From a virus (taxonomy: Duplodnaviria > Heunggongvirae > Uroviricota > Caudoviricetes): a stretch of DNA of 64,000 nucleotides. The notes beneath the pieces were generated by a model. That model was not told the origin of the DNA, did no database searches, and worked only from the letters and a program-made list of their open reading frames with translations. Position numbers and translations under genes: made by a program. Where the stretch lies: positions 1-64,000 of IMG/VR virus record IMGVR_UViG_3300042922_000286; one strand, 5' to 3'. This document shows, piece by piece, positions 1 through 64,000 of the stretch. How positions within the stretch are numbered: position 1 is the first letter of the stretch; each line of letters opens with the position of its first letter.

Positions 1-10
1 GGCGGGGGCC

Positions 11-52
11 AAAAGAAAGACGGATAGGGATTAATCCCCTCCGTCTTTTTTG
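11..52. terminator. Bidirectional hairpin terminator at the end of the lysis cassette. Stem AGACGGA..GGGATTAATCCC..TCCGTCT is followed by TTTTTT on plus and preceded by an A-run, which gives the U-tract for the minus transcript.
   Basis: Inverted repeat at 18-46 flanked by an A-run and a T-run. It overlaps the holin stop codon. Confidence 0.5.
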
Positions 53-234
53 TCTTTATTCGGATTGTGCTTGGTGAAGAAGAACGCCGTGATTGACCCG
101 AAAGCCCCGACCAGAGCTATCAAGATCATATTAATTAAGTCCTTATCCTTCATTACGTACGCACCAATCAACGCTCCCGACATTACGATTAATAATGCAA
201 ATGCGAAGATGTATTCGAATTTTACTTCCTTCAT
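31..234 (-). CDS. Putative holin, 67 aa with two predicted TM helices.
   Basis: Small protein with two hydrophobic helices and a charged C-terminus (KDKKDGGD), immediately downstream of the endolysin. Confidence 0.55.
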   Translation of the reverse strand: MKEVKFEYIFAFALLIVMSGALIGAYVMKDKDLINMILIALVGAFGSITAFFFTKHNPNKDKKDGGD

Positions 235-252
235 GGGGTTTCACCTCCCCTC

Positions 253-1020
253 TTATCTGAACCCGATTTTATCAGTCAATCGTTTCAGCATTGTCCAAAT
301 TTCCTGACGGCTCACAAGGCTTTCAGGCCGTTCTCCGTCCGAGATTCCATTTTTCTTTACGTAGTTCTGTCCTTCTGCCGCCCACTCTGCGACTTTCTGT
401 TCCTCGGGCGGCGTAGCAAGCACCACACGCCCGTTGTTCAGTACGCGGAATAGCTCAGATACGTTAGCGTTCAGGTCCGCTACCTGCTTTTGAAGCGCCG
501 CTACATCATCTTTAACTGCCATGTCTTCTTCATCCTCCTTCGGCAGATCGTACTGCGTTAGATTATAACTCTGCATGATGGAGTGCAGATTCGCTACATA
601 ACTCGGGTCAGTAGCATAGGCGTACCCGGGATATCCTGTATCAATCAAGAACCGGGCGGCATCCCAAGGATTATCGGTGTTACATGCCCTTTGGTACCAC
701 TTTTTCTTCAAGAACTCCGAGCGGTCAAGAATACTGTCGATATAGTTGTCGAACTTCTTGAACTTCGCTGTGATGTATACCTTCTGCCCGCCGTACACTT
801 CCCACGTCCTTGACTCCACGTAAGGCTCTCCTGCCGCCGCCTTACGTCCAAACAAGTTGTAGCTCTCTTCCCCTGTGTTAATGTCTTTTGGAGTGCTCAC
901 GCCCCATCCAGTCTCCCACGCAGCCTGTGCAATTGTCACAGAGGCAAACATCCCGACCTGTCTTTGCACTTCCTGCGCCCCGGGGGTCACCAACGCAATG
1001 AAGTCGGATTGCCTACTCAT
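253..1020 (-). CDS. Endolysin: GH73-type N-acetylglucosaminidase with a C-terminal SLH-like cell-wall-binding segment.
   Basis: AQAAWETGWG and YNLFG motifs typical of GH73/FlgJ glucosaminidase. The C-terminal NGISDGERPESLVSRQEIWTMLKRL resembles an SLH motif. Likely start is the ATG at 1020 with RBS GAAGGGAG; the ORF track extends to 1053. Confidence 0.7.
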   Translation of the reverse strand: MSRQSDFIALVTPGAQEVQRQVGMFASVTIAQAAWETGWGVSTPKDINTGEESYNLFGRKAAAGEPYVESRTWEVYGGQKVYITAKFKKFDNYIDSILDRSEFLKKKWYQRACNTDNPWDAARFLIDTGYPGYAYATDPSYVANLHSIMQSYNLTQYDLPKEDEEDMAVKDDVAALQKQVADLNANVSELFRVLNNGRVVLATPPEEQKVAEWAAEGQNYVKKNGISDGERPESLVSRQEIWTMLKRLTDKIGFR

Positions 1021-1053
1021 AACTACCACTCCCTTCAAAGTGTCCCATTTCAC

Positions 1054-1437
1054 TTACTGTCCCGGCTGTCTTAGAACCGATCTACGTTCACGCAGATGAG
1101 AAATCTCGTCACGCATTTCGTCAACCTTCGTTTGCAGGTTCTTGTTCTCGATTTCCAACCTAGCGTTTGTCGCGCTGAGAGCCGTAATTTCTTCTCTTAG
1201 CTCCGCGATCTCTTTTCTGCTTAACCGCAGTTCTTCCTTGGCTTCTCTGAGTTCAGCCCTAAGTTCGTCTATGAACTTGAACTGATCGGCAGATAGCTGC
1301 TGGCGGTCATCTTTCTTACGTGTCATTCGTGCAACAAAGTAAGCACCGATGCCTGATACCACGGCAGACAGTATCGGAGCAAGCGCCGTAGAGTTCAGCA
1401 ATCCTTGAATAATGTCACCCATTCTCTGTCCACCCAC
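1054..1437 (-). CDS. Membrane-anchored coiled-coil protein, possibly lysis-associated.
   Basis: N-terminal TM helix (ALAPILSAVVSGIGAYFVA) followed by a charged heptad-rich coiled coil. It is adjacent to the endolysin. The start may be the internal ATG at about 1422. Confidence 0.4.
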   Translation of the reverse strand: MGGQRMGDIIQGLLNSTALAPILSAVVSGIGAYFVARMTRKKDDRQQLSADQFKFIDELRAELREAKEELRLSRKEIAELREEITALSATNARLEIENKNLQTKVDEMRDEISHLRERRSVLRQPGQ

Positions 1438-1484
1438 CTTCGATATACGACCTACTTCTTCTAGGTTAGACTGTATTGCCCTAG

Positions 1485-1520
1485 AAACAACAAAAAAGAA
1501 CGCAGGTTAGACCTGCGCTC
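1485..1520 (-). terminator. Rho-independent terminator after gene 1507..1833.
   Basis: Hairpin CGCAGGT-TAG-ACCTGCG at 1501-1517 with an A-run at 1487-1498 on plus, which is the U-run on the minus transcript. Confidence 0.5.
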
Positions 1521-1833
1521 CTTTCAATGCATATATCGGATTGCCATTTAATTTTATCTCTAGGACTTCCTTTGTTTTTACGTACTCTCGACCAGACATG
1601 CTCGGCGGGTACATTATGAAATACCCTATATCTGTCAGGTACGGAACCTTAATTAGTTTCGTTGCCTTAGCCTGTGCTCTGCCCCGATCATCTACAATAC
1701 TGCTCACGTAGAATGTCCCATGTCTCTTAGTCACGCTGACCGTAGCGAAAGCAGTTACCACTTCCAGCTTGTCCTCCGAGTCTATGAACTCGATCAGGTT
1801 ATTTACTTCCCCAAGGGTTGTTGTGTCTACCAA
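1507..1833 (-). CDS. Hypothetical protein.
   Basis: ORF with coding-like composition; no recognisable motif. Confidence 0.35.
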   Translation of the reverse strand: MVDTTTLGEVNNLIEFIDSEDKLEVVTAFATVSVTKRHGTFYVSSIVDDRGRAQAKATKLIKVPYLTDIGYFIMYPPSMSGREYVKTKEVLEIKLNGNPIYALKGAQV

Positions 1834-2685
1834 TTACTCTGCCTCCTTAGCTATCAAGTCCATATCCTTCAGCAACGTCGCCACTTTCTTGACGATGCGG
1901 CTAACTCGCATTTGAGAGATGCTCTCTTTGTTAGCTGTCTGAGTTTGGCTGAAACCGTCGATTCGATGGCGCAGAACGGATACTTCCTTGTCCGTTAGCT
2001 TATCACGTATGCTATCAATAATCGAATCTACTAGCACCTTGTCTACAACATCAGCTTCAAGCTCTGCTCCATCAACTATTAAATCTAGCGATGTTATAGG
2101 AACTGTAGATGCGCCTAAGTTATTCCGAGGCGAACTGACTGGTTCGTCTAAATACTTTACAGTCTTGCCGATCTGTAAAGCCTTCTTGACCCGTTCTTCT
2201 TGCTCGTCAAGCATGATGGATATGTCGTCAATAGAAGGCAGGTAACCAAGTTCGGCCTCCAAGCGACCTATACGATTTATAAGTTCATTAGCTGTGCGTG
2301 TAGGGCGAATAATATTTGCGCTGTCCCGTAGGTAGCACTTGATCTCTCGCACAATGGCTGTGACCGCGAACGACGAAAACTTTGTGCCGTAGTTCAGGTC
2401 GAACGCCATGATAGCCTTGAAGAATCCAAGCCTACCTAGTTGGAGAATATCGTCCTTGTCGACGCGATAGTTCGAGGACAGAGTTTCAGGCTTACCTACG
2501 TACTTATGTACGGAGTGCCAGATCAAATCCTCATTAGCGACCATTACCTCCCCAAGATAGCTTGAGTCCCCTTTGCACCTTAGGATATTATCCATATCGT
2601 ACAGTGAGTAGTACTTCTTATTATCTTGTAGGTTCTCTTGGATGAACGCAGGGTACTTACTCATGTATCCCATCCTTCCATACAA
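1834..2685 (-). CDS. Phage-encoded sigma-70 family sigma factor, similar to sporulation sigma factors SigF/SigG/SigB.
   Basis: Region 2 motifs (DLIWHSVHKYV, GRLGFFKAIMAFD, FSSFAVTAIVREI), region 3 and a region 4 HTH (ISQMRVSRIVKKV). Confidence 0.75.
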   Translation of the reverse strand: MYGRMGYMSKYPAFIQENLQDNKKYYSLYDMDNILRCKGDSSYLGEVMVANEDLIWHSVHKYVGKPETLSSNYRVDKDDILQLGRLGFFKAIMAFDLNYGTKFSSFAVTAIVREIKCYLRDSANIIRPTRTANELINRIGRLEAELGYLPSIDDISIMLDEQEERVKKALQIGKTVKYLDEPVSSPRNNLGASTVPITSLDLIVDGAELEADVVDKVLVDSIIDSIRDKLTDKEVSVLRHRIDGFSQTQTANKESISQMRVSRIVKKVATLLKDMDLIAKEAE

Positions 2686-2686
2686 A

Positions 2687-2726
2687 GAGGCGGGGATTGC
2701 AGTGAACCCCCGCCCTTCGTTTTTTT
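2687..2726. terminator. Hairpin GGCGGGG-N12-CCCCGCC followed by TTCGTTTTTTT on plus; bidirectional or plus-oriented terminator between the HU and sigma genes.
   Basis: 7-bp GC stem at 2689-2695 and 2708-2714, T-run at 2716-2726, with an A-rich 5' side on the minus strand. Confidence 0.4.
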
Positions 2727-3024
2727 ACTTCCCACGGTATTTATCTTTCATCGGCTTGGTTGGCTTTGTTACAATCGTCTTGGTGGCCGGGATAATAATA
2801 TCCTCTTTAGTCTGTGGATTCTTACCGTTCTTGGCCTTACGAAACTTAACGTGGTAATTGAAGAATCCAGCCAACTTAACTGCATCCCCGTCGCCCATCT
2901 CAGCGAGTTCATCACCAATGATGCCGAAGATTGCTTTGATCCGCTTCTCGGCCTCTACGCCTGTAATGTTTTCCTTTTCCTTGTATACGTTGATTAGGTC
3001 TGTCATATAGAAGTTACGTGCCAT
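2725..3024 (-). CDS. hup: HU/IHF-family histone-like DNA-binding protein.
   Basis: Length of about 99 aa with IIGDELAEMGDGDAVKLAGFFNY...RKAKNGKNPQT, a pattern typical of HU beta-arms. Confidence 0.8.
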   Translation of the reverse strand: MARNFYMTDLINVYKEKENITGVEAEKRIKAIFGIIGDELAEMGDGDAVKLAGFFNYHVKFRKAKNGKNPQTKEDIIIPATKTIVTKPTKPMKDKYRGK

Positions 3025-3081
3025 CGTGCTATTCCTCCCTTGAGTGTAGGTATAATAGGCATAAATGCCCTACGTACCTAG

Positions 3082-3783
3082 TTATAGACCGTTTTGAGTA
3101 TTTATTAACGATTCTACCTTATCGTAATGCTTTTTGACCTTCAAGTAATATTTGGTCGTATATTTTCCTTTGTTTACGTTAGTGACACCTTGGTTGTAAG
3201 CGATAATCGCCTTCTGTAGATCACCAGCATACCCCTCTCTCAATTGTGCTAAGTACTGAACCCCCAACATAATGTTCGTCTCAGGGTCGTACAATTCCGA
3301 CTTACTGACTCCAAAAACATCTTTGGCGGTGGATGGCATCAGTTGCATAAGCCCTATTGCGCCGTGAGATGATACCACCCTTTCGTCAAAGGAGCTTTCT
3401 TGGAACATCATAGCGAACACCCAAAGCGGTTCAATACCATACTCAACTGACAGGGGATTCACAATGGCTAAGTATTCTCTTACCTTTGCGTCAGACAGGC
3501 TACCGTCTAAGGCTTTTACTGCCGCGACCAATTCTTCTTCCGAAGGGTCACAGTTTTGAGGGGTTTCGTTTACGATTTCCTCAACGGGCGCAAGGGCGGG
3601 AGTTGGCGCACTCAACATAACCACCTGCTTAGGTTGTAGTACATCTTGGACTACACGGCTCTCTTGAACTGGTGAAAATTCGGGCTGTGTCACAACGGTA
3701 AAACTAAGCGCTGTGGCGCTGCTTGGAGCAGCCATTATCCACAGCGCGAGGATTAACTTACTTCCCGTCCAGACTAACTTCAA
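3082..3783 (-). CDS. Secreted lytic transglycosylase (SLT/GH23 domain) with a signal peptide.
   Basis: N-terminal signal peptide (LILALWIMAAPSSATA) and an SLT core (MMFQESSFDERVVSSHGAIGLMQLMPSTAKD...YNQG). Confidence 0.75.
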   Translation of the reverse strand: MKLVWTGSKLILALWIMAAPSSATALSFTVVTQPEFSPVQESRVVQDVLQPKQVVMLSAPTPALAPVEEIVNETPQNCDPSEEELVAAVKALDGSLSDAKVREYLAIVNPLSVEYGIEPLWVFAMMFQESSFDERVVSSHGAIGLMQLMPSTAKDVFGVSKSELYDPETNIMLGVQYLAQLREGYAGDLQKAIIAYNQGVTNVNKGKYTTKYYLKVKKHYDKVESLINTQNGL

Positions 3784-4417
3784 GGCTGTCCTCGGGAACG
3801 TGATCCACCAGTTCAGGCGTGAGAAACGCCAACTTAACGTGCGCCATTACTTCGTTGTGGATGTCTTCGACATCCTGTGTACCGCCGATGGAGACTGCCA
3901 GCTCGTCAGAAGCGATCAGTTCGTCCATGAGATACTTGTAGTGCTTCCGAGTATTAAACAGAAGCTCGGAGTTGGTTTCGTGCTTATCCCGACGATCAGG
4001 GCGCCGTAGGAAGGACTCACCTGATGGAATGTCAAGGAAGAATGTTATGTTTGCCTTCGGCAGGAACGTCTGTACTTGTTCACACAGAGTTGTATCCAAC
4101 TCTTTCGCCCGCATGAATGCTAGGTTCGATAACGTCCAACGATCGAATACGATAAAGTCAAGATCGTCAAATGGCGAGCTATCGTGGATGAAGTCCACAC
4201 GATCAACTTCCATAAGCAAGTGAAGTGCTGCATCCGTCAGTTCGTGCTCTTTCTCTGTGAGGGCTTTCTTGATCCAAGCCCCCACAGTCGAATCGTACCG
4301 AGGGAAGTCCTGTAACCATACTTTGTGTCCCATTTTTCTTAGGGATTGCGCCAAAAGCTTCGACTGTGTATTTTTACCACTTCCATCGATTCCTTCAAAC
4401 GCTATCATTATGGGCAT
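3758..4417 (-). CDS. tmk: Thymidylate (dNMP) kinase.
   Basis: P-loop AFEGIDGSGKNTQ and a DRW(Y) motif. Start chosen at the internal ATG at 4417 with RBS AAAGGGGGAAG; the ORF track extends to 4489. Confidence 0.7.
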   Translation of the reverse strand: MPIMIAFEGIDGSGKNTQSKLLAQSLRKMGHKVWLQDFPRYDSTVGAWIKKALTEKEHELTDAALHLLMEVDRVDFIHDSSPFDDLDFIVFDRWTLSNLAFMRAKELDTTLCEQVQTFLPKANITFFLDIPSGESFLRRPDRRDKHETNSELLFNTRKHYKYLMDELIASDELAVSIGGTQDVEDIHNEVMAHVKLAFLTPELVDHVPEDSLEVSLDGK

Positions 4418-4503
4418 ATTCTTCCCCCTTTTTCCCCAATCCCTGAGGTGTTTCTTTTCGAGTTGTGCGTAGTCGTCAGTTTCGTTCATCTGTCCTATTC
4501 TCC

Positions 4504-4845
4504 TTACTTGACAAATTCGTTGAGTCGGGCGCTGACGGCATCGTTCATCTTGATCTCGTCGATGGCCGCTTGCTTGTTCTTCTCAATCTCGGCCAGCCGC
4601 AACTCGAAGTTCCGTTTCAGGATTTCGATTTCATCATCGGACCTAGACACCAAGTCTGCGAGGTCGGTGTTGATAGCACCAAGGTCGTTCTTGATCTTAG
4701 CGAAGGACTCAAGCAGCCCACTAGCTTTTACCCGCGCCAGCTCCACTTTTGCAAAGTCATCAAGTTCCTCGATGATTTCCTTGGCCAAGCGTAACCAAAC
4801 TAACGCTTTGCGTATAATAGCCCACAGCTTTTTCAATTGTCCCAT
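4504..4845 (-). CDS. Hypothetical coiled-coil protein.
   Basis: ORF in operon context; no recognisable motif. Confidence 0.35.
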   Translation of the reverse strand: MGQLKKLWAIIRKALVWLRLAKEIIEELDDFAKVELARVKASGLLESFAKIKNDLGAINTDLADLVSRSDDEIEILKRNFELRLAEIEKNKQAAIDEIKMNDAVSARLNEFVK

Positions 4846-4850
4846 CCCCC

Positions 4851-5282
4851 TTAATTAGTTCCTGTATGCCCGAAGCCGCCTTGCCCGCGCTCCGTATCAT
4901 CCAGATCGTCTACAATTTCGAATTCTGCGCGTTCAACTGCCGCGATCACGCCCTGTGCAATACGCTCACCTTTAAACACTCGGAAGAACTCGCCGCCGAT
5001 GTTGTCTACGATGACCTTGATTTCACCACGGAAGTCGCTGTCAATAGTACCGGGGGCGTTCGCTACACGAATCTTTGTCTTGAAGGACATTCCCGAGCGT
5101 GGTCGAATCTGCATTTCATAACCTACAGGGATTGCTACTGCGATACCTAGAGGGATTAGTACAGTCTCTCCCGCAGGTACGTCTACAGGCTCGGCGGCGT
5201 AAAGGTCAAAACCTGCCGCCCCTTCCGTCATGTGCCGAGGAACTACAGCGTCAGCGTGAAGTTTCTTGAAGGGAATCCGCAT
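4851..5282 (-). CDS. dut: dUTP diphosphatase (dUTPase).
   Basis: All five dUTPase motifs are present (AGFDL, RPRSG, GTIDSDFRGE, RIAQ, GGFGHTG). Confidence 0.85.
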   Translation of the reverse strand: MRIPFKKLHADAVVPRHMTEGAAGFDLYAAEPVDVPAGETVLIPLGIAVAIPVGYEMQIRPRSGMSFKTKIRVANAPGTIDSDFRGEIKVIVDNIGGEFFRVFKGERIAQGVIAAVERAEFEIVDDLDDTERGQGGFGHTGTN

Positions 5283-5719
5283 TAAAAGTCCCTTCCCGGC
5301 ACCAGCAGCTTCTTCTTTTCCTCGAAGAGGATAATGTTGCTCGGCTCTTTCGACTCTTCCTCGATGGCCTGATTCGCGTTAGACGCAGCCACCATTTCAA
5401 TGAACTCTTCTTCCGTCAACGTCCGCAGTTCGAGCTTGTCACGTGATAGCATGTATGCAGTACCCTCGGACAACATCAGCATGTAAGTGACCTCAGGCTC
5501 ATCCATGAACTCATCGTTCACGTAATCGAAGTGCATTTCGGTCTTCTGGAACCCTACACACAGGCCCGCGAACCATACATTGTGAACCTCGGCTGTCTGC
5601 TCGACGGGGTGAACTAATTCAAGCTCATTGGTCGGCGCGTGTACGTAATGACCAACCAACCCTCGCAGCATTTCTTCGGTAAGTTCTTGATCGACGGTCT
5701 TGACTAATGCATTACTCAC
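5282..5719 (-). CDS. Hypothetical protein; first gene after promoter element copy 1.
   Basis: ORF with a GTG start at 5719, 31 nt downstream of the conserved core. Confidence 0.4.
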   Translation of the reverse strand: MSNALVKTVDQELTEEMLRGLVGHYVHAPTNELELVHPVEQTAEVHNVWFAGLCVGFQKTEMHFDYVNDEFMDEPEVTYMLMLSEGTAYMLSRDKLELRTLTEEEFIEMVAASNANQAIEEESKEPSNIILFEEKKKLLVPGRDF

Positions 5720-5750
5720 TTATTCCTCATCCTCTCATGTGCGTTTTCCT

Positions 5751-5793
5751 CTTACAATGAACCTATACGGCAGGTACTACCGTTAGTTTAGGG
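5751..5793 (-). promoter_or_regulatory. Conserved bipartite promoter-like element, copy 1 (transcribed strand: CCCTAAACT-N15-CGTATAGGTTCATTGTAAG).
   Basis: Core on plus at 5751-5769 and box AGTTTAG at 5785-5791, with an exact 15-nt spacer. The spacer contains GGTAGTACC. Confidence 0.5.
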
Positions 5794-5799
5794 CTGTAA

Positions 5800-5831
5800 T
5801 GAAAAAGTTCCCGAGAGGATATCCCGGGAAC
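5800..5831 (-). terminator. Terminator after nrdF (hairpin GTTCCCG..CGGGAAC).
   Basis: 7-bp stem at 5807-5813 and 5825-5831 around a palindromic loop, with AAAAA at 5801-5805 giving the U-run on the minus transcript. Confidence 0.5.
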
Positions 5832-5836
5832 ATTAC

Positions 5837-6865
5837 TTATACTGCTATGTCTCCAAACACATCAATGATCTCATGCTGGAAGTGCTCATCCCTGATCTTC
5901 TCCACGTTGAGTGCGAGAACATACCCGTTGCCCCGCACCGAGAAGAAGTCATGGTTGACCGTAACAGTATCAATACCGTTCAGCACAATCGGGTTAATGT
6001 CCCTGTCCGTTATGTTGAACTTTGGTTCCAACCCGAGATTGGCCAAAGCTTTATCCGCGTTGTATTTGAGGAATGTGATTACCTCATCCACCAGCTCTAC
6101 CTCAGCGTACAAATCGTGGGTATAAGTTAGCTCATTTTGGTGCAGACTGTTAAGGAGGGAGTACACATCCCTCTTTGTATCCTCCTTCTCTTCGTCAGGG
6201 ATTTTAGCAAAGGCTTCTTGTGCGTACATACCCACCAGAAGGCCGTGAATGCTTTCATCCCTGATAATTAGCCCAATGACTTCGCCAGAGGCCGTCATTT
6301 GCCCTTGACCTGCCAGATAGAGAGGATAGAAGAATCCACTATAAAACAGGTAGCTTTCCAGCAGCACAGATGCAGCCAGCGCCATATAATACTCGCGCGG
6401 GGTGAGTACGCCTAGCACGTAGCTCATCAACGCACGTCTATAATAGATGTCGATGATTTCCGTTTTACGTTGTAGGTTCGGTTGGCGGTCGCCCCATGTA
6501 AATACTTCGTTGATCTCTTCCTGTGTAAGCAGGGTGGTGAAGATGGAGCTATACGACTTGGCGTGAACCGCCTCCATAGCCCCCATGAAGTTCAACACAG
6601 CTTTGCGCTGCTCTCCCTCGGTCATGAGGGAGATAACAGGCATACCAGTGTTCGTCTGCTTCGTATCCAGCCCTGTGAGGCCCACAAGAACCCGGGAGTA
6701 TACTCTACGTTGGGCAGGCTGTAGATTGTGCCATACGATCAAATCATCGCTCACAGGGAAGTCCTTATCCAGCCAAAACTGGGCCACATTCTGATCCCAA
6801 AACTCCTGAGTATAGTCGTCCTCGGGTCTATTCCAGTTTACTGCTTTGTATTGTGTTTGCTCCAT
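5837..6865 (-). CDS. nrdF: Ribonucleotide reductase class Ib small (beta) subunit.
   Basis: Ferritin-like di-iron motifs (RDESIHG; FYSGFFYPLYL). Confidence 0.85.
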   Translation of the reverse strand: MEQTQYKAVNWNRPEDDYTQEFWDQNVAQFWLDKDFPVSDDLIVWHNLQPAQRRVYSRVLVGLTGLDTKQTNTGMPVISLMTEGEQRKAVLNFMGAMEAVHAKSYSSIFTTLLTQEEINEVFTWGDRQPNLQRKTEIIDIYYRRALMSYVLGVLTPREYYMALAASVLLESYLFYSGFFYPLYLAGQGQMTASGEVIGLIIRDESIHGLLVGMYAQEAFAKIPDEEKEDTKRDVYSLLNSLHQNELTYTHDLYAEVELVDEVITFLKYNADKALANLGLEPKFNITDRDINPIVLNGIDTVTVNHDFFSVRGNGYVLALNVEKIRDEHFQHEIIDVFGDIAV

Positions 6866-6881
6866 GTGATTAAATTCCCCC

Positions 6882-8990
6882 TTATACCGCGCAAGCTACG
6901 CATTCTGTGCTTTCCTCACCGACCGGTGCCTTAACGTCCTTTTTCTTCACTCGGGTGTAGTATAGCGATCTTAAGCCCTTTTGAGCGGCGTAGATATAAT
7001 AACTAGCCAACTTCGCGGTAGAGATGTCCTGCTGCACGAATAGAACCGTGCTGATGCCTTGATCGATATGCTCTTGAATGACCGCCACCATATCAATGAC
7101 CTTCTTCATGTCAGTGTTGTATGCCGACTTGAAGAACCACTGATTATCCGCGCAAAGATGTGGGGCAGGGTAGAAGGTCTTACTGTTCGCGTACGTACGA
7201 GTCTCAATTAGATCGACCAGCGGAAGTACGGAACTAGTCGCGTTCTGAACATAGCTGATGGATTGAGTGGGGGCGATAGCAAGGCGATAAGCATGGTACA
7301 GACCGTACTGCATAACATCGTAGGACAGAGCTTTCCAGTCGGCAGGGGTAGGGATGTAAATTCCCTCGAACAGCGCCTTTACCTTATCCGACTTAGGGTA
7401 GTAGTTATTTACAAGATACTTCTGGAAGTACGAACCGTCCGCATAGTCCGACTGATTGAAGTCCTTGAATGTTTCTTTCATGGTTATTGCGAGCTGCATG
7501 GACCGCTCAATTGAGTAATAATTCATCATCATGAAGAATGTACGGGCAAAGTCGAGGGCTTCGAACGACTCATACATAATTTTGTTCTTGGCAAGGTAGC
7601 CATGCAAATCCATAGCACCTAAGCCAATGGAGTGCAGTTCTTCATTTGCCTTTCTCACGCCCGGGGCATTGTTGATGCTTGTTTCAGCGGATACTACAGT
7701 CAGAGCATCCACACCTTCATGTACCGATTCCCGAATCTTTTTAGATTCCATGACATTCGTGATATTAAGGGAGCCGAGGTTACATGAGATATCCCGTTTG
7801 ATGATATCCTCGACGGTGTAGTCGTTAATAACCGATACCTCTTGAAGCTGCATTATCTCGGTGCAGAGGTTAGACATAAGCACCCGCCCGATACGATTCA
7901 ACGCATGCTTCTTGTTAGCGTTCGTGATGTTGAAGATGTACGGATAGCCCGACTGCATCTGAGTCTGTGCGATCTTGTTTAAGAAGTCGCGGGCGTTCAT
8001 GATAAGCTCCTTACGGATGCGAGGGTCATTAAGCAACGCATCATACATCGTATCGAAGTCAATGTCGGTCATTCTCAGGCCGTAGTGTTTTTGAATATCG
8101 TACGGGCTGAAACCGTAGAAGTCTTGATCAGCCTCGGCTATTTCGTAGAACTTCTGTGGAACTGTAAGGCCGATAGACAGTTGCTTCAAACGAATGTTAT
8201 CGTCAGCGTTGACCTTCTTCGTATCAAGCAGCCGCCCTGCGTCAATGTGGAAGATGGTCACGTAGGACGCCCCTGCGCCCTTACGCTGGCCTCCCTGATC
8301 GTAGTAGCTGAACTTCTGCTCCATCTGCTTGGCAACGCCTACGATGCCCTTAGCAGCGTTTTCCAGCCCCTTAATAGGGTCGGATAGAGCACGGAGGTTG
8401 GATAGATCGCAAGCCACCCCGCCACCGATACGGCTCAGTTGCGCCATACATGCGAGGTTATATTCGATGGAATTTGTAGTGTCGTCCATAGTCAGTAGGA
8501 AACATGAAACCATTTCTCCACGGCGAGAGCGTCCCGCGTTGAGGTAGGTAGGGGTTGCTGGTTGGTATCGCTGCTCCATCAAGGACCGAACCAGTCTCTC
8601 TGCCTTCTTCAGCCTACCTTTGCCCAAGTGAAGCGCGACAATGGCATTGTGTTCAGCAAAGCTTTCAAGGTAGGTTTTCTTATCGTTCGATTTCAGGCCG
8701 TAGTCCGTATAGAACTTGTAGGCTTGCATGAAGGACTTGAACTTGAAGTCGTAGCTATATGCGATAAGATGGATATATTCAACCTGATCTTCGGTGTATT
8801 TCTGGTGCACGTCCTCGTAGAAGTCATTCTCAACCATCCACTTGATACGCTCAGTGATATTGTTGAATTTCATTGAGCGACTTTCTACTTCCTTCATAAA
8901 CTCCACTACGGCCTCACGGTCTTTGTCCAGTTGGAAGAAGCCATCCTCTCCGCGTTGAGTAACCATGTTGTTAAGCTCGATATACTTCAA
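6882..8990 (-). CDS. nrdE: Ribonucleotide reductase class Ib large (alpha) subunit.
   Basis: 702 aa with the NLCTEIMQ active-site motif and C-terminal cysteines (ECVACAV). Confidence 0.85.
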   Translation of the reverse strand: MKYIELNNMVTQRGEDGFFQLDKDREAVVEFMKEVESRSMKFNNITERIKWMVENDFYEDVHQKYTEDQVEYIHLIAYSYDFKFKSFMQAYKFYTDYGLKSNDKKTYLESFAEHNAIVALHLGKGRLKKAERLVRSLMEQRYQPATPTYLNAGRSRRGEMVSCFLLTMDDTTNSIEYNLACMAQLSRIGGGVACDLSNLRALSDPIKGLENAAKGIVGVAKQMEQKFSYYDQGGQRKGAGASYVTIFHIDAGRLLDTKKVNADDNIRLKQLSIGLTVPQKFYEIAEADQDFYGFSPYDIQKHYGLRMTDIDFDTMYDALLNDPRIRKELIMNARDFLNKIAQTQMQSGYPYIFNITNANKKHALNRIGRVLMSNLCTEIMQLQEVSVINDYTVEDIIKRDISCNLGSLNITNVMESKKIRESVHEGVDALTVVSAETSINNAPGVRKANEELHSIGLGAMDLHGYLAKNKIMYESFEALDFARTFFMMMNYYSIERSMQLAITMKETFKDFNQSDYADGSYFQKYLVNNYYPKSDKVKALFEGIYIPTPADWKALSYDVMQYGLYHAYRLAIAPTQSISYVQNATSSVLPLVDLIETRTYANSKTFYPAPHLCADNQWFFKSAYNTDMKKVIDMVAVIQEHIDQGISTVLFVQQDISTAKLASYYIYAAQKGLRSLYYTRVKKKDVKAPVGEESTECVACAV

Positions 8991-9381
8991 TGCTTCTCAC
9001 CCCTAATGTGAATTTTTCTACATCAACATCCGACCCTGATAGTTCGAATTTCAAGATGATTGGGACACCGTACCTATCCGCTATCAGATCAGCCGCCTTG
9101 CAGTAGTTGTTCCCCCAATTTCTATTCCCACTCGACGCAACCCCACGCATGAATGTATGATTGCTTTCAAGGAACTCGCCTGTCGAAACGGCAACGCGAC
9201 CAAAGCCAGTAGTGTAAGTGACTAAAACAAAAGGTTCGTGGACCACAAGCCCCTTACCAATCTTTATGTAAGGTAACCCGGTCTTGTCTACGAACCTTTC
9301 TACGTTTCCTGTTCTTGTGTCAAATACCACTAACATAGGTCGTTGAGGTAATAGATAGTATAGAACGCAATCACTGTTCAC
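8971..9381 (-). CDS. nrdI: NrdI flavodoxin-like protein.
   Basis: MLVVFDTRTGNVERF...LVTYTTGFG...GVASSGNRNWG...FELSG match NrdI signatures. The start is uncertain: GTG at 9381 or ATG at 9336. Confidence 0.65.
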   Translation of the reverse strand: MNSDCVLYYLLPQRPMLVVFDTRTGNVERFVDKTGLPYIKIGKGLVVHEPFVLVTYTTGFGRVAVSTGEFLESNHTFMRGVASSGNRNWGNNYCKAADLIADRYGVPIILKFELSGSDVDVEKFTLGVRSIEVYRA

Positions 9382-9742
9382 TATCCGCTTTCAGCTTCCG
9401 TAATTCGATCAGTTCCTCGACAAGGGAGTAGAAATCTCTGTCCTCAAGGACGAAGTAGTCCTTGGTGTCCCCGAACGAAAAAGCGAGGGCGGGCATCTTA
9501 TCAGTTCCGAAGGTTTCTTCCTTGATTTTGTCGAGCCATTCCTTCTGAACCGTAATTGATTTCTGCCCTGCCTTCGCTCTAGTTTTAGCCTCTATGCGAA
9601 ACAGCTTTGATACAACATCGCTCTTGGCGAACCATAAAGCTCCCGACGCCATCTGCCGCCGCGCTTCGTCTCCGAGCTGCTTTAAGTTCTTAGTTATTCT
9701 CCCTTCTTGTCTCTTTGAAACTAGCTGATTTCGTGTTGTCAT
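9371..9742 (-). CDS. Hypothetical protein.
   Basis: Internal ATG at 9742 has a strong RBS AGGGAGGG; the ORF track extends to 9778. Confidence 0.35.
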   Translation of the reverse strand: MTTRNQLVSKRQEGRITKNLKQLGDEARRQMASGALWFAKSDVVSKLFRIEAKTRAKAGQKSITVQKEWLDKIKEETFGTDKMPALAFSFGDTKDYFVLEDRDFYSLVEELIELRKLKADSEQ

Positions 9743-9950
9743 TCGGAACCCTCCCTGCTGTGACACGTTCTGACACACTGATGATGATACCCTCTGCGAT
9801 GGTGTCCCCGTGCTTTTCTATCACCTGTTCAGCTACCTTTCGGTCGAAGCGCAAGTGCAGCCACTCTACTAAGAACATGAAACCGTACTTGAAGAGGGCG
9901 GCGAGTGCCAAGCTGACACTCGCGCAGATCGCTACTGTGTACCAAGTCAT
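9690..9950 (-). CDS. Hypothetical small membrane protein.
   Basis: N-terminal TM helix. It starts 2 nt after the recA stop and overlaps the next ORF by about 53 nt, so it is uncertain. Confidence 0.3.
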   Translation of the reverse strand: MTWYTVAICASVSLALAALFKYGFMFLVEWLHLRFDRKVAEQVIEKHGDTIAEGIIISVSERVTAGRVPNDNTKSASFKETRRENN

Positions 9951-9951
9951 A

Positions 9952-11061
9952 TTAAGCAGCGCCCCTTAGAAGTTGATTAACCTGTTCGTACATCTTCGGT
10001 ACGATATACCCGCCCGCTTGGAAGTCTGCCGCGAGAGCTTCCTTCGTCTTAGGTACACCGTTCCATTTGTATTCTTCTTTTGTCTCAGGGTTAGTAAGCG
10101 CCTCACCCGTCGATGGGTCAATCCACTTCAACCAACCTGCGCCTGTTAGGATGTTCAACTCTTTGGCTACGTGAACCAATTCATTGATAGAGTCAAGCCC
10201 TGTCTCGTAGTACATATCGATAACAGCCACTTTATGGGGAGCCGCCACCTTGTTCTTCGAGATCTTACACTTGATCTGATTACCATGAACGACCTTCGCG
10301 TTACCAGAACCGGTAGAGAAGTAATCACCCTTCGAAACTTCAATGTTGATGGTTGCGGCATGTTTGAGCGATCTACCGCCCGATGTAGTCGTAGGCGTAC
10401 CGTACATCGAGAATCCACCGATCTTGTCGCGAAGCTGATTGATGAAGACGAGCGTAGTTCCCGACTTCGTAAGCAGCCCACTGTTGACGAGCTTACGCAT
10501 AGCCTTCGAGTTGATCTTCGAAGCCCCGCCTACGCGACTCTCCTTGTCCCAATCCTCTTGTTCAAACTCGTCCTTAGGAATCAGCCCGTCAACGGAGTCC
10601 AGCCCGATGATGCTATACTTGCCGCTCTGCAACATAAACTCGATCATCTTGTAAATGTTCTCAGCGTAAGTGTCAGGCTGCGTAATCATCAGGCGCTTCA
10701 AGTCCACCCCGAGCTTCTGCGCCCATATAGGGTCGTAGGAATGTTCGAGATCGATGATGGCGCACATCTTGTCAGGTTCTAACGCCTGAGCCTGTGCTAT
10801 CGCAAGATTCAGGATCGTCGTCTTACCTGAGGATTCTGCGCCATGCAGCCCGATAAGCCGACCGTGGGGAAGCCCTCCACCAAGAGCGATATCAAGCATC
10901 AAGGAGCCTGATGGACGCATCTTGATATTAGCCAACCGTTCCTCTTTACCTAGAATGAACATTGACTGCGGCCCGAACTCCTTACGAATCTCGGCTAGGA
11001 GCTTATCCTGCTCTGTATAGAAGTCGGTAATGTTCGTCTTTTCTTCATTTGCTACCGCCAT
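9952..11061 (-). CDS. recA: RecA-family recombinase.
   Basis: SGSLMLDIALGGGLPHGRLIGLHGAESSGKTT, FINQLRDKIG and the remainder align by eye with RecA over its full length. Confidence 0.8.
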   Translation of the reverse strand: MAVANEEKTNITDFYTEQDKLLAEIRKEFGPQSMFILGKEERLANIKMRPSGSLMLDIALGGGLPHGRLIGLHGAESSGKTTILNLAIAQAQALEPDKMCAIIDLEHSYDPIWAQKLGVDLKRLMITQPDTYAENIYKMIEFMLQSGKYSIIGLDSVDGLIPKDEFEQEDWDKESRVGGASKINSKAMRKLVNSGLLTKSGTTLVFINQLRDKIGGFSMYGTPTTTSGGRSLKHAATINIEVSKGDYFSTGSGNAKVVHGNQIKCKISKNKVAAPHKVAVIDMYYETGLDSINELVHVAKELNILTGAGWLKWIDPSTGEALTNPETKEEYKWNGVPKTKEALAADFQAGGYIVPKMYEQVNQLLRGAA

Positions 11062-11070
11062 TCAACCACC

Positions 11071-11397
11071 TCACAGGTTATCTTTTACTTTGCTGTACTT
11101 CACCTTATAGAACCCATGCTTATCCGTCCTGACCGTAGCACTTTCCCCGCACCCGTTGGAGATCGAACCTTTCTCCAAACGATTGGCTTGTAGGAAGTTG
11201 ATGAAGTCATGCTCTACGAAGTTCTCGAAGTCCTTGACCGCCTTAGGGGGAGAAGAAGGGAGGGTCGGTTCGACATCCTCCCTCAGCATTTCCTCCATAA
11301 TTTCAGGGGTCAGCTTCTCAGGCATATACCACTGAACATTAGGATGGGTCACGCTTCCCACTCTCCGCTCACAGAGTCGATGGAGATACGGTTCCAC
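11071..11397 (-). CDS. Hypothetical protein.
   Basis: ORF in operon context. Confidence 0.3.
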   Translation of the reverse strand: MEPYLHRLCERRVGSVTHPNVQWYMPEKLTPEIMEEMLREDVEPTLPSSPPKAVKDFENFVEHDFINFLQANRLEKGSISNGCGESATVRTDKHGFYKVKYSKVKDNL

Positions 11398-11567
11398 CCA
11401 CTCTTAACGATTTCGAGCTTACCGTCAGCCTTGATGTAGTGGCTGTAGTCGTTCGGCTTCGTCATAACTTCGGTGACGTTCTTCAAGGTTACAGGGTTCC
11501 CGTAGTCATAGTAGTACGTACGGGACTTCTCGTTTACCTTACGGACTTTGTTCACTTGTTCGGTCAT
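11349..11567 (-). CDS. Hypothetical protein.
   Basis: ORF in operon context; overlaps its neighbour. Confidence 0.3.
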   Translation of the reverse strand: MTEQVNKVRKVNEKSRTYYYDYGNPVTLKNVTEVMTKPNDYSHYIKADGKLEIVKSGWNRISIDSVSGEWEA

Positions 11568-11570
11568 TGG

Positions 11571-11966
11571 TTACACTCTCGCTTTCTTCGGCTTCTTCGC
11601 CTTACGAACACGGACAGTAACGAACTCGCAACGATTCGAGCTTTGGTACTTCTCGACCTGACTCGGTTCAGCAATGCCGCGCTTCACCAGTTCGGCCAAA
11701 CCTGCATACGTTAGATCAGCCTTCTCTATACCGCTGTCGCTCAATTCATCTACCAGACCGTCTTTATCGAACGGTACAGTAAACCGCAGATTGGCCCGAA
11801 TAACCATTTCTTCCTCGCTGCCAAGTGGAATAATGACCTGCCCAACGTTCTCAGCGACAAGGGCTTTGTGCAACTGTTCCTTGAGGAAATCAGCTTTCAT
11901 AACCAAGGAACGGCGATCCTCATTAAGCGACAACAATTGAGAAGCAAGATTTGGAATGTTAGACAT
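11571..11966 (-). CDS. Hypothetical protein.
   Basis: ORF in operon context. Confidence 0.35.
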   Translation of the reverse strand: MSNIPNLASQLLSLNEDRRSLVMKADFLKEQLHKALVAENVGQVIIPLGSEEEMVIRANLRFTVPFDKDGLVDELSDSGIEKADLTYAGLAELVKRGIAEPSQVEKYQSSNRCEFVTVRVRKAKKPKKARV

Positions 11967-12234
11967 TGTTATTCCCCCTGATTGGTAGTTTTAGATTGGC
12001 GTTGCACTTCTCACATCGACCGTATATAACTATTGGGTCGATACCGCATGTGCGGCATTTCATTACCCCGCCCCTGATGCTCCCGGGTTCCACTACAGCA
12101 GTGAATTCCACGTCTTTGACAGGTATACGCTTTTCCTCGCCTGTCTTTAGGTCTGTCAGAATCATGGTGGCGTTTTTAGCCACGAATTTCTTAGGCAATG
12201 TCATGAGTTTCTCGCTATAGCTGCGTTCGCCCAC
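11959..12234 (-). CDS. Hypothetical zinc-ribbon protein.
   Basis: CRTCG...CEKC cysteine pairs. Confidence 0.35.
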   Translation of the reverse strand: MGERSYSEKLMTLPKKFVAKNATMILTDLKTGEEKRIPVKDVEFTAVVEPGSIRGGVMKCRTCGIDPIVIYGRCEKCNANLKLPIRGNNNV

Positions 12235-12325
12235 ATTACCGCCTGTTCGAGGTTTGTCATGGCTAACGACTTCTCTCGGCTGTCAGGGCAGTTGTTGTCG
12301 ATAACATCGTACGGATTAGGCTTGC

Positions 12326-12868
12326 TCATGCTTGTAACCCCCTGTTTATACCGCGGCGAGTGTCCTCAAGATCACTGCCACGTCGAGATATTTCGCGGCT
12401 GATAGCGTAAGCGCGTTGTTCGTAGCCTTCACGGAGCGCCCGGGTCGCTGTGTACATCGACAGCGCCTCCGTATATTTCAATTCCCATTCGAGATAGAGA
12501 GGCTCACAGTATACTGAGGCGTCCCTAATCTCCCGGTTGCCTTCCTGAACAGTGTAGAGTTGCTTCTTCACCACGTCCCGCACCTCTTCGGCGGTGGAAC
12601 GGTCGATGTCAGCAATTGCCTCGCACCATCTTGCGTAGGACACCATTCCTGTCCAACGGTCAAGGAACTCACCAAGCTCGTTGTATGGAATGTTAGCAAT
12701 GCCGCCGTAGCGCCGCCGCACGTTGTCCCACTCTTGGAACAAGTCCGTTCCGGTTACTGCATCCTCAGGCTTGGGAGGTACAGGCAACCCTGCTCGTTGG
12801 ATTTTGTCCATCGTGGCCCTACGACTGACGAATAGCTTGACGCCTTCGACAATCTCATATCGCTGCAT
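12326..12868 (-). CDS. Hypothetical protein.
   Basis: ORF with coding-like composition. Confidence 0.35.
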   Translation of the reverse strand: MQRYEIVEGVKLFVSRRATMDKIQRAGLPVPPKPEDAVTGTDLFQEWDNVRRRYGGIANIPYNELGEFLDRWTGMVSYARWCEAIADIDRSTAEEVRDVVKKQLYTVQEGNREIRDASVYCEPLYLEWELKYTEALSMYTATRALREGYEQRAYAISREISRRGSDLEDTRRGINRGLQA

Positions 12869-12886
12869 TCAGCGCTCACCCTACCT

Positions 12887-13081
12887 TTAGCTGTTTCTCT
12901 TGTTCATACGCTCTATACGAACAACCCACATCGCAATTAATCCGATTAAGATGAGAATATCGCCGTCGTAACCTTCAAGGTTCACGTACTTGAAGAACCA
13001 CAGGTATGCAACGTACGCTAGTACAGATATTGGGATTAGTACATCAATTACATCCAGTACTTTACTGACGAACTTTTTCAT
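12887..13081 (-). CDS. Small membrane protein with two TM helices.
   Basis: Two hydrophobic helices; 4-nt overlap with the ruvC-like gene. Confidence 0.35.
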   Translation of the reverse strand: MKKFVSKVLDVIDVLIPISVLAYVAYLWFFKYVNLEGYDGDILILIGLIAMWVVRIERMNKRNS

Positions 13082-13593
13082 TTGTTATTTCCCCCTAAAT
13101 ATTTAATGTGTCCTGCCAACGCTACGGCGATTGCATCTGACTCGTCGTCTGACTCAAATTCCTTTTCGATCCTGAGAAGCTGACGGATCGCAGCCTCTAC
13201 CTCAACCTTGTTCAATGCCCCGTAGTCTGCAATCAGCTTCCTGACCTCCGAGGGAGGCATCTCTTCAATGTGAAACGCTAGGAGGGCTACTTCCAAGGCA
13301 CCCTTAGCTTTGAAGATAGCTTGGGTACTCTTGTTGAATCGAGTAAAGCCCTTCTCAACGAACACGGTGGGGTAGATAGGTTGGTACTTGGCGACCAGTT
13401 CTTGGGCCTTCGCATTGATAAGCGCCAGCTTGACTTGGTGCGGTGTTCCCTGTGCCCACGTCTTAGTGCGTCCCTTTACGACACCGCTCTCTACGAACTT
13501 CGGGACAGCCTTTCGGATATCCAGCACAGCCCACCCGCAGCCGTCAAGAGAAGGGTCAAAGGCCAGTAGGAAGTCGTACTTCATAACTTTCAC
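13078..13593 (-). CDS. RuvC-like Holliday junction resolvase.
   Basis: N-terminal FLLAFDPSLDGCGWAVLD with a catalytic D, and C-terminal ESDDESDAIAVALAG matching the RuvC DAADALAIA motif. Confidence 0.7.
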   Translation of the reverse strand: MKVMKYDFLLAFDPSLDGCGWAVLDIRKAVPKFVESGVVKGRTKTWAQGTPHQVKLALINAKAQELVAKYQPIYPTVFVEKGFTRFNKSTQAIFKAKGALEVALLAFHIEEMPPSEVRKLIADYGALNKVEVEAAIRQLLRIEKEFESDDESDAIAVALAGHIKYLGGNNK

Positions 13594-13882
13594 CTCCTAC
13601 GATATCTTTGGATGATAGGTCCAACTTCAAGCCGCCAACCAGTACGTTGTAGCGAGGTTCCTCTTCGTTATCTACAAAGAGCACCACACCTGTCTTACCG
13701 TTGAATGCCCTACTGTCATCGGGTTCCCAATCGCCCGCCCGGGTCAGCCTGATCCGTACCTCATCTCCAACTTTGAACTCCGCAGGAGGGAGAAGAGTTA
13801 CTGTCCCTCCCTGCTTAATAAGGCCATTAATGAACCTGCGGCGCTCTTTGCTTTGTGATCCTTTTGATCTTGATCTTGACAT
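13556..13882 (-). CDS. Hypothetical protein.
   Basis: ORF in operon context. Confidence 0.3.
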   Translation of the reverse strand: MSRSRSKGSQSKERRRFINGLIKQGGTVTLLPPAEFKVGDEVRIRLTRAGDWEPDDSRAFNGKTGVVLFVDNEEEPRYNVLVGGLKLDLSSKDIVGGESYEVRLPTGL

Positions 13883-14155
13883 TTACGCGAGGGAGGCAAA
13901 TTCGTGCTCAAACTCGCGCTGACGCTCGGCCATCTTCTCGCGGTTGGGGAGATTCACAAGACCCAGTTGGGCGAGGCGGCGAAGGCTCCGGGTGATGGAC
14001 TCAGCAGACGTTGCACGACTGAGTACATCTACGTTCGTTGCGCTGTCATAGATCGTCCAATAGTAGCGGAGAAGCTCGTTTCGGTCGAACAGCAGGTTAG
14101 GGAATGCAGTTACCAGTTCCAGCAGATTCTTACGGATGTTTTTGTGATTTTTCAC
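13883..14155 (-). CDS. Hypothetical protein.
   Basis: The ORF-track start at 14209 would translate the conserved promoter core itself. The GTG at 14155 is preferred because it has RBS GGAGTGA. Confidence 0.35.
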   Translation of the reverse strand: MKNHKNIRKNLLELVTAFPNLLFDRNELLRYYWTIYDSATNVDVLSRATSAESITRSLRRLAQLGLVNLPNREKMAERQREFEHEFASLA

Positions 14156-14183
14156 TTTTGATTCACTCCGTTTCGTGTGTTGT

Positions 14184-14227
14184 TTGCTTACACTGAACCT
14201 ATACGCCACGACCTCGGCTCAGTTTAT
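14184..14227 (-). promoter_or_regulatory. Conserved bipartite promoter-like element, copy 2 (ATAAACT-N15-CGTATAGGTTCAGTGTAAGCAA).
   Basis: Core at 14184-14205 and box AGTTTAT at 14221-14227 with a 15-nt spacer. Confidence 0.5.
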
Positions 14228-14232
14228 ATGCC

Positions 14233-15072
14233 CTAGAAATTTACCTCGGGAGCGCCTACCTCTTTGTCACAGAGCGACTTGAACGCACACCAACGGCAGT
14301 TGTCGCTTGCTTCTTTCGGCGGCAGAGTCTTTGTTTCAACGTACATTTCAAGCGTCTGGATACGGTCCTTCACCCACTGGTGCTGTTCGTCGGTATACTC
14401 TACCAAGAACGCTTTCCACTCCTGATTGTCCTTGTTGATGTACAAGAACATGACAAAGCGAACGCCAAGGCAGGTCGAGTAGATAGCGCCCTGTTTCCTG
14501 TAATCCATGGAGGGTTCTATCAGATATTCAAAGTCCTTGCTATTGATAGTTTTGAACTCGAATAGAATGTCTTTGCCCGCGAACCGAAACGCCCCGTCCA
14601 CCATGGCCGAGATAGGGAATAGCTTTGTGAACCGCCAGTCGAGGAACTTGATCTCGATAGGGGATGAGTTGTGCTCTCTGATAAACTCGATCTGTTCGTC
14701 TTGGAACGCAGGAAGCTCGGTATAGGGGATCAGACGCAGAGGGGAATCCTCCCGCTTGTCCATCTCTGCTAGAACCTCGTCCTGCACCCATTCATGCGTA
14801 ATGGTACCTACGTCAAATACGCGCTGCTGCTTTGGCGTAGTTTTTCTCTTGCTTGGATAGTCCATAAGCTCGTACCACTTCATACGCATACACTTGTAGT
14901 AGCTGGAAGGATTGTGTGCCTTCCTGTGCGTCTTGCTGTTCGCTCTTGCCTCCGTACGTTGCATGATGAACTCGTCAATGGCGGCGGTGAAAAGTTCCTC
15001 AACTGTTCTGTCTTTGTCTTTTTGTTCCTTCTTTACCTGCTGCGCAAGCTTCTTTAGACTCAACCCCGCCAT
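14233..15072 (-). CDS. Cas4/RecB-family PD-(D/E)XK exonuclease with an Fe-S cysteine cluster.
   Basis: D...EFK nuclease motif (MVDGAFRF...ILFEFKT), C-terminal C-x2-C-x5-C (CRWCAFKSLC) and an N-terminal Cys (YYKCMRMKW). Confidence 0.65.
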   Translation of the reverse strand: MAGLSLKKLAQQVKKEQKDKDRTVEELFTAAIDEFIMQRTEARANSKTHRKAHNPSSYYKCMRMKWYELMDYPSKRKTTPKQQRVFDVGTITHEWVQDEVLAEMDKREDSPLRLIPYTELPAFQDEQIEFIREHNSSPIEIKFLDWRFTKLFPISAMVDGAFRFAGKDILFEFKTINSKDFEYLIEPSMDYRKQGAIYSTCLGVRFVMFLYINKDNQEWKAFLVEYTDEQHQWVKDRIQTLEMYVETKTLPPKEASDNCRWCAFKSLCDKEVGAPEVNF

Positions 15073-15607
15073 CCCCCTTGTCGTAGAACACTCCGTATTT
15101 CAAGAAGTTCTCTCGTAATTTGATAATCGCTGCGTCTGATTCGGCGCTTATTTTTGTTCGTTCTTCCGAAGGCGAATTATACGACCAGAACCACTCATAC
15201 TCCTGTCCAACGTACTCTGCATAGCCGCCGTACGCGAACTCGTACAAGTAGCAGTCGTTCTCCGTACATTTGATCCGTGCCTCGCAGAGTGTATGGCTCA
15301 TATAGTCAGTCCATTGGGACATCTTACTGCCGCAAACAGGGCAATGATCACGATCGAACACTACGCAACCGTGCTCATCAACTCTGCCCCACGCAGGTAG
15401 AGGAACTACTTTCCAATGCTTTGCCGCATCCTGCCGAGATGTCCCAAGTGTCTTAACCATCACTCTCTTGTGCAGCTCCCGGTCGTAATACCAGTAGTGG
15501 ACGGACACCCCGAATCTGGAGTACTGTACTGTCCCGAATGTACCGGGATTTTCGATACTTTCAACTACCGCCCCGTATTTCATATACAAGCCTCCTGCGG
15601 GCCTCAT
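14999..15607 (-). CDS. Hypothetical Cys-rich protein.
   Basis: HCPVCGS...CTENDC. The likely start is the internal M (MKYGAV). It overlaps its neighbour. Confidence 0.3.
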   Translation of the reverse strand: MRPAGGLYMKYGAVVESIENPGTFGTVQYSRFGVSVHYWYYDRELHKRVMVKTLGTSRQDAAKHWKVVPLPAWGRVDEHGCVVFDRDHCPVCGSKMSQWTDYMSHTLCEARIKCTENDCYLYEFAYGGYAEYVGQEYEWFWSYNSPSEERTKISAESDAAIIKLRENFLKYGVFYDKGDGGVESKEACAAGKEGTKRQRQNS

Positions 15608-16064
15608 TCGCTAGGACGTCGGCCCTCTCGTTTAATTCGTTTCCGTTATGCCCTCTGACCCACTTCCAGACCACATTGAACTTCTTGCTTAGTTCGTGGA
15701 TAGGCTTGATAAGGTGAATATTCTTTATGGGAATCTGTACGCCTGGCATCTTTGACCAACCATATTTCGCCCATTTGTAGGCCCACCCGCCGCCAGCACG
15801 GAAGGAATTGACCACGTACTGGCTGTCACTAACAACGATGATGGTATGCTTTAATGCGGTATCGTTCAGGGCTTTTAACGCCTCATACGCTGCCATAAGC
15901 TCCATTTCGTTGTTGGTAGAGTACGGCTTGTTTCCAGATATCTCTTTGATGTGTTCCCCATCAGGGGTGGTTAGCTTTAAGATCGCCGCCCACCCTCCGA
16001 TGCCGTTGTCCTTGCCTTGATTCGGGCAAGAACCGTCAGTGTAGATTTCAATCACGCAGGTCAC
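15561..16064 (-). CDS. rnhA: Ribonuclease HI.
   Basis: IYTDGSC...NNEMELMAAYEAL...VSDSQYVVN...WKWVRGHNGNELNERADVLA match the RNase H catalytic DEDD residues and motifs. Confidence 0.85.
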   Translation of the reverse strand: MTCVIEIYTDGSCPNQGKDNGIGGWAAILKLTTPDGEHIKEISGNKPYSTNNEMELMAAYEALKALNDTALKHTIIVVSDSQYVVNSFRAGGGWAYKWAKYGWSKMPGVQIPIKNIHLIKPIHELSKKFNVVWKWVRGHNGNELNERADVLANEARRRLVYEIRGGS

Positions 16065-16353
16065 CCCACCGCGGGAACTCCACTCCCTCGATGGATTCTA
16101 CACAACCACCCTCAGGAGTAGGTTCAGCCAACACACGAAGGTCCGCATAGGCAGGTTCGCACCCTTCTCGCAAAGCAGGGAGGGACGAATCCTTGCTAAT
16201 AACGATTACCTTGCGGGAACGGTGGATGTAATCCTCGCTTAGATACACCTGTACGTCCTTGTCCTCCAGCTTCAACGCCTCTGCAATGATGCGATTCAGG
16301 ATGTTGGTAGGGATTACAACTTGAAATCCGTATCTTTGTTCTCTAGTGTCCAT
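16048..16353 (-). CDS. Hypothetical protein.
   Basis: ORF in operon context. Confidence 0.3.
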   Translation of the reverse strand: MDTREQRYGFQVVIPTNILNRIIAEALKLEDKDVQVYLSEDYIHRSRKVIVISKDSSLPALREGCEPAYADLRVLAEPTPEGGCVESIEGVEFPRWGDLRD

Positions 16354-16392
16354 GTTATCTCCACCCCTCAGGTTCTTTTCAGCCGCCCGCTT

Positions 16393-16710
16393 TCACGGGG
16401 TTTCCCCCTCCAGCTTGGGGAAAGTTACTTTCAACACCTTGTATTTGTTGCTGTACGCTACGTTCACGATAGAACCCTCGATTAGTGCTAGAAACAAACT
16501 ATTGTTCTCGACTACGAGTTCAATCTTTTGCTCCCCCTTGGCGAATGTTACATAGTAGTCATTCCAGCATCCTCGCATACAAGTCTTCTCGAAACGTTTG
16601 CTCTGTACAGTGACTTCTTTCAAATTGCCTGCTACTTCTGGTGCGGGCTTTTCAAACAACCCGCAACCAGTAAGCGCCAGTATTGATAAGATAACTAACA
16701 GCTTTTTCAT
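16393..16710 (-). CDS. Putative lipoprotein.
   Basis: Signal peptide with a lipobox (LALTGC). Confidence 0.45.
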   Translation of the reverse strand: MKKLLVILSILALTGCGLFEKPAPEVAGNLKEVTVQSKRFEKTCMRGCWNDYYVTFAKGEQKIELVVENNSLFLALIEGSIVNVAYSNKYKVLKVTFPKLEGETP

Positions 16711-19067
16711 GCTGCGTCCTCCTGTTCTTCATCGTCCTCATCGTCATCATCGAAGTCGGAGCCTTCACCGCTAATTTTCTTGGTGGCTTGGCGAACGAGG
16801 TAGAGTTCCTCTAAGTCCTCGTTCTTCATCCTCTGGCCCCACTTCGCGCCTACCTCGATGTCGGACTTCAAGCCACAGTCAAGCGGGAGGGCGTTACACA
16901 TAACATCAGCGATCCGCTTGAGTGCATCTATGCCAATACCTTCGGGTACGTCATATATGATCTCGTCGTGCACCCACAGTACGATACGAACATCCAGCTC
17001 TTTGAGCAGTGGTTGCAATTGAACCGAGGCGATCTTAACCATGTCAGCCGAGGAGCCTTGGATAACCGCATTGATCCCTTGACGGAACCCGCGCTGCACC
17101 TTCCAGAACTCTTCTGCTTTCATTTCTTCGTATACTCGCCGCTTACGGCCCAACATCGTCTCGGTGAAGTGGCCTTTCTGCATCTTGAAGCGTTGCTGCT
17201 GCATCCACCGCTGAACGCCCGGGTATTGAGCGAAGTAAGCGTCGATATACTCTTGCGCTTCGTCTACCGTGATTTCTAGCGTTTCTGCCAGCTTGTACTT
17301 GCTCATGCCGTAGATGATACCGAAGTTGATAACCTTCGCGTCTTTACGGGTCTTCTCCGCGTAGATGCCGCGCTTAACATGATCTTTAAGCTCATCAGCG
17401 TCCTTAGTACGGATATCGCCCGCCTCGAAGTGCTTGTCGATATACTCAGCATCGTGGAGCTTCTCTTCAACAAGCTTTCCGTCTTGGTCGAGGAACAAGT
17501 CCTTCATGCCGCGGTAATACTCGAAGTCCCCGTAGTTGCAAGCCCATTCAGGGAACTTGGCATTGAACATCCCACTCGCCGTCAAACTGTGGATGTCCAG
17601 ACCGTCCCGGTAAGCGTTCAACAGCACCTCGTCCTGTGATACGTGAGCAAGTACCCGAAGCTCCTGCTGAGAGAAGTCAATGGAGGCCAGTAAGCGTCCC
17701 GAATCGCTGATAAACGCATTACGAATCAGCCCGCCGACCTTCGCCGGGATTTGTTGCAGGTTCGGGGAGTTTGAGGACATGCGCCCTGTTTTTGTGCCGA
17801 CCGAATTGAAGGATGTATGGATACGCCCCTCAACTACCGCTTTGGGAAGCTTATCGGCAAATGCAGTGGTCAGCTTGTTCTTCTCACTGTACTCAATCAT
17901 CAGGTCGATAACCTTGTGGTGTTTGCGCAGCTTCTTCATGGTCTTCTTATCCGTCGAGTTCGGCTTCTCTTCGTTTACTCTAGGAAGCCCTAGCTTGACG
18001 TATAAAGCCTCTGCCTTCTGAGCAGGTGCATTGAGATTAATAACCCCTGTGTAAGCCCATATCTGCTGCCTGAGGCGTTCCAGATCGGCATGTAGCTCGA
18101 CTGCGACCTTGTTGACTAGGTAATTCTCATCCAAAGCAACTCCGTGCGCTTCTGCGTCGATTACGATGTGTAGGAATGGCATCTCAATGTCAAACATTAA
18201 GTAGTGAAGAACACTCAGCTTCGGATTCGACAGATGCTTCATCTGGAACTCGTAAAGCTTGTAGGTCAGTTCTGTATCGTACGTTGCGTAGTAACCCGCC
18301 AAACTGCCGAGGCGCGTCACAGGATCGTACAGAACAGGCACCTTGTCGAATGTAGTCTTGCCGAAGAGTGAGCCGAACTTCTCAGCCTCAACCTTGAGAT
18401 AGATCGGAGCAATATCCTTGAGCCGCGCCGACTTATTCTCATCAAGCAGTTTGCAAGCAACCATCGTATCGAAGAACCATTCGATGAAGATGCCTAGCCA
18501 ATTGCGTATGACGTGACTATCGAACTTGCAGTTATGACCGAGGAACTTCTTGCTCCTGTCTTCTAGCAGAGGTTTCAGCTTCTTGATCACAAGCTCCTTA
18601 GGTAAGCACTTTACATAGTCGTGACCGATGAGGGCATCCCGAACCCTGTTGCCCTCAGCATCGTACACGTCACTCGGGATAAGTGAATCGTCATCGATGT
18701 TGTCCTTATGCTTCAACGGGATGTAGTAGCCGCGGTGTGGGGCATAGAACGAGATGCCAACGATTTCATCCTTCCATGCATGTAAGCCCATCGTCTCTGT
18801 ATCGACGGCAAGTACGGGCTGCTGCCATAGCCACTCCATGCACTCATCGAGTTGTTCGGGTGTCCATACCATGAAGTAGTGTTCGGGAAGCTTTGTCTGC
18901 GCCGCCATCGCATGAATTTGAGTTTCCTTCTTGGTCATCTTCTTAGCTGACTTAGGCTTCTTCTCCTTGACTACTTCCTCAGACTTCTTACGCCGCCGCG
19001 TTTTCTTTTCCTCAGCACCGTCAAGATTCAGTTCGACCTTCTTCCTTGGCATTGGCTTCGCCTCCAA
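16707..19067 (-). CDS. Family A DNA polymerase (Pol I-like) with a 3'-5' exonuclease domain and an acidic C-terminal tail.
   Basis: Exo I (VDTETMGLH), motif A (LASIDFSQQELRVLAH), motif B (RKDAKVINFGIIYGMS), motif C (VHDEIIYDV), and an acidic DDDDEDDEE tail. Confidence 0.9.
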   Translation of the reverse strand: MEAKPMPRKKVELNLDGAEEKKTRRRKKSEEVVKEKKPKSAKKMTKKETQIHAMAAQTKLPEHYFMVWTPEQLDECMEWLWQQPVLAVDTETMGLHAWKDEIVGISFYAPHRGYYIPLKHKDNIDDDSLIPSDVYDAEGNRVRDALIGHDYVKCLPKELVIKKLKPLLEDRSKKFLGHNCKFDSHVIRNWLGIFIEWFFDTMVACKLLDENKSARLKDIAPIYLKVEAEKFGSLFGKTTFDKVPVLYDPVTRLGSLAGYYATYDTELTYKLYEFQMKHLSNPKLSVLHYLMFDIEMPFLHIVIDAEAHGVALDENYLVNKVAVELHADLERLRQQIWAYTGVINLNAPAQKAEALYVKLGLPRVNEEKPNSTDKKTMKKLRKHHKVIDLMIEYSEKNKLTTAFADKLPKAVVEGRIHTSFNSVGTKTGRMSSNSPNLQQIPAKVGGLIRNAFISDSGRLLASIDFSQQELRVLAHVSQDEVLLNAYRDGLDIHSLTASGMFNAKFPEWACNYGDFEYYRGMKDLFLDQDGKLVEEKLHDAEYIDKHFEAGDIRTKDADELKDHVKRGIYAEKTRKDAKVINFGIIYGMSKYKLAETLEITVDEAQEYIDAYFAQYPGVQRWMQQQRFKMQKGHFTETMLGRKRRVYEEMKAEEFWKVQRGFRQGINAVIQGSSADMVKIASVQLQPLLKELDVRIVLWVHDEIIYDVPEGIGIDALKRIADVMCNALPLDCGLKSDIEVGAKWGQRMKNEDLEELYLVRQATKKISGEGSDFDDDDEDDEEQEDAA

Positions 19068-19314
19068 TTCCTATAACTCTCAGAAGGTGGGCGGCATCAA
19101 AGCCTTCCATCTCATTGAGGTACTGCACTAGCGGCGAGTCATCCGTAATGGCAACGTAGGGAACGATGCGCTCTGCTCCACTCTTGTTGCCTACAGCTAT
19201 CCTAGCATTACGCTCGGACGTGTAAGCCTTCGGTTGCCGCCGCTTGTTACGCCAATAAGCAGCACCAGTAACGATCAATTCATCTTTGCTATCGTGCAGG
19301 ACGTATACAATCAT
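19021..19314 (-). CDS. Hypothetical protein.
   Basis: ORF in operon context. Confidence 0.3.
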   Translation of the reverse strand: MIVYVLHDSKDELIVTGAAYWRNKRRQPKAYTSERNARIAVGNKSGAERIVPYVAITDDSPLVQYLNEMEGFDAAHLLRVIGIGGEANAKEEGRTES

Positions 19315-19754
19315 CGGGATTCCTCGTGCGTTTCCTGTTTCAAGCTCTCGAACTCCGACAGCAACTCGCGGAGCGTATCGTCTTGTTCTGCGAACATACG
19401 GTACACCTGCTCCGTCTGCAACTGTTTCAAGCGGGCATCCATTTTCTTCTTCAACGCCGCCAGCTTTGCATCGCGCTCGATGCGGTCGTTGTGGGCTTTC
19501 ATATCCACCTTGTCAATGACCCACTTGGTAGCTTTGGACGGAGAAGTGTGTGCCGCCGCGCTCAGACCAATGATCTTATTGCCATCCGACAGGTAGCCTT
19601 TGATCTCTCTAACCTCCGCTACTTGAAGGCTTCCCGCTGAGTCGACAACTACTACATCGCCCTTAGCTACCCCGAGTTCTTCAGCACATTTGAAGTCATA
19701 GAGGGTGCCATAAGAACCGATAAATTTTACAGCTACAACTTTGATTTTGGACAC
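19311..19754 (-). CDS. Hypothetical protein; first gene after promoter element copy 3.
   Basis: GTG start at 19754 with RBS GAGGTAA, 26 nt downstream of the core. Confidence 0.4.
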   Translation of the reverse strand: MSKIKVVAVKFIGSYGTLYDFKCAEELGVAKGDVVVVDSAGSLQVAEVREIKGYLSDGNKIIGLSAAAHTSPSKATKWVIDKVDMKAHNDRIERDAKLAALKKKMDARLKQLQTEQVYRMFAEQDDTLRELLSEFESLKQETHEESR

Positions 19755-19780
19755 TGGTCATTACCTCGCTTTGATTTAAT

Positions 19781-19824
19781 TTGCTTACACTGAACCTATA
19801 CGCGACCAGATCAGACCAGTTAAG
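19781..19824 (-). promoter_or_regulatory. Conserved bipartite promoter-like element, copy 3 (CTTAACT-N15-CGTATAGGTTCAGTGTAAGCAA).
   Basis: Core at 19781-19802 and box AGTTAAG at 19818-19824 with a 15-nt spacer. Confidence 0.5.
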
Positions 19825-19830
19825 GTTTGG

Positions 19831-19876
19831 AAAAAAAGAAAAAAGCGCCCTCTCGGGAGCGCCTTATTTTTCTTTG
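19831..19876. terminator. Bidirectional rho-independent terminator (A-run, GC hairpin GCGCCCTCTCGGGAGCGCC, T-run).
   Basis: GC-rich hairpin at 19845-19863 flanked by 14 A and TTATTTTTCTTT. It terminates the SPFH unit on the minus strand. Confidence 0.6.
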
Positions 19877-19884
19877 GTATGGCA

Positions 19885-20751
19885 TTATTTCTGCGCGGCA
19901 GGGAGTTGGAGCATAGGAGTTGCGCCACCCTGAACTTGAGGCAACTGCCCATTCCACTTCTTCGCAATTTCCATCTGGATAAGCTCTTGTGTCACAGCTT
20001 GTCTACGCAATTCGTTCGACTTAGCTTCGGCTTCCGCCTCAATCAAAGCAGCGTCGGCCCGGCCCTTTGCCTCTTCACGTTGACGATCAGCAATAACCTT
20101 TGACTTCTCAAGCTCGACCTTTTCCTGTTCGAGTTTCTGCTGCGCGTCAACCTTGGCTTGAATGGCCGCGGAAGTCTGCTCATCAGGGGCAGGTGGTTGG
20201 AACGTTACAGATTCGATAACAAACCCAACATCTGCAACATCTGACGCGAACCCTTGCTGAATTGCCAATGTGATCTCTTGGCTCTTTTCTCCAAGCACTT
20301 CCATGACCGTATACTTTGTGGTAACGTTCTTTGCCGCCTCAGTCAGTCGTTGTTTCAAGAACCCATCTTCCAGAGTCTTGGCGGACTGGCCACGGAACTT
20401 GTTGAAGATTGCAGGAAGCTTCTGAACATCGATGTGATAGTTATACGAGAATGTAGTAAATATCGGTTTGCCGTCACTGGTACCCACTTTAACGTCAGCA
20501 TAGCTCACCGTTTCAGTAGCAATCGGATATTCCGTTACACGTTTCATCGGGGATACCCAATGCCAGCCTTGGCTCAAGGTTTGGTCTTCCAAACCGCCAT
20601 TTCTATTGTACACTACGCCAGCATGGCCCGCGCCGATAGTTGTAACAAAGAATGCCAGAAGGATCAGCCCTGTTACGATAGTAATACCAATGGATGCAGC
20701 ACCAATAGCAAACCTACTTAACCCGTACGTGTTTCTTCTCATCTTGTGCAT
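19885..20751 (-). CDS. SPFH/band-7 (prohibitin/HflKC-like) membrane protein.
   Basis: N-terminal TM helix, then an SPFH domain (GHAGVVYNRNGG...QGWHWVSP...), then a charged coiled-coil tail. Start chosen at the ATG at 20751 with RBS AAGGGGGAAA; the ORF track extends to 20823. Confidence 0.7.
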   Translation of the reverse strand: MHKMRRNTYGLSRFAIGAASIGITIVTGLILLAFFVTTIGAGHAGVVYNRNGGLEDQTLSQGWHWVSPMKRVTEYPIATETVSYADVKVGTSDGKPIFTTFSYNYHIDVQKLPAIFNKFRGQSAKTLEDGFLKQRLTEAAKNVTTKYTVMEVLGEKSQEITLAIQQGFASDVADVGFVIESVTFQPPAPDEQTSAAIQAKVDAQQKLEQEKVELEKSKVIADRQREEAKGRADAALIEAEAEAKSNELRRQAVTQELIQMEIAKKWNGQLPQVQGGATPMLQLPAAQK

Positions 20752-20896
20752 TTTCCCCCTTGTTCTTAAAGAACTCAATTTTTGTTTGAATCTTACTACC
20801 GAGCCAGTTGTAGATTGGAGCAAGGAACACCCACAGAGCGAACACTGCTATCAACAATAATATAAGTCCACCAATTAGTGGTAACATCGTCGTCAC
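20714..20896 (-). CDS. Small membrane protein, possibly an NfeD-like partner of the SPFH protein.
   Basis: 60 aa with two hydrophobic helices and RBS AAAAGGAGTGA. It overlaps the SPFH start by 38 nt. Confidence 0.45.
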   Translation of the reverse strand: MTTMLPLIGGLILLLIAVFALWVFLAPIYNWLGSKIQTKIEFFKNKGENAQDEKKHVRVK

Positions 20897-21119
20897 TCCT
20901 TTTGTGTCTAGTTAATCTGTGGGCGGCAGCCTTTCACTGCCGCACGTCACTATTGCCAACTTGCCAGTTGGCGAGGAATCGGGGTGTATAGCCTAGAGGT
21001 TCAGCACACCCCTACGTTTGGTGCCCTTTTCCAATGTGACAGGATACAGCGCGGAACCTCTCGCTGATTCGTCGGCAATCCTAGCGTCTATCTTCCGCCA
21101 CCACAGCTTTAACTTAGAC

Positions 21120-21704
21120 TCAGAACGGGTACTTGTCTTCGCCCGTTTCTTCGCCTTCACCTGTTTCTTCACTGTCGTTGTTATCTACGCTGCCACCAGC
21201 CATCAGTTCGAGGATCTCATCCTTGGACTTCAAGGCTACCATTTCCTCGATGTCAGGCAGTTCGTAATCATCGAAGTTGACTGCGGACGGATCGCGTGGG
21301 AAGAACTGGTATGTGGTGTCCAGCTTATCCCCTTGACGGAAGATTTTGAAGTCCCGGGCACGGAGGTCGCCGTACTCATCCAATAGACCGAGCAATTGGA
21401 CGCCGACTTTCTTCGATGCCTTGAAAATCTTCACCTTGTTGTCATCGCGATCAAGTACCGCGATATACGACTTGAAGGATGCTTTCTTACCTGCTTTGCA
21501 CAGTGGGCAGTCCTGCTTACCCAAGCAGGTTACGGTCTTCCAGCCGCCCGCCAGTTGCTCGACGTGTTCCCATACGCTGATAATCTCATCAGGCGGGGTC
21601 AAGATACGAATGACCTTCGATTCTCCGTTCTTGATTTTGAGGTTGTGTACAGACCCCTCATTTGCTTCTTTGATTGCTCCTAAACCTTTTCCCATGTACG
21701 CCAT
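21120..21704 (-). CDS. Single-stranded DNA-binding protein, T4 gp32-like, with a zinc-binding motif.
   Basis: H-x12-C-x5-C-x2-C (EHV...TCLGKQDCPLC) resembles the gp32 Zn site. There is an acidic C-terminal tail (DSEETGEGEETGEDKYPF). Confidence 0.55.
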   Translation of the reverse strand: MAYMGKGLGAIKEANEGSVHNLKIKNGESKVIRILTPPDEIISVWEHVEQLAGGWKTVTCLGKQDCPLCKAGKKASFKSYIAVLDRDDNKVKIFKASKKVGVQLLGLLDEYGDLRARDFKIFRQGDKLDTTYQFFPRDPSAVNFDDYELPDIEEMVALKSKDEILELMAGGSVDNNDSEETGEGEETGEDKYPF

Positions 21705-21750
21705 GTTCTCATTTCCCCTTTGCGAGTGTGTTAGTTGTACAGGCGTTATC

Positions 21751-21795
21751 GCCTTACACTGAACCTATACGACAAGGGTAGGGGTGAGTTTAGGG
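21751..21795 (-). promoter_or_regulatory. Conserved bipartite promoter-like element, copy 4 (CCCTAAACT-N15-CGTATAGGTTCAGTGTAAGGC).
   Basis: Core at 21751-21771 and box AGTTTAG at 21787-21793 with a 15-nt spacer. Confidence 0.5.
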
Positions 21796-21819
21796 CGTCT
21801 GTGGAAGCTTTCAGGCAAA

Positions 21820-21852
21820 ATAAAAAACCCCCTGATTCAGCATCAGGGGGAG
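21820..21852 (-). terminator. Terminator after gene 21858..22055 (hairpin CCCCCTGAT-loop-ATCAGGGGG).
   Basis: 9-bp stem at 21828-21836 and 21842-21850, with AAAATAAAAAA on plus giving the U-run on the minus transcript. Confidence 0.6.
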
Positions 21853-21857
21853 TTGAT

Positions 21858-22055
21858 TTATAGCTGTATGTTTATCTTATTATTGCATGACCTACACCTT
21901 ATAGTTAGTACTCCGCTGTAGTCCGAGTAGGTTACGTCAAACCCCTCGATTTCATGAATAGGGAACGTAATAAGTCCCTTAGTTGTAGAGAGAGCGCTTT
22001 CGCCCACAGCCTCAACGATACCTATACTGTTGCATGAACAAATCAACCTCACCAT
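21858..22055 (-). CDS. Hypothetical small protein.
   Basis: ORF between the sigma gene and the terminator. Confidence 0.3.
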   Translation of the reverse strand: MVRLICSCNSIGIVEAVGESALSTTKGLITFPIHEIEGFDVTYSDYSGVLTIRCRSCNNKINIQL

Positions 22056-22068
22056 GAGAGTGTTCGCC

Positions 22069-22632
22069 TCACATCTGGTTATATTTGGACTTGATCTTCG
22101 ACCATATCTGTGACATTCGGGACTTAGTTACACCAATCACCTTGGCGATCTCGACAAACTCGTAACCTTCCACATATAACTGGAAGATTTGCTTCTCCCG
22201 GTCTGTCAGCCCCATATTGTTCATGACATCCATCATGACTTCGGCGTTCTGATAACCGTAGTCAATAGAGCCGACTTGAAGCGTAGATCGCTCGTCACTA
22301 CCGAGCTCACTTGGGTCATAATTAACTACGATCTCGTCAGCATTTACTACCATGAGATTCTTGCCACTTCCGCACTTGCGCAGGCAGTCACGGATCATAT
22401 TCTCGATAACGTGGTCAACGTAAGTGCTCATTCTACTCGTCTCGCTATTGTAGAGATCAAGCGATCGATATACCTTGAAGACAGTTTCTTGTACAACGTC
22501 CTCAGTGTCCATTCCTGCGAAGCGCTTAGAGCCGATCTTCGCCGCAGTGTGTTTTTGCACTTTTTCTAGGAACAGGTCCATGTCGCCCGTAGCGAACAGT
22601 TCGTCATAGGTCATTGTCGTATTCATTGTCAA
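22069..22632 (-). CDS. Small phage-encoded sigma factor (ECF-like/group 4 sigma-70 family).
   Basis: Region 2 (DVVQETVFKVYRSLDLYN...YVDHVIENMIRDCLRK) and a region 4 HTH (REKQIFQLYVEGYEFVEIAKVIGVTKSRMSQIW). Confidence 0.65.
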   Translation of the reverse strand: MTMNTTMTYDELFATGDMDLFLEKVQKHTAAKIGSKRFAGMDTEDVVQETVFKVYRSLDLYNSETSRMSTYVDHVIENMIRDCLRKCGSGKNLMVVNADEIVVNYDPSELGSDERSTLQVGSIDYGYQNAEVMMDVMNNMGLTDREKQIFQLYVEGYEFVEIAKVIGVTKSRMSQIWSKIKSKYNQM

Positions 22633-22657
22633 GGTTTCCTCCCCAATATTCGCAGCA

Positions 22658-23752
22658 TCACTTGCTTAGTTTAGGTCTTTTCAGTTCTTCTATAACACTA
22701 TTAGGAACCTGACTCCTAAAGGTTAAGAATGGTACGACCTTGATCTTCTTCATCATTTTGAATTTCAGAAGATCATTGGCATCTTTATAGGGGAGTTCCT
22801 CTGTATCTACGGTGTCGATGCCCCAATGTCCACCCGGGTACATAACCACATTCACCTTGATCGGCGTCTTGGATAAAAGTTCGTACGTCTTGAGCGTACA
22901 ATCAACCCCCGCCTTGTCGTTATCGAAGAAGAGGTTGACGGTTTTAATCCCGGCCAGTAGGAACTCTCGAAGCTGTTCTTCGAAGAGAATCCGTCCAAGA
23001 ATAGCTACGGCGGGCAACCCTGACTCGTAACAAGACATCGTATCGGTTTCCGACTCGTTCACGAATACTTCGGTTATCTTATATGGGCTTTGTGAGAGGT
23101 AGTACAGCCCATACAGGATATCCTTCTTGTATATGTTCTTCTCGTTGAGGAAGGATTTCGTCAAGACGTTCCTTCTCTTGATGAAGCGAACCAGCCCTTT
23201 ACTCGTTCTGACCGGGAACGTAATGGAATTGGATTGCTCATCGTACCCGATCTCGTATTTACGTAAGGTGCGATCACTGAATCCGCGACTGGTAATATAT
23301 GAATGCTTCTTGCTTGTGTACTTTGTCACCTCGGATTCAGGTAAAGACCGTTTCCTGTCCAGCTTGTTCCCCCCATCAATGATACTACGTATGTCCAACT
23401 TTTTTCTGTCTTTTACGGACAGCACGATGTAGTGTTTTTGAATGTAGTGTAGACCGTGAATCTCTGACGGTAGCTCCATGACGTGAGCGATTAGCTTGCC
23501 GAGACTTCCTGACTCACCGCACCCAAAACAGTTGAACGTATACGGGTACTGTGTGAGGATACCGAAGGACGGCGATTCCTCTTCGTGGTACGGACAGCAG
23601 CACATTATGTTCTCACCTTTGTTTGATGTCTTGTCAAAGGCGCTAACATTATACAGCACTTGTTTGCCCGATCTCCACGACAACATTAAGTCGTCAAGCA
23701 TCTCTTCTACGTCAATATGTACCGCCGAAAGTATATCCGACAATTCCCACAC
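22658..23752 (-). CDS. DNA primase (DnaG-like: CHC2 zinc finger plus TOPRIM).
   Basis: CCPYHEEESPSF...CFGCGESGS zinc-binding domain; TOPRIM EV..ESETDTMSC...FFDNDKAG. The start is uncertain (GTG at 23752 or TTG at 23743). Confidence 0.8.
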   Translation of the reverse strand: MWELSDILSAVHIDVEEMLDDLMLSWRSGKQVLYNVSAFDKTSNKGENIMCCCPYHEEESPSFGILTQYPYTFNCFGCGESGSLGKLIAHVMELPSEIHGLHYIQKHYIVLSVKDRKKLDIRSIIDGGNKLDRKRSLPESEVTKYTSKKHSYITSRGFSDRTLRKYEIGYDEQSNSITFPVRTSKGLVRFIKRRNVLTKSFLNEKNIYKKDILYGLYYLSQSPYKITEVFVNESETDTMSCYESGLPAVAILGRILFEEQLREFLLAGIKTVNLFFDNDKAGVDCTLKTYELLSKTPIKVNVVMYPGGHWGIDTVDTEELPYKDANDLLKFKMMKKIKVVPFLTFRSQVPNSVIEELKRPKLSK

Positions 23753-23800
23753 CCCTTAGTAAAAGAATACGTGTAACCTACGTGTGTAGGGGGTGCTTGC

Positions 23801-23829
23801 TTGACAAATATAGCACCCTGTTCATAATC
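23801..23829 (+). promoter_or_regulatory. Consensus sigma-A-type promoter on the plus strand (TTGACA-N17-CATAAT), facing the minus-strand promoter and antisense to upstream genes.
   Basis: TTGACA at 23801-23806, a 17-nt spacer and CATAAT at 23824-23829. The two TTGACA boxes form an inverted repeat, TTGACA..N24..TGTCAA. Confidence 0.5.
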
Positions 23830-23836
23830 CTGTCAA
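23807..23836 (-). promoter_or_regulatory. Sigma-A-type promoter on the minus strand (TTGACA-N18-TATATT) driving the primase-sigma operon; candidate early promoter.
   Basis: On the minus strand TTGACA is at 23836-23831 and TATATT at 23812-23807. Confidence 0.55.
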
Positions 23837-23908
23837 TAAATTATTTCGACACAAAGTAATGCCAAATACCTATGCTGTGTCGAATGATACTAACTAGACT
23901 ATTAATAA

Positions 23909-23953
23909 CCCCTACACTAACCATATACGATAGGTACTACCATAAGTTTAGGG
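23909..23953 (-). promoter_or_regulatory. Conserved bipartite promoter-like element, copy 5 (CCCTAAACT-N15-CGTATATGGTTAGTGTAGGGG).
   Basis: Core at 23909-23929 and box AGTTTAG at 23945-23951 with a 15-nt spacer. The spacer contains GGTAGTACC. Confidence 0.45.
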
Positions 23954-23969
23954 CAGGGGTTAAATTATT

Positions 23970-25016
23970 TTAGTTATGTTTCAACTTATTGTACTCCTGA
24001 ATGATAGCGTATTCCTCAGCCGTAACTGTGCGCACCTTGTTGATATGTTCCCACTTACATGTGTCAGTAAACTGATAGCGGAAGTGTTCACCGAATATAG
24101 GGATGTTCGCTTCGATCTGATTGGCAAGTTGCTCCATACCTGCGCGAAGCTCAGGGTTGGCTTTGGTCAACTTTGATCTGCGGAAGTACACATATCGCAA
24201 CTCATGTAAGTCGATCTTCCACAGCGCCGCGCCCGGGTGACCTAAATTAACGAGTCCGCGGAATACATCCTTACGTAATCCGTTCTTCTCACTCATGTCA
24301 GCGTACTTCTCAAGAACATAACCAAACGGAGTGTACTTGAACTTGTCATCCCCTACGAAAATAGCATCAGGGAATCCCCATTCCTCAGGGGAAGCTGTAC
24401 GGACACCGCCCGCCCAATCAACGTACTCCAATGAGCCTTTCTGTAGCATCTTATTAAAGCCATCGAATGTGATGATCTTTCCCTCATACCATTCAGATAC
24501 CTCAGGCTCACTGATCTCGGCAAGGCGGGTTGAGAAGCGAGTGATACGGTTATTGAAGCGTTGTGCGTGAGCATCAAGATCATCTTGCGCCCCACGATGC
24601 AGGCCATCTGTGAAGAAGCTGATGTCGATATACTTCATTAATGTGTGGTGATCGAACTCGACCATAGCATTGTTCTTCGTCATCCCGAGCAGTCGCTTGA
24701 ACTCTGCAATATCCTCGTTATAAATACCTTTGATCTTCGGATGGCTGTTAGTCACACCAGCGAAAATACCAAGGGCAGCAAGCTTATTGCGGTACTCTCC
24801 ATTTTGCGCTAGGAACCCGTTCTTGTCGGTGCAAACATACACAAGGTCTTGAATATGCTGTGCCTTCTCCCAAGAATAATACTTGGACTGTGACATCCGT
24901 AGGCTCATGATTGCTTCTTCATACCCACTTACTTTATATAGATGAAATTGCATTGCTGAGTTCCCCCTTGTTCTGTTCGTGTTTTGATTATAATATGCGA
25001 ACATCTGTTCGTGCAA
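23970..25016 (-). CDS. Hypothetical 348-aa protein with no recognisable catalytic motif.
   Basis: Long ORF. A thymidylate-synthase (ThyX) relationship was considered but the RHR..S motif is absent. Confidence 0.4.
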   Translation of the reverse strand: MHEQMFAYYNQNTNRTRGNSAMQFHLYKVSGYEEAIMSLRMSQSKYYSWEKAQHIQDLVYVCTDKNGFLAQNGEYRNKLAALGIFAGVTNSHPKIKGIYNEDIAEFKRLLGMTKNNAMVEFDHHTLMKYIDISFFTDGLHRGAQDDLDAHAQRFNNRITRFSTRLAEISEPEVSEWYEGKIITFDGFNKMLQKGSLEYVDWAGGVRTASPEEWGFPDAIFVGDDKFKYTPFGYVLEKYADMSEKNGLRKDVFRGLVNLGHPGAALWKIDLHELRYVYFRRSKLTKANPELRAGMEQLANQIEANIPIFGEHFRYQFTDTCKWEHINKVRTVTAEEYAIIQEYNKLKHN

Positions 25017-25064
25017 TCTTTTAATGCTTTGTCTTATTTGTCATATCCGTAAACTTGCGCAACC

Positions 25065-25343
25065 TCACACTTCACTGGATACAACACGGTAGCGATACAA
25101 TCGTTCAGAGATTTTTGTCATTTCAATATCGACAGTTCCCGCGCTGTGATTTATATGATAGGTCCAAGGCTCAATGATTCCAGTTATAACAAAGAGCCTG
25201 TTGGAGTATATCTCCCCATCGATTAGCTTCCACACATGCTCCCGGGCTAGGTGTAGCCGCCCGTTGAACTTTGGAACTACTTTGCCCGTTGTGCGATTCT
25301 TTATAACAAGAGTATCCTTATCAGAGAGCCGAAGGTAACCCAT
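25065..25343 (-). CDS. Hypothetical protein.
   Basis: ATG at 25343 with RBS AAGGGGGATG. Confidence 0.35.
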   Translation of the reverse strand: MGYLRLSDKDTLVIKNRTTGKVVPKFNGRLHLAREHVWKLIDGEIYSNRLFVITGIIEPWTYHINHSAGTVDIEMTKISERLYRYRVVSSEV

Positions 25344-25357
25344 TCTTTACATCCCCC

Positions 25358-25492
25358 TTATTCCTCATCGTCATCATCATCTGCTTCTTCATCTTGTTCG
25401 CTTTCTAGCGCCCCACAGTCGGGGCAAAAGCTCTCCTGACAGCAGGGACACTTCTCCCACCACGTCTTACATTCCCTACACCGGTCGCTCAC
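25358..25492 (-). CDS. Small zinc-ribbon protein with an acidic tail (not in the ORF track).
   Basis: GTG start at 25492 preceded by AGGAGG. Translation: VSDRCRECKTWWEKCPCCQESFCPDCGALESEQDEEADDDDDEE. Confidence 0.4.
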   Translation of the reverse strand: MSDRCRECKTWWEKCPCCQESFCPDCGALESEQDEEADDDDDEE

Positions 25493-25622
25493 CCTTATCA
25501 GCCTCCTGTTCATCAGGTATTAGATCGCCGCCGCAGAGGGGACAGTATCCGTCCCCGCAGCTTAGGCAACGCCTTACGAATTTCGTTCCGCAGTTCGCGC
25601 AGGTCAGTGGTATCGCGGTCAT
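25476..25622 (-). CDS. Small zinc-ribbon protein.
   Basis: Internal ATG at 25622 gives MTAIPLTCANCGTKFVRRCLSCGDGYCPLCGG.... The long N-terminal extension in the ORF track overlaps its neighbour and is likely spurious. Confidence 0.35.
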   Translation of the reverse strand: MTAIPLTCANCGTKFVRRCLSCGDGYCPLCGGDLIPDEQEADKGERPV

Positions 25623-25816
25623 TGAACTACAGACTCTTCCAAGATTAGGATGTTGACTGCTTGCACTTTCAGTAGTTCGGAGGGAAGCAGTTCGGCAGCT
25701 AGGGTGTGCCATGCCTCTTCCCATACCGCAGCGAAATCGTCTCCGTCGTAACAAGTAAATACCCCTGTTACGATATTCTCACGGTCGGTTGTATAGGTCA
25801 GTCTGAATGTCTTCAT
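25619..25816 (-). CDS. Hypothetical protein.
   Basis: ORF in operon context. Confidence 0.3.
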   Translation of the reverse strand: MKTFRLTYTTDRENIVTGVFTCYDGDDFAAVWEEAWHTLAAELLPSELLKVQAVNILILEESVVQ

Positions 25817-25819
25817 AGA

Positions 25820-26059
25820 CTAGAGTCCCCTTCCATGGATGTGTAGTTCGCTCTGATCGTCATCCTCTACGATTTCGCCAGTAGTAGTCCATTCGGCATC
25901 GTCGCCACTCATGAACTCATGAGGCAACTCGTCAGCACTCTGAATTTCCAGTCGCAGCTTTTCTTCGGTAGTGGCACCCTCAGGGTAGTACTCCGCGGGC
26001 GGCAACTCAAACTCCCGAGTGCATGTAATAGTTATTTTCACTTTTGCCATTTGTCCCAT
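25820..26059 (-). CDS. Hypothetical acidic protein.
   Basis: ORF in operon context. Confidence 0.3.
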   Translation of the reverse strand: MGQMAKVKITITCTREFELPPAEYYPEGATTEEKLRLEIQSADELPHEFMSGDDAEWTTTGEIVEDDDQSELHIHGRGL

Positions 26060-26064
26060 CCCCC

Positions 26065-26310
26065 TTATTGCCCCATACGATCAGGGCTTGTCGTCCAAGA
26101 GTAGTCACTACTATCCTTTTCGTACTGCTTGAACCGCTTAACAATCTGCTCCTGCAAGTACTTCTGTCGATCATCCGAGTTCATGAATGCTTCGTAAGGG
26201 AAGTACCCGATCATTTTCGCCATTCGGATAGTGAACTTGTCAATGCCCTCCAAGGTTTCTTTAGGAACCTCTTTCAGGATGGCCATCATTACGCCTCTGC
26301 TTCGGTACAT
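26065..26310 (-). CDS. Hypothetical protein.
   Basis: Start chosen at the internal ATG at 26310 with RBS AAGGGGGAG. This removes the 89-nt overlap with the helicase gene. Confidence 0.35.
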   Translation of the reverse strand: MYRSRGVMMAILKEVPKETLEGIDKFTIRMAKMIGYFPYEAFMNSDDRQKYLQEQIVKRFKQYEKDSSDYSWTTSPDRMGQ

Positions 26311-26323
26311 AGAATACTCCCCC

Positions 26324-27580
26324 TTAAAATACCATCTCATCTTCGGTCGTCGGTTCATATACCCCTGTATCGATGTCCGCTTTGAGGTATACATCCTCGT
26401 CCTTCTTACCACTGCGGTTCTTCTTCAACGACAGTTTGAATGTATCGCCAAGTCTACGGAGGGTGATCGCTCTTGTGGCCTTCTGTGCTGGGTTATCACT
26501 CTCTTGGATTTGATCGATCTCAGGGGTAGCTTGGGAGTTCTTACGAGCGTCCTTCGCCGCCTCCCGGCCCGCCTGTGCTAGAAGCATCGTCGGAGTCTTG
26601 GTTAGTAGGTTCATATCCCGTATCTCCCGAGTAACATTCACGATACGGCGTCGAATATCCCAATCCCCTTTGATATCCATGACGTCGTACAACTGGTCAA
26701 CGACTAGAAACGCGGGTTTCTCACTAGCTACGATGCCGTGAATGTCGGAGGTCTTGAACGGTGATCCACCATTCGACTCTTGGGATAGGATAAGGAACCC
26801 TGCGGACTCCTTCTGCAACTGCTCCAAGTATTCGAGGTATATCTGTGGGTCAGCCAGCTTACCATTCCTGAGCGCCATATTCGAGAAATGAGCCTTCATA
26901 CTATCGAGTCGGTATGAAACCTCAAGCTCCGACATCTCCGTTGATATAAAGGCAACGGGGCGGTTAATGTTGGCCTTCTTCAATGCCATCCAGACGTGGA
27001 AAGCAAAGAAGCCGCCGATTAAGGACTTACCTTCATTAAGGCGTCCCGCTAGAAGAATGAGATCGTCTTCCAACCATCCCCCTGTTAGCTCGTCAAGATC
27101 AGGTATGCCTGTAGGTAATCCAGCCATACCTTCCTTGCCGTGTTTCTTCATATATTCGTCGTAGCGACTGACTGCACTCTTTACCCAATCGTATGTGACC
27201 GCTTTGTTCGCATACTTCTGTAGGAGCGTGTCAATATCCCCACGAAGCTGGATCATGGATTCTAGCGTCTTGCCGTCATTGAGAAGCCCCGCGCCCCGTT
27301 CAAGAGCAGGAGCATATTCCGTGTAAGCCTTTTGCTCCTTTACCTGCTGGACAAGGTAGTCTACGGAGTCAAGATCAGCAAGTTTACGGAACTCATCGAA
27401 CTCGACAGCAACAAGATCAGGGGTCGGCAGAGCACCCCTGTTGGAGTTGCGGAAATCCTCGACCCACTTCACAACATCTTCCAAGGCAAAGAAGTAGGAC
27501 TGGTCGATTCCGTTCTTCGCCATGAATGCAGGGTCTTTGGTTACGAGCCAATGGTTGATAAGTTGCAGTTCTTCAATCAA
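26324..27580 (-). CDS. DnaB-family replicative DNA helicase.
   Basis: Walker A (LAGRLNEGKSL), Walker B (FLVVDQLYDV) and a DnaB-like N-terminal domain. TTG start. Confidence 0.8.
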   Translation of the reverse strand: MIEELQLINHWLVTKDPAFMAKNGIDQSYFFALEDVVKWVEDFRNSNRGALPTPDLVAVEFDEFRKLADLDSVDYLVQQVKEQKAYTEYAPALERGAGLLNDGKTLESMIQLRGDIDTLLQKYANKAVTYDWVKSAVSRYDEYMKKHGKEGMAGLPTGIPDLDELTGGWLEDDLILLAGRLNEGKSLIGGFFAFHVWMALKKANINRPVAFISTEMSELEVSYRLDSMKAHFSNMALRNGKLADPQIYLEYLEQLQKESAGFLILSQESNGGSPFKTSDIHGIVASEKPAFLVVDQLYDVMDIKGDWDIRRRIVNVTREIRDMNLLTKTPTMLLAQAGREAAKDARKNSQATPEIDQIQESDNPAQKATRAITLRRLGDTFKLSLKKNRSGKKDEDVYLKADIDTGVYEPTTEDEMVF

Positions 27581-28046
27581 GGTTCTTCACTCTCCGTTCA
27601 AAGAAGAGAGTCAGTTCGGCAAGCGTTCGACCAATCTCGGCCACCGCTTCTTCGTGGGTATTGAATACAACAAGTACAGTTCTGTCGTGAACAGCCGCCC
27701 ACTTGTCGCCTTCAACCCACTCCACTCCGAATACCCCGCAGATATGGAACACAAGATTCGAACGTCTAAAGTCTAATGTGTTCCCATTTTTGTGAGCAAG
27801 TCGTGCCCCCTTAGGGATTCCTCCGTTAAAGAACACCTCGTAGAAACTTACGTAGTCACGTCTGCCTTCTGTATTGAGGTATCCTTGAATCCACTGTTTG
27901 CCCCCGGGTCGGGATATGACCCAAGTATTAGGGAACGAACCGCAACGCTCTAGGTCACTTATGTCGATAATAAGTGGGTGAACTTCACCTTTGTGCGTGA
28001 TAAGGATATGCGCTTCGTCATTATGAATCTCTACTTTGTTCTTCAT
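27573..28046 (-). CDS. HNH endonuclease (HNH_3 type), free-standing.
   Basis: AHKNGNTLDFRRSNLVFH matches the HNH motif H-x-N-G-N-x-x-D-N-R-x-x-N-L. Confidence 0.6.
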   Translation of the reverse strand: MKNKVEIHNDEAHILITHKGEVHPLIIDISDLERCGSFPNTWVISRPGGKQWIQGYLNTEGRRDYVSFYEVFFNGGIPKGARLAHKNGNTLDFRRSNLVFHICGVFGVEWVEGDKWAAVHDRTVLVVFNTHEEAVAEIGRTLAELTLFFERRVKNLD

Positions 28047-28762
28047 CCGAACAGCCTCCTATCTTTACCACCAAGCTCGATAGGCATGGCGTTCATCAAC
28101 ATCCGAGAGAATATTCTAGAACCCATGGTTTTCTTCAACTGCTCCAACCCGAAGTTCGATGTGTAGAGCGTGGCAAGCCCGTTGTTCACTCGATAGTTCA
28201 GCAGGAGGTACGTCTGTTCTAAGGCAAAGTCGGATAGTGTCCCTGCCCCCACGTCATCAAGCATCAGGAACGGGGTATCCCGCATTTGCTGCATAGTTTC
28301 GACCACATCAGCGTCCTCCCTGCGGTAACGTAGATCGTCTATGATGGTGGCGAACTCAACAAACATACCGAGCGGTAATTCGAAGTCAAACCTTCTGCCC
28401 GTGCAGGTCTTGTAGATGAAGTGATTCAGAAGGGTAGCTCCCGCGTACGTTTTGCCTGTCCCGGTTCCCTGATTAAAGATCAGGAAGTTCGTCCCTCTAT
28501 CCACCACCGCCACAATACCTTCTACTGCGGGCTCGATGTCGTTATAGAATGCGATCTTGTTGTCCTCATCCACTCTGAAGTTGTGGATATTGGCCGTCAG
28601 GTACACCTTCGGGATGCGTGATAGTTCGAGCGCCTTGTACAGGCGGTATTGGGCATTACACCAGCTAACAGGGGCATCAGGGCGTAATGGAACTTTTCCG
28701 CTGTACGCATTGCAGAATGGAGCAGCTATGCATGACTCACAAAACTCATACGGCGGCATCAT
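28043..28762 (-). CDS. DnaC/DnaI-like AAA+ helicase loader.
   Basis: Walker A (NQGTGTGKTYAG) and Walker B (LMLDDVG); adjacent to the helicase. Confidence 0.7.
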   Translation of the reverse strand: MMPPYEFCESCIAAPFCNAYSGKVPLRPDAPVSWCNAQYRLYKALELSRIPKVYLTANIHNFRVDEDNKIAFYNDIEPAVEGIVAVVDRGTNFLIFNQGTGTGKTYAGATLLNHFIYKTCTGRRFDFELPLGMFVEFATIIDDLRYRREDADVVETMQQMRDTPFLMLDDVGAGTLSDFALEQTYLLLNYRVNNGLATLYTSNFGLEQLKKTMGSRIFSRMLMNAMPIELGGKDRRLFG

Positions 28763-29886
28763 TGAACACCTCCGAGAAGCTGCGCCCGCCGCCTTGCCGC
28801 CAAGTCTGCGAACTCATCTTTCGTTTCCTGCGAATCCTCCTGTGGTGCAAGGTTGCTTTGCTTCTTGCGGTCGAAGCTACCCGTGTTAAGGTACTGGGTA
28901 ATCATCCCTTGTACAAAGTTGGAGCAGAAGTTCGAGATGCCTTTAGGGGAGAAGAAGTCGCTATCAATATAAACCTCGATTCTTCGTTTAAGAAGCTCCC
29001 TGCCGTTGTACGGCTTACCCTCTACTTCCATCTCTCCATACAGGTCGATCAGCTTCTTTAACTGCCCGCGTTCTTTCATGCCAGCGCCGATCATCGGTAG
29101 TTTCATTACTTCGAGGTACTTATCCGCAAAGTAAGAAGTGAAGTGATTGGTGTTCCAGTCCTCGACAGGCACATTCCGCCATGAAGTATGCTTCCTACCG
29201 CTCGATGCCTTTTCAGGCTTGCTCGGGTCAGCTTCCCGCCGAATCTCATCGGCGTTCACAGGTGCAGCGGTTATACGTCTAGGCATCCCGGGGACATGTT
29301 GTGGTATTTCAGGTTGAGGTTTGTAGACCACAGGCTCCGACACAGGCAGCAGTGTTTCCCCTGCAAAGTACGCTTGGAAGAACTTTTCAATCGTCGCTTC
29401 ATGCCCTACAGGGTTTTTGTTTGCCTTGTCACATAGCGAGGTTTTCTTATAGGTTTCAAGAGCCTTGAAGGTATTCTCACCATGTTCCTTCCTGTACTGC
29501 TCCAATACCTCATGAACAAACTCAGAGTGTGCTACCGTCGGTATAGTGTGTAGCTCTGACAAGTGATACACGTAATTCCCGCCACCCGTCCGCTCAAGCG
29601 CAATTAACCTTGCATCACGCAGTTCGTAGGTGAACTTTCTTATCGTGTTCTTGCACCACCCTAGTTGTAGACGAAGTGCCAACTGACTAGGGAAGCAGTC
29701 ACGCTTACCGTTGAACGCATACTCCGAGATGTTAGTGTAAAGTTGCTTTGCTTCCGACGACAGGAATAGACAGCGGTTCACCTTACTGTAGGTAAGAGAA
29801 TGACCGCGGTTTGGCCCTTCGTTATAGAGGAACTCTTTTTCGGACGAAGCGAACTTTAAGCTAAACTCGTTGTATTCGTTATCCAT
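28759..29886 (-). CDS. Putative replication initiation/replisome organizer protein (DnaD-like winged-helix N-terminus).
   Basis: Position upstream of the loader and helicase, and a winged-helix-like N-terminal region. Weak. Confidence 0.4.
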   Translation of the reverse strand: MDNEYNEFSLKFASSEKEFLYNEGPNRGHSLTYSKVNRCLFLSSEAKQLYTNISEYAFNGKRDCFPSQLALRLQLGWCKNTIRKFTYELRDARLIALERTGGGNYVYHLSELHTIPTVAHSEFVHEVLEQYRKEHGENTFKALETYKKTSLCDKANKNPVGHEATIEKFFQAYFAGETLLPVSEPVVYKPQPEIPQHVPGMPRRITAAPVNADEIRREADPSKPEKASSGRKHTSWRNVPVEDWNTNHFTSYFADKYLEVMKLPMIGAGMKERGQLKKLIDLYGEMEVEGKPYNGRELLKRRIEVYIDSDFFSPKGISNFCSNFVQGMITQYLNTGSFDRKKQSNLAPQEDSQETKDEFADLAARRRAQLLGGVQ

Positions 29887-29911
29887 TTATCAAGCTCCCT
29901 TCTGTGCCCCT

Positions 29912-29955
29912 TTGCTTACACTTGCCCTATACGACCTCCGCGAACATTAGTTAAG
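29912..29955 (-). promoter_or_regulatory. Conserved bipartite promoter-like element, copy 6 (CTTAACT-N15-CGTATAGGGCAAGTGTAAGCAA).
   Basis: Core at 29912-29933 and box AGTTAAG at 29949-29955 with a 15-nt spacer. It lies 25 nt upstream of the initiator gene. Confidence 0.5.
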
Positions 29956-29976
29956 TTCGTTTATTTACATTTTCAT

Positions 29977-30006
29977 TTGACATAGGTAGTACCTGCGTTG
30001 TATGCT
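29977..30006 (+). promoter_or_regulatory. Sigma-A-like promoter for the recombinase gene (TTGACA-N18-TATGCT) with GGTAGTACC in the spacer.
   Basis: TTGACA at 29977-29982, TATGCT at 30001-30006 and the operator-like 9-mer at 29985-29993. Confidence 0.45.
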
Positions 30007-30034
30007 GTGCTCATAATAAATATTATGGGAGGAA
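30005..30034. other. dif-like candidate recombination site (GTGCTCATAA-TAAATA-TTATGGGAGGA) overlapping the recombinase RBS.
   Basis: The left arm matches the E. coli dif XerC arm GTGCGCATAA at 9 of 10 positions. There is a 6-bp AT spacer, and the right arm begins TTATG as in the dif XerD arm. Confidence 0.35.
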
Positions 30035-30040
30035 TCGCCA

Positions 30041-30880
30041 GTGAGCCATATTAAACTGTTCATTGATCATTTGAAGATCGAACGTGAGCTGTCGAACGAA
30101 ACCACATACAACTATGAGAAGGATATCGAGCAGTTCACAGCGTTCGTATGCAAACCTGTTGAGCAGGTAACCACTGATGACATTGTGCGGTTTCTCGCTC
30201 ATCTAAAGGACAAAAGCATGAAGGCATCCACCCGAAACCGTAAGCTATCTGCCCTAAAGACTTTCTTTAAGTACCTTGCAAGGCGAGGGCGTGTTCCATT
30301 CAGCCCCGCCGCGGACATCGAGGGGGCCAAGCAAGACAAGCACCTTCCGAAGCCAATCAATGCTGAAGTGCTCGACCAGTTATTTGAAGCCGTAAATAAC
30401 CTACGCGACAGAACCTTATTGGAAATACTGTACGGCTGCGGGCTGCGTCGTATGGAGTTGGTCAAGATAAGAATATCGGATATTGACTTTACCCAAGGAT
30501 TCATTCGCGTACTAGGGAAGGGTGGCACCGAACGGATCGTCCCTATCCGAGGCATCGCCTTGCAGATTACTAAAGAACTCGCGGCGAAGGCGAGTGGGGA
30601 ATGGTTGTTCGAGGGCGGCAATGGACATCTGTCCGCACGGCAAGCAAACGATATTATAGCTAAATGGAGGGGAGTGGTAGGGGCCAAGTGGATTACTCCG
30701 CACAAGTTTCGCCACTCCTTCGCTACGCACCTGTTGAATAATGGGATGGAGCTAAAGTATGTACAAGAGCTTCTCGGCCACGCCAATCCAGCCACTACAC
30801 AAATCTATACGAAGGTTGACAACAGACGTGTAGCTAACGATTACGAACAGTTTCATCCAAGAGCAAAAAGCGCCCTCTAG
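30041..30880 (+). CDS. xerD: XerC/XerD-family tyrosine recombinase.
   Basis: SAM-like N-terminal domain and a catalytic domain with R...(GLRRMEL)...HSFATHLL...GHANPATTQIYTKV (R-K-H-R-H-Y). GTG start with RBS GGGAGGA. Confidence 0.85.
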   Translation: MSHIKLFIDHLKIERELSNETTYNYEKDIEQFTAFVCKPVEQVTTDDIVRFLAHLKDKSMKASTRNRKLSALKTFFKYLARRGRVPFSPAADIEGAKQDKHLPKPINAEVLDQLFEAVNNLRDRTLLEILYGCGLRRMELVKIRISDIDFTQGFIRVLGKGGTERIVPIRGIALQITKELAAKASGEWLFEGGNGHLSARQANDIIAKWRGVVGAKWITPHKFRHSFATHLLNNGMELKYVQELLGHANPATTQIYTKVDNRRVANDYEQFHPRAKSAL

Positions 30881-30895
30881 GGGCGCTTTTCTGTT
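30865..30895. terminator. Bidirectional terminator between the convergent xerD and repeat-protein genes (AAAAA-GCGCCC-TCTAG-GGGCGC-TTTT).
   Basis: 6-bp GC stem at 30870-30875 and 30881-30886, flanked by an A-run and a T-run. Confidence 0.65.
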
Positions 30896-33800
30896 ACATG
30901 ATGAACGCGTACGGTAGGTCGGTGATGATCTCGATAACACAATCCAAGTCCTTCCTATGCAAGAGACTTAACGAAGACGGCAGGTCGCTGTGAATACGAA
31001 GGGCAATGCTTGAAGGCATATCGTACTCTGACGTGCGCCGTACCCACAGCGTTGAAGACTTATCGTAATAATGCACTTGCTGTACCGTAATGCTACCCGG
31101 GATATCATCCATCAGTCGAAGTTGAATCGAAGATGGCAGGTCTTCATCCCTTACAGCTATAATCCCGACCGTGCCTGTCATCCTGTTAGTAGGGGAAACC
31201 CTGATGACGGACGGTAGGCTTTCATTCCCCCGCGCCACTGTGTACAAGGATGTCGGGATGTCGTAAGCCCCACGAACCCTCGGAATGATGATACCCGGGG
31301 TGTCTTCATTCCCACGGTACTTTACAAAGATGCTACCCTGTAGGGACTCGTACGGCCTTACAAGGATTTCGGAGTTCAAGTCATCCCTATTCAGCACGTA
31401 GATGTTCGACGGTATGTCGCTCGTCTCCGACCTGCGGACCACGATCCGCGACGGCAGCGTTACAAACTGCAACGTATTGATGGCAGACGGAAGATCAGAC
31501 CATTCGCTACGTCTTACTACGATCTGCGAGGGACGCTCGGAGATTTCGGCCCTACGTACTGTGATACTCGACGGCAGGTTGGAGAACCTGACTACATTGA
31601 TCTGCGTAGGCAGATCGGACGTGTCGCGAACCCTTACTACGACCTTACCATTCAGGTCTTTGAAGTTGCTCCGACGAACCGTGATAGTAGAAGGGAGGTC
31701 GCTATGCAGCCTCAGTTGTATTGTAGAAGGGATGCTGTCCACATCGCTGCGCCGTACTATTACCGAACCTTCCATTTCGTAGTCCCCGTAAGCAGGTACA
31801 ACGATACTACAATTCAAGTACTGCGATCTAACTAAGATGGAGCCTTGCAGATCACTCTTTATCCATACGTCCAGTTGGCCCGGGATTTCCTTACGGTAGA
31901 GGACATAAACGTTACTGTCCAGATCGTCTAAATCCGACCGCCGTACGACCAAGCTAGACTCAAGGGTGTAATGCAGCCGCGGCTGGATGGTACCCATAAG
32001 ATTAGGTCTGGAAACTACAATCCCAGCATCGATCTCATTTAACGAATCCCTACGCGCCGTGATGGAACCAGTCAGGTCTTCCCTGAACCGAACATATACA
32101 CTGGACGGTAGGTCAGGCTTCGATACAAAGATCGTGCCATCGATCTTACTCCGATCGCTGTGTCTTACGGTCACGCTGCCCGGGAGGTCAATGTACGGAG
32201 TAACATAGATTCTACCTTTAATAGTAGGATGAGAAACCCACAATCTTGAAGGCATGTTCAGTCTGTCACTTCGCCGTACTGTGATGCTGCCCGCCATATC
32301 AATATATGGCGTTACCCAAATCCTAGATTGCAACTCAGGTCTGGATACAAACAGCGTGGCAGGTATCCTGCTCTCGCTTCTTTTCCTTACCCGTATCAAG
32401 CCGCTAACGTCAACGTACGGCGTTACCCAAATGCTAGAAGGCAGGTATGGTTTAGAGACATTGACTGTACCCGGTAGTTCACCTTCTCCGTTGCGCCTAA
32501 CATCGATGCTGCCCGCCAAGTCCTCGCGGAATCGAACATAGATCGAACAGTCGATTGTCGGATTGGACACGTACAGGCTGGAAGGCATCTCCCACTCGGT
32601 CGATCTTCGAACGGCGATACTACCCGGCCAATCTTTATACGGCGTAACGTAGATACTACCCGGGCGATCTGGTGCGCTAATCGTTCCCCAAGAGAATAGC
32701 TCACTGTACCCTTCGACCCTGACCAAGAAGGAGGAAGGCATATCCGTGTACTTTTTAACAAACAAGGACGAGGGCAGGTCAGGCTTACTAACCATAATCG
32801 TATTGTTTTCAAGGTCGTTGTATCCCGGCTCACGAACAGCGATGGTGGAAGGTAAGTCATTCCATTCTTCTCTTCTTACAGTGATCGAGCCGAGCATGTC
32901 AGGGCGGCTAACTACAATCCGAGAAATGCGTTCTCCCGGCTGCACAATGAACATGCTTGAGGGCATATCATGAGTTGTCCAAAATCCCCTAACTGTCAGC
33001 TTACTGGCCAAGCTCTTGTTGCCTCGAATTACAGCCATAATCCGCGATTCAAGGTTAGCTGTGTCGAAGCTCCAAATCTGAGCATCAAAGTACTCAATAA
33101 CAATCTTAGGCTCAAGACCTGACCTACGCTCTTTCGAGAATACGAACAACGCAGGGTCTTGCTCATTCGTGGCGTTGATGTAGAAGTTAAGTACGGCCTT
33201 TCCATCCCGCCTTGCATCGTTAACGTACGTCGAGAGGTCAAAGGCGATGTACCTGTCGTCCTCATTAACTGTATAGTCTATGCCGACAAGCAAGCCCGGG
33301 CCGGGTTGGTTATCCCACGTTACCCCATTCTCGGTCCAAGAATCGTCCGTCTCCAAAAGACTCAGGCTGATCTCGGGTTTCATGTAGGCGTAGTAGAGGC
33401 GCAGTTCCGCTCTTTTCAGTTCGTAATTAAGCGGTAACTCTAGGAACCTAGAGATGTCGAACCCTGCGAGGATTCTTAGCCTTTCCTCTTTACCTGCCGA
33501 GTAGCCAGTTCCTATGATCTGCTCCCCGCCATAGTTCAGCTTAGGTAGGCCTTCGCGGATAAACGCATCTTTAATCGGCGTGTTAATGTCGGCCAAGACC
33601 GTAGGTTCAACGATATTGATGATGCCTCGCATACGATTTAGCGGAGCTACCCCGATGCTGGAAGGCATGTCGTATGGCCGCTTGGCAATAACGGACATCG
33701 GTATTTCGTTACCCTGCACACCGATAACAAACGAGTCGCCTGTCATTTTGTTTCTGAGCTTGACCCCGATGCGGGATGTCAGATCAGAAGTACCAACGGA

Positions 33801-42986: not shown

Positions 42987-43796
42987 CTAACCGGTGCAGT
43001 TGACCGTTATTTCAATAGTAACCGCCCGCACACCGTCCCCCAAAACAGGAACATTCACACGGAATAGATCACCCATAGATACCTCGGATACACCTATGAC
43101 GTAGGGTATGGAGGATGTTCTGCTTGATTTTGTGTCTGCATCGATTACTATAGGTTGAGACAACACGGGCTGCCACGTCCCGTCATTATCGTAATCGTCC
43201 TGCCCTATCTTCTCGATCTGTAGGGTGAGGTCAGTAGTAGGGGCTACCTTACACGACGCATATACCTCAGCGATAACACCACTAAAGGGGAATCGAATCT
43301 CTACGTCCTGAACACCGAGCTTGACAGCTCCGGGAACCACAATAACGATAACCCTACGGTTGAGGCGTTCATCCATACTGTCCAGCCTACTGTCAAGCTT
43401 AGGGAAGCTGTTCCGAGCTTCCCTAATCTCTTGCTCAATCGAGTTAATACGATCACGGTCGGCTTCGAGTCCCTGCACCGTTTTGGTTCTCCACATACGT
43501 ATGAATATCTCGTCACCAATGTTGAGAGGTGACGGATTACCGTCAAGGTCACGCACATCTAGGATAATAGTGTTGGGTGACGGCTCTTCATAGCCGCCGC
43601 CCGCTGTCAAGTGCTGGCCGTTGAAGTATACATCCAGTTCGCCTCTACCCATTACATAATCCTCGGGCAGCGTAATGATAATAGGAACCGTGTACTGAGC
43701 AACATTGCTCGCGTCGATAACTAACTCGTAGTCGGTTTTATCGAGCAAATTCTGTTTGCCGTACTTGTTCAGTGTCATCTTTGTCCCTGCTGACAT
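42987..43796 (-). CDS. Hypothetical structural protein.
   Basis: ORF in the late operon. Confidence 0.4.
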   Translation of the reverse strand: MSAGTKMTLNKYGKQNLLDKTDYELVIDASNVAQYTVPIIITLPEDYVMGRGELDVYFNGQHLTAGGGYEEPSPNTIILDVRDLDGNPSPLNIGDEIFIRMWRTKTVQGLEADRDRINSIEQEIREARNSFPKLDSRLDSMDERLNRRVIVIVVPGAVKLGVQDVEIRFPFSGVIAEVYASCKVAPTTDLTLQIEKIGQDDYDNDGTWQPVLSQPIVIDADTKSSRTSSIPYVIGVSEVSMGDLFRVNVPVLGDGVRAVTIEITVNCTG

Positions 43797-43807
43797 TCCA
43801 TCACCTC

Positions 43808-44920
43808 CTAGACATGGTTGATGTCGAGGTTAAAGAACGTAGGCTCGATACCGAAGTAGTTACCGTCCCTCACAACCTTGACCCAAAAGAATTTACTTTC
43901 ATCGGGAGCGAGTGCGCCAAGTTCGATCCTATCAGAGTACTCTCCAGCCTCTCCGTCAATATCCAAAGCGACATCAGCCCACTGGTACCCGAACTTATCC
44001 ATATACTGCTTGATGCCTAAGGAAATCTGGTCGGCCCATGTATTCGTCGTAGGGTTTTTAAGCTCCATCTTGACTTCAATAACCCCGTTGTACATAGCAC
44101 CTAGCCACGTGGGCGTGTCAGTTGCCAACTCTTCTCCGTTCCACCATACTTCGAGATCGGTGCCGAACAGGAATACGTCCCCGCCATAAATGTTCGAAGT
44201 AGGGAACTCAGCCAACTGCTCCCCATCAACGTCGAACACCTTCAAGATACCGTCATACGGGATAGTGGGTAACGTCAGGTCTACCCCTGTGTACCCGGGC
44301 TGTACAGTGGACTCTGCTACGGTGTACCCCTCAGTGTCACATAGGTATGCTGTGTAGCCCGTCGCCAAGTTGCCTACCTTAACCGTATCGCCTTTGCAGA
44401 ACAAGATGCGCCGAAGATTCAGGTCGATGAAGCTCGGGTCGTTGTTCTTCAAGATAATTCCCGCTTTGCTGGCTATAAAAGTCGTGTAATCAAACATCTC
44501 CCAACCGTAGCCGCGGTCAGCATAGAATGACCAAGTATCGTTATGCTTCTTCGCTCTCCATCGACTGTACTCTGCGGTGGTCGTATGCAAGCTCTCAACA
44601 AACTCCAATCTGTCCTCAGACGTAGCCATAACGACGATCCCGCCCTCATCGCCTTCCAACGTAGGGATGTAATCCGCTGTTACCTCTATCAGCAGACTGC
44701 GCTCCGCGGTTGGAAGATCGAAAAGAACAGTGGTTTCAATGTCGGAATGGTGGAGGGCAAGGTTGCCCTCCGTATACGTGATTGCAGTTGAAGGCGAGGG
44801 CGTCCACCGGGAGTAGTCAAAGGAAGCAAAGAAGTCATCGAATATGAATCCGCTAACTGTCTTATACAGCCCCACTGAACCATCACCTACCTTGTTTTTC
44901 TCCAATTCCAGATGTTCCAC
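43808..44920 (-). CDS. Hypothetical structural protein.
   Basis: ORF in the late operon. Confidence 0.4.
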   Translation of the reverse strand: MEHLELEKNKVGDGSVGLYKTVSGFIFDDFFASFDYSRWTPSPSTAITYTEGNLALHHSDIETTVLFDLPTAERSLLIEVTADYIPTLEGDEGGIVVMATSEDRLEFVESLHTTTAEYSRWRAKKHNDTWSFYADRGYGWEMFDYTTFIASKAGIILKNNDPSFIDLNLRRILFCKGDTVKVGNLATGYTAYLCDTEGYTVAESTVQPGYTGVDLTLPTIPYDGILKVFDVDGEQLAEFPTSNIYGGDVFLFGTDLEVWWNGEELATDTPTWLGAMYNGVIEVKMELKNPTTNTWADQISLGIKQYMDKFGYQWADVALDIDGEAGEYSDRIELGALAPDESKFFWVKVVRDGNYFGIEPTFFNLDINHV

Positions 44921-47900
44921 GAAGCGATACGACCGAGGATGAGCCAGATGCGCTTGGCTTTCTTAGGCTCAGGCTTCAAATCAAGAAGTGCCGTATCGTC
45001 TTCATGAACTACGGTGTCGAGTACCTTGTGACGGTCAGCAGCGCTATCCTCGGCCACTACTGTATCAAGAGAAGGTTTGATACGAGTAGCAGGTTCGCTG
45101 CCCCCGACCATGGTATCGGTCGAAGGCTTGAGTCGGTTAGCGCCGTCCGAGGTGCTAGTTTGAAGGTCATTAATTCGCTTCTTACGGGAGCCTTCGGATA
45201 CGTCATCAATAAACTCTCCACCTGAGCTATACGTAGTGGAACCCTCCAAGTTCTCCAAGACGGCTCCATTTTCTACTTGGGTGGTTGCTGCTTCCAATCC
45301 GTCAACAGTAGATTCGCGAGTCACTACAGAATCGGCTCTGTCGGTTCCTTCATCGACTACAACCTCGTTGGCCGTACTGTTGATAGAACCACCTACATAG
45401 TCTATGACAGCATCCGTTCTTTCGCTCGGCTCACTGACCTCAGAAGACTCGTTAATCGAATCTACTACGTGATCATACGTGGCTTTGTCGGGAGACTCGA
45501 TGACGGAATCCTTGACGTTACTGTACGTAGCACCGTCATGTGTTTCAATGGCAGCTTCCCACGTGGCATCGTAGTCAGCCTTGTCGTGCCCTTCCATTTC
45601 AACATCATGGGACAGATCGTAGGTTGCCTTACCTGGCTGCTCAAGAACAACATACTCGCTAAGGCCACTTGCTGCCTTGTCGGGGCTTTCCATGATAACC
45701 TCGGAGCTTGCCCGGGTTTCACTGGTTTCGGGGGTCTCCATCCGAACGTCATACTGTTGATCATAGATCGCTTGGTCGTGACCTTCCATCTCAACAACAC
45801 GCTCAACACGGAGGTCTGCTTCGCTCGGCTGTTCGACAACCCCGCCGCTTCCTCCGTACGCTTCCGTCTGGATGTATTCCTCTATTTCAACATCGCCGCT
45901 GGCTCTTGTCTCAGCAATGCTCTGATCTCCAATGACTGCTTCCGTAGTGAGCCGTTGGTCAGCGGATTCAGCACCATCCAGAACCCCTTCATGCCGATCA
46001 AGACGATCACCCTTAGTTGTCCCATCGTCCTTAATCCCCAACAACTCATTTTTGTACTCTGCCAAGGACTGTCCGCTGTTATCGAGCATGGTTTCAAGCA
46101 GATTCTCCGCGCCCAACATAATCTCTTCCACTACTTGCTTACCGTGGAGTATTTCAGCTAGACGCATGACAGTCATTACCTCAGGTCGGTTGAATACTTC
46201 ATGTACCAATTCGGCCCCGCCCTTGTCGATCTGCTCCACCGTAGCTTCTCCGTCAGAGTAGGAGGTCGCAGCATCGGTATCCTCAATCACAGAGTCCTGC
46301 GCGATTGTGAGCTTGCCATCAGCCACGTCATCGATTACAGAGGTGAACGTTTTGTCGAGTGACCCTTTCTGCTTATCGTCAATATCGATGTCCGTCATTC
46401 CCCCCGCAATACCTTCCACGTAATCTTCGAGATGGACAGCCCCTTGCTCTTGGCTGTACGAAACAGCAGCTACAGATTTATCGACAGATTGGTCTAGGTC
46501 TTTACGGGACTCGAAGCTATCTACTTGTTCATAATGGATTTCGCGCCCTTGAACCGAGGCAGAAGCTTCAACTCCGTCCCCTACTTCGCCCTCTGAACCT
46601 TCGTCGGACAACGCACTGACGGCATCGTCTATGTCAATCTCAACCTGATCCCTACTGATATTAGTAGTGTCCACGGTGTCGTCCACACTGTAGATGGGGT
46701 GTTCTTGGCTGCGATCTGCCGCGGCTCCGTCATCAATGATGGTAAGCCGCTGCTTGGAAACGTCAGCGGTCACTTCATCATCAATTGCAATATCACGCCG
46801 TACGTGGCTCTCTGACCCCTCGGCAGCGTCATCAACAATAACCTGCCTGAATCTGCTTTCGTGCGCCGCCACCTCGTCAGTGATGTCACCACGGTAGTCC
46901 GGTTCAATCCTTCTGGCGTCAGGCTTATCCAGTATATCCCCGATGTTGTAGACCTTCTTTTCAGTGTCGGCAAAGTCGGATATTTCAAGCTGCTTGGTCT
47001 GCTCGGATGCCGCCGCCGTATCCCCGATGGCCAACTCCTTTAGCTTCTCAAATGCCCCTGTCGAATCCGCGATGTCGCCCTTATAGTCAGGTTCTATTCG
47101 CTTAGTTTCAAGAACTTCGTTGTAGACTAATTCTCTTAGTACCTTGGCTGCGTCAAGCATATCGTCGCCATTGCCTTCTACGTCATCTATACGAAGGGAG
47201 GGGTCTACTGCATCATCAACAGCAACTTCCTTGATCCGTTCCCCTGACCCTGCGATTACCTCTGCTGCTTCCCCGTCCCGTATGTCCCTAGTCTTCTTCG
47301 CTTCGTCAACAGGTTCGTCAGTGATTGTATATTCAACCTTCTTTTCAGAAAGTGAAATTTCTATTCCATCAGTGTCTAGCGTGTCCATGCGATTACGAGT
47401 CTTTAGGAACTCTGCGATCTCGATGACGTGATAGCTCGGCTCGGGGCTTGCAGGGGATACTTCGACGGTCTGTGCTTCGGCTACAGGCGCTTGTTTGGCC
47501 GCCGTCAATCTATCCTCTATGTTAATAACATTGGTCTTGTCATTGTTGGATCGCTCCATAGAATCGACACTTGCCAAAGCAGGTTCCACCATAACGGAAC
47601 TGATCTCAGGATCAATATTATATACGTCCCTAAAGTCCGTCTTTAGACGGCTCTCAGTGATCTCCTTTATTGCATTAGCAACGACTCTATCGACGATATT
47701 TGAAGAGTTCAATTGTTGCGCGTTGCCGATGTCCTTTGCCCGCCCTTCTGACTGAATAGCCGCATGGATGTGTCCCACCAGTCTTAAAACTGCGGTGGAA
47801 GGGATCATTCCCTCAGGCTCATGGGCATACACATCACTTAACGTCCCTTCTTCCAGAAGTTTGCCGAACACCCCGACAACGGTTGAACATCTCACCCCCA

Positions 47901-48078
47901 ACCTCTCGGAGTCCTCTATCACTGCCCGCCACGTCGAGATAGCAGGAGCAGATAGGGGAAATTGGTTGTTAACTTCTACAGGGACATAGTAGTTGTATGT
48001 TAATGTGTACTCCTTTTCAGCAAAAAGGGCGGTGAAACTGATGAGGTAAGACTTACCCTTTATCAGCACACCACCCAC
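44887..48078 (-). CDS. Hyper-acidic 1063-aa repetitive protein in the tail module.
   Basis: Asp/Glu-rich throughout, with internal repeats (IEPDYKGDIADSTGAFEK / IEPDYRGDITDEVAAHES; VEMEGHD.A.YD repeats). Spurious open frames on the opposite strand reflect low complexity. Confidence 0.45.
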   Translation of the reverse strand: MGGVLIKGKSYLISFTALFAEKEYTLTYNYYVPVEVNNQFPLSAPAISTWRAVIEDSERLGVRCSTVVGVFGKLLEEGTLSDVYAHEPEGMIPSTAVLRLVGHIHAAIQSEGRAKDIGNAQQLNSSNIVDRVVANAIKEITESRLKTDFRDVYNIDPEISSVMVEPALASVDSMERSNNDKTNVINIEDRLTAAKQAPVAEAQTVEVSPASPEPSYHVIEIAEFLKTRNRMDTLDTDGIEISLSEKKVEYTITDEPVDEAKKTRDIRDGEAAEVIAGSGERIKEVAVDDAVDPSLRIDDVEGNGDDMLDAAKVLRELVYNEVLETKRIEPDYKGDIADSTGAFEKLKELAIGDTAAASEQTKQLEISDFADTEKKVYNIGDILDKPDARRIEPDYRGDITDEVAAHESRFRQVIVDDAAEGSESHVRRDIAIDDEVTADVSKQRLTIIDDGAAADRSQEHPIYSVDDTVDTTNISRDQVEIDIDDAVSALSDEGSEGEVGDGVEASASVQGREIHYEQVDSFESRKDLDQSVDKSVAAVSYSQEQGAVHLEDYVEGIAGGMTDIDIDDKQKGSLDKTFTSVIDDVADGKLTIAQDSVIEDTDAATSYSDGEATVEQIDKGGAELVHEVFNRPEVMTVMRLAEILHGKQVVEEIMLGAENLLETMLDNSGQSLAEYKNELLGIKDDGTTKGDRLDRHEGVLDGAESADQRLTTEAVIGDQSIAETRASGDVEIEEYIQTEAYGGSGGVVEQPSEADLRVERVVEMEGHDQAIYDQQYDVRMETPETSETRASSEVIMESPDKAASGLSEYVVLEQPGKATYDLSHDVEMEGHDKADYDATWEAAIETHDGATYSNVKDSVIESPDKATYDHVVDSINESSEVSEPSERTDAVIDYVGGSINSTANEVVVDEGTDRADSVVTRESTVDGLEAATTQVENGAVLENLEGSTTYSSGGEFIDDVSEGSRKKRINDLQTSTSDGANRLKPSTDTMVGGSEPATRIKPSLDTVVAEDSAADRHKVLDTVVHEDDTALLDLKPEPKKAKRIWLILGRIASWNIWNWRKTR

Positions 48079-48102
48079 CCCCGTTATCTATGTTCCTTAT
48101 CC

Positions 48103-49932
48103 TTACGGTGTTTCTGGTTCTACTTGGATGTTCTCTTTCAGGACACCCAACCCAATCGGAGCGAACGGACTGACTGCCGCCAGCGCGAACGGAGTCACAG
48201 GCGTGTCAGCCAGAGTATAGCGATACAACTGCTTGTAGTCGTAGTTGGCAATAATCTCCGCGCCCGCGGCAGGAGCCGTATCAAACGTGATTGTCTTCAA
48301 CTCAGGGTCAAACGCAAACCCTGTAGTAATTTCCAAGCAGTTGACCTTCAAGTTCAACGTGCCCTCCACCGGGGCATGAATCAGATGGAACACTGTTTGA
48401 ACACCATCAGCCGAATCCTCAACTACTTCATTCTTCGCTTGCTCGATAACCTCCAACTCATCCAACTGCGAGATACCCTTCGGGTGAACTGCGTAGCAGT
48501 CGTCCAGCTTCCCTACAAAGCCATCGTTCGGGTGAACAATTGCCATCTGGCTAATGTGGTACTTGCCGCTGTACACCGATGGATTGAACCGGGCTTCCCC
48601 GCTGTCCATGGATTTATCATGCGTGAAGAATGCAAGGTAGTGCTTCTGGAAGTACGTGCCTCCGATGGATTGCTGTAACAGTACCGAACTGTTACCATTC
48701 GACGTGTTGTTACCATAATCCACGTACACATTTCCGAGCTTCTTGTTCGACGCCCATGTGATTTCGTCAGCAACCCGGCAACCCGAGATGATAACGTGAT
48801 TCTTACGCGGCGCTTTGCCTACGGTAACCAACTTACCTACGTACAGCGGAGCAAAGAACGTATTCTCAGGATTAGCAGACGGATCAGGACGGAAGAACAT
48901 GATGATGCGGTCTTTATTGACGTTGCCCCAATAGTACAAGGAGCTATCACGCTGCCAGCTTCTATCTAACGTGCTCAGTGGTGTGAACGACAACACTGTA
49001 GGTAGGGAAGGGTAGATGAAGTTGATCGAGTTGTAGACCGCACCCATGACCGCTTCGGCACTAGACGGGTCGAACGCTTTAACAGGAACGTCGCCGTAGT
49101 TTACGGTTACAGTACCCGTACCTGACAGCACTTTGGCATATGATGCATGTAACTCAAAGCCAGCCGCAGGTGCCTGACCTGTATTGAATGTGACGGTGTT
49201 CGTCTCGTAGTCTACTGTGTAGATAGAAGTGCTTTGCTCCACAAAGTTCTTATAAACTCTGACAGTACCTTCCTTGATAGTAGACGTAGTAGGAATAGGG
49301 AAGGCCAGTCTCGTACCGTCACCATCAGGAAGGATGGACTCAGGATCACCGAGAGCTACGCCGCCGCTTACCCCGAGTACGATCTTTTCCGAACGCACAT
49401 CTTCGAAAGTGAAGAGGAATACGCGAGTGATCGGGTCAGGGCAGTTAGGATCAAGCATGTAGGAGCAAGTCACCTTGGCTCCTGCTGTAGGAGCTTTGCC
49501 CGCCGCGAATGTAATCATGCCTGAAGTCTCGCTGTGCGTATAATCGTCGCTCGAAACGAGCGTGTCGTTAATATACACCAATGGCGAGTCCTTCTTGATA
49601 GGGAATACCTTGGTCTTGAAGATCGCGTTGGTGCCGTCAGCTACCCCATCCAGCTCCCCAAGAATGGAGTTCCGCGACACTACTTCTTCCTGTCCAAGCT
49701 CGGGAGTGGGGCGCTTACCGTAGGCATGTACAAAACCTAGAGTACGCATCTGATTGTCAGTCCCTACGGACTTGAACAGTGTAACCTCAGCCGCCGAGAT
49801 ACGCCCCGCCCCTACACTGGAAGGAGCGGTGGCGCGGAATTTAACGTACGAAGACCAACCATTATCATTCAGCTTTTTCTCGAAGTCCCGAGGAAACAGT
49901 TGGAGTACAGATGTATCATCAAACCATGCCAT
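48103..49932 (-). CDS. Tail/baseplate protein, paralog 1 of 3.
   Basis: Shares conserved blocks with the next two genes (F.PS.YSGK.H.S.....HP..G; YQ.H.L.W.....; PLT.P.TQYRP.GLG). Confidence 0.5.
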   Translation of the reverse strand: MAWFDDTSVLQLFPRDFEKKLNDNGWSSYVKFRATAPSSVGAGRISAAEVTLFKSVGTDNQMRTLGFVHAYGKRPTPELGQEEVVSRNSILGELDGVADGTNAIFKTKVFPIKKDSPLVYINDTLVSSDDYTHSETSGMITFAAGKAPTAGAKVTCSYMLDPNCPDPITRVFLFTFEDVRSEKIVLGVSGGVALGDPESILPDGDGTRLAFPIPTTSTIKEGTVRVYKNFVEQSTSIYTVDYETNTVTFNTGQAPAAGFELHASYAKVLSGTGTVTVNYGDVPVKAFDPSSAEAVMGAVYNSINFIYPSLPTVLSFTPLSTLDRSWQRDSSLYYWGNVNKDRIIMFFRPDPSANPENTFFAPLYVGKLVTVGKAPRKNHVIISGCRVADEITWASNKKLGNVYVDYGNNTSNGNSSVLLQQSIGGTYFQKHYLAFFTHDKSMDSGEARFNPSVYSGKYHISQMAIVHPNDGFVGKLDDCYAVHPKGISQLDELEVIEQAKNEVVEDSADGVQTVFHLIHAPVEGTLNLKVNCLEITTGFAFDPELKTITFDTAPAAGAEIIANYDYKQLYRYTLADTPVTPFALAAVSPFAPIGLGVLKENIQVEPETP

Positions 49933-49959
49933 TTAAGGTCACCTCACTAAAGATTATTG

Positions 49960-51432
49960 TTATACGACAGGATCGCCGTTCGCATCGACCGTTTCCGCGA
50001 AGATACCAAGACCCATTGGACGGTACTGCGTTCCCGGCTTCTTCGTGAGAGGGGATATCCCGTCCACTAGGAAATAGCGGTAAATGTCGTAGTGGTCAGG
50101 GCAGAAGCTCGATTTAACGCGGAGCTTACTTGCGTTAAATGATACCGCCGCAAAGCCGATGGCGTTGATAAGCGAACCGCGAACACCTTCCTCAGGATGT
50201 ACCAGATATACCTTAGAGGTGTGAACCTTGCCACTGTATCGGCTCGGATTGAACTGGTACTTGTACAGTGGGTTCTCTGCGTTGTTCCACGCCCGCGGAT
50301 AGTCGTTGTTCTTGCCGTTCGTCACGTCAGTACGCGCAGGAGGCATGGAGTTAGGCGGCGCATTCCAAGACAGGAAGTGCGACTGGTAACGGGCACCGAA
50401 CTTAGCACGGCTGACCATAACGCTACCGATTCCGTTGGAAGGATTCCGTGGGTAGGTCTTAATCAGCGGAGTGATCGTCGGCAATGCCGCCGTGTTACTG
50501 TCGTAATCGAACTCGGCAATCGACCGCAACTGGGCTTCAAGTGTACTACCTGTCGTTGGAGGTACACTGCCTGCGAACAGGGCGCAAGCCTCGTCGCCTT
50601 CCTCTACGGTGTCAATTTTACCGAAGTACAGCGGGATCGAAGGCACCAAGTTGCCCTCAGGTGCAGGCACCGCGTCTGCTTGGATTACAACAAAGATGCA
50701 ATCCTTGTCGATGTGCCCACGAATCGCGATCTCCGAATCAGGCCACCAGTTTGTATACTGTACAGCGGAGTTCAATGCTTCATCGTAGTAGCTCTCCATC
50801 AGGTTTGTACGCATCCCTGCAATTGCGATAGGGGATTGCATCCGTGCAGGTTCTACCTTGGCAATGGAGAACACTGCGGTACCGCCGCCCGAAGGAGTTG
50901 CGTAACTGGTCTGCTCCACTTCGATATCCAAAGCTGCTCGAAGCATCTTACTTGCAAATCCACTGCCCGAATCTTCCCAACACATAACAATATCGCCCGT
51001 GACTGTATCAAGTCCTTGCAGTTTCTCTACCATATAGAAATAGAGAGTGTGGGGAGCACGGTACTTACGAAATTGGTTAGTGGCCCAAATACCGAACTGC
51101 GGAAGCCCCGCCTCAGGTTTCGTATCGTACTGCGAATACGGGATATTGAACTCACCAACGATAGCTAGTCCAAACATTTTCTCGCTATCATTCGTGTAAA
51201 TAAAATGTTCTGCCACCACGGTTTTGTAGGACACAGCGTCCGTCGGGTTGATGAGCATGCGTCTGTCGAACACGACCTTCTTGAAGTTAGCAGCTATGGC
51301 GCCGCTATCCTTACCCTTAGTCCATCCGTTCGCTTTCAGAAGATCGCCCAACTTGTTCTGAATATCATCCTCCGTTACCTTGTACAGGAAATCAGCAGGA
51401 GTAGTATCAACGAATCCCATTATTTGTGACAC
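49960..51432 (-). CDS. Tail/baseplate protein, paralog 2 of 3.
   Basis: Conserved C-terminal blocks YKYQFNPSRYSGKVHTSKVYLVHPEEGVRGSL and SPLTKKPGTQYRPMGLGI. GTG start. Confidence 0.5.
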   Translation of the reverse strand: MSQIMGFVDTTPADFLYKVTEDDIQNKLGDLLKANGWTKGKDSGAIAANFKKVVFDRRMLINPTDAVSYKTVVAEHFIYTNDSEKMFGLAIVGEFNIPYSQYDTKPEAGLPQFGIWATNQFRKYRAPHTLYFYMVEKLQGLDTVTGDIVMCWEDSGSGFASKMLRAALDIEVEQTSYATPSGGGTAVFSIAKVEPARMQSPIAIAGMRTNLMESYYDEALNSAVQYTNWWPDSEIAIRGHIDKDCIFVVIQADAVPAPEGNLVPSIPLYFGKIDTVEEGDEACALFAGSVPPTTGSTLEAQLRSIAEFDYDSNTAALPTITPLIKTYPRNPSNGIGSVMVSRAKFGARYQSHFLSWNAPPNSMPPARTDVTNGKNNDYPRAWNNAENPLYKYQFNPSRYSGKVHTSKVYLVHPEEGVRGSLINAIGFAAVSFNASKLRVKSSFCPDHYDIYRYFLVDGISPLTKKPGTQYRPMGLGIFAETVDANGDPVV

Positions 51433-51442
51433 CTCTTTCGTC

Positions 51443-53452
51443 TTAAATTGGGAACGGGGTAGTTCTAATACCTAGTCCCGCAGGTCTATATTGAGTGGAA
51501 GGTCGTTTAGTTAGTGGCGACACGCCCTCAACCAAATGGTAATGGTAGAAGATAGGCTCGTCACAACCGACCTTTTCCCTTAATTCATCTCCATTTAGTA
51601 TAGAGAGGGGAGGCATTAAAATAACACCACGCAAGGAACCATGCACCCCTAGCTCGGGGTGGTAGATGTACGCCTTTGACGAGTGTACCTTGTCAGAATA
51701 TCTCGACGGGTTGAATTGGTACTTGAAGTCCGAGGTATTGTCCTGCATCCAGCCCCTCGGATACTGCAAGCCAGTGCTGTCGTGAATGAAGTTAGGAGGC
51801 ATCCCATTAGATGACTGCTCCCACGTAAGGTAGTAGGACTGGTACCTGCTGCCGAACTTCGTCGTTTTCACCATGATACTGTCCACCCCATTGCTAGGGT
51901 GAGTGACATAGTTCTTGAGGAACGGTTGCAGCACAGGCTGAAAGTTACTTAGGGAAGGGTCCGTGTAGTCAAAATCTCTTGATGTATCGATTACGTTCTC
52001 TGCTGTGTCCTTCTGTACATGAGTCTTGTCTGTGTACGCGGTGCCTGCCCACAAACACGCCAAGTTCATGGCCGCCTCAGTATTGATACGAAGGTCAATC
52101 CATGCCCTAGAAACGGATACTTGAGCAGATACACGATAAGAGAATTGGAAGCTCTTTTTGCCTGAGATGTTCTGTAGATTGAATGTGAACTTCTTGACCC
52201 GAGGGTCATTGCGGTTATCGGGGAGGTTTGTTTCGACCTCTTGCCCGGTGGTCATTCCTCCGAAGGATTGACCATCAATTTCGAGCCATGCCCACTCACT
52301 GTAGAATATGTCAGGCGGGATATCTGCGCTAAAGTCACCGACGAGGTACACGTCTACGTAGGAGCCTGTCGTTACGCAAGGGAACGCCGTGGTGATTGTC
52401 ACGTTTTTGCTTCCCCCGTTCCCGGCATCAAACTTGAACGAGCGGTTGATTACCTCGGATGTATTGCCGTTGTTGGAGTTCTCGTACTTATCGAAATCCC
52501 CCATGTATAAAGGAACAGATGGCGTAGTGTTGCCTTCCCACATAGGTGCAGTATCCGCGGTCAGTATGAGCATCGCAGTCTTGTTATCCAACAACCCCTT
52601 AACACGAATCTGGCTATCCCGCCACCAGTTTGTGAACTGGACATCGGAGTTGAGGCTGTCGTCGTAGAACTGTTCTACTTGGGAGAGCCTCATCTTCACC
52701 TCTACAATAGGGGACTGCATGTTGTTCGGGAACGTTTGCTTCACTTCGAACTTGTTGGCTGCCACGTTCCAAGCCGCCGCCCACACCTCAGTGTCGAGGC
52801 ACAGCCTGAGTAGCTCCCGGTCGTTTGTACTGTTCCACGGCAGCACGGAGTTCTCGTAGGTAGGGGAGAGGAAGCCATCCAATTGATACACGTACAAAGT
52901 GGAATGGTCTGCGTACACATCTGCGAACCTGTTAATGGCGTCATTAATGAACGTCGCGTTCTTAAACTCGTATGTCCCGTTCTCCTTAACCATATAAGGA
53001 ATGTGGGACAGTGGCCTATCCTGCCACCCCGCCACAGCTATGCCGTACAGCATGCCCGAGGCATTCCGTATAACATCATGTCTGCTGACGTATACCTTGG
53101 TCTTATTCCCCGGTAGGTAGGTTGGCAAGTAAACTTCAAACACGCTGCCGTCCGTACCTGTAAGGTCGAGCAGGATGGCCGTTCCTGTGTCCTCGACAGT
53201 AATCGGGACACTCGCTACTTGGCCGTCCTGATGGATCACGTACGCGCCTTGCTGAATGATCTCTGCATTCATCGCAATCCTGTGCCCTTCATTACCGTTG
53301 GATGTAAATCGCGTAACGTTAGGCTTGGTCAGGTTAGTATCGTAAACCACTTTCATAAACTGTGTTACTTCCGTCCAGCCGTTATTGAGAAACAGATTGG
53401 TGATGTTCCCGGGAAGCCCACCTTCTGTAATAGTCGTATCTATGAATGCCAT
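51443..53452 (-). CDS. Tail/baseplate protein, paralog 3 of 3.
   Basis: FKYQFNPSRYSDKVHSSKAYIYHPELGVHGSL and SPLTKRPSTQYRPAGLGI. Confidence 0.5.
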   Translation of the reverse strand: MAFIDTTITEGGLPGNITNLFLNNGWTEVTQFMKVVYDTNLTKPNVTRFTSNGNEGHRIAMNAEIIQQGAYVIHQDGQVASVPITVEDTGTAILLDLTGTDGSVFEVYLPTYLPGNKTKVYVSRHDVIRNASGMLYGIAVAGWQDRPLSHIPYMVKENGTYEFKNATFINDAINRFADVYADHSTLYVYQLDGFLSPTYENSVLPWNSTNDRELLRLCLDTEVWAAAWNVAANKFEVKQTFPNNMQSPIVEVKMRLSQVEQFYDDSLNSDVQFTNWWRDSQIRVKGLLDNKTAMLILTADTAPMWEGNTTPSVPLYMGDFDKYENSNNGNTSEVINRSFKFDAGNGGSKNVTITTAFPCVTTGSYVDVYLVGDFSADIPPDIFYSEWAWLEIDGQSFGGMTTGQEVETNLPDNRNDPRVKKFTFNLQNISGKKSFQFSYRVSAQVSVSRAWIDLRINTEAAMNLACLWAGTAYTDKTHVQKDTAENVIDTSRDFDYTDPSLSNFQPVLQPFLKNYVTHPSNGVDSIMVKTTKFGSRYQSYYLTWEQSSNGMPPNFIHDSTGLQYPRGWMQDNTSDFKYQFNPSRYSDKVHSSKAYIYHPELGVHGSLRGVILMPPLSILNGDELREKVGCDEPIFYHYHLVEGVSPLTKRPSTQYRPAGLGIRTTPFPI

Positions 53453-53461
53453 GTGCTCACC

Positions 53462-53839
53462 TCACTTTAGCATTTGGTAGTTAACCCAAACGAACTTGGG
53501 ACGCGCCCCTTCATTGTGGAACACGAACTCCAATGTTTTCCCCGCCTCAACAGGAATAATAGCTAAGAAGTACATACCTTCGGGCAAGTCCTTCGTGAAA
53601 ATCGTATCGCATAATTGCTCACCATCTACGAATAACTCCCAATAGTCTCTAGCTTCGTATTCCGAAGCTCCCACAGATACGGCCAATAACTCAATATCCA
53701 CCTCAGGCTCAAAGTACACCCGCTGTATGCCGCCGCCTATTGACTCTAGCATCTGGCCTTTAACATAAGGTTTTGTCTTTGTAGGCATAAATGGCGGGTC
53801 AAATCGCCCGCCCGCCACATAATTAATTCCGAATGACAT
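53462..53839 (-). CDS. Hypothetical structural protein.
   Basis: ORF in the late operon. Confidence 0.4.
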   Translation of the reverse strand: MSFGINYVAGGRFDPPFMPTKTKPYVKGQMLESIGGGIQRVYFEPEVDIELLAVSVGASEYEARDYWELFVDGEQLCDTIFTKDLPEGMYFLAIIPVEAGKTLEFVFHNEGARPKFVWVNYQMLK

Positions 53840-53850
53840 TACCTCACCCC

Positions 53851-54240
53851 CTAGTTAGTCTTGCGAACGTCCGTGCTTACAAGCAATCCGCGCTCATCAT
53901 AGTTTAGTCCGATGTGATAGGAGGCTACCAGAACACCGCTGTTATCGATGACGGTCTGATCTATACTCAGTAGCTTGAATCCCGTGGATTGGTGAAGCTG
54001 AATCTCTACAACATAACCTGATTGGTAGTTCAGTGTTGCCCCTGATAGAATGACTTTGGCCTTATCGTCAGGGTTCTGTCTGTGCAATGTGACAGATGGT
54101 ACGCCGCCAAAGGGGTCAATAAATATTTGACCCCCGCCACCACTGTTGTTTCTGCTCTCGCCGCGTTGCGCTAATCTGATCTCTTCTCGAATAAGGTCAA
54201 GGATGGGGAATATAAGGTAATCATTTACAATGCCCGCCAT
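53851..54240 (-). CDS. Hypothetical structural protein.
   Basis: ORF in the late operon; 1-nt overlap with the tail lysin. Confidence 0.4.
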   Translation of the reverse strand: MAGIVNDYLIFPILDLIREEIRLAQRGESRNNSGGGGQIFIDPFGGVPSVTLHRQNPDDKAKVILSGATLNYQSGYVVEIQLHQSTGFKLLSIDQTVIDNSGVLVASYHIGLNYDERGLLVSTDVRKTN

Positions 54241-57200
54241 TAGTAGATCACTCCCCCGTTGTTAGCCCACATGAGGTCTAATTGCTGAATGGCTCCTGTG
54301 TTGGAGATCGTTGTCTTGATGCCCTTGATTATGAAGGTATCCCGAGTTGCTGTCCGCTTACTGACTACATAGATACGGTCAAGGACTTCAAGGGTTGGGT
54401 CTGCCGGGATAGCTACCGATAGGGTGCGACACAGGCGCTTCATGTCCCAAAACAGACGCTTGGCAATTTCCTGCTTCATCTTGTCAGTTTTTGCCCATCC
54501 AACGGAAACCATGGCCGAACGCAACTCCCCTTTAAGCTCCTGTAAGATGTCGGAATCGATGAAGCTCATGTACTTGTCGGTTTCATCTACGACGATCAAG
54601 TGGCTGCGGCCCCGGGAGAAATCAACGGACTTACTAAGGGAAATCAAGTTCTCGCCCTCAATGTACTGTCCTTTGACTGGCTTGTTCCATCTGATCTTTT
54701 CCAATCGGAAGGTGCCGTATCTGTCACAGTATGCGCGGTAGTTGGTGTCCTTCATGACCTCCCGCACACATTCGTTGACCTTGAACTTCCAAGCATCGAA
54801 TTTGACTGGTTGGTGAGCAAAACCATTCATCCACCCATTGATCGTCGGTACGGACTCGATGTCCTCCAAGATGAACTCGCCCGGGTTCGATGTGGCTTTG
54901 ATTACCTTCCCTTTGGCCTGATCTACCTCGATGACGTACGACTCTTCGATCACGAAGTCAGGGTACTGCAAGTCCTCAGCGGTCACCCGCCAGCTATGCA
55001 GCCCGCACCGCGTCATCAAGTCATGAACGATAGCCGATTTTAACCACTGTGCTTCGCCCTTCTTCGCTTCCTTTTCCTCAGGCGTAGGTGTGGTTCCCGC
55101 CGCCGTGCCTTTGAAGAATTGAAGGTTTACCTCAGGGTCATTAATGACTTCTTGGTAGCTCGACCAAACGCCGTCTGCCCATCTTGTGTCGGAAGCGTAC
55201 TGGTACGCGGTACCCTTGTCGCCGCCCTTCCACAAATAACGAATGTTATCGGGTGTCGTAGGGCGACCATTTAACGCTTCTTTGATTCGCTTGCAAACGA
55301 ACTTCATCTGGCAGTCAATCCCTGAATACTCGGTTTGTAGCTTGCCGCCATCGTCTCGAACACCATATCCGCAGATGTAGCCACCTTTCTCTTCCGTACC
55401 CATCCCTGTGGTGCCGAGGTTGGTTTCATGTTGCGAGATTGCTACCGCGAGTCTGTAGTCCACCGCGTATTCGCTGGCGTACTGTTGCGCTTTATAGATG
55501 ATCTTCTGCTTCCGAGTCAGCCCCGAATAGTCCACAGGATTCGGTGCATTATCCAAAACAGGGTCTTGGATGTCCGTATGCTGCTCTGCCAAGTCCCGCG
55601 GGTAGTACAGATCATCCACTAAAACCTTCTCGATAGCGCGTTTGTACATATCCCGGCAGTTGATTGTGATGGTGGCATTGTCTGCGCTCAGTTCCGCCCG
55701 ATCAATAAGTCCAGTGAATATACGGACAATATTCATTCCGTACCCGAAGTAGACACGGATAGGGGTATTCTCGCTAAGGACGCTGATCGTCGCGCCGTTT
55801 ATTTGGTACGTGAACGGGGACGGTTCAAGCAAGTCCTCGGGAAAAAGGGACGGATTGTAGTCAGGACTGTAGAATCCATTGGCGTTACTCAGCGTCATCG
55901 TGAGTGTACTGGACTCAGCCTCGAACTGGTTATCAGTCGAGATGCTTTGCACATTCTCAAGAGGGAGGGTGTCCATGTAAACGAACGAACCCACATCGAG
56001 AGGCACCTTGTCCATTCGTGTAAATGTCAGGTTGTCGGTTACCTCGACCTCATCCCAATACCCTTCGTAGTTTGCAGTGTTGGACTTGCCGACTACGTTG
56101 TTTACCATCCACTCGGGGATTTCCAAAATGGTTTTGAGCGAGAAGTTCTCGAACCTGAACTCGCCTGTGCCCGTGCCACGGTAGCTGATACGGAAGGTTA
56201 CCGTAACGGACGAACCCGAGGTCTGCGGGGGAATGTACCTATCAACGACATCTTGAAATATGCTCATATCGCCGGCATTGAATTTCTTCACATTGATTGC
56301 CAGTTTGTTATTAACAAAGATTTGGAACTCCGCGTCACCATCCATAAAATTGGTAGCGAACCTAGCGGACAGGAGTGAGGGGTTCGGATTCTTCAAGAAG
56401 TAGTGAATATCCACCACATCGTCCGTTTGCAAGGTTAGTACGGCCTGACCTTTGGTTATATCGACTGCGTGTTTGTCAGGTAGGTTGCTACTATAGCCGT
56501 AGTTTTCACCGTTGTACCAGTTACGGCTAGTAAATTCCTCCGAGTAGAGTACGCTGCCTACCCGCACGTCCACATCGCCGTCATCCACCACGTCGCCAAC
56601 ATTAACTGTGGCGCTGAATAGCTTCTGCTTCCCGTAGATGAATGGGTACGGATCAATGGCAACAGGAACGCCATCCTTACCGGGCTTGTGAATCTCGAAA
56701 TGGAGATGTGCTCCCTTACCTTTTGCCCTCTCCGAGTTAGGGTCGTCATAGGTTCCTGTAGGAATAGCCCCGCCGCCGCGTACGTTCCCTGTGTTCCCTG
56801 ACAGTCCGATAATGTCGCCTTGGCCTACACGCTGCCCGACGCTGGCATCGATCCTACTCATGTGGAAGTACTTCGTAAGGAAGCCGTCCTCATGCTCGAT
56901 GACAACGTACTTACCTGCACCGTCATACTCCCTGCTAGAGTCCGCGATCTTGACTACGCCGCCCCATACCGCGTATATCTCTGTCCCCATAGGGCACCCG
57001 ATATCAATCCCCTTATGCTTGCCGCCGCGGGTACCGTACTGATCGGTAATGTCCGCGTCCTTGCTGTATCCCTTGGCCGGGAATACGAAGTCGGTATAAT
57101 TCAGCGCGGACTCCCCGTTACCATTAGAAGAAATCCACGTACGCTGTACGCGCTTCACGTCCTGCCTGTAGCTGACATTCATTGTTAAGTCCTCGACGCG

Positions 57201-57314
57201 CCCGGGAACAAAGGCAAGTCTATCTACCTCAACACGGTAGACAGGCTTGGTAAAGTCCCCAATTTTTAGGCGCTCCTTGAGAACCTTTTCGAGTTCTGCC
57301 GAGATTTGAACCAT
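54240..57314 (-). CDS. Tail-associated lysin (Tal-like) with an M23/LytM peptidase domain and a C-terminal lysozyme-like (GH23-like) region.
   Basis: M23 motifs (HKGIDIGCPMGTEIYAVWGGVV...GAHLHFEIH) and a later region AISQHETNLGTTGMG. 1024 aa, downstream of the Dit-like gene. Confidence 0.7.
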   Translation of the reverse strand: MVQISAELEKVLKERLKIGDFTKPVYRVEVDRLAFVPGRVEDLTMNVSYRQDVKRVQRTWISSNGNGESALNYTDFVFPAKGYSKDADITDQYGTRGGKHKGIDIGCPMGTEIYAVWGGVVKIADSSREYDGAGKYVVIEHEDGFLTKYFHMSRIDASVGQRVGQGDIIGLSGNTGNVRGGGAIPTGTYDDPNSERAKGKGAHLHFEIHKPGKDGVPVAIDPYPFIYGKQKLFSATVNVGDVVDDGDVDVRVGSVLYSEEFTSRNWYNGENYGYSSNLPDKHAVDITKGQAVLTLQTDDVVDIHYFLKNPNPSLLSARFATNFMDGDAEFQIFVNNKLAINVKKFNAGDMSIFQDVVDRYIPPQTSGSSVTVTFRISYRGTGTGEFRFENFSLKTILEIPEWMVNNVVGKSNTANYEGYWDEVEVTDNLTFTRMDKVPLDVGSFVYMDTLPLENVQSISTDNQFEAESSTLTMTLSNANGFYSPDYNPSLFPEDLLEPSPFTYQINGATISVLSENTPIRVYFGYGMNIVRIFTGLIDRAELSADNATITINCRDMYKRAIEKVLVDDLYYPRDLAEQHTDIQDPVLDNAPNPVDYSGLTRKQKIIYKAQQYASEYAVDYRLAVAISQHETNLGTTGMGTEEKGGYICGYGVRDDGGKLQTEYSGIDCQMKFVCKRIKEALNGRPTTPDNIRYLWKGGDKGTAYQYASDTRWADGVWSSYQEVINDPEVNLQFFKGTAAGTTPTPEEKEAKKGEAQWLKSAIVHDLMTRCGLHSWRVTAEDLQYPDFVIEESYVIEVDQAKGKVIKATSNPGEFILEDIESVPTINGWMNGFAHQPVKFDAWKFKVNECVREVMKDTNYRAYCDRYGTFRLEKIRWNKPVKGQYIEGENLISLSKSVDFSRGRSHLIVVDETDKYMSFIDSDILQELKGELRSAMVSVGWAKTDKMKQEIAKRLFWDMKRLCRTLSVAIPADPTLEVLDRIYVVSKRTATRDTFIIKGIKTTISNTGAIQQLDLMWANNGGVIY

Positions 57315-57328
57315 ATGTCAATTCCCCC

Positions 57329-58618
57329 TTAATACTTGAATCTCTCAATGCACCACTTACGGAACCTGTTCAGGAATGCCCCCGCCTCAGACCGTTGAAG
57401 CATCTCGTCAGGTGCAAAAATATCAGGTCCCCCCACCTCAGGGTTAGGTCTTCCCGTTATCAGAGGGGAGCCGTCACCGAAACGCTCGATCTCCATTGGT
57501 GCAATATATCGGTAGTACCATGCATTAGAATCAAGGTCGGGAAACTTGCTGTTGTACGTTCCAACGAACGTGATACGACTGCCAGCAGATAGTGGGAGGT
57601 TGAACAGGATTGTGTGATCGTTGAACTCCACATAGTCATCACCGAGATCGTACTGAACTCCGTGGGCGTTGAGCACTTTCAAACCTGTCCCACCTGTCTG
57701 AAATCGATGTAGCAGCTTGAACGCCCGCTGCCCATCGTAGGCTGTATGGGATTCCGTGAAGTTCCCATTTGGAGGCTCCGTGTCCGTGAATCGGCTGTAG
57801 AAGGAGTCCCGCATTCTACAGATGAGAGCATACGCCTCTGCCCTAGTAATTCTTGCATCAGGGAAGTACCTGTCGTTCCAAAGCGGCATAGGGCTTGTAG
57901 CTGCAAACTCCCCGCCGCGCTTTACAATCGTCCCATCAGATTCCTTGGAGTAGTAAATCAACGAACAAGTCACGTTATTAAGGTTCATGGACAGGAAAAG
58001 CCGACCCGGTGCGTACGGATGGGAGGATGGAGATATAGCATACATGTCCGTTGCTGACCCAATATATTTCTCCACAAGTGCTTGCGGATCACTAACGTTC
58101 CACTCATCGACAGGGATAGGGGCGCGTCTCAACGCTTTCCCGTATGCGTAGCAGTATTCAAGGTGCCGTCCGTCCAGAGGATTCCAGTAGTAGCTGCTGG
58201 CATTGTCGAGGTCTTTGCTCGGGTACACGCCCGGGGCTACTATCTCGGGTCTTCCGTTCACGTCTACCCAAGGCTTACCCTGCATCATGACGGTTACCCG
58301 CGAACCTGCTCTTGGGGGAGCGTATAGTGTTACGGCAGTGCCCGTTACTGCTTTGTATATTGTCTGTACACCATCCACGTATACGTACAGCGGATTGGAG
58401 GTGGAAGGCTCTACATCCTCGGGTAGGGTCAGTGTGAACTCAACTCTACCGCCGTCGCCTTCAAATTCCTCATACACCTTAGGTGCAGAAAATCTATTAT
58501 AAGAGAATCCCGAGATAAGGGGATCACCGTCTTCCAGTAAATAGTTACTGGCCTCCATTACCTCGTTATAAAACCAGTCTCCCGGTAGAACATCAAGCCA
58601 TTGTCGCATCTTCATCAC
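57329..58618 (-). CDS. Tail/baseplate protein carrying two SLH (S-layer homology) motifs.
   Basis: FPDARITRAEAYALICRMRD and FAPDEMLQRSEAGAFLNRFRKW match the SLH consensus (F.P...ITRAE.A.hL.R). Confidence 0.55.
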   Translation of the reverse strand: MMKMRQWLDVLPGDWFYNEVMEASNYLLEDGDPLISGFSYNRFSAPKVYEEFEGDGGRVEFTLTLPEDVEPSTSNPLYVYVDGVQTIYKAVTGTAVTLYAPPRAGSRVTVMMQGKPWVDVNGRPEIVAPGVYPSKDLDNASSYYWNPLDGRHLEYCYAYGKALRRAPIPVDEWNVSDPQALVEKYIGSATDMYAISPSSHPYAPGRLFLSMNLNNVTCSLIYYSKESDGTIVKRGGEFAATSPMPLWNDRYFPDARITRAEAYALICRMRDSFYSRFTDTEPPNGNFTESHTAYDGQRAFKLLHRFQTGGTGLKVLNAHGVQYDLGDDYVEFNDHTILFNLPLSAGSRITFVGTYNSKFPDLDSNAWYYRYIAPMEIERFGDGSPLITGRPNPEVGGPDIFAPDEMLQRSEAGAFLNRFRKWCIERFKY

Positions 58619-58661
58619 CTCTCCCCTAGTATAGACAATAGAAAAGAGTAGACCTTGCGAT

Positions 58662-59321
58662 CTACTCTCGAATGACCTTCTCTAAGAACCTGCGTGTTCT
58701 GTTAAGGAATACTGCGAACTCAGACCGGCTAATATAGTCACTCGGACGGAAATACAACACCGGGCTTCCATCATTGTTCAACACAGCAACAATTCCGAGG
58801 TCGGCCAACTCTTGTATGTCAGGTTTGAACCAGTAATCATCCTGATTCTCGTCCTTTAGGTCTTGGAACTGGAACCTACTCTTACGGTCGTACACATCCT
58901 TCTTAATAGTCACAAGGGATACTTCCACTAGGTAGCCTCGCTTGTCTTCCCGGCCCCCTCCTGAGGATACATTACTGGTATATACAGGCTTTGGCGTTAT
59001 GGAATCTACCGCCCCTAAATAAATCTGGCCGCGCTCGTCATAGAACTTGTGAGTCCAGCCCAACCACATCATGTATTCAGCGTAATCCTCTTTGGTGGCG
59101 AACAGGAGATTGATAGTGATCTTGTAAGAGCCTAGTCCCAAACTGTTGAAATTGGACGGGGCATTGATGACTTCAAGCTCTTTGGTACGGACAGTCGGGG
59201 TAGGTGGGGTGTAAGGCTCGACAATGCGAGCCTTCACCTCCATGAAATTCATCCCCGTATCCACGAACAGCTTCCTCTTGAAGTAATCATTAGCGCTCCC
59301 GATAGGGTTCTGTGTTGGCAT
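58662..59321 (-). CDS. Distal tail (Dit)-like protein with a C-terminal SLH motif.
   Basis: Position immediately after the tape-measure gene; ELADLGIVAVLNNDGSPVLYFRPSDYISRSEFAVFLNRTRRFL is an SLH motif. Confidence 0.5.
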   Translation of the reverse strand: MPTQNPIGSANDYFKRKLFVDTGMNFMEVKARIVEPYTPPTPTVRTKELEVINAPSNFNSLGLGSYKITINLLFATKEDYAEYMMWLGWTHKFYDERGQIYLGAVDSITPKPVYTSNVSSGGGREDKRGYLVEVSLVTIKKDVYDRKSRFQFQDLKDENQDDYWFKPDIQELADLGIVAVLNNDGSPVLYFRPSDYISRSEFAVFLNRTRRFLEKVIRE

Positions 59322-59323
59322 GA

Positions 59324-62300
59324 TTACTTACCCCCGATCATCGAGTTGTAGTTTCCTTGGTAACCCGCCCGAACTTGGTTGCCAAGCTCTTGAGCCTGTT
59401 GCCTTTGACCCTTCTGCACATGCCCTGCGATGGACTTCCCGATCTTGTCAGCCTCGTCAGCGGTCATGTCAGCGCCCAGTGTTACGTTAACGATGACATC
59501 TCCGACCCTTGTGGTGACATTCTTGAATTGCGATCCTGAAGACATAGCCTCGAAGTACGTCATTGGCTGCATACCATCTGGTAGGTTGAAGGTGGACATC
59601 TTGGTGAGGGACTCCTTGATCTTAACCAAGTTATCCTTCTGCTCTTGCTGTAGCTGTGCGATACGCAGCCAGATGTCCCGGTACTGTTCTCTTTCGGAGT
59701 CCAAGTTTGGGTTGTACTTGGATAGCTCTGCCTGTAATTTAGGTAACGATTGGGCTATGATTCTGTTCTGTTCCAACAGACCTGCCCTAGTCGCACCTTT
59801 CACAGAAGCGCTATCGCTCGTTGCCCCGCCGATCAAGAGATCACTAACGCTGCCCGAGCTTGCGATGGAAGCCTTGTTGAGCGAGAAGTCGAGGTCATCA
59901 AACAACTCTGTGGTAGCGTTAGTCTTGACGCCAAGCCTGTTGCCTACGATCTGAGCGCTCATCTGTGCTGCCTGTGCCCTCTTAGCTTGTTCCTCAGCAT
60001 CCAACGCCCTCCAAGCAGGAGAGTCCTTCTGGCCCGCTTTCTCGACCTCATCCTTCTCCTTCTTGATTTGGTCTGCCGCCGCAGTCAGCAGCTTACGTTG
60101 AGATTCGAGGAAGTCGTTTGTGATCTTGATGATTTCCTCTGAGTCATCCCTGAATCCCTTAACCATAAGGTCAGCTTGACGGATTTGGAAGGCAGACTCA
60201 TTGGCGTTCAGCTTGTTGTTCGCATCCTCGTTAATCTTACCGATAAGCTGTTGGGCTTCGTCGATGGTGGTTACGTTCTCGTAACGGGTGTCCTTGATAT
60301 TGCCTTCGGTATCTACGAGGAATGCCTTGGTTGGGTCTGCCTTGTAGATTTCCTCCTGCATTTTGACCCGAGCCGCCGCGATCTCCTTGTAGATGTTGGC
60401 GAGAGCCGCATCCCGGGAGAGTGCGCCGCCATTGGATGCTCGTTGAGCCATATCATAGCCTTCTCCACCTTGGAGCTTATTCATCAAAGCGTTGTAACCA
60501 TAACCTAGCCACCCAAGCAATTTGTCACCTGTGCTCTTTTTGTCGCTACTTGCTGCATAGAATTGCTTCAAGATGTCTTGAGCCGCCATAGCGTCCATCT
60601 CAGCAATCTCACCTTCGGAGGCAATGTTTCTACCTGCACGACCTATAGTCGCCTGTAGACCGACACCTATGGACGCCGCAGCGCCTACGCGCGTCAACCC
60701 GCTGCCAACTGCTCTACCCACACGTCTTGCTCCCGAGTAGCGTTTGCGATCTGGATCCACATCCTGCTCGAACAGGACGTTACCTTGGTCATCGCGCTCC
60801 AGCTTGCCGTTAGCGTCACGGAGAGGTGCTCCCCTGCCTTGCAGCAGTCCCGTTAACAATTGCCTGAACGTGCCGCCGCCTGTACCTCCGCCCGCAGTCA
60901 ACTGCCCTGCGCCACTGGAAGCCGCGGCGATCATGGCAACCATAGCTGCCCCTCCGCTGACTTTGCTACCGTTGACGATGGCCGGGACGCCCGCACCTGC
61001 GGCATCAAACTGGCGACCTAACCTAGCCATCGTCTTGTGGTAGTTCTCGGTGCTGATTTTGCCCCTGCGATGACCTTTTTCTAGCTGATCGATCTTCCGT
61101 TGTAGGCGGTCAAACTCCTTAACGTCAACACCTGCTTGGGTGGCCAGCTTCTTCAAGGCGGCGCTGAATGCTGTAGCATCGACTGTCGCATTCTTGAACT
61201 CGGTTTGCACCATGTTCGTCTTAACGGACAGTTTGTCTTCCGAGATTCCGAGTCTAGCAACCTCATTGTCTAGCAGCTTCATACGGTTGTTAAGCATGTG
61301 CGCTTCTGCCGCCAACGCTGCCATCTGAGGCGCGATCCGCTGACTCACGCGGGTAAGCTCGGGGTCACCGCCGCGGGCAAATGCATTGTCCAACTGACTC
61401 TCGAAGAACCTGCGACGTACATTGATAGAATGTGCTTGACTGTTCATCGTTGTGCGTACCCTATCGACCCTCTCGCCACGCCAAGCGTCCCGTTTGTCTT
61501 GAACTTTGTCCATGCCTTTACCTAGCAGCCAACGGGCGCCGAATCCCATACCAAGTGTGGTCGCCAGTTGCAGAGAAGTTGCGATCTCCTGTGCATTGTC
61601 CCCGACCACCCGCAAGAATGCGTTGAGGTAAGTAGCCAGCCGGGAGAACTCTTCCTGTAAACTTTCGAACACGTCACCAGTTGCAACTTCCCACATGGTT
61701 TTGACTTGGTTTTCTTTGAACTGGTACGTACCCATCTGTGCTGCTTGGATCAGAGCAATCTCACGCGGACTGATGTCGGAAATTTCGCCAGACATGAACT
61801 TGAACACGTCTTCGGACGTTATCGCGCCATTCACGCCGCTGCCTTGGATTTGCTTTTGATTATTGGAAAGCCTACGCTCGTTAAGGACTTCGATAGCCTG
61901 TCTTTGTTGCTCCATGGCTCTCTGGCTATCCTCGACCAATGCTACCAAAGCGGCGGCTCCACCGATCTGCCAAGTTTGGGCCAGTGGTTCAAAGATTTGA
62001 TTGCGGTCAGGTTTACCAACCACTCCTACAGCGTCGAATACTGCGCCCATCAATTCAAGAATGTCACGTTGCCGCTTCACACCAGTATCAGGGTCAGTAA
62101 CGAACGGACTGAGTTTCATACCAGCAAACTGTGGGAGTTCCGAGAGTTCTTCGAGTATACTGACCGACTCAGGCTTGTAGAGATGTTCAAGTATGCTCTT
62201 GTAGAACGTACCGCCCTCTTTACCCGAACGAGCAGTACCTTGTACAAACATCGTTGATAGCGCAGTAGCCTGTGCGATGGCCTTGAACTTATCCTCCGCG

Positions 62301-63916
62301 TAAACCTCTGGCATAACGTCACGGAAGATTGCCCCCGCCCTAGCTTGCGTATCCAGAACGTCTTCGATCTTGGCTTGTGTCATGTTAGTGGATTTGATAA
62401 TCATGTTCGTTACCTTTTCCATCTCCGCGCCCACAAGCCCCCATTGAGAAGCCAGCGCCTCGAAACCCATAGCGACAGCCTCTACATCAACGTCCTCGAT
62501 GGATTTTGCTTTAAGGATTTGCCGTGTAAACGCCATCGCCTCGTTCGGGTCGTCCCATCTCCGCGAGGAAATATGGTACGCTGTAGCCGCGTCTGTGGTG
62601 CTTACGCCGTTGACATATGCCAGTTGTTGCAGAGTACGTCTGTTGCCGCCGTACGCCTTTGCACGAAGGTCTGCTTGCTCCTGCCCCAACAACTGCTCGT
62701 AGTTAGCGTCCAGTTGTTCTTTCGTAAGAACATTCTGGTCGTAGAACTTCCGACCCGCATCACCCTGCGCGTAGTAGAAGTCCTTGTCGAGCATGGTACG
62801 TTGTTGTAGACGTTCCGCCGCGGTGGACTGCATGACATTCATCGGGTCGCCGTTAGGGTCAGAAATAGCTTGCAAGTCCTTAAACATGAAGTTTTGCTGT
62901 GCCTTCAACATGTTGTACTCGAACTGCTTGTATTGGTCGTACCCGTACCACATCGCTATGCTCGGCGCTCCGATCAGGGAACCCGCCACTGTGTACCTAG
63001 CGGAGTTCATCATGGCATCTGTCAATCCATTTCTACGTTCACCCTGACGAACGGGCCGCACGTTATTCTGGTAGTCTTCAACCACGAACGGAGAGTAACG
63101 GTACCCAAGGGAATCCTGCTTAGGCGATCTAACGCCCCCGAACTTACCTACAAACAACTCGCCCGAAATGCGGTCAATGTTACCTTCGATCTTCTGAGTT
63201 TCCCCGTTCACATCCGTAAGTGTAGCTTTCCACTTACGCGTGGCGGCATCGAATTGATCGAGTTTGACCTGCATGTGGGTCATTGTTTGCATGATCGATT
63301 CCAGTTCCCTGAGCGTAACGTCCCCTTTAAGCATATCGTCTTGTCCGAACAGGTCACCTTTCGCATCGGAACTTGCCATCTGGTTGTAAAGCACTCTAAC
63401 GCGGGCAAGCTCGTTACGGAGGTCGGCAATCTCCAACGTACGCCGCCTGATGTCCGTATCGTCACCGATAGGCGTACCTGCAAGTACCGTGGAGCGCTGC
63501 TGAAGGGCGTCGAGCCTCTGGTTCAGGTCTGTGTAATCTTGCTCTCCTAGCTTGCTTCGGAAGCTGTCCCGAACCCTTTGAAGCTCGATGTCAAAGCTGT
63601 CGGCGCGAGTCTGATCCCGCTGCATGGCATAGCTTGATCTGTTGTCCAGTTGGTTCACCCGCGCTACTCGGTCGAATCCTTTGGATACAGTTTCCAACTC
63701 CATGGCGAACTGCCGCATTAACCGACCCGCCGTAGCGAGGGATTGGAGATCAACGACCTCCATAGCGGCCAAGTCCTTGGACTTGGAGATGATACGGTTC
63801 AACATCTCATCCATTTCGTTGTAGTCCTCGGCACCTAGCTTTCCGAGGAACTTCGTACGCAGACCCTCTGCCCTTATTTGCGTACGCTGCATGAACTCTG
63901 CAAGGTTCTTCTCCAT
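59324..63916 (-). CDS. Tail tape-measure protein, 1530 aa or more; the ORF remains open to the window edge.
   Basis: Very long, coiled-coil-rich, with a hydrophobic/Gly-rich central segment (AMVAMIAAASSGAGQLTAGGGTGGG). The frame has no stop between 63916 and 64000. Confidence 0.7.
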   Translation of the reverse strand: MEKNLAEFMQRTQIRAEGLRTKFLGKLGAEDYNEMDEMLNRIISKSKDLAAMEVVDLQSLATAGRLMRQFAMELETVSKGFDRVARVNQLDNRSSYAMQRDQTRADSFDIELQRVRDSFRSKLGEQDYTDLNQRLDALQQRSTVLAGTPIGDDTDIRRRTLEIADLRNELARVRVLYNQMASSDAKGDLFGQDDMLKGDVTLRELESIMQTMTHMQVKLDQFDAATRKWKATLTDVNGETQKIEGNIDRISGELFVGKFGGVRSPKQDSLGYRYSPFVVEDYQNNVRPVRQGERRNGLTDAMMNSARYTVAGSLIGAPSIAMWYGYDQYKQFEYNMLKAQQNFMFKDLQAISDPNGDPMNVMQSTAAERLQQRTMLDKDFYYAQGDAGRKFYDQNVLTKEQLDANYEQLLGQEQADLRAKAYGGNRRTLQQLAYVNGVSTTDAATAYHISSRRWDDPNEAMAFTRQILKAKSIEDVDVEAVAMGFEALASQWGLVGAEMEKVTNMIIKSTNMTQAKIEDVLDTQARAGAIFRDVMPEVYAEDKFKAIAQATALSTMFVQGTARSGKEGGTFYKSILEHLYKPESVSILEELSELPQFAGMKLSPFVTDPDTGVKRQRDILELMGAVFDAVGVVGKPDRNQIFEPLAQTWQIGGAAALVALVEDSQRAMEQQRQAIEVLNERRLSNNQKQIQGSGVNGAITSEDVFKFMSGEISDISPREIALIQAAQMGTYQFKENQVKTMWEVATGDVFESLQEEFSRLATYLNAFLRVVGDNAQEIATSLQLATTLGMGFGARWLLGKGMDKVQDKRDAWRGERVDRVRTTMNSQAHSINVRRRFFESQLDNAFARGGDPELTRVSQRIAPQMAALAAEAHMLNNRMKLLDNEVARLGISEDKLSVKTNMVQTEFKNATVDATAFSAALKKLATQAGVDVKEFDRLQRKIDQLEKGHRRGKISTENYHKTMARLGRQFDAAGAGVPAIVNGSKVSGGAAMVAMIAAASSGAGQLTAGGGTGGGTFRQLLTGLLQGRGAPLRDANGKLERDDQGNVLFEQDVDPDRKRYSGARRVGRAVGSGLTRVGAAASIGVGLQATIGRAGRNIASEGEIAEMDAMAAQDILKQFYAASSDKKSTGDKLLGWLGYGYNALMNKLQGGEGYDMAQRASNGGALSRDAALANIYKEIAAARVKMQEEIYKADPTKAFLVDTEGNIKDTRYENVTTIDEAQQLIGKINEDANNKLNANESAFQIRQADLMVKGFRDDSEEIIKITNDFLESQRKLLTAAADQIKKEKDEVEKAGQKDSPAWRALDAEEQAKRAQAAQMSAQIVGNRLGVKTNATTELFDDLDFSLNKASIASSGSVSDLLIGGATSDSASVKGATRAGLLEQNRIIAQSLPKLQAELSKYNPNLDSEREQYRDIWLRIAQLQQEQKDNLVKIKESLTKMSTFNLPDGMQPMTYFEAMSSGSQFKNVTTRVGDVIVNVTLGADMTADEADKIGKSIAGHVQKGQRQQAQELGNQVRAGYQGNYNSMIGGK

Positions 63917-64000: not shown

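Follow-up and report, generated by a model that had tools for sequence, protein, structure and literature searches.

The nearest cultured relatives of the phage analysed here are the Brevibacillus phages Jenst and SecTim467 (virion protein 58.6% identical), whose genomes of ~126 kb compare with 124.7 kb for our source contig. In Bacillus phage SPO1, a lytic myovirus, transcription passes from sigma-A to gp28 for the middle (replication) genes and then to gp33/34 for the late genes; the gp28 consensus, AGGAGA / TTTNTTT, is unlike the elements described below, and the SPO1 sigmas are neither ECF-like nor detectably related to the phage factor that we call sigma-1. Berg et al. (2016, PLoS One), who cite the SPO1 sigma cascade, reported in Jenst and SecTim467 a promoter-like motif in 19-20 copies (FIMO), absent from the host genome and located before genes for replication, nucleotide metabolism and transcription; they suspected a phage sigma, in a purely computational description that assigned neither an ECF type nor a particular sigma (PMC4909266). 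Promoters of the ECF type generally have AAC in the -35 and CGT in the -10 box, and an ECF sigma usually directs transcription of the operon that encodes it (PMC5758882); in B. subtilis, the sigma-W promoter reads TGAAAC-N16-CGTATA (PMC5829568). In phiEco32 and phage 7-11 a divergent phage sigma uses dedicated promoters, TAATGTATA, for the middle and late genes, while the early part of the genome is driven by host sigma promoters (PMC4331800).

The window, that is the whole stretch of 64,000 nt that was analysed, contains six copies of CTWAACT-N15-CGTATAGGTTCAGTGTAAG, every one intergenic and on the minus (gene) strand, where they read (C/A)T(A/T)AACT, 15 nt, CGTATAGGTTCAGTGTAAG. These sites were found on re-checking at the positions given by a previous sequence-only reading of this DNA (Table 1). 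With up to 3 mismatches allowed, the 19-nt core gave 5 matches against 0.02 expected from shuffles, the sixth copy (copy 5) being more substituted. Under a weight matrix derived from the six copies, these reach 48-56 bits and the best remaining site, over both strands, 6.4 bits; the 64 kb thus hold exactly six elements, and the tail-gene half holds none, as had been said of the late half. Chance origin is excluded. Apart from GGTAGTACCT, common to copies 1 and 5, the 15-nt spacer varies among copies while the core is conserved, which argues for selection on the boxes and against recent duplication.

Table 1. Features of the window (positions are those of the 64,000-nt stretch; the last column gives the plus-strand coordinate of the C of CGTATA).
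Feature	Position	Strand	Description	C of CGTATA
Copy 1	5751..5793	-	CTAAACT 5791-5785; CGTATAGGTTCATTGTAAG 5769-5751; 56.1 bits; spacer with GGTAGTACCT	5769
Copy 1 block	GTG 5719	-	145-aa protein, dUTPase, dTMP kinase, transglycosylase	
Copy 2	14184..14229	-	ATAAACT 14227-14221; core 14205-14187; 54.4 bits	14205
Copy 2 block	GTG 14161	-	via RuvC and UvsX-like recombinase to ribonucleotide reductase	
Copy 3	19781..19826	-	CTTAACT 19824-19818; core 19802-19784; 53.6 bits	19802
Copy 3 block	GTG 19754	-	147-aa protein, DNA polymerase A, RNase H, Cas4-like exonuclease	
Copy 4	21751..21795	-	CTAAACT 21793-21787; CGTATAGGTTCAGTGTAAG 21771-21753; 53.6 bits; precedes SSB gene (ATG 21704)	21771
Copy 5	23909..23953	-	CTAAACT 23951-23945; CGTATATGGTTAGTGTAGG 23929-23911; 51.5 bits; spacer with GGTAGTACCT	23929
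Copy 6	29912..29957	-	CTTAACT 29955-29949; -10/core CGTATAGGGCAAGTGTAAG 29933-29915; 48.2 bits	29933
Copy 6 block	ATG 29886	-	replication initiator, DnaC, DnaB, thymidylate synthase	
Intrinsic terminator	5807..5831	-	10-bp stem and T run; ends ribonucleotide reductase operon; just before copy 1	
Intrinsic terminator	19842..19865	-	just before copy 3	
Intrinsic terminator	21828..21850	-	ends primase-sigma-1 operon; just before copy 4	
sigma-2	1834..2685	-	283 aa, SigB/F/G-like; end of middle region, just before lysis genes	
sigma-1	22069..22632	-	187 aa; sigma-70 family, regions 2 and 4 only (ECF-like); TIGR02937 1.9e-18	
DnaG-type primase	22658..23752	-	first gene of sigma-1 operon; true start may be TTG 23743	
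Near-consensus sigma-A promoter	23807..23836	-	TTGACA-18-TGcTATATT; between copy 5 and primase	
sigma-A-like promoter	29977..30006	+	TTGACA-18-TATGCT; serves XerC/D-like recombinase gene (30041-30880, +)	

The placement of the elements is equally regular. Start codons follow the end of the core after 22-46 nt (about 157 nt for copy 5), in agreement with the distances claimed earlier, and follow the element itself after 33-56 nt (166 nt for copy 5); copies 1, 3 and 4 lie directly 3' of intrinsic terminators, the one before copy 4 closing the sigma-1 operon. The longest ORF behind copy 2 (13883-14209) does run through the element, as had been pointed out, the start with a ribosome-binding site being GTG 14161; GTG 19754, behind copy 3, is supported as a start by an ATG at that position in the close relative L001. 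Copy 6 points away from the plus-strand recombinase gene, and its predicted start site stands 36 nt before ATG 29886. Copy 5, the most divergent copy, lies upstream of the primase-sigma-1 operon; it contains no insertion, its AGTG being placed exactly as in the other five.

What is conserved across relatives is (T)CGTATA together with an upstream box T(T/A)AACT, the GG of TATAGG being lineage-specific. The boxes therefore carry the AAC-N16-CGT signature of ECF (group 4) promoters, with AAC at -35, 16 nt, and CGTATA at -10, rather than that of a weak sigma-A promoter, and the earlier suggestion of TATAGG as the -10 hexamer has to be revised accordingly. A third box, AGTGTAAG, at a fixed offset, spans the predicted start site and is kept even in Jenst; it also spells a start and then a stop codon. 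We propose that the conserved GGTTCAGTGTAAG 3' of the -10 box takes in the discriminator, the predicted start site and the initial 7-8 bases of the transcript. A 19-nt core whose conservation extends so far beyond the -10 box exceeds what a sigma needs, and another factor may bind it as well.

Six syntenic relatives (L002, L003, L004, L166, L167 and L169), whose sigma-1 is 39-59% identical to that of the window, have 3-7 sites each of the form T(T/A)AACT-N15/16-(T)CGTATA, at matching positions although the surrounding DNA has diverged. The pattern AAC-N15-17-CGTAT has 36 gene-strand occurrences vs 5 on the other strand, mostly in intergenic DNA. The 21 relatives' sites that we aligned were chosen by a pattern fixing AAC and CGTAT and then filtered by eye, so that the high information at AAC and CGTAT is partly built in. 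The most distant relatives with recognisable sites, the Brevibacillus prophage L088 (ATTGGATTC-N14-CGTATA, 4 sites) and the Paenibacillus prophage L086 (CCTCTTCA-N17-CGTATA, 3 sites), keep CGTATA with a different -35 box, and the recognition helix (region 4.2) of both their sigmas shows substitutions. On these two lineages, the -35 box appears to follow the sigma lineage and CGTATA to remain constant; L167 contradicts the link between helix and -35 box, as it has a very different helix (CSKANISIIW) yet keeps TTTAACT.

Taken together, we consider it fairly probable (about 0.65) that the six elements are middle-class promoters read by sigma-1, in a probably temperate, Jenst-like siphovirus of Bacillales (Brevibacillus/Paenibacillus group). 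The sigma-1 gene begins 25 nt 3' of the primase gene, and its product, rather than sigma-2, is the likely reader. It matches the general sigma-70/ECF superfamily model only, and not the SigW family; its predicted structure has two helical domains and comes closest to those of ECF sigmas and of B. subtilis SigH. Next to sigma-1 we recognised no anti-sigma gene, and when the phage collection was searched by tblastn with sigma-1 as query, no cultured phage was returned at E <= 1e-3. A phage-specific promoter family with a dedicated phage sigma and conservation into the leader, as suggested earlier, is borne out computationally, save for the assignment of the boxes: the sites stand before gene-strand operons, and relatives with an orthologous sigma keep both boxes at the same spacing.

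By sequence comparison, the elements are a new member of a promoter-like kind already noted computationally in the nearest cultured relatives, a published equivalent of which the sequence-only reading was not aware. In Jenst we found GCAACT-N16-C(G/C)ACCATA-nnn-AGTGTAAGG at 13 gene-strand sites. The two phages share an AAC -35 box, an identical AGTGTAAG equally far from the -10 'CG', and a sigma directly after the primase, the Jenst protein being a distant homologue of sigma-1 (hhalign probability 95.8%). They differ in that the two sigmas are only 26% identical, in their -10 boxes (CGACCATA against CGTATAGG), in the bases before AAC (GC in Jenst vs CT/TT here), in the Jenst spacer, which is one nt longer, and in the replication module, which in Jenst is inverted relative to that phage's structural genes.

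The elements might instead be promoters read by a sigma-W-like ECF sigma of the host, the phage hijacking an envelope-stress regulon induced by infection while sigma-1 has other targets; this we regard as unlikely. The spacing and -10 hexamer are identical to those of the B. subtilis sigW promoter, CGTA is the sigma-W-selective -10 form, CTAAAC and TGAAAC are two bases apart, and in both systems one copy precedes the sigma's own operon. Given the identity of -10 box and spacing, a host ECF sigma could serve some or all of the sites. However, the phage sites have T(T/A)AACT where sigma-W promoters have TGAAAC, carry an extra conserved +1 box, stand before phage replication genes, and have as their proposed reader a phage sigma outside the SigW family model. 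GAAAC occurs in none of the six window sites and in 0 of the 21 aligned sites of relatives; an intergenic site of L169 (8829), outside this hand-picked set, is the exception. Furthermore, distant relatives exchange the -35 box (TGGATTC, CTCTTCA) and keep CGTATA, as would be expected of a phage sigma that co-evolves rather than of a conserved host sigma; every motif-bearing relative also encodes sigma-1, and the Jenst motif is missing from the host genome (PMC4909266).

Quite unlikely, in our view, is that the core, especially GGTTCAGTGTAAG, or possibly the whole element, mainly serves to bind a regulatory protein of the phage (an activator at all six operons, or a repressor of lysogeny) and overlaps or replaces a promoter. 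The precedent is SPbeta, a large temperate siphovirus of Bacillales, in which a repeated 15-bp element (SPBRE) at about ten intergenic promoter regions is bound by MrpR, a repressor with a recombinase fold (PMC10516654). Conservation of the core further 3' than a sigma needs would suit such a site, as would the loosely inverted -35 and +1 boxes (CCCTAAACT vs CCTTACACT, the reverse complement) and weak MrpR_C_cat matches in homologues of the plus-strand recombinase gene. Against it, the window's own recombinase keeps all XerC/D catalytic motifs, matches XerC/XerD at 1e-39 and gives no MrpR match, and SPBRE is an operator, not a bipartite oriented promoter. The two main boxes here are unlike each other and strictly gene-oriented, as is typical of promoters and not of dimeric operators, and it is the -35 and -10 boxes that relatives conserve. 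A better operator candidate is the palindrome GGTAGTACCT, overlooked previously, which is present in only 2 of the 6 spacers (copies 1 and 5); it also lies inside the spacer of the plus-strand recombinase promoter (29985-29994). As a separate observation on SPbeta, L003 has an AimR-family gene and, after it, an ORF of 45 codons where the propeptide gene would be, as in the SPbeta arbitrium system.

Reading of the elements by sigma-2 is very unlikely. SigF, SigG and SigB consensus promoters do not resemble AAC-N16-CGTATA. The phage does encode this second sigma, and such sigmas are common in Bacillus phages (PMC9429907), but the SigB and SigF test promoters have GTTTA at -35 (PMC5829568), and sigma-2 is encoded at the far end of the element-driven region and just before the lysis genes, as befits a late regulator. 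The late half and the DNA preceding the holin gene contain a separate motif, GTTAG-N17-19-TATACTA, with TATACTA similar to the -10 box of SigG promoters; it is a candidate promoter class, of which sigma-2 is more likely the reader. The sites near 1441-1470 and 42955-42975, which had been listed as CGTATA-only relatives of the six elements, do exist but fit this motif, and more likely belong to the putative sigma-2 late class. Finally, sites of recombination, packaging or replication, or what is left of a small mobile repeat, would also be repeated, highly similar and limited to one half of the genome, but can hardly be credited given the strict gene-strand orientation, fixed start-codon distances, post-terminator placement, bipartite form with a free spacer, conservation at matching positions in relatives with diverged flanks, and lack of the clustering or dyad symmetry expected at origins or recombination sites.

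Returning to sigma-1 as reader, its operon is preceded both by copy 5, a candidate autoregulatory promoter, and by a promoter not remarked on before (23836-23807), which is the sole sigma-A match of at least 10/12 in the gene-strand intergenic DNA of the window; this arrangement suggests a cascade. Sigma-A promoters stand at the equivalent place in L167 and L087 (12/12) and in L166 and L169 (11/12), and we propose that this promoter is the host-dependent entry point. In that a phage sigma, itself a distant relative of the host sigmas, redirects the host polymerase to a few near-identical phage promoters, the scheme resembles that of phiEco32 and 7-11 (PMC4331800), lytic podoviruses of enterobacteria whose promoters differ in being single boxes of ~9 bp without a -35 element; with SPO1 it shares a three-tier sigma cascade in a phage of Bacillales.

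The course of events that we infer, from reader and start site to timing and feedback, would begin with host sigma-A RNA polymerase transcribing primase and sigma-1 from the entry promoter. Sigma-1 would then join the host core polymerase, its region 4 binding CT(A/T)AACT at -35 and its region 2 binding and melting CGTATA, 16 nt after AAC, with transcription predicted to start ~11-12 nt 3' of the first base of CGTATA, on either the A or the first G in cAGTG. The six units for replication, recombination and nucleotide metabolism, from 29886 down to about 2700, would thereby be switched on, copy 5 would provide positive feedback by driving the operon of sigma-1 itself, and the SigF/G-like sigma-2 would probably follow and then serve the late promoters.

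All six minus-strand sites that the sequence-only reading had pointed out, numbered here as copies 1 to 6 in ascending order, were found to be present. An alignment anchored on CGTATA gives (C/A)T(A/T)AACT, a stretch of 15 bases without conservation and CGTATAGGTTCAGTGTAAG, in this order. With up to 3 mismatches allowed, the 19-nt core gave 5 matches versus 0.02 expected, copy 5 falling beyond this limit with more substitutions. Under a weight matrix built from the six copies, these scored 48-56 bits and the next site on either strand 6.4, so that the window holds exactly six. The same matrix, run on both strands, detected 0 elements in the tail-gene half, in agreement with the earlier statement that the late half has no full copy. 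The spacers are unrelated between copies and the core is nearly invariant, which argues for selection on the boxes and disfavours recent duplication.

The first interpretation, a promoter family for a dedicated phage sigma factor, was right as to the kind of element, but both its boxes and its sigma class had to be revised. TAAACT and TATAGG, taken then as sigma-70-like boxes, are poor sigma-A boxes, the former matching the sigma-A -35 box at 3 of 6 positions and the latter being devoid of the final T of the -10 box. Accordingly, the six elements do not conform to a sigma-A promoter (TTGACA-N17-TATAAT, with an invariant last -10 T), and a sigma-A consensus scan of the window reported none of them. 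With the reading shifted 2 bases upstream, the element becomes AAC-N16-CGTATA. The defining features of ECF sigma promoters are an AAC in the -35 box and a CGT in the -10 box, CGTA being the sigma-W-selective form (PMC5758882), and the B. subtilis sigW promoter reads TGAAAC-N16-CGTATA (PMC5829568). All six copies have the AAC of an ECF -35 box, as (A/T)AAC(T), and a CGT-type -10 box within the ECF range of ~16-17 nt past AAC (AAC-N16-CGTATA in 6/6), making spacing and -10 hexamer identical to those of the sigW promoter. Overall, we consider the six elements to be promoters, with a probability of roughly 85%, and find it reasonably probable that they are read by sigma-1, the sigma factor encoded behind primase.

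The window comes from a large siphovirus genome; within it, the six elements mark off six transcription units in the region for replication and nucleotide metabolism (see table). Intrinsic terminators directly precede copies 1, 3 and 4. Downstream of every copy there is a ribosome-binding site and a start codon, the latter at a distance of 33-56 nt from the predicted transcription start, or of 166 nt in the case of copy 5. The recombinase gene, which separates the tail genes from the replication module, is the sole plus-strand gene recognised in the window. The phage is probably temperate, since relatives are found integrated in the genomes of Paenibacillus, Brevibacillus and Anaerovirgula. 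An Rfam scan of the window and of two related loci (L166 and L169) gave no known RNA family, and tRNA genes are absent from the window. In the middle region of L001, a closely related locus, a 42-aa ORF (10119-10247) has a precomputed hit to the Acb2/Tad1 hairpin family (anti-defence sponge); the 42-aa ORF of the window listed in the table is its counterpart by gene order only.

Coordinates of genes, promoter elements and other features in the window
Feature	Position	Strand	Remark
Tape-measure and tail genes	63916 down to 30894	-	
XerC/D-like tyrosine recombinase	30041-30880	+	279 aa, catalytic motifs intact
Replication module	29886 downward	-	Replication initiator, DnaC-like loader, DnaB, thymidylate synthase, primase, sigma-1, SSB
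Module, continued		-	Band-7 protein, DNA polymerase A, RNase H, Cas4-like exonuclease, RuvC, UvsX-like recombinase
Module, end		-	Ribonucleotide reductase, dUTPase, dTMP kinase, transglycosylase
Sigma-1	22069-22632	-	187 aa
ORF after sigma-1	21858-22055		65 aa
ORF of the middle region	12201-12329		42 aa
Sigma-2	1834-2685	-	After transglycosylase; SigB/F/G-like, 283 aa; then holin, endolysin
Copy 1	5751 (left end)	-	
Copy 2	14184 (left end)	-	
Copy 3	19781 (left end)	-	
Copy 4	21751 (left end)	-	
Copy 5	23909 (left end)	-	
Copy 6	29912 (left end)	-	
GGTAGTACCT	5772-5781		Spacer of copy 1
GGTAGTACCT	23932-23941		Spacer of copy 5
GGTAGTACCT	29984-29994		Spacer of the recombinase gene's plus-strand sigma-A-like promoter
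Sigma-A promoter	23836-23807	-	Between copy 5 and primase
Opposing sigma-A-like promoter	23801-23828	+	Overlaps the preceding
GTTAG-N17-19-TATACTA(G)	35918-35947	-	
GTTAG-N17-19-TATACTA(G)	42962-42991	-	
GTTAG-N17-19-TATACTA(G)	41569-41600	-	
GTTAG-N17-19-TATACTA(G)	58626-58634	-	
GTTAG-N17-19-TATACTA(G)	1441-1470	-	
Hairpin before sigma-2	2688-2715	-	GC-rich, poor T tail

Sigma-1 has the make-up of an ECF sigma factor, with regions 2 and 4 only (Pfam Sigma70_r2 and Sigma70_r4). Its AlphaFold model (mean pLDDT 77.5) shows two helical domains with a low-confidence linker between them, and among solved structures B. subtilis SigH and ECF sigmas come closest. Among the family models, the superfamily model TIGR02937 alone passes its cut-off, the specific families scoring far below. 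The clade is small: in 1.84 billion proteins there are 13 representatives, each standing for a 50%-identity cluster, at E <= 1e-30 and 277 at E <= 1e-3, with roughly 56 relatives at E <= 1e-10. Because the specific family models fail and few proteins match, sigma-1 is termed ECF-like and is not placed in any named ECF group. As to a co-transcribed anti-sigma factor, the gene that follows sigma-1 has no Pfam hit; a 65-aa ORF occupies this position in L001 and is absent from the relatives L002 and L003. Many ECF sigmas have no anti-sigma. Copy 5 lies upstream of the primase-sigma-1 operon and, by its position, is a candidate autoregulatory promoter; sites upstream of the sigma-1 operon are also found in L002, L003 (where the -10 box is CGTATG) and L166.

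Against cultured phages, megablast with 12 kb of the window gave no match and blastn with a 52-nt window promoter returned nothing, and exact-motif and single-protein scans of IMG/VR revealed no relatives. These emerged only by protein search followed by family alignment (metagenomes, IMG/VR and bacterial genomes); a further 80 metagenome loci, with distant sigmas of 19-44% identity in the best matched segment, were left unused. Several relatives have in common the gene order recombinase, replication genes, primase, sigma-1, SSB and polymerase. Six of them (L002, L003, L004, L166, L167 and L169), whose sigma-1 is 39-59% identical to that of the window, carry 3-7 sites each of the form T(T/A)AACT-N15/16-(T)CGTATA. 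In the relatives, AAC-N15-17-CGTAT is mostly intergenic and occurs 36 times on the gene strand versus 5 on the other. An alignment of 21 sites, for which the search pattern fixed AAC and CGTAT and which were chosen partly by eye, the figures being indicative only, displayed conservation beyond that pattern at T -21, T/A -20, T -16, T -1 and AGTG +11 to +14. The GAAAC of sigma-W promoters was seen in 0 of these 21 sites and is present in an excluded intergenic site (L169 8829). The intergenic regions of L001 are 97-98% identical to those of the window, with two changes near copy 3, both in the spacer; because of this identity, L001 is unsuited to footprinting.

Two prophages that are more distant relatives keep CGTATA and use other -35 boxes, with ATTGGATTC in 4 sites of a Brevibacillus prophage (L088) and CCTCTTCA in 3 sites of a Paenibacillus prophage (L086). 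The region 4.2 recognition helices of their sigma-1 orthologues read VSKSRVQQIW and VSASRVSQLW, respectively, versus VTKSRMSQIW in the window. From these two lineages only, this would look like a phage sigma factor co-evolving with its -35 box. L167 is an exception, as it has a divergent recognition helix, yet its -35 box is still TTTAACT.

The nearest cultured phages, the Brevibacillus phages Jenst and SecTim467, show 58.6% identity in a virion protein and have genomes of 126-130 kb, compared with the 124.7 kb of a contig carrying a 100%-identical sigma-1. A motif found by FIMO in 19-20 copies and absent from the host genome has been described in them, with sites upstream of replication, nucleotide-metabolism and transcription genes; a phage sigma was suggested and the question left open (Berg et al. 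2016, PMC4909266). On the Jenst gene strand we counted 13 copies of this motif as GCAACT-N16-C(G/C)ACCATA-nnn-AGTGTAAGG, in which CGACCATA is the counterpart of the window CGTATA. Sigma-1 is distantly homologous to the product of the Jenst 'sigma-24' gene, which lies directly behind primase (hhalign probability 95.8%, E = 8e-9). The window elements share the traits of the Jenst/SecTim467 motif, being multi-copy and bipartite, on the gene strand, at DNA-metabolism operons, and accompanied by a sigma gene behind primase. Gene order, structural proteins, sigma position, the AAC box and an AGTGTAAG box at equal offset are common to the window and Jenst, whereas the -10 sequence differs; we are thus dealing with the same kind of element and not the same motif. 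On this comparison of sequences, the window elements join a kind already noticed in Jenst/SecTim467, with a different -10 sequence. Among cultured phages, blastn with the Jenst promoter found Jenst and SecTim467 only. Bacillus phage Basilisk is said to share the Jenst motif (PMC4909266); a scan of 50 kb of Basilisk showed no AGTGTAAG in promoter context and no bipartite pattern.

Within gene-strand intergenic DNA, the lone match to the sigma-A consensus at 10/12 or better is TTGACA-18-TGcTATATT, in front of primase. At the equivalent site, L167 has two 12/12 sigma-A promoters, the related locus L087 has one 12/12, and L166 and L169 have 11/12 matches. In the simplest model, a cascade, sigma-1 would be made by host sigma-A and would then drive the six units, its own included, the second phage sigma and the late genes probably coming next. 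The sigma-A promoter overlaps a plus-strand one face to face, both being 11/12 sigma-A-like matches, and a transcript from the latter would run antisense across copy 5 and on into the gene for thymidylate synthase. In L003, the position of the overlapping promoters is occupied by a gene of the AimR family and an ORF of 45 codons. In L166 (8409-8610) and L169 (9483-9690), the sigma-A promoter upstream of primase is followed by ~200 nt of mutually conserved, terminator-ended non-coding sequence that may be a small RNA or leader, has no Rfam match and has no counterpart in the window. Beyond it lies an ECF-type site in L166, and only CGTATA then AGTGTAA is visible in L169.

A second motif, GTTAG-N17-19-TATACTA(G), was found upstream of late and tail genes, and the holin gene is preceded by a weaker variant of it; with one mismatch allowed, the motif gave 4 matches versus 0.22 expected. 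Because TATACTA resembles a SigG-type -10 box, this second candidate promoter class may be read by the SigF/G-like sigma-2. The sites previously listed as CGTATA-only relatives of the six copies do fit a candidate promoter class, but it is this one and not the six-copy family. The sigma-2 gene lies at the end of the region, behind a weak terminator-like hairpin that abuts its annotated TTG start (2685) and could gate sigma-2 expression, either as a leaky terminator or by controlling translation.

The palindrome GGTAGTACCT (AGGTA-S-TACCT) occurs exactly 3 times in the window, each time in a promoter spacer, compared with ~0.1 exact copies expected by chance for a given 10-mer. As this is the classic position of a repressor operator, the palindrome may serve as one. 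The genes adjoining the recombinase include none that is CI-like. Operators of the SPBRE/MrpR type involve a catalytically dead recombinase-fold repressor; for the recombinase of the window such a role was rejected, since it is catalytically intact, retaining RHSFATH, LLGH and IYT and matching XerC/XerD at 1e-39 to 1e-38, with no MrpR match.

Counting the C of the -10 'CG' as position 0, all six copies carry AGTGTAAG at positions 11-18 (copies 1 and 5 having a single substitution apiece), and the box recurs there in Jenst and at some sites of L002, L004 and L166. Its position remained unchanged while the -35 box, the -10 box and the sigma diverged. As predicted from promoter geometry and the pyrimidine/purine rule, transcription should start at A11 or G12, so that this +1 box would form the first 7-8 transcribed bases. 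It is not explained by current knowledge of sigma-promoter recognition and is the only feature here that might be new biology. Possibly, the box reflects where the holoenzyme prefers to start, acts as a 5' tag for ribosome binding or is bound by another factor. In all six copies, positions 12-17 read as a start codon followed by a stop codon (GTG-TAA in four, TTG-TAA in copy 1 and GTG-TAG in copy 5), and this holds for 17 of 55 sites over nine phages, with the variants TTG-TAG (L003) and TTG-TGA (L167). Another 22 of the 55 have a Shine-Dalgarno-like run at positions 11-26, which is what mostly takes the place of the +1 box at sites without it. We consider it unlikely that the element is a three-part signal whose third box, A-GTG-TAA-G, acts on the RNA as a start-stop mini-ORF with a parked ribosome. 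Each long-leader middle transcript would then open with (G/T)TG followed by TAA, TAG or TGA, and a ribosome at the extreme 5' end would shield the message from 5'-exonuclease or set its translation. Pairing of the -35 and +1 boxes as RNA or cruciform was rejected: the arms are loosely complementary but do not covary, because TAAACT and TTAACT copies carry the same right arm.

If correct, the promoter and sigma-1 assignments would amount to a wiring diagram, complete and testable, of an uncultured Bacillales phage of 125 kb, leading from one host promoter to an ECF-like sigma, to six operons and probably to a second phage sigma and late genes. Because its lineages use different -35 boxes (CTWAACT, TGGATTC, CTCTTCA and GCAACT) with similar -10 boxes, the small sigma clade offers candidate orthogonal sigma/promoter pairs for Gram-positive synthetic biology, and would be a good system for the co-evolution of region 4 with the -35 box. 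Finally, the Jenst/SecTim467 motif left open in 2016 would gain a mechanistic reading, as an ECF-type promoter with a named candidate sigma.

Follow-up and report, generated by a model that had tools for sequence, protein, structure and literature searches.

A short near-palindrome, with the core GGTA-N-TACC and the full form AGGTA-N-TACCT (9-11 bases), recurs in predicted promoters of the 64,000-nucleotide stretch of phage DNA analyzed here (the window) and beyond its left end, and we propose, with a probability of about 0.6, that in this Jenst-like temperate phage or phage-plasmid the motif serves as an operator bound by a protein that would act by steric repression on xerD, a ParM operon and both sigma-factor operons. 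The motif is placed within or abutting the -35, -10 or +1 positions of four predicted promoters (copies 1 and 5 of a phage-type promoter, the xerD promoter and that of the ParM operon), which serve parM, dut...sigma-283, primase/sigma-187 and xerD and are dispersed over 33 kb.

Occurrence of the motif

Within the window, GGTASTACC has four exact matches (5773-5781, 23933-23941, 29985-29993 and 57511-57519) against an expectation of about 0.39, and none of 100 shuffles reached this number. Read in the direction of transcription, the three promoter copies contain the identical 10-mer GGTAGTACCT, which on the plus strand appears as AGGTACTACC at 5772-5781 and 23932-23941. The original prediction had correctly placed the 9-mer in the 15-nt spacers of promoter copies 1 and 5, with coordinates (5772-5780 and 23932-23940) that fall one base short, and at 29985-29993 between TTGACA and TATGCT of the xerD promoter, where it is indeed present; the "opposite orientation" ascribed to the xerD copy holds on the plus strand but not relative to transcription. 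Those three sites are all real, but a fourth 9-mer was missed, at 57511-57519 (plus strand), where GGTAGTACC is followed by A inside the minus-strand gene 57329-58618. This copy reads GGTAGTACCA and matches the 9-mer without the full 10-mer; with about 0.4 copies expected by chance, it is probably a chance occurrence outside the system.

Over 72,167 nt, the 10-mer occurs four times vs. 0.10 expected (5772-5781, 23932-23941, 29985-29994 and L026 15523-15532, the last 2.9 kb to the left of the window at about window position -2867). All four copies are non-coding, with non-coding sequence making up 6.9% of the 72 kb (P ~2e-5), and the motif is the only non-coding 10-mer present four times besides the phage promoter consensus, tying with the consensus words as the most frequent. 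Measured genome-wide with a Markov model, the over-representation of the 10-mer was unremarkable because several coding words score equally. The telling statistics are the non-coding placement of all four copies and the top rank among non-coding 10-mers, rather than the genome-wide count. The count of GGTASTACC that had been suggested as a check came out in favor of enrichment in non-coding DNA, with a single coding copy of the 9-mer. Among five imperfect sites, the central G is always on the same side as the flanking T (as in GGTAGTACCT), which hints at asymmetric recognition by a putative binding protein. Partial look-alikes of the motif are found in two other promoter spacers.

Predicted promoters carrying the motif, and their operons

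Site 1 (GGTAGTACCT, 5772-5781, minus strand) is centered in the 15-nt spacer (5770-5784) of the predicted phage-type promoter copy 1 (5747-5794, minus strand; -35 AAACT at 5785-5789, -10 CGTATA at 5764-5769), which is preceded by a terminator at 5807-5831. The site is intergenic, between the gene for the RNR small subunit and a 145-aa ORF that is followed by dUTPase. The downstream operon (1834-5719, minus strand) comprises the 145-aa ORF, dUTPase, a 113-aa ORF, dTMP kinase, SLT, an HU-like gene and sigma-283 (1834-2664, minus strand), which has sigma-70 regions 2-3-4; promoter copy 1 probably drives the 145-aa ORF, dUTPase, dTMP kinase, SLT and the HU-like gene, with sigma-283 expressed via read-through that a hairpin at 2688-2715 may attenuate. 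Site 5 (GGTAGTACCT, 23932-23941, minus strand) is likewise centered in the 15-nt spacer (23930-23944) of the predicted phage-type promoter copy 5 (23906-23962, minus strand; -35 at 23945-23949, -10 at 23924-23929), flanked by an 8-bp inverted repeat and followed by an operon (22069-23752, minus strand) of primase (22658-23752, minus strand) and sigma-187 (22069-22632, minus strand), the latter with sigma-70 regions 2 and 4 only. A second predicted promoter of this operon, of the sigma-70 type (TTGACA-N18-TG-n-TATATT, 23807-23836, minus strand), is motif-free.

In copies 1 and 5, the center of the 9-mer occupies position 8 of the 15-nt spacer between AAACT and CGTATA. The two copies share the 10-mer and differ at all 5 other spacer positions and in the downstream sequence, and this likeness solely over the 10-mer argues against recent promoter duplication. 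The motif is found in only two of the six phage-type promoter copies of the window; comparison confirmed that the spacers of the remaining four are unrelated. We considered and rejected a sigma recognition element forming part of the phage promoter consensus, as only 2 of 6 copies carry the motif, it is also found in sigma-70-type promoters (xerD and the predicted promoter of the ParM operon), and most relatives lack it in this promoter family. Since two promoter classes carry the motif (the ECF-like copies 1 and 5, and TTGACA-N18-TATGCT), it does not belong to the consensus of any one sigma factor, consistent with the earlier view of an added module.

Site X, the 11-bp palindrome AGGTA-G-TACCT (29984-29994), is positioned 1 nt past the -35 and 6 nt ahead of the -10 of the predicted sigma-70-type xerD promoter (TTGACA-N18-TATGCT, 29977-30006, plus strand; TTGACA at 29977-29982, TATGCT at 30001-30006), which matches the consensus at 10 of 12 positions. 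The gene (30041-30880, plus strand) encodes a XerD-like tyrosine recombinase (Pfam Phage_integrase 1.4e-40, SAM_1 7.7e-21), the translation of which shows the catalytic R, K, HxxR, H and Y. Between the -10 and the start codon, 11 bp downstream of the palindrome, is a dif-like sequence (TGTGCTCATAA-TAAATA-TTATGGGAGGA, 30006-30033, plus strand), identical at 19 of 28 positions to E. coli dif, with a CATAA-N6-TTATG that occurs once in 72 kb. This separate site does fit the Xer/dif family and is likely the target of the recombinase itself, distinct from the palindrome. The motif was rejected as a Xer/dif core, which has two ~11-bp inverted arms around a 6-8 bp center, in view of its 5-bp arms around one base; no second inverted copy within 6-8 bp was seen in the sequence read around the sites.

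The further exact 10-mer (L026 15523-15532) precedes a ParM-like gene and spans roughly +1 to +10 of a predicted promoter (TTGACG-N18-TATCAT), downstream of its -10, which, for the promoter as predicted, is a classic repressor position. The three promoters originally named as controlled thus belong to a wider set that includes the ParM-like operon. Beside this copy is an iteron array (RTGTTATGAM, spacing 10/20/30) distinct from the motif. With one copy per locus, no array of ~10-11 bp periodicity and these separate iterons adjoining, the motif was rejected as a parC-type centromere iteron for ParR binding. An 86-aa protein next to ParM was the only RHH-like protein seen and more likely binds the 10-bp periodic iterons than the motif.

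Conservation in related phages

The xerD promoter of two relatives, L085 and L086, retains TTGACA-N-AGGTA-N-TACCT-N6-TATG at the same position, with XerD identities of 53-54% and a GC content of 42% vs. 49.5% here; both hexamers of the promoter are conserved in the two. The central base is G, T or C across the window, L085 and L086, and the 6 nt after the palindrome have diverged; CATAA-N6-TTATG of the dif-like site is also kept in both, and in both the motif is found at the xerD promoter only. In a third relative, L029, the sigma-283 of which is 69% identical, the 15-nt spacer of the orthologous RNR-to-dut promoter carries the motif in inverted orientation and displaced by 1 nt, and is otherwise unrelated. 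The 20.8-kb L029 locus contains two more exact 10-mers (0.04 expected for a random 10-mer on both strands at equal base frequencies), and one L029 copy precedes a -35 by ~27 nt, beyond the core promoter. The motif is missing from most relatives, with 1 match in 566 kb across 28 loci, and none was found in L001-L011. In a sister group, an orthologous spacer retains a block containing GATC.

Conservation at orthologous promoters with drift of the neighboring sequence was therefore found twice, at xerD in L085/L086 and at RNR-to-dut in L029. Retention of the motif while its flanks diverged is the decisive evidence and marks it as a selected, dyad-symmetric cis-element overlaid on core promoters. 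The xerD site is evolutionarily stable and the sigma-operon sites are lineage-specific. The original proposal of a candidate operator for the dut operon, the primase-sigma operon and xerD is supported by every computational test applied, including confinement to promoters and conservation at orthologous ones.

Search for a binding protein

No regulator was found among the small ORFs by Pfam and PHROGs, nor a homologue of KorA, KorB, C1 or MrpR in about 72 kb. For one helical candidate of 89 aa, the predicted structure had low confidence (pLDDT 55). The early small proteins encoded at 25065-26310, put forward originally as possible binders, lack conserved counterparts in those relatives that retain the xerD site. 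Near xerD, the DNA-binding proteins conserved between the window and L085/L086 are only XerD, the replication organiser and sigma-187. An operator for a MerR-type activator was rejected because the spacers are 18 bp (xerD) and 15 nt rather than 19-20 bp, and inversion and a 1-nt shift are tolerated; among the proteins scanned, no MerR-family match was seen.

Discussion

We infer protein binding, the dimeric state of the protein, repression, the reality of the promoters and the sigma factor reading each from sequence features. On the operator reading, the evolutionarily stable copy is that between the -35 and -10 of the host-type (sigma-70-like) xerD promoter, with this lineage having gained extra copies at three places, namely at about +1 to +10 of the ParM operon and in the spacers of two phage-specific promoters of an ECF-like type (AAC-N16-CGTA), one driving dut...HU...sigma-283 and the other primase/sigma-187. 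A two-fold symmetric (dimeric) protein on these sites would occupy DNA needed by RNA polymerase. We surmise that steric repression is the most likely action, since the bound protein would cover DNA that the polymerase must hold, and this repression would jointly lower expression of the partition operon, the recombinase gene and the two phage sigma operons. Because inversion and a 1-nt shift are tolerated, occlusion fits better than activation dependent on helical phase. A counterpoint is that, for a classical helix-turn-helix dimer, an 11-bp palindrome whose half-site centers are separated by 6 bp is short. In addition, the host-type promoter of primase/sigma-187 (23836-23807) has no site, so that the putative factor alone could not silence that operon.

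An architectural or accessory role deserves weighing, though we consider it unlikely: an HU/IHF-like protein or a Xer accessory factor bound beside the dif-like core would aid Xer recombination, with the copies elsewhere serving as activator or architectural elements. Accessory DNA-binding proteins operate at plasmid Xer sites (cer, psi) and at attP sites, and TF1 of phage SPO1 is a site-preferring HU homologue. In keeping with such a role, 11 bp separate the conserved palindrome from the dif-like sequence that follows it (30006-30033), itself conserved in L085/L086, an HU-family protein (Pfam 4.9e-18) is among the products of the operon following site 1, and the one L029 copy ~27 nt upstream of a -35 is beyond the core promoter. 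However, for three of the four copies no dif-like sequence is near, given the single CATAA-N6-TTATG in 72 kb, placement in a spacer or at +1 is unfavorable for activation, and HU-like genes are found throughout the family but the motif is not.

That the motif is bound by the XerD-like recombinase, acting also as a repressor of its own gene and of the three other promoters in the manner of MrpR and SPBRE, seems to us improbable. Tyrosine recombinases bind ~11-13 bp arms as monomers, and the 5-1-5 palindrome does not suit two monomers; all catalytic residues are kept, and the protein has a separate dif-like candidate target, the arms of which (..CATAA / TTATG..) are unlike GGTA. Yet the recombinase's own promoter contains the one copy that is conserved across lineages, and XerD is one of only three DNA-binding proteins conserved nearby in the window and L085/L086 (with the replication organiser and sigma-187). 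MrpR, a repressor with the fold of a tyrosine recombinase, recognizes a 15-bp element repeated in about 9-10 promoters, and integrases able to repress their own synthesis have been noted (PMC10516654). XerD has only the general recombinase fold in common with MrpR.

A target of modification or cleavage (methyltransferase, endonuclease), or a site of a host global regulator, is very improbable. A free central base in a short palindrome is typical of type II recognition sites, an HNH endonuclease gene is present in the phage, and a GATC-containing block occupies an orthologous spacer in a sister group, but confinement to core promoters and a fixed promoter position across lineages would be unexpected for such a target, and a host factor would have to be common to the hosts of phages of 42% and 49.5% GC and yet irrelevant to most relatives. 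It is scarcely credible that the 9/10-mer is without function, by chance or inheritance with duplicated promoter copies, for although the motif is short, is equalled in Markov-model over-representation by several coding words, has one copy within a coding region and has partial look-alikes in two other spacers that could reflect shared ancestry of the promoter copies, all four 10-mers are non-coding, non-homologous promoter classes carry them, all 5 spacer differences between copies 1 and 5 are outside the 10-mer, and the motif is kept at the xerD promoter at ~53% XerD identity despite diverged flanks and at the L029 dut promoter despite inversion.

Returning to the operator reading, Paenibacillus and Brevibacillus widely carry Jenst-like phages and prophages of ~100-125 kb, chromosomal and at least once as a plasmid, and the motif offers a concrete, testable handle on their regulation. 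One short site would tie together a recombinase, a partition operon and two phage sigma-factor operons, and in its probe form AGGTAGTACCT could lead to the regulator atop the developmental programme. It also suggests that an operator can slot into the non-contacted spacer of ECF-type promoters, to be gained or lost by lineage while the promoter stays fixed. A bolder notion, which we regard as a long shot, is that of a master regulator of a Firmicute phage-plasmid coupling maintenance (ParM, XerD and the dif-like site) to the lytic cascade via both sigma operons, which could be the XerD-like recombinase moonlighting as repressor; if true, this protein would be an active-enzyme counterpart of the degenerate recombinase-fold repressor MrpR.

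We do not see a new principle of regulation here, but very probably a real and fairly ordinary gene switch of the dispersed-operator kind, as in KorA/KorB, P1 C1 and SPBRE-MrpR. The KorA and KorB operators of the IncP plasmid RK2 are 12-13 bp palindromes, those of KorB with a free central base, at many promoters of a single replicon, where they lie over or next to core promoter elements and serve to co-ordinate the operons for replication, partition and other backbone functions. The motif is like them in being a short palindrome dispersed over promoters, but differs in sequence and in its Firmicute phage setting; no KorA or ParB-like gene was identified here, and partition is of the ParM/ParR type with its own separate iterons. 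The C1 operators of P1 are many dispersed single sites over a phage-plasmid, controlling replication, recombination-related and late-activator genes. The dispersed single sites are alike, but those of C1 are 17-bp asymmetric sites, the motif is a palindrome of 9-11 bp, and no C1 homologue was seen here. In the Omega (RHH) regulon of pSM19035, with MetJ-type operators, a small dimeric reader recognizes 7-8 bp repeats or palindromes in copy-control, partition and stability promoters, working on arrays of at least two adjacent units; the half-site spacing of the motif would suit one RHH dimer, but each locus has a single copy.

For the Brevibacillus phages Jenst and SecTim467, a promoter-like motif has been published, not an operator in its spacer (PMC4909266). 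The window belongs to the same phage group (Jenstvirus-like; primase 36% identical, with a shared rep/par/xerD/sigma/HU gene set), and its promoter element, the one in which the palindrome is embedded, is the counterpart of the published motif; the xerD promoter spacer of Jenst (GGTCACATAACCCGTGC) differs in having no AGGTA-N-TACCT. The SPBRE of Bacillus phage SPbeta, a short repeat in about 9-10 intergenic promoter regions, was first recognized by in silico analysis, and the master repressor was subsequently shown to use it as operator (PMC10516654). Both cases combine dispersed short elements, a large temperate phage of the Bacillus group and a protein of the tyrosine-recombinase fold, but the present motif is a palindrome of 9-11 bp, and the XerD-like protein, with an apparently intact catalytic site, is no more than a candidate binder.

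Results

The palindrome GGTA-N-TACC (full form AGGTA-N-TACCT), counted as GGTASTACC, has 4 exact matches in the window vs. 0.39 expected. Two of these (5773-5781 and 23933-23941) occupy the exact centre of the 15-nt spacer in phage-type promoter copies 1 and 5, and another (29985-29993) lies between the TTGACA (29977) and TATGCT (30006) boxes upstream of xerD, thus confirming by exact matches the three spacer placements of the original prediction; its count had overlooked the fourth match, at 57511-57519, which falls within a gene. The opposite orientation that it assigned to the xerD copy holds on the plus strand but not along transcription, where the three promoter copies read as one 10-mer, GGTAGTACCT. 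Outside the 10-mer, over which they are identical, promoter copies 1 and 5 differ at 5/5 remaining spacer positions and again beyond the -10 box, which argues that the shared block is no leftover of a recent duplication. Locus L026, which carries the sequence 8.2 kb beyond the left end of the window, holds a further exact GGTAGTACCT at L026 15523-15532, giving 4 copies in 72,167 nt vs. 0.10 expected. This frequency alone is weak evidence, since several coding words taken as controls were equally over-represented under the same Markov model. All 4 copies lie in non-coding DNA, which makes up 6.9% of the sequence (P ~2e-5), and every one-mismatch variant falls in coding sequence; in an unbiased count of 10-mers in non-coding DNA, only promoter-consensus words and GGTAGTACCT reached n=4. 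Pattern scans of IMG/VR for the motif in a promoter context returned chance matches without a promoter signature, or nothing.

The sites are identical in L013/L028 (96% identical) and in contig L023 (99.96% identical), relatives too close to be informative on conservation. Judged at the sequence level, the decisive comparative evidence for the motif comes from three more distant relatives: L029, a JGI contig (Ga0618279) in which sigma-283 (the larger phage sigma factor) is 69% identical, and L085 and L086, contigs of an NCBI metagenome assembly (GCA_034680565.1; GC 42%) with XerD 54% and 53% identical, respectively. The orthologous L029 promoter, leading from the ribonucleotide reductase (RNR) small-subunit gene to the dUTPase operon, reads GTAAACT-GA-GGTACTACC-ATAG-CGTATAGG, with the 9-mer in a 15-nt spacer, inverted and shifted by 1 base, among spacer bases unrelated to those of the window. 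Two more exact 10-mers occur in the 20.8-kb L029 locus vs. ~0.04 expected (random 10-mer, both strands), one of them intergenic, upstream of the recA promoter. At L029 2804-2833, the palindrome with its flanks forms TAGGTAGTACCTGCG, a 15-mer identical to the xerD-promoter site of the window; this copy falls within an ORF called at 120 aa, with nrdI starting ~220 nt downstream, and could mark an internal promoter or be a rearrangement relic.

The xerD promoter itself reads TTGACA-T-AGGTAGTACCT-GCGTTG-TATGCT in the window, TTGACA-C-AGGTATTACCT-ATCCAT-TATGAT in L085 and TTGACA-C-AGGTACTACCT-ATCAAC-TATGAT in L086. When the three are aligned, the palindrome arms show no more variation than the -35, -10 and ribosome-binding site do, and variation at the palindrome is confined to the central base (G/T/C) and the next six bases; this conservation pattern of AGGTA-N-TACCT is the footprint of a putative two-fold symmetric recognition site. 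The xerD-promoter copy is the only one in 12-14 kb of L085 and L086, with their primase promoters lacking the motif. As these relatives keep the xerD copy alone, the xerD-promoter site is the stable core member, and the copies at the sigma operons and parM were added in a particular lineage. Across 28 genome loci that surround homologues of sigma-283 (50-62% identity) the motif was absent, with 1 coding match in 566 kb, and is therefore specific to a subclade; the xerD promoter of Brevibacillus phage Jenst and a word search of the first 100 kb of the Jenst genome gave no equivalent repeated palindrome, and relatives more distant than L029, L085 and L086 lack the motif altogether.

The units bearing the motif comprise: 1) xerD; 2) a ParM-like partition operon; 3) the operon of primase and sigma-187 (the 187-residue sigma factor); 4) an operon of a 145-aa ORF, dUTPase, dTMP kinase, SLT, HU and sigma-283. 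The sigma-283 gene is followed by holin and endolysin genes, and a strong GC-rich hairpin of 11 pairs with a weak T tract after it (2688-2715, minus strand), between the HU-like gene and sigma-283, is a possible attenuator of read-through into sigma-283.

The partition operon lies left of the window, its 10-mer (L026 15523-15532) being located 7 nt past the -10 of the predicted promoter TTGACG-N18-TATCAT; the start codon of an actin-like (ALP/ParM) gene (L026 14427-15503) comes ~20 nt after the 10-mer. This gene is preceded by a 10-bp periodic iteron array, RTGTTATGAM (L026 ~15560-15800), followed by a gene for an 86-aa ParR candidate with a ribbon-helix-helix (RHH)-like N-terminus (L026 14170-14430), and neighboured by a replication-initiator-like HTH_36 gene (L026 13462-14187). 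Initiator, ParM, RHH-like ParR candidate and iterons together form a plasmid-type maintenance module at L026 12665-20831, immediately to the left of the window.

Between the xerD -10 and the start codon, overlapping the ribosome-binding site, is a dif-like sequence, TGTGCTCATAA-TAAATA-TTATGGGAGGA (30006-30033), which is identical at 19/28 positions to E. coli dif. Its inner CATAA-N6-TTATG occurs once in 72 kb and is conserved in L085 and L086. This sequence, which bears no resemblance to the palindrome, could be the recombinase's own target, for dimer resolution or for integration at a host dif site.

The phage-type promoter CTAAACT-N15-CGTATAGGTTCAGTGTAAGCAAA is present in six copies in the window, all on the minus strand (5747-5794, 14183-14230, 19780-19821, 21749-21796, 23913-23954 and 29911-29958, as CTAAACT-N15-CGTATAGG..GTGTAAG), with an intrinsic terminator directly preceding 3/6; a variant with a 14-nt spacer (1438-1506) lies upstream of the holin and endolysin genes. 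Relatives with GC of 30% to 50% share an element of this type (TTAAC/TAAAC, 15-16 nt, CGTATA...GTG). The family resembles ECF (sigma-W-like) promoters, whose signature is AAC-N16-CGTA, and sigma-187, comprising regions 2 and 4 only, is the obvious candidate reader of the phage-type promoters. The element corresponds to the 'promoter-like motif' that has been reported ~20 times in Jenst and SecTim467, with no sigma assigned (PMC4909266).

An 8-bp inverted repeat, TAACCCCT / AGGGGTTA (23906-23913 and 23955-23962), flanks the entire promoter copy 5 including the putative operator. Two more phage-type promoters, at L026 12806-12833 and L029 17957-17987 (both minus strand), have a partial motif in the corresponding place within the spacer (AAGAGTAGTCCCGCA and AGCCTACTACCGTGG, 7/10 positions each); these may be weak or decayed operators. 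When the spacers of the sigma-283-homologue relatives were compared for a common word of this kind, only weak 7-mers emerged (TAAACCA in L041), plus one case in Paenibacillus amylolyticus-group prophages (L031-L044, locus position ~5600), where CTGATCAAGG, containing GATC, is kept in the 3' part of the spacer of one orthologous promoter and the 5' five spacer bases vary freely. This word may represent another spacer module, particular to that lineage; as an analogous spacer word, its conservation is suggestive, not conclusive.

A Logan assembly contig, SRR35179700_36577 (102,453 bp), matches the window (window p = contig 18103+p), and its copy, L026, shows only 2 base differences from the window in a 12.7-kb comparison, both in a poly-G run at window 1-10. 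The window may therefore derive from a near-identical JGI contig of 124,689 bp or from another assembly of this phage. Almost all window genes are on the minus strand, the sole plus-strand gene encoding the XerD-like tyrosine recombinase (30041-30880). The left half of the window is a replication and nucleotide-metabolism module (RNR, RecA, Pol I, DnaB, IstB-like loader, primase, dUTPase, dTMP kinase, HU-like protein and two sigma factors), and the right half carries genes for large structural proteins. A 42-aa ORF at ~12201-12329 (L026 336-464) has a precomputed Pfam match to Acb2_Tad1_hairpin, an anti-CBASS/Thoeris sponge-like hairpin domain; no known RNA families were found in the window or L026. 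The nearest named phages are Brevibacillus phages Jenst and SecTim467 (primase 36% identical), and Jenst has the same feature set of replication initiator, partition protein, XerD, several sigma factors and HU-like protein. Nucleotide matching against phage and plasmid collections found no close relatives, the phage family being absent from the latter; scans of IMG/VR guided by the XerD and ParM proteins yielded no useful relatives, and a metagenome scan with DnaB returned just two distant 30%-GC contigs, both without the motif. Homologues of the larger sigma factor reside in many Paenibacillus/Brevibacillus genomes, within chromosomes, on 115-125 kb contigs and on a 120,923-bp plasmid (Paenibacillus sp. 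S-38), and the phage group is thus temperate or at least able to reside in cells; the occurrence of relatives both in chromosomes and as a 120,923-bp plasmid suggests a phage-plasmid lifestyle.

Discussion

We consider the palindrome to be a real, selected cis-regulatory element (probability about 0.9) and, with less assurance, probably a repressor operator. Its location in non-coding promoter DNA and its conservation in L029, L085 and L086 agree with the operator reading of the original prediction. At four promoters of two classes, the motif sits on predicted-promoter DNA that RNA polymerase must occupy. A symmetric DNA-binding protein on the motif would repress sterically, a mechanism that fits because the DNA is polymerase-occupied, inversion and a 1-nt shift are tolerated, and a +1 position is also seen. 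As both motif-bearing phage-type promoters head operons with a sigma-factor gene, one regulator could gate the transcriptional cascade through these operons.

Two sigma-70-like promoters that overlap and diverge lie downstream of promoter copy 5 (23801-23836); each matches 11/12 positions, and together they form a TTGACA...TGTCAA palindrome. The minus-strand promoter (23836-23807, TTGACA-N18-TG-n-TATATT) is a second, strong host-type (sigma-70-type) predicted promoter of the primase/sigma-187 operon and lacks the motif; a similar dual arrangement is found in L085 and L086. Given this second promoter, the motif-binding factor is unlikely to be the sole lysogeny repressor and may equally well act in feedback or timing.

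Other readings of the motif fared poorly. A MerR-type phase-dependent activator is at odds with spacers of 18 bp and 15 nt, rather than 19-20 bp, and with the tolerance of inversion and a 1-nt shift; as the -35 or -10 of a second promoter, on either strand, the motif had no consistent partner hexamer on inspection of the sequences. When tested, it matched neither a Xer recombination core nor a parC iteron in anatomy, and did not behave as part of the phage promoter consensus.

As for the protein that would bind the motif, no classical repressor turned up when the accessible ORFs were scanned against Pfam and PHROGs, and a helical 89-aa ORF (13883-14152) was modeled by AlphaFold at low confidence (pLDDT 55). 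The XerD-like protein is a candidate for which MrpR/SPBRE of phage SPbeta offers a precedent (PMC10516654), but it keeps its catalytic residues and has its own candidate target in the dif-like sequence, unlike the palindrome. The HU-like protein (2725-3024), encoded in the operon downstream of site 1 (5772-5781), is another candidate, although HU genes occur throughout the family and the motif does not. A divergently transcribed replication organiser of 375 aa (28759-29886; 45% identical in L086, with an HTH_36 match) might also bind the motif, but the clustered array expected of an origin was not seen; for the RHH-like ParR candidate, in turn, the adjacent iterons are the more probable target. 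Small ORFs at 25065-26412, put forward in the original prediction, are not conserved in L085/L086, which retain the xerD site.

By analogy, the motif would functionally resemble the dispersed-operator regulons of plasmids and phage-plasmids. The likeness is one of function, to the plasmid regulons of KorA/KorB (IncP plasmids) and omega (pSM19035), to that of C1 on the phage-plasmid P1, and to the dispersed operators of the SPBRE-MrpR system of SPbeta.

Follow-up and report, generated by a model that had tools for sequence, protein, structure and literature searches.

A prohibitin-like SPFH gene and its conserved mini-peptide partner as a probable membrane cassette in the replication region of a phage

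Introduction

In bacteria, the HflK/HflC complex (HflKC) forms a cage around FtsH and has an influence on the development of phage lambda through CII. To our knowledge, every characterised SPFH protein of the prohibitin/HflKC/erlin class controls how membrane proteins reach a degradation machine, the partner being FtsH for HflKC, the m-AAA protease for prohibitin and ERAD for erlin, and Gram-positive hosts, at least Bacillus subtilis, are as far as we know without HflKC. In QmcA, stomatin and flotillin the SPFH domain is cytoplasmic.

SPFH folds occur in many other viruses too, and hundreds of phage genomes, those of the Staphylococcus Kayvirus phages used in therapy among them, have genes annotated as SPFH/prohibitin-like; several annotators name the phage homologues 'HflK' or 'HflC'. 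A literature search found no functional study of any phage SPFH protein, only speculation on the Kayvirus protein MbpS, which has been suggested to assist the export of Tgl and which is accompanied by MbpV, a protein that resembles holins (PMC7150955). In a further paper (PMC11153139) prohibitin appears solely in the title of a reference. What is new here is a conserved, unannotated mini-peptide whose gene nearly always travels with the SPFH gene.

Organisation of the locus

The window (the whole stretch of 64,000 nt that was analysed) comes from a phage assigned to spore-forming soil bacteria. Megablast found no match for the locus in the phage collection, so the phage has no close sequenced relative there, and the best match of its PolA reaches only 33%. 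ARAGORN found neither tRNA nor tmRNA in the window, and a small ORF of the same genome matches the Acb2/Tad1-hairpin family.

Both ORFs of the cassette lie on the - strand, the small-peptide gene upstream and the SPFH gene downstream (Table 1), among replication genes encoding PolA, an SSB-like protein, a sigma factor, a primase and thymidylate synthase, which is where the initial annotation of this DNA had placed them. Its description of two real, overlapping genes, with the SPFH gene tightly coupled to that of a small membrane protein, also stands, the overlap being 38 nt with the starts that it had chosen and 29 nt with those of the gene caller. A length of 60 aa for the small protein was not confirmed: the GTG start on which it depends falls inside the Shine-Dalgarno sequence AAGGAG at 20901-20896, and the ATG at 20887 lies 8 nt downstream of AAGGAG, which makes this ATG the likely start and 57 aa the most likely length. 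The 57-aa peptide is identical to a recorded protein (P0121), and the 285-aa form of the SPFH protein is 100% identical to the public gene-caller record P0001; an exact look-up of the 288-aa form returned no record, since the start chosen in public gene calls is that of the 285-aa form.

Table 1. Positions in the window of the two cassette genes and of the features around them
Feature	Position	Strand	Remarks
147-aa ORF, then PolA	19311-19754		downstream unit
Next copy of the promoter-like 19-mer	19784..19802	-	exact match to CGTATAGGTTCAGTGTAAG
Intrinsic terminator ending the cassette unit	19842..19865	-	9-pair stem, then UUUCUUUUUU
SPFH gene, prohibitin/HflKC class	19885..20742	-	285 aa; overlaps the small gene by 29 nt
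SPFH gene, alternative start ATG 20751	19885..20751	-	288 aa; overlap with the small gene 38 nt
Small partner gene	20714..20887	-	57 aa from ATG; single-pass membrane peptide
Small gene, GTG-start version	20714..20896	-	60 aa
Spacer, SSB gene to small gene	20888..21119	-	structured, 232 nt, three perfect hairpins
SSB-like gene	21120..21704	-	194 aa; phrog_14578, E 3.3e-23; first gene of the inferred unit
Promoter-like motif CCTAAAC-N18-CGTATAGGTTCAGTGTAAG	21753..21794	-	about 49 nt upstream of the SSB start
Intrinsic terminator closing the upstream unit	21828..21850	-	9-pair, 6-GC stem, then UUUUUUAUUU
65-aa ORF, last before terminator 21828..21850	21858-22055		

Identity of the SPFH protein

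The large protein is a true SPFH/Band-7 protein, as had been proposed from its sequence: in the profile search Pfam Band_7 (PF01145) matches residues 38-216 with 89.8 bits against a cutoff of 23.6 (E 2.8e-25). It also matches PHROG 200 (phrog_200, E 4.9e-69) and is an additional member of this catalogued, uncharacterised family, whose label 'lipoprotein' is unfit for it, since the protein has no cysteine and hence no lipobox of the bacterial lipoprotein kind.

By sequence and predicted fold its nearest relatives are prohibitin, erlin and HflK/C. A sequence search of the PDB gave prohibitin-2 (E 2e-12), prohibitin-1 in a nearly full-length alignment, and then HflK. The AF2 model (pLDDT 81.5) predicts a TM helix (residues 10-30), an SPFH domain (33-182, with strands in 33-104 and helices in 106-170) and a coiled coil (188-249). 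With this model Foldseek returned 63 PDB chains at E<=1e-3, the best 50 of the 63 being all SPFH-class or vault proteins; the prohibitin complex 8rrh (E 7e-17), erlin1/2 and HflK/C-FtsH (9cz2, 7vhq, 7wi3) lead, and stomatin, flotillin and QmcA-YbbJ rank below them. The C-terminal motif KWxGxLPxVxG (W263, G265, P268, G272) is conserved; its low pLDDT in the monomer model would agree with a segment that becomes ordered when the protein assembles. Compared with a variant locus, L096, the gene shows 47 nt differences and the protein 4 aa differences, which we count as a sign of selection. A tblastn search of the window with the SPFH protein found no second SPFH paralogue, only the self-match.

Predicted topology and the small partner

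Positively charged residues are distributed in opposite ways in the two proteins: 25 homologues of the SPFH protein have 50 K/R in the short N-terminal flank versus 29 in the 15 residues past the TM helix, and 24 members of the partner family have 2 ahead of the helix and 80 in the 15 residues past it. By the positive-inside rule and by analogy, the short basic N-terminus of the SPFH protein should face the cytoplasm, while its SPFH domain, coiled coil and C-terminal motif are predicted on the outer side of the cytoplasmic membrane. In an Erwinia-phage homologue a lipoprotein signal peptide with an LTAC lipobox replaces the TM helix, so the SPFH domain of that protein should be exported. Computationally, then, the large protein combines the single N-terminal TM anchor and the non-cytoplasmic SPFH domain that mark the prohibitin/HflKC/erlin class. 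On the same grounds an N-out/C-in orientation is predicted for the peptide, whose N-terminus would be outside because it starts directly with the TM helix, the Lys-rich tail being cytoplasmic.

The peptide has one hydrophobic segment (residues 1-26) and ~30 remaining residues with a highly charged C-tail; the two TM segments first read into it thus reduce to a single hydrophobic stretch of about 26 residues from the N-terminus. Pfam at E<=0.1 shows no NfeD domain in it, and NCBIfam gave one insignificant match only. The partner family has 128 database matches, 0 of them annotated, and its alignment reveals a common pattern, LW...F..IG...KIK.N.FKEE, at only about 30% identity. In variant L096 the peptide gene carries one synonymous change and the protein is identical.

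The initial annotation had taken the two proteins for an SPFH/NfeD pair that might organise replication or assembly sites at the membrane. The partner is without an NfeD/OB domain, and the SPFH protein belongs by sequence and predicted fold to the prohibitin/HflKC/erlin class and not to the stomatin/flotillin class, in which pairing with NfeD is found. A microdomain scaffold of the SPFH/NfeD type acting at the inner membrane face would agree with the position of the cassette in the replication module and with its inferred co-transcription with the SSB gene, but the fold class and charge distribution that put the SPFH domain outside the cytoplasm would leave only ~10 residues of the SPFH protein and ~30 of the peptide facing the cytoplasm, and together with the lack of an NfeD partner they make such a role scarcely probable at all.

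Transcription unit and spacer

The pair had also been described as an insulated transcription unit of its own, preceded by a structured leader and followed by a strong bidirectional terminator. The terminator on the - strand is well supported (GC-rich hairpin and U-run; -16.3 kcal/mol, z -2.59), but its bidirectionality is formal only, the + strand hairpin being weak (z -1.05); a + strand gene is absent nearby. The terminator that closes the upstream unit is predicted at -17.4 kcal/mol (z -4.09). The 19-mer CGTATAGGTTCAGTGTAAG has 5 copies in the window, all on the - strand, versus 0.02 expected, and 3 copies together with the -35-like element versus 0 expected. The copy upstream of the SSB gene is probably the phage-specific promoter of an SSB/peptide/SPFH unit, and the copy past the SPFH gene would start the downstream unit (147-aa ORF, PolA). 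These terminator and promoter-motif modules bracket the SSB gene plus the pair rather than the pair alone. As the motif is found upstream of SSB and after the SPFH terminator and is absent from the spacer, the unit probably consists of SSB, spacer, peptide and SPFH, and the cassette would be without a promoter of its own, contrary to the insulated arrangement first suggested.

In the spacer itself neither manual nor automated search recognised a sigma-70-like promoter, and no phage promoter-like motif was found there; the best sigma-70 candidate, TTGGCA-17-TGAAAG, was rejected for failing at the -10 element. The structure ascribed to this leader was borne out (MFE -85.1 kcal/mol, better than shuffles, z -2.99), but its length, given as 223 nt (20897-21119), becomes 232 nt when counted from ATG 20887. 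None of the three perfect hairpins is followed by a U-run. Rfam searched at E<=1 over positions 19000-22500 has no match for the spacer. Its other copies, one identical (L095) and one 97.4% identical (L096), are too alike for covariation; the six substitutions of L096 are all structure-neutral in the predicted fold, which is weak evidence (a back-of-envelope p~0.02), and the minimum-energy fold of the L096 spacer itself differs. Run with the spacer on the remainder of the window and on every related locus, blastn-short yielded chance-level matches of 12-16 nt only, and the spacer, having no similar sequence in these, therefore lies outside the mobile cassette.

Pairing and spread of the cassette

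Of 95 related loci, 90 have a small single-TM ORF that abuts the SPFH start, its end being no more than about 50 nt away; this partner is 38-62 aa long, or 102 aa in Kayvirus. By comparison, only 36 of 309 control genes (11.7%) have such a small upstream ORF. The partner ORF is likewise present in 9 of the 11 genome-contig loci, for which a profile scan with a narrow alignment was used. Judged from these sequence comparisons, the mini-peptide is a conserved partner of the SPFH gene.

The family had been presumed rare in phages. On the contrary, it is catalogued as PHROG 200, and a tblastn search puts the number of phage records with an SPFH homologue at 543 (Staphylococcus 275, Bacillus 54, Enterococcus 53, Erwinia 30, others). 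Neighbouring genes differ between loci, and this lack of conservation points to a cassette that is mobile between unrelated phages; it is a mobile module that many otherwise unrelated phages of Bacillota share with prophages and with a few chromosomes. As a rule it lies among genes of DNA or nucleotide metabolism, the neighbours in 27 dereplicated loci including ribonucleotide reductase, thymidylate synthase, DHFR, dUTPase, ligases and RecJ-like genes. Phage Anthos has the cassette directly upstream of PolA, and in phage B13 it is found between dUTPase and RecU. ClpP-like SDH_protease neighbours suggested a protease partner of the stomatin/STOPP kind, a candidate that was dropped because they occur in 2 of the 27 loci, too few.

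In Kayvirus, unlike here, the homologous pair is near lysis genes, mbpV-mbpS standing between lysK and tgl, and this arrangement raises the question of lysis timing or membrane integrity: a holin- or antiholin-like peptide could be sequestered by the SPFH cage, or the energised membrane stabilised, so that early lysis is prevented. One TM helix with a highly charged C-tail would suit a peptide of that kind. Most loci, however, have DNA-metabolism neighbours, the muralytic genes of the window (glucosaminidase 253-1053, SLT 3082-3783) are about 16 kb from the cassette, and the peptide, whose gene is outside the lysis cassette, matches none of the holin families of Pfam or PHROGs, though holins are so diverse that holin-like behaviour is still conceivable. 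We regard this explanation as quite improbable.

Superinfection exclusion, one of the roles raised initially, has precedents in T4 Imm and Sp, in HK97 gp15 and in two lipoproteins, Ltp and Llp. An extracytoplasmic scaffold formed early in the lytic cycle could alter or sequester the membrane parts that the DNA of a second phage needs for entry, and such a role would be in keeping with an SPFH domain predicted outside the cytoplasm, with the lipoprotein-anchored variant in the Erwinia phage, with putative expression alongside early or middle DNA-metabolism genes and with an accessory cassette that moves across many unrelated phages. Temperate B13-type prophages, on the other hand, hold the cassette inside the replication operon, where the gap of 20 nt to dUTPase leaves no separate promoter, so that it would not protect lysogens. 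The cassette proteins, moreover, resemble no known exclusion protein, and PADLOC at E<=0.1 has no match for the SPFH protein, the peptide or the two downstream ORFs. Exclusion is considered unlikely.

The same membrane scaffold might stabilise or repair the membrane against host defence effectors that perforate it during abortive infection. A published account (PMC8581546) reportedly ties SPFH proteins to membrane stress responses in Bacillus, and the Acb2/Tad1-hairpin ORF would speak for a genome that invests in anti-defence. The cassette proteins resemble no known anti-defence protein, however, and it is not obvious how a cage outside the cytoplasm would stop effectors that insert from the cytoplasmic side; we consider this very unlikely.

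Discussion

The architecture of the two proteins, the partnership of peptide and SPFH protein and the expression context described above are held with high confidence. For the explanation as a whole, an HflKC-like membrane cage controlling the turnover of host membrane proteins, we put the probability at roughly 0.4. The peptide and SPFH genes form a translationally coupled two-gene membrane cassette, in which the SPFH protein, like its structural relatives, may homo-oligomerise to a ring or cage fencing off a patch of the host membrane, with the peptide as a stoichiometric partner that would lie in the wall around this patch or next to that wall. Since the characterised relatives gate access to degradation machines, our guess is that the cassette acts on FtsH or its substrates: in early to mid-infection it could capture or shield host FtsH or FtsH substrates, which would stabilise phage or host membrane proteins, and the cytoplasmic amphipathic tail of the peptide could act on the protease side, rather like lambda CIII. 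Such a function in FtsH control or proteostasis, argued by analogy with the fold class, is tentative and rather doubtful; across the 27 dereplicated loci, no ftsH or protease gene consistently adjoins the cassette. It is improbable, if conceivable, that phages carry in this cassette a minimal counterpart of HflKC, in which a homo-oligomeric prohibitin-type cage and a dedicated CIII-like micro-peptide would jointly capture and silence FtsH or another membrane machine of Gram-positive hosts; if true, phages would have a new class of device for host takeover, made of two components and present also in therapeutic Kayvirus phages.

For this window, the outcome is mainly a correction of the first reading, as the pair is not rare, not of the NfeD type and not built on a two-TM protein. 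The range of plausible roles is narrower: the cassette may control membrane proteostasis, act in exclusion or set the time of lysis. The two-protein cassette offers a concrete experimental target.

Compared with known systems, the best match to the SPFH protein by sequence and fold is prohibitin PHB1/PHB2 (PDB 8rrh, 9o9z, 9unl), which has the same N-terminal TM anchor, SPFH domain, long coiled coil and C-terminal cap and a non-cytoplasmic SPFH domain. The identity is about 20%, however, and in mitochondria PHB is an inner-membrane hetero-oligomer made of two paralogues, without a mini-peptide partner, while the window has a single SPFH gene and the phage protein would act in an infected Gram-positive cell. 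The HflK/HflC-FtsH complex of E. coli (PDB 7vhp, 7wi3, 9cz2) agrees in fold class and predicted topology, but the phage SPFH protein scores below the cutoff of the HflK equivalog (TIGR01933, NCBIfam; 26.3 vs 159.4 bits), is encoded by one gene instead of an hflK-hflC pair and does not have the long cytoplasmic N-terminus of HflK.

Stomatin/flotillin-NfeD operons (E. coli QmcA-YbbJ, PDB 8z5g; B. subtilis FloA/FloT) likewise combine an SPFH gene and a membrane-protein gene in one operon, and in both cases the SPFH protein would be expected to oligomerise; their NfeD partners, however, are about 140 aa or longer with a C-terminal OB-fold domain, whereas the phage partner has 57 aa and one TM. Kayvirus MbpS (Staphylococcus phages K, A5W and MSA6; PMC7150955) shows 33% identity over 87% of the query and is immediately preceded and abutted by the gene of MbpV, which is also small, has its TM helix at the N-terminus and carries a charged tail, though MbpV is 102 aa long, the partner-family motif is not clearly present in it and the pair adjoins lysK and tgl rather than replication genes. 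The direct homologues are the 'Prohibitin family protein' entries of Paenibacillus and Bacillus and PHROG 200, at 45-69% identity and with no difference in kind; they carry the same mini-partner gene, and so do chromosomal copies, for example those of Paenibacillus amylolyticus (L006) and the Bacillus cereus group (L009).

The pair and its genomic setting

Two overlapping ORFs are indeed present on the minus strand where the initial annotation had described an SPFH gene with a small membrane-protein gene inside the replication region, and that setting also stands, with helicase, primase, SSB-like, PolA and thymidylate synthase genes around the pair. The finding is real, although several details were mis-described. 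The GTG chosen as start of the small gene (20896) lies within the Shine-Dalgarno sequence AAGGAG (20901-20896), and the ATG at 20887, 8 nt beyond it, gives 57 aa instead of 60 and matches the recorded protein P0121 exactly. The 285-aa SPFH form is the gene-caller version in public data (recorded protein P0001, 100% identical), with the same call in L095, a 102-kb assembly contig carrying a stretch identical to the window, and L096, which carries a 94-100% variant. With starts at ATG 20887 and ATG 20742 the overlap is therefore 29 nt, the earlier 38 nt holding for the earlier starts.

The window is phage genome with nearly all genes on the minus strand and a GC content of ~49%; no close relative was found in the phage collection, and the best PolA match (33%) is to Bacillus phage Mgbh1. 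Since the closest SPFH homologues (68-69% identity) belong to Paenibacillus genomes and related viral contigs, the host is probably Paenibacillus. A tyrosine integrase gene, the only clear plus-strand gene, separates the replication module from the structural one, so the phage may be temperate or use an Xer-like resolvase. Separately, the 42-aa ORF MSKPNPYDVIDNNCPDSREKSLAMTNLEQAVMWANAAIARNS has an identical copy on L095 with a precomputed Pfam Acb2_Tad1_hairpin match; it may be a fragment of an anti-CBASS/Thoeris nucleotide sponge or a very small relative of one.

Coordinates of features in the window
Feature	Position	Strand	Remark
Glucosaminidase	253-1053	-	
Sigma factor	1834-2685	-	regions 2 and 3, 283 aa
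SLT lytic transglycosylase	3082-3783	-	
Thymidylate kinase	3758-4489		
dUTPase	4851-5282		
NrdIEF	5837-9381		
ORF MSKPNPYDVIDNNCPDSREKSLAMTNLEQAVMWANAAIARNS	12201-12329	-	42 aa
RNase H, Cas4-like nuclease, RuvC, RecA			further downstream of PolA
PolA	16707-19067		
Two small ORFs			downstream of pair
SPFH terminator	19865..19842	-	terminator scan; -16.3 kcal/mol, z -2.6
Peptide + SPFH pair	19885-20887	-	
SPFH ORF	end 19885; start ATG 20742 (285 aa) or ATG 20751 (288 aa)	-	sequence
Small ORF	end 20714; start ATG 20887 (57 aa) or GTG 20896 (60 aa)	-	sequence
Structured spacer	20888-21119	-	232 nt between SSB-like gene and small gene
SSB-like protein	21120-21704		
Sigma factor	22069-22632	-	regions 2 and 4, 187 aa
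Primase	22658-23752		
Thymidylate synthase	23970-25016		
DnaB-type helicase	26324-27580		
Tyrosine integrase	30041-30880	+	Phage_integrase and SAM-like domains (seen on L095)
19-mer copies, exact CGTATAGGTTCAGTGTAAG	5751-5769, 14187-14205, 19784-19802, 21753-21771, 29915-29933	-	
Motif copy	19784-19802	-	just after SPFH terminator
Motif copy	21753-21794	-	just after strong terminator 21850-21828; ~49 nt before SSB start

A conserved small partner

The small protein has a single hydrophobic stretch of ~26 residues beginning at residue 1, not two transmembrane (TM) segments, and its length falls well below what an NfeD OB fold requires, which removes the proposed SPFH/NfeD-type pair; it has no assignment in Pfam, PHROG, NCBIfam or PADLOC. 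Across 95 loci holding SPFH homologues at 33-100% identity (mostly IMG/VR contigs), a single-TM ORF ends at most ~50 nt from the SPFH start in 90, compared with 11.7% when the identical test was applied to 309 other ORFs of at least 150 aa from those loci, and the partner is present at 9 of 11 bacterial genome loci. Partner ORFs span 38-62 aa (102 aa in the Staphylococcus phages of Kayvirus) and share a mean identity of ~30%, keeping a pattern of a TM helix ending LW, (P)xF/YxxI/VG and KIKxNxFKEE. Summed over 24 partners, K/R residues number 2 ahead of the TM helix but 80 within the 15 residues that follow it, a charge distribution that clearly predicts an N-out/C-in orientation. A profile search with the partner gave 128 relatives, every one 41-80 aa and unannotated; two families without an assigned function, PHROGs 35614 and 9657, contain some of them.

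Purifying selection acts on both genes: compared with L096, the window's SPFH gene differs at 47 nt and only 4 aa, and the peptide is identical. Judged by sequence comparison, the small protein is a conserved partner of the SPFH gene in a near-obligate pairing, which appears to be the only point here not described before.

Class and predicted topology of the SPFH protein

The SPFH assignment of the large protein was borne out by profile searches (Pfam Band_7, 89.8 bits against a cutoff of 23.6, E 2.8e-25; PHROG 200, E 4.9e-69), which mark it as a true SPFH protein, and the 64-kb window contains no second SPFH gene. A PDB sequence search returned prohibitin-2 (E 2e-12), prohibitin-1 (aligned over about the full length) and then HflK. 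The AF2 model (pLDDT 81.5) comprises a TM helix (10-30), the SPFH domain (33-182), a coiled-coil helix of 60 residues (188-249) and finally a short helix before a disordered tail; Foldseek placed the human prohibitin complex, erlin1/2 and HflK/C-FtsH first, with stomatin, flotillin and QmcA-YbbJ below them. Prohibitin, erlin and HflK/C families have an N-terminal TM anchor and an SPFH domain on the non-cytoplasmic side, as is predicted for the phage protein, and the N-flank is short and basic in 25 of 25 homologues examined. In line with this, one Erwinia-phage homologue has a lipoprotein signal peptide in the position of the TM helix.

Membership of the prohibitin/HflKC class, with the bulk predicted to be extracytoplasmic, is well supported, as is a translationally coupled membrane-protein pair of opposite TM orientations. 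This predicted topology disfavours the scaffold for replication or assembly sites that had been proposed, which we regard as very improbable. An HflK orthologue was rejected (26 bits with the NCBIfam model against a cutoff of 159), as was a lipoprotein, because the sequence contains no cysteine.

Transcription unit and spacer

The supposedly strong bidirectional terminator is a terminator on the minus strand, but its plus-strand hairpin is unremarkable (z -1.05), and bidirectionality would be without consequence since the nearest plus-strand gene is the integrase. The 19-mer CGTATAGGTTCAGTGTAAG has five copies in the window (0.02 expected), all on the minus strand, three with CCTAAAC 17-19 nt upstream (0 expected) and two immediately after intrinsic terminators. 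This element probably acts as a phage-specific promoter, perhaps recognised by either of the two sigma-70-family factors that the phage encodes. The presence of two such factors suggests a phage-run transcription cascade. As the motif stands before the SSB gene and after the SPFH terminator, and neither a copy nor a sigma-70-like site was found in the spacer, the insulated unit is most likely SSB, spacer, peptide and SPFH rather than the pair alone, as first described. Judging by gene position and this reading of the motif, the pair is probably expressed together with DNA-metabolism genes of the early or middle class. At the left window end, the second sigma factor is flanked by the glucosaminidase and the SLT enzyme, the latter reminiscent of Kayvirus Tgl, which adjoins the homologous MbpV-MbpS pair there.

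The spacer, earlier called a structured 223-nt leader, is structured (-85.1 kcal/mol, better than shuffled sequence, z -2.99), but is 232 nt long with ATG 20887 and is most likely not the leader of a separate unit. It contains three perfect hairpins without U-runs (GGGGUGU...ACACCCC; GCCAACU-GGCA-AGUUGGC; GCGGCAG-UGAAAGG-CUGCCGC), has no Rfam match and resembles nothing else in the window or at related loci. Of six substitutions in the L096 copy, five affect unpaired positions and the other turns C-G into U-G, which hints weakly that the modelled structure may be conserved. The spacer may act in RNA processing or regulation, or may give rise to a small RNA; processing, stability and translational control are possible roles. 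Because the small gene comes directly after the preceding gene in phages B13 and Anthos, the spacer lies outside the mobile cassette.

Distribution and mobility

Far from being rare in phages, SPFH homologues were found by tblastn in 543 phage records (Staphylococcus 275, Bacillus 54, Enterococcus 53, Erwinia 30, and others) under mixed labels (band-7, prohibitin, HflK/C, 'lipoprotein', MbpS), and SPFH folds are common in other phages and giant viruses too. No gene that flanks the cassette in the window is conserved beside it at other loci, so by this comparison the cassette moves as a unit. The places where it lands are all the same alike in kind: neighbours in 27 dereplicated loci include ribonucleotide reductase, thymidylate synthase, DHFR, dUTPase, ligases and RecJ-like genes; the cassette lies directly upstream of PolA in Anthos and between dUTPase and RecU in the temperate B13. 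Kayvirus is the exception, with its pair beside lysK and tgl.

Chromosomal cassettes in surroundings unlike an intact prophage were seen in Paenibacillus amylolyticus (L006:6865-7879, near an ABC transporter, a LytTR regulator and YaaA) and the Bacillus cereus group (L009:6858-7786, near transposases). The Paenibacillus protein cluster counts 210 member sequences, an indication that chromosomal copies are domesticated. At 2 of the 27 loci a ClpP-like SDH-type serine protease (PF01972) lies <3.5 kb from the pair, reminiscent of stomatin/STOPP protease operons.

Possible function and comparison with known systems

The SPFH protein would homo-oligomerise into a cage, with the peptide as a stoichiometric component, and the cassette may control membrane proteostasis in the host, for which FtsH is the leading candidate, since to our knowledge every characterised member of the prohibitin/HflKC/erlin class gates membrane-protein degradation; the degradation partners are FtsH for HflKC, the m-AAA protease for prohibitin and ERAD for erlin. 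By this analogy we give proteostasis control a probability of about 0.3. Superinfection exclusion during the lytic phase is possible, if doubtful, a role in lysis timing or membrane stabilisation is rather unlikely, and shielding from membrane-attacking defence effectors is improbable.

In the literature searched no phage SPFH protein has a reported function, and discussion was limited to speculation on the role of MbpS (PMC7150955). The window gene adds a member to a widespread, catalogued but functionally uncharacterised phage family, which the near-obligate mini-peptide pairing opens to experiment. As in the window, Kayvirus MbpS is directly preceded and abutted by MbpV, which shares with the window peptide an N-terminal TM helix and a charged tail, whereas the more distant homologues of Erwinia and Enterococcus phages have no such partner.

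Follow-up and report, generated by a model that had tools for sequence, protein, structure and literature searches.

The gene at positions 22069–22632 (minus strand) of the stretch of phage DNA analysed here, which spans 64 kb and is referred to below as the window, encodes a small ECF-like sigma factor, sigma1, that most likely switches on the phage DNA-replication genes once host DNA damage lifts repression. We consider it probable that sigma1 is the activator with which the lytic or replicative programme of a large and probably temperate phage begins. The proposed chain runs from an SOS or peptide-signal input to an ECF-like sigma with feedback, from there to the replication operons, and through a second sigma factor, sigma2, to the structural genes; it would explain how transcription is organised in a large group of Paenibacillus, Brevibacillus and Anaerovirgula phages, hardly any of which are in culture. 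The principle is already known from phage sigma cascades, ECF-like phage sigmas and LexA-gated sigmas of mobile elements, and a similar proposal linking a motif to a sigma has been published for Jenst-like phages. The new twist, a modest one, would be an SOS or arbitrium input to the sigma operon in true tailed phages. Judged from sequence, the whole amounts to a sound annotation and a well-supported regulatory model.

The phage and the layout of the window

The long open reading frames of the window all lie on the minus strand, except for that of a XerD-like tyrosine recombinase at 30041–30880. Read along the minus strand, the window begins with a tail module, extending from 64 kb to 30.9 kb and encoding a tape measure together with virion and fibre-like proteins. 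The recombinase gene lies between this and a 30-kb replication, recombination and nucleotide module. The first part of the 30-kb module encodes an initiator-like protein, a DnaC-like loader, an HNH protein, DnaB, a ThyX-like protein, a primase and sigma1; the middle part an SSB-like protein, a Band-7 protein, PolA, RNase H and a Cas4-like nuclease; and the last part RuvC, RecA, NrdIEF, dUTPase, thymidylate kinase, SLT and HU. The sigma2 gene follows the module, and after it come holin-like and glucosaminidase genes.

A 102-kb contig of a separate assembly (Logan) is 100% identical to the window and adds 6 kb past it, and the self-match of the sigma1 protein in the protein database lies on a 124.7-kb JGI contig. 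Among deposited phages, megablast of the 21–25 kb region revealed no close relative, tblastn with sigma1 gave nothing at 1e-5, and the best match to PolA is 33% identical. The phage is large, and its host group is that of spore-forming soil bacteria; its size is probably about 100–125 kb, its lifestyle temperate and its hosts Paenibacillus- or Brevibacillus-like.

Sigma1 is a two-domain sigma factor

Translation from a TTG codon gives a sigma1 protein of 187 aa. In an independent assembly of the same phage the start was placed at the ATG at 22626, giving 185 aa, and the length called by JGI is 181 aa; a GGGGAGG ribosome-binding site is situated 5–11 nt upstream of the TTG and ATG codons. Only the sigma-2 and sigma-4 domains are present. 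Region 2 is matched by Pfam Sigma70_r2 (PF04542) over residues 40–86 with 29.8 bits (cut-off 24) and region 4 by Sigma70_r4 (PF04545) over residues 141–178 with 27.0 bits (cut-off 24.1), and there is no Pfam match to region 3 or region 1.1 at E<1. The NCBIfam sigma70-ECF model TIGR02937 gives 66.7 bits (cut-off 42.9), and PHROG 1740, 'RNA polymerase sigma factor', is matched at 1.2e-15. Pfam, TIGR02937 and PHROG 1740 therefore agree with the first-pass annotation, made from the sequence alone, which had described a 187-aa sigma-70 protein with regions 2 and 4 only. Sigma1 could not be placed in a particular ECF subfamily, as it reaches none of the specific NCBIfam ECF families and scores far below all of their cut-offs (22.4 bits against 209 for SigW; about 34 bits against >280 for the RpoE-type models). 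In the NCBIfam comparison, its region 4.2 resembles that of FliA/SigD more.

An AF2 model of sigma1 built on 11 homologues (pLDDT 77.5) consists of two helical domains and a low-confidence disordered linker, residues 97–126, in which there is no helical domain. Among the matches listed in a Foldseek comparison of sigma1 with the PDB, every one is a sigma factor or a sigma-containing complex; they include B. subtilis SigH, the M. tuberculosis ECF sigmas SigH and SigL, E. coli SigE, and sigma chains in holoenzyme structures. The comparison with ECF sigmas by profile and by structure, which had been proposed as a check on the annotation, thus came out in its favour, with TIGR02937 passed and the ECF sigmas SigH, SigL and SigE on the Foldseek list. 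The best sequence match in the PDB is the 'sigma-H' chain of 3mzy (4e-9). At the level of residues, the region-2 segment DVVQE-x3-K-x7-Y is invariant in 11 sigma1 homologues, and the region-4.2 helix (V/C)(T/S)K(S/A)R.SQIW is kept among them. We conclude from these profile and model comparisons that sigma1 is a real small ECF-like (group-4-type) sigma with regions 2 and 4 only.

The sigma1 family comprises about 38 representative clusters at E<1e-30 and then merges into the general ECF/sigma-70 background; a check of the sigma-2 and region-4 domains found both to be full-length in these clusters. Relatives bearing sigma1 include prophages of Paenibacillus, Brevibacillus and Anaerovirgula and the cultured Brevibacillus phage Jenst, and they were found in bacterial genome assembly contigs or in IMG/VR viral contigs of 108–204 kb. 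The gene order primase–sigma–SSB–PolA recurs in seven lineages, namely the metagenomic contigs L001, L002 and L004, the IMG/VR contigs L086 and L087, the Anaerovirgula prophage L007, and Jenst. The Paenibacillus prophage L006 has the same order, with the SSB gene not detected. Within this conserved replication cluster, sigma1 is the most divergent protein.

The primase–sigma1–orf65 unit

Sigma1 lies directly downstream of a primase gene, as the first reading had it: the gene at 22658–23752 (minus strand) encodes a DnaG-type primase with a CHC2 zinc finger and a Toprim domain (Pfam Zn_ribbon_DnaG and Toprim_2 above cut-off; PHROG 47 at 4e-40), and only 25 nt separate it from sigma1. Sigma1 is followed by orf65 (21858–22055, minus strand), a cysteine-rich open reading frame of 65 aa that matches no Pfam or PHROG family. 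It differs from its counterpart in the relative L003 at three nucleotides, and because all three substitutions are synonymous, orf65 looks like a real gene. No homologue was found in 10 other related loci, and orf65 is therefore not a conserved partner of sigma1. A co-transcribed anti-sigma is common among ECF sigmas, though not universal; with no family match and no occurrence in the 10 related loci, orf65 was rejected as a conserved anti-sigma of the family, and no other conserved or recognisable anti-sigma gene was found beside sigma1.

The unit is closed by a strong intrinsic terminator, in keeping with the earlier claim that a terminator ends the operon: a hairpin at 21850–21828 (minus strand) with a stem of 9 bp, six of them G-C pairs, runs into the T-run TTTTTTATTT. 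At its other end, about 55 nt before the primase start, lies the sigA-like promoter TTGACA-N18-TATATT (23836–23807, minus strand). It is preceded by an upstream TG and, with 11 of 12 positions, is the best sigA-like match between 15 and 31 kb. The first-pass annotation had called it the only sigA-like promoter of the operon; the promoter itself stands, but it is not the only one, since a second, overlapping a LexA box, also lies upstream (25016–24987; see below). These features support co-transcription of primase, sigma1 and orf65, predicted to proceed from a sigA-type promoter to the terminator.

A LexA box upstream of the operon

The second promoter, TTGCAC-N18-TATAAT (24987–25016, minus strand), carries a perfect LexA box, CGAACAGATGTTCG, at 24998–25011 within its 18-nt spacer. 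The box is the only 10/10 match in the 64 kb to CGAAC-N4-GTTCG, the consensus of the Cheo box bound by LexA in Gram-positive bacteria (PMC2248561). The promoter, whose -35 element TTGCAC is weak (3/6), lies 30 nt ahead of a ThyX-like thymidylate synthase gene (23970–24953, minus strand; PHROG 24884 at 4.5e-124, Pfam Thy1 at 19.6 bits and under the cut-off), which precedes the primase gene and starts at the ATG at 24953, as called in L095. No strong terminator was found between this promoter and sigma1. The promoter is 1.2 kb upstream of primase, and a hairpin that intervenes at 23884–23845 might attenuate read-through from it. Within the promoter at 23836, a candidate LexA site was rejected: inspection by eye gave a GAAC half-site only, and there is no box within one mismatch.

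Equivalent boxes are found in the relatives. A GAAC-N4-GTTC box lies upstream of the primase/sigma gene in six of 10 related loci (L001, L006, L007, L008, L086 and L089), and in five of these six it is the only such box of the locus. Each relative's box overlaps a sigA-like promoter when the sequences are read by eye, and that of L007 is inside a consensus promoter, TTGACA-N17-TATAAT. No Cheo box was found in L002, L004 or L087. In L001, an arbitrium aimR–aimP pair is located directly upstream of the equivalent primase–sigma operon.

In silico, a candidate LexA operator thus overlaps a SigA promoter upstream of the sigma1 operon. Since boxes occur at the equivalent place in six relatives, expression of sigma1 is probably SOS-gated. 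Furthermore, the relatives are prophages and the LexA-box promoter precedes the operon, so that what had been read as an 'early' signal is probably SOS derepression, as for SigN of plasmid pBS32, rather than simple infection timing.

Six ECF-type promoter candidates

Six bipartite elements with the consensus CC-T(A/T)AACT-N15-(T)CGTATAGGTTCAGTGTAAG are distributed over the window, all of them on the coding (minus) strand. The element at 29928 (29909–29958) precedes the operon of the replication initiator, DnaC-like, HNH and DnaB genes; that at 23924 (23924–23950, within 23905–23954) is upstream of sigma1's own operon and reads CCCTAAACT-N15-TCGTATATGGTTAGTGTAGG; that at 21766 (21747–21796) comes directly after the terminator of this operon and before the SSB-like gene. 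The remaining three are found at 19797 (19778–19827), before an operon containing the DNA polymerase A gene; at 14200 (14181–14230), before the RuvC, RecA, NrdI, NrdE and NrdF genes; and at 5764 (5745–5794), before the dUTPase, thymidylate kinase, SLT, HU and sigma2 genes. Together, these putative promoters head the whole replication and nucleotide module.

The occurrence of the elements is far from what chance would give. TWAACT-N15-CGTATAG has 5 matches in the window against 0.01 expected, which upholds the earlier claim of six conserved bipartite elements before replication and nucleotide genes. The looser pattern [AT]AAC-N16-CGTAT matches six times on the coding strand of the window and not at all on the other strand; across nine sources, one of which overlaps the window, nearly all matches are on the coding strand and one is on the other, and most of the matches are located about 20–70 nt before a start codon. 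Each of the six elements is intergenic or at a gene end, mostly about 45–70 nt before a start codon, and three of the six come directly after a terminator-like hairpin. The -10 element is followed by a conserved block, GGTTCAGTGTAAG, which is phage-specific. A seventh candidate, at 22647–22673 upstream of sigma1, was rejected; its CTAAACT falls inside the 3′ coding end of primase and its -10 is not conserved. CTAAAC is likewise present at the 3′ end of the primase coding sequence in L004 and L002. A motif ACGGTCTA..ACTAGGTAC, considered as common to the sites at 41.6 kb and 3.1 kb, found no support.

ECF sigmas that regulate themselves usually have a copy of their promoter before their own operon, and the element ahead of the primase–sigma1 operon, a candidate autoregulatory promoter, makes positive feedback likely. 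In published ECF promoters, AAC is conserved at -35 and the -10 is of CGT type, CGTA being the sigW-selective form; B. subtilis sigW promoters have AAC at -35 and CGTA at -10 at a spacing of 16 nt (PMC5758882). The architecture of the six elements, with AAC at -35 and CGTA at -10, is this published ECF signature. From the architecture, from the co-occurrence of motif and sigma in relatives and from the logic of the cascade, we infer that sigma1 reads the six AAC/CGTATA elements. On this point the first-pass annotation, which had named the elements as the likeliest targets of sigma1, is supported by the ECF architecture and by the co-occurrence, while sigma2 stands as an alternative reader.

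The bipartite motif, or a variant specific to the lineage, recurs in the relatives that have a sigma of this family. It accompanies the sigma in L001, L002, L004, L086, L087 and L089; in L086 it occurs seven times, always on the coding strand. The motif changes in the relatives with the most divergent sigmas. In L007, whose sigma is 36% identical, it retains its -35, as CTTAACTTTT, and has (C/T)GGTA(A/T) for its -10. The L008 motif retains its -10 and has TTGGAT at -35, and the region-4.2 helix of the L008 sigma, elsewhere conserved, shows an S-to-Q change. These shifts are suggestive of a matched sigma and motif, but as single cases they are not proof.

A second sigma factor and a second candidate promoter class

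Sigma2 (1834–2685, minus strand; 276–283 aa) is a SigF/G-like protein with regions 2, 3 and 4. Pfam region 2 gives 34.3 bits, regions 3 and 4 are matched more weakly, and PHROG 351 is matched at 1.8e-40; its matches include SigF-like sigmas of Bacillus phages and a sigma of Jenst. In L006 and L008, a sigma2 homologue is encoded some 4 kb downstream of sigma1. In the tail module, the sequence GTTAG-N18/19-TATACTA is present in three intergenic gaps, with 3 matches against 0.01 expected. This candidate promoter class and the second sigma point to a two-sigma cascade, in which sigma2 would be the probable late sigma, acting downstream.

Alternative readings

It is unlikely in our view that sigma2 reads the six AAC/CGTATA elements and that sigma1 has other targets, such as the TATACTA class or host genes. 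Sigma2 is a genuine member of the sigma-70 family, is encoded in the same module, and co-occurs with sigma1 in L006 and L008. In most related loci the flanks end before they would reach sigma2, so that co-occurrence is compatible with sigma2 as the reader, and the variation of its region-4.2 helices across the window, L006 and L008 fits both candidate readers alike. However, sigma2 is SigF/G-like and has a region 3. The -10 elements recognised by the SigF/G group are of the CATACTA type, which resembles the TATACTA class and not CGTATA. Moreover, it is sigma1, not sigma2, that is placed behind sigA/LexA-type promoters, and AAC/CGT is the ECF signature; sigma2 is itself downstream of an AAC/CGTATA element and could therefore not start the cascade. 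The elements might also be read by a sigW-type ECF sigma of the host that envelope stress activates in the course of infection, since they resemble sigW-type promoters (AAC ... CGTA) even in the 16-nt spacing found in B. subtilis (PMC5758882); sigma1 would then act otherwise or compete for core. We regard this as improbable, as the motif is tied to sigma1-carrying phages and shifts along with sigma divergence, and the phage-specific block GGTTCAGTGTAAG after the -10 counts against a host reader. In addition, if a host sigma with some basal activity could use these promoters in a prophage, replication functions would leak, and in the case of the Jenst-like phages, the authors did not find their phage motif in the host genome (PMC4909266).

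To a third reading, in which sigma1 is a degenerate sigma-like protein with no role in initiation, for example a DNA-binding regulator or a core-RNAP decoy, we give very little credence. Its domain scores are just a few bits over the Pfam cut-offs, it reaches no specific NCBIfam family, and its position as the most divergent member of the conserved replication cluster fits with degeneration. Low domain scores are nonetheless usual for phage sigmas. Both domains of sigma1 are kept full-length in about 38 clusters at E<1e-30, and positions in regions 2.2 and 4.2 are invariant. SigN, which is distantly similar and has equally weak homology to known sigmas, is yet a proven sigma (PMC6751061). The pairing of sigma1 with the AAC/CGTATA class is preferred because protein and promoter are both ECF in architecture, because sigma1 and not sigma2 is behind the sigA/LexA-type promoters, and because sigma2 is itself downstream of an element of this class.

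Proposed mechanism

In the mechanism that we propose, host sigA RNA polymerase would transcribe the ThyX–primase–sigma1–orf65 unit from two promoters, the SOS-derepressed LexA-operator promoter at 25016–24987 and the sigA-like promoter at 23836–23807. Sigma1 would then bind host core RNA polymerase and recognise T(A/T)AACT-N15-(T)CGTATAG promoters. The element upstream of the primase–sigma unit would provide positive feedback on sigma1, and the five others would fire the operons for replication initiation and helicase, SSB, DNA polymerase, recombination and ribonucleotide reductase, and nucleotide kinase. The last of these operons would deliver sigma2, which probably reads GTTAG-N18/19-TATACTA in the structural module.

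A more far-reaching version is tentative, and we think it rather doubtful: the sigma1 operon as the master lysis switch, with host LexA as its input in most members and arbitrium AimR–AimP in L001, without a CI-type repressor, and with sigma2 completing a two-step cascade. In this version, the replication module would not need a CI-type repressor because its promoters would be invisible to host sigA.

Comparison with known systems

By analogy, the closest characterised counterpart of the sigma1 circuit is SigN (ZpdN) of B. subtilis plasmid pBS32, which is expressed from a LexA-repressed SigA promoter and from a promoter of its own that is autoregulated, and whose regulon consists of the DNA-replication and nucleotide-metabolism genes of pBS32 (Burton et al. 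2019, PMC6751061). Like SigN, sigma1 is a small ECF-like sigma on a large mobile element; the layout of a LexA-type and an autoregulatory promoter, and a putative regulon made up of the element's own replication and nucleotide genes, appear to be reproduced in the window. The two elements also share ThyX, RNase H, dUTPase, a Holliday-junction resolvase and an actin-like segregation protein. SigN and sigma1 are, however, only marginally homologous (21% identity; hhalign probability 52%; BLASTP E=0.37), and the consensus of SigN promoters, TTTACGTTT ... AGATATAA, differs from T(A/T)AACT ... CGTATA in the window. Moreover, the reported SigN regulon does not include the prophage-like region of pBS32, whereas the window phage adds a full tail module and a second sigma. 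With the circuit proposed here, the SigN/pBS32 scheme would reach beyond a single B. subtilis plasmid into true tailed phages, and the sigma1/promoter pair would be compact and probably orthogonal for Gram-positive synthetic biology.

Among phages, the order of genes in Jenst, with a DnaC-like loader, helicase, primase, small sigma, SSB-like gene and PolA, is that of the window. The 'sigma-24' of Jenst/SecTim467 (YP_009199201.1) is a distant homologue of sigma1 (hhalign probability 95.6%, about 27–29% identity), and the Jenst genome, of about 126 kb, contains further sigma genes. Berg et al. (2016) described a repeated motif before the replication genes of Jenst-like phages and, citing SPO1, proposed that it recruits a phage sigma, the primase-adjacent one included; they found no evidence for a temperate lifestyle of Jenst (PMC4909266). 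The exact motif of the window is absent from the Jenst locus, where related-looking TCGACCATA sequences can be made out by eye only.

For SPO1, the likeness lies in the logic, in that a phage sigma leads to the next temporal class and a further sigma function serves the late genes. SPO1 gp28 is the middle-gene sigma of a virulent Bacillus phage; it is made from host-recognised promoters and redirects host RNA polymerase. The parallel with gp28 drawn in the first-pass annotation holds as an analogy of logic but not as homology. The profile comparison with gp28 suggested at that stage gave no specific homology to sigma1 (hhalign probability 5.4%, limited to a 27-residue stretch of region 2), so that sigma1 was rejected as a gp28 homologue, and no SPO1 record is among the tblastn matches listed for sigma1 at E<=10. 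SPO1 is also strictly lytic, whereas the window phage is probably temperate, with a predicted LexA operator and autoregulation.

The sigma of phiEco32 and the Kuraviruses is a phage-encoded ECF-type protein that has been shown to bind host RNA polymerase and is placed in an outlier ECF subgroup without anti-sigma (as cited in PMC7881722). Phages of the phiEco32 type are virulent podoviruses of Gram-negative hosts, unlike the window phage, and the phiEco32 sigma gave no match to sigma1 in the phage collection among the matches listed at E<=10. We know of no LexA gating of a phiEco32-type sigma. In comparison with the bacterial group 4 ECF sigmas, sigma1 is phage-borne, is encoded beside replication genes and has no recognisable anti-sigma gene. 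It nevertheless resembles B. subtilis sigW in being a two-domain protein associated with candidate promoters that have AAC and CGTA 16 nt apart, one copy of which lies before its own operon.

A second sigma factor and a second promoter-like class

The second sigma factor gene of the window, sigma2 (1834–2685, minus strand), encodes a sigma-70 family protein of 276–283 amino acids that contains regions 2, 3 and 4 and has counterparts in the SigF/G-like sigma factors of Bacillus phages. It is preceded by an HU-like gene and followed by holin-like and glucosaminidase genes, and from this setting we conclude that sigma2 is probably a late sigma factor. Intergenic gaps of the tail module contain a bipartite promoter-like class, GTTAG-N18/19-TATACTA, on the minus strand at 35918–35947, 41570–41600 and 42962–42991, three matches where 0.01 would be expected. 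The TATACTA element is also present at 58627–58633. Inspection by eye of the Paenibacillus prophage L006 revealed a similar sequence, CCCTATACTT, after its sigma2 homologue.

Candidate control regions of the primase–sigma operon

Upstream of the primase, the sigA-like promoter and the ECF-like element are separated by a 9-bp perfect inverted repeat, TTCGACACA ... TGTGTCGAA (23845–23884, minus strand). A 96-nt RNA segment containing this repeat has a folding energy of −20.5 kcal/mol (z = −2.2) and an A/U-rich stretch follows the repeat. The repeat may serve either for attenuation or as an operator. The minus-strand sigA-like promoter itself overlaps a plus-strand counterpart, TTGACA-16-CATAAT (23801–23828), and across 23801–23836 the TTGACA hexamers of the two form an inverted repeat, approximately 30 bp apart. 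This paired arrangement could constitute an operator or an antisense promoter.

Farther upstream, a perfect LexA/Cheo box, CGAACAGATGTTCG, is situated inside a TTGCAC-N18-TATAAT sequence (24987–25016, minus strand) ahead of a thymidylate-synthase-like gene (23970–25016, minus strand), and equivalent boxes are found upstream of the sigma operon at six related loci. The thymidylate-synthase-like gene is highly divergent, scoring 19.6 bits against Pfam Thy1, which is under the cut-off, whereas it matches PHROG 24884 at 4.5e-124; ATG 24953 is probably its true start codon, not TTG 25016.

In the Brevibacillus sp. SYP-B805 prophage (L008), only two fragments remain of the primase upstream of sigma (9549–9994); nevertheless, both sigma and the sigma2 homologue are intact, as is the LexA box, and this prophage may be decaying yet retaining its regulatory genes. 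Directly upstream of the primase–sigma operon, the metagenomic relative L001 (ENA ERZ23491692) carries an arbitrium pair (7382–8676) consisting of aimR (Pfam AimR, 150 bits) and an aimP-like ORF of 45 amino acids, whose N-terminus appears by eye to be hydrophobic and signal-peptide-like. The position held here by the primase–sigma operon is that of aimX in characterised arbitrium systems.

Lifestyle and accessory genes

An actin-like segregation protein (ALP_N and MreB-like_C) is encoded in L096 at 16252–17328, on the opposite strand and ~1.8–2.8 kb past the low end of the window. The Bacillus subtilis plasmid pBS32 likewise has an actin-like filament gene, adjoining sigN, and together these hint at a plasmid-prophage lifestyle for the window phage, in which the XerD-like recombinase (30041–30880) possibly resolves dimers. 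Finally, a 42-residue ORF (12201–12329, minus strand) matches the Acb2/Tad1 hairpin domain (Pfam, 58 bits); it may represent an anti-CBASS/Thoeris nucleotide sponge, either in minimal form or as a fragment.
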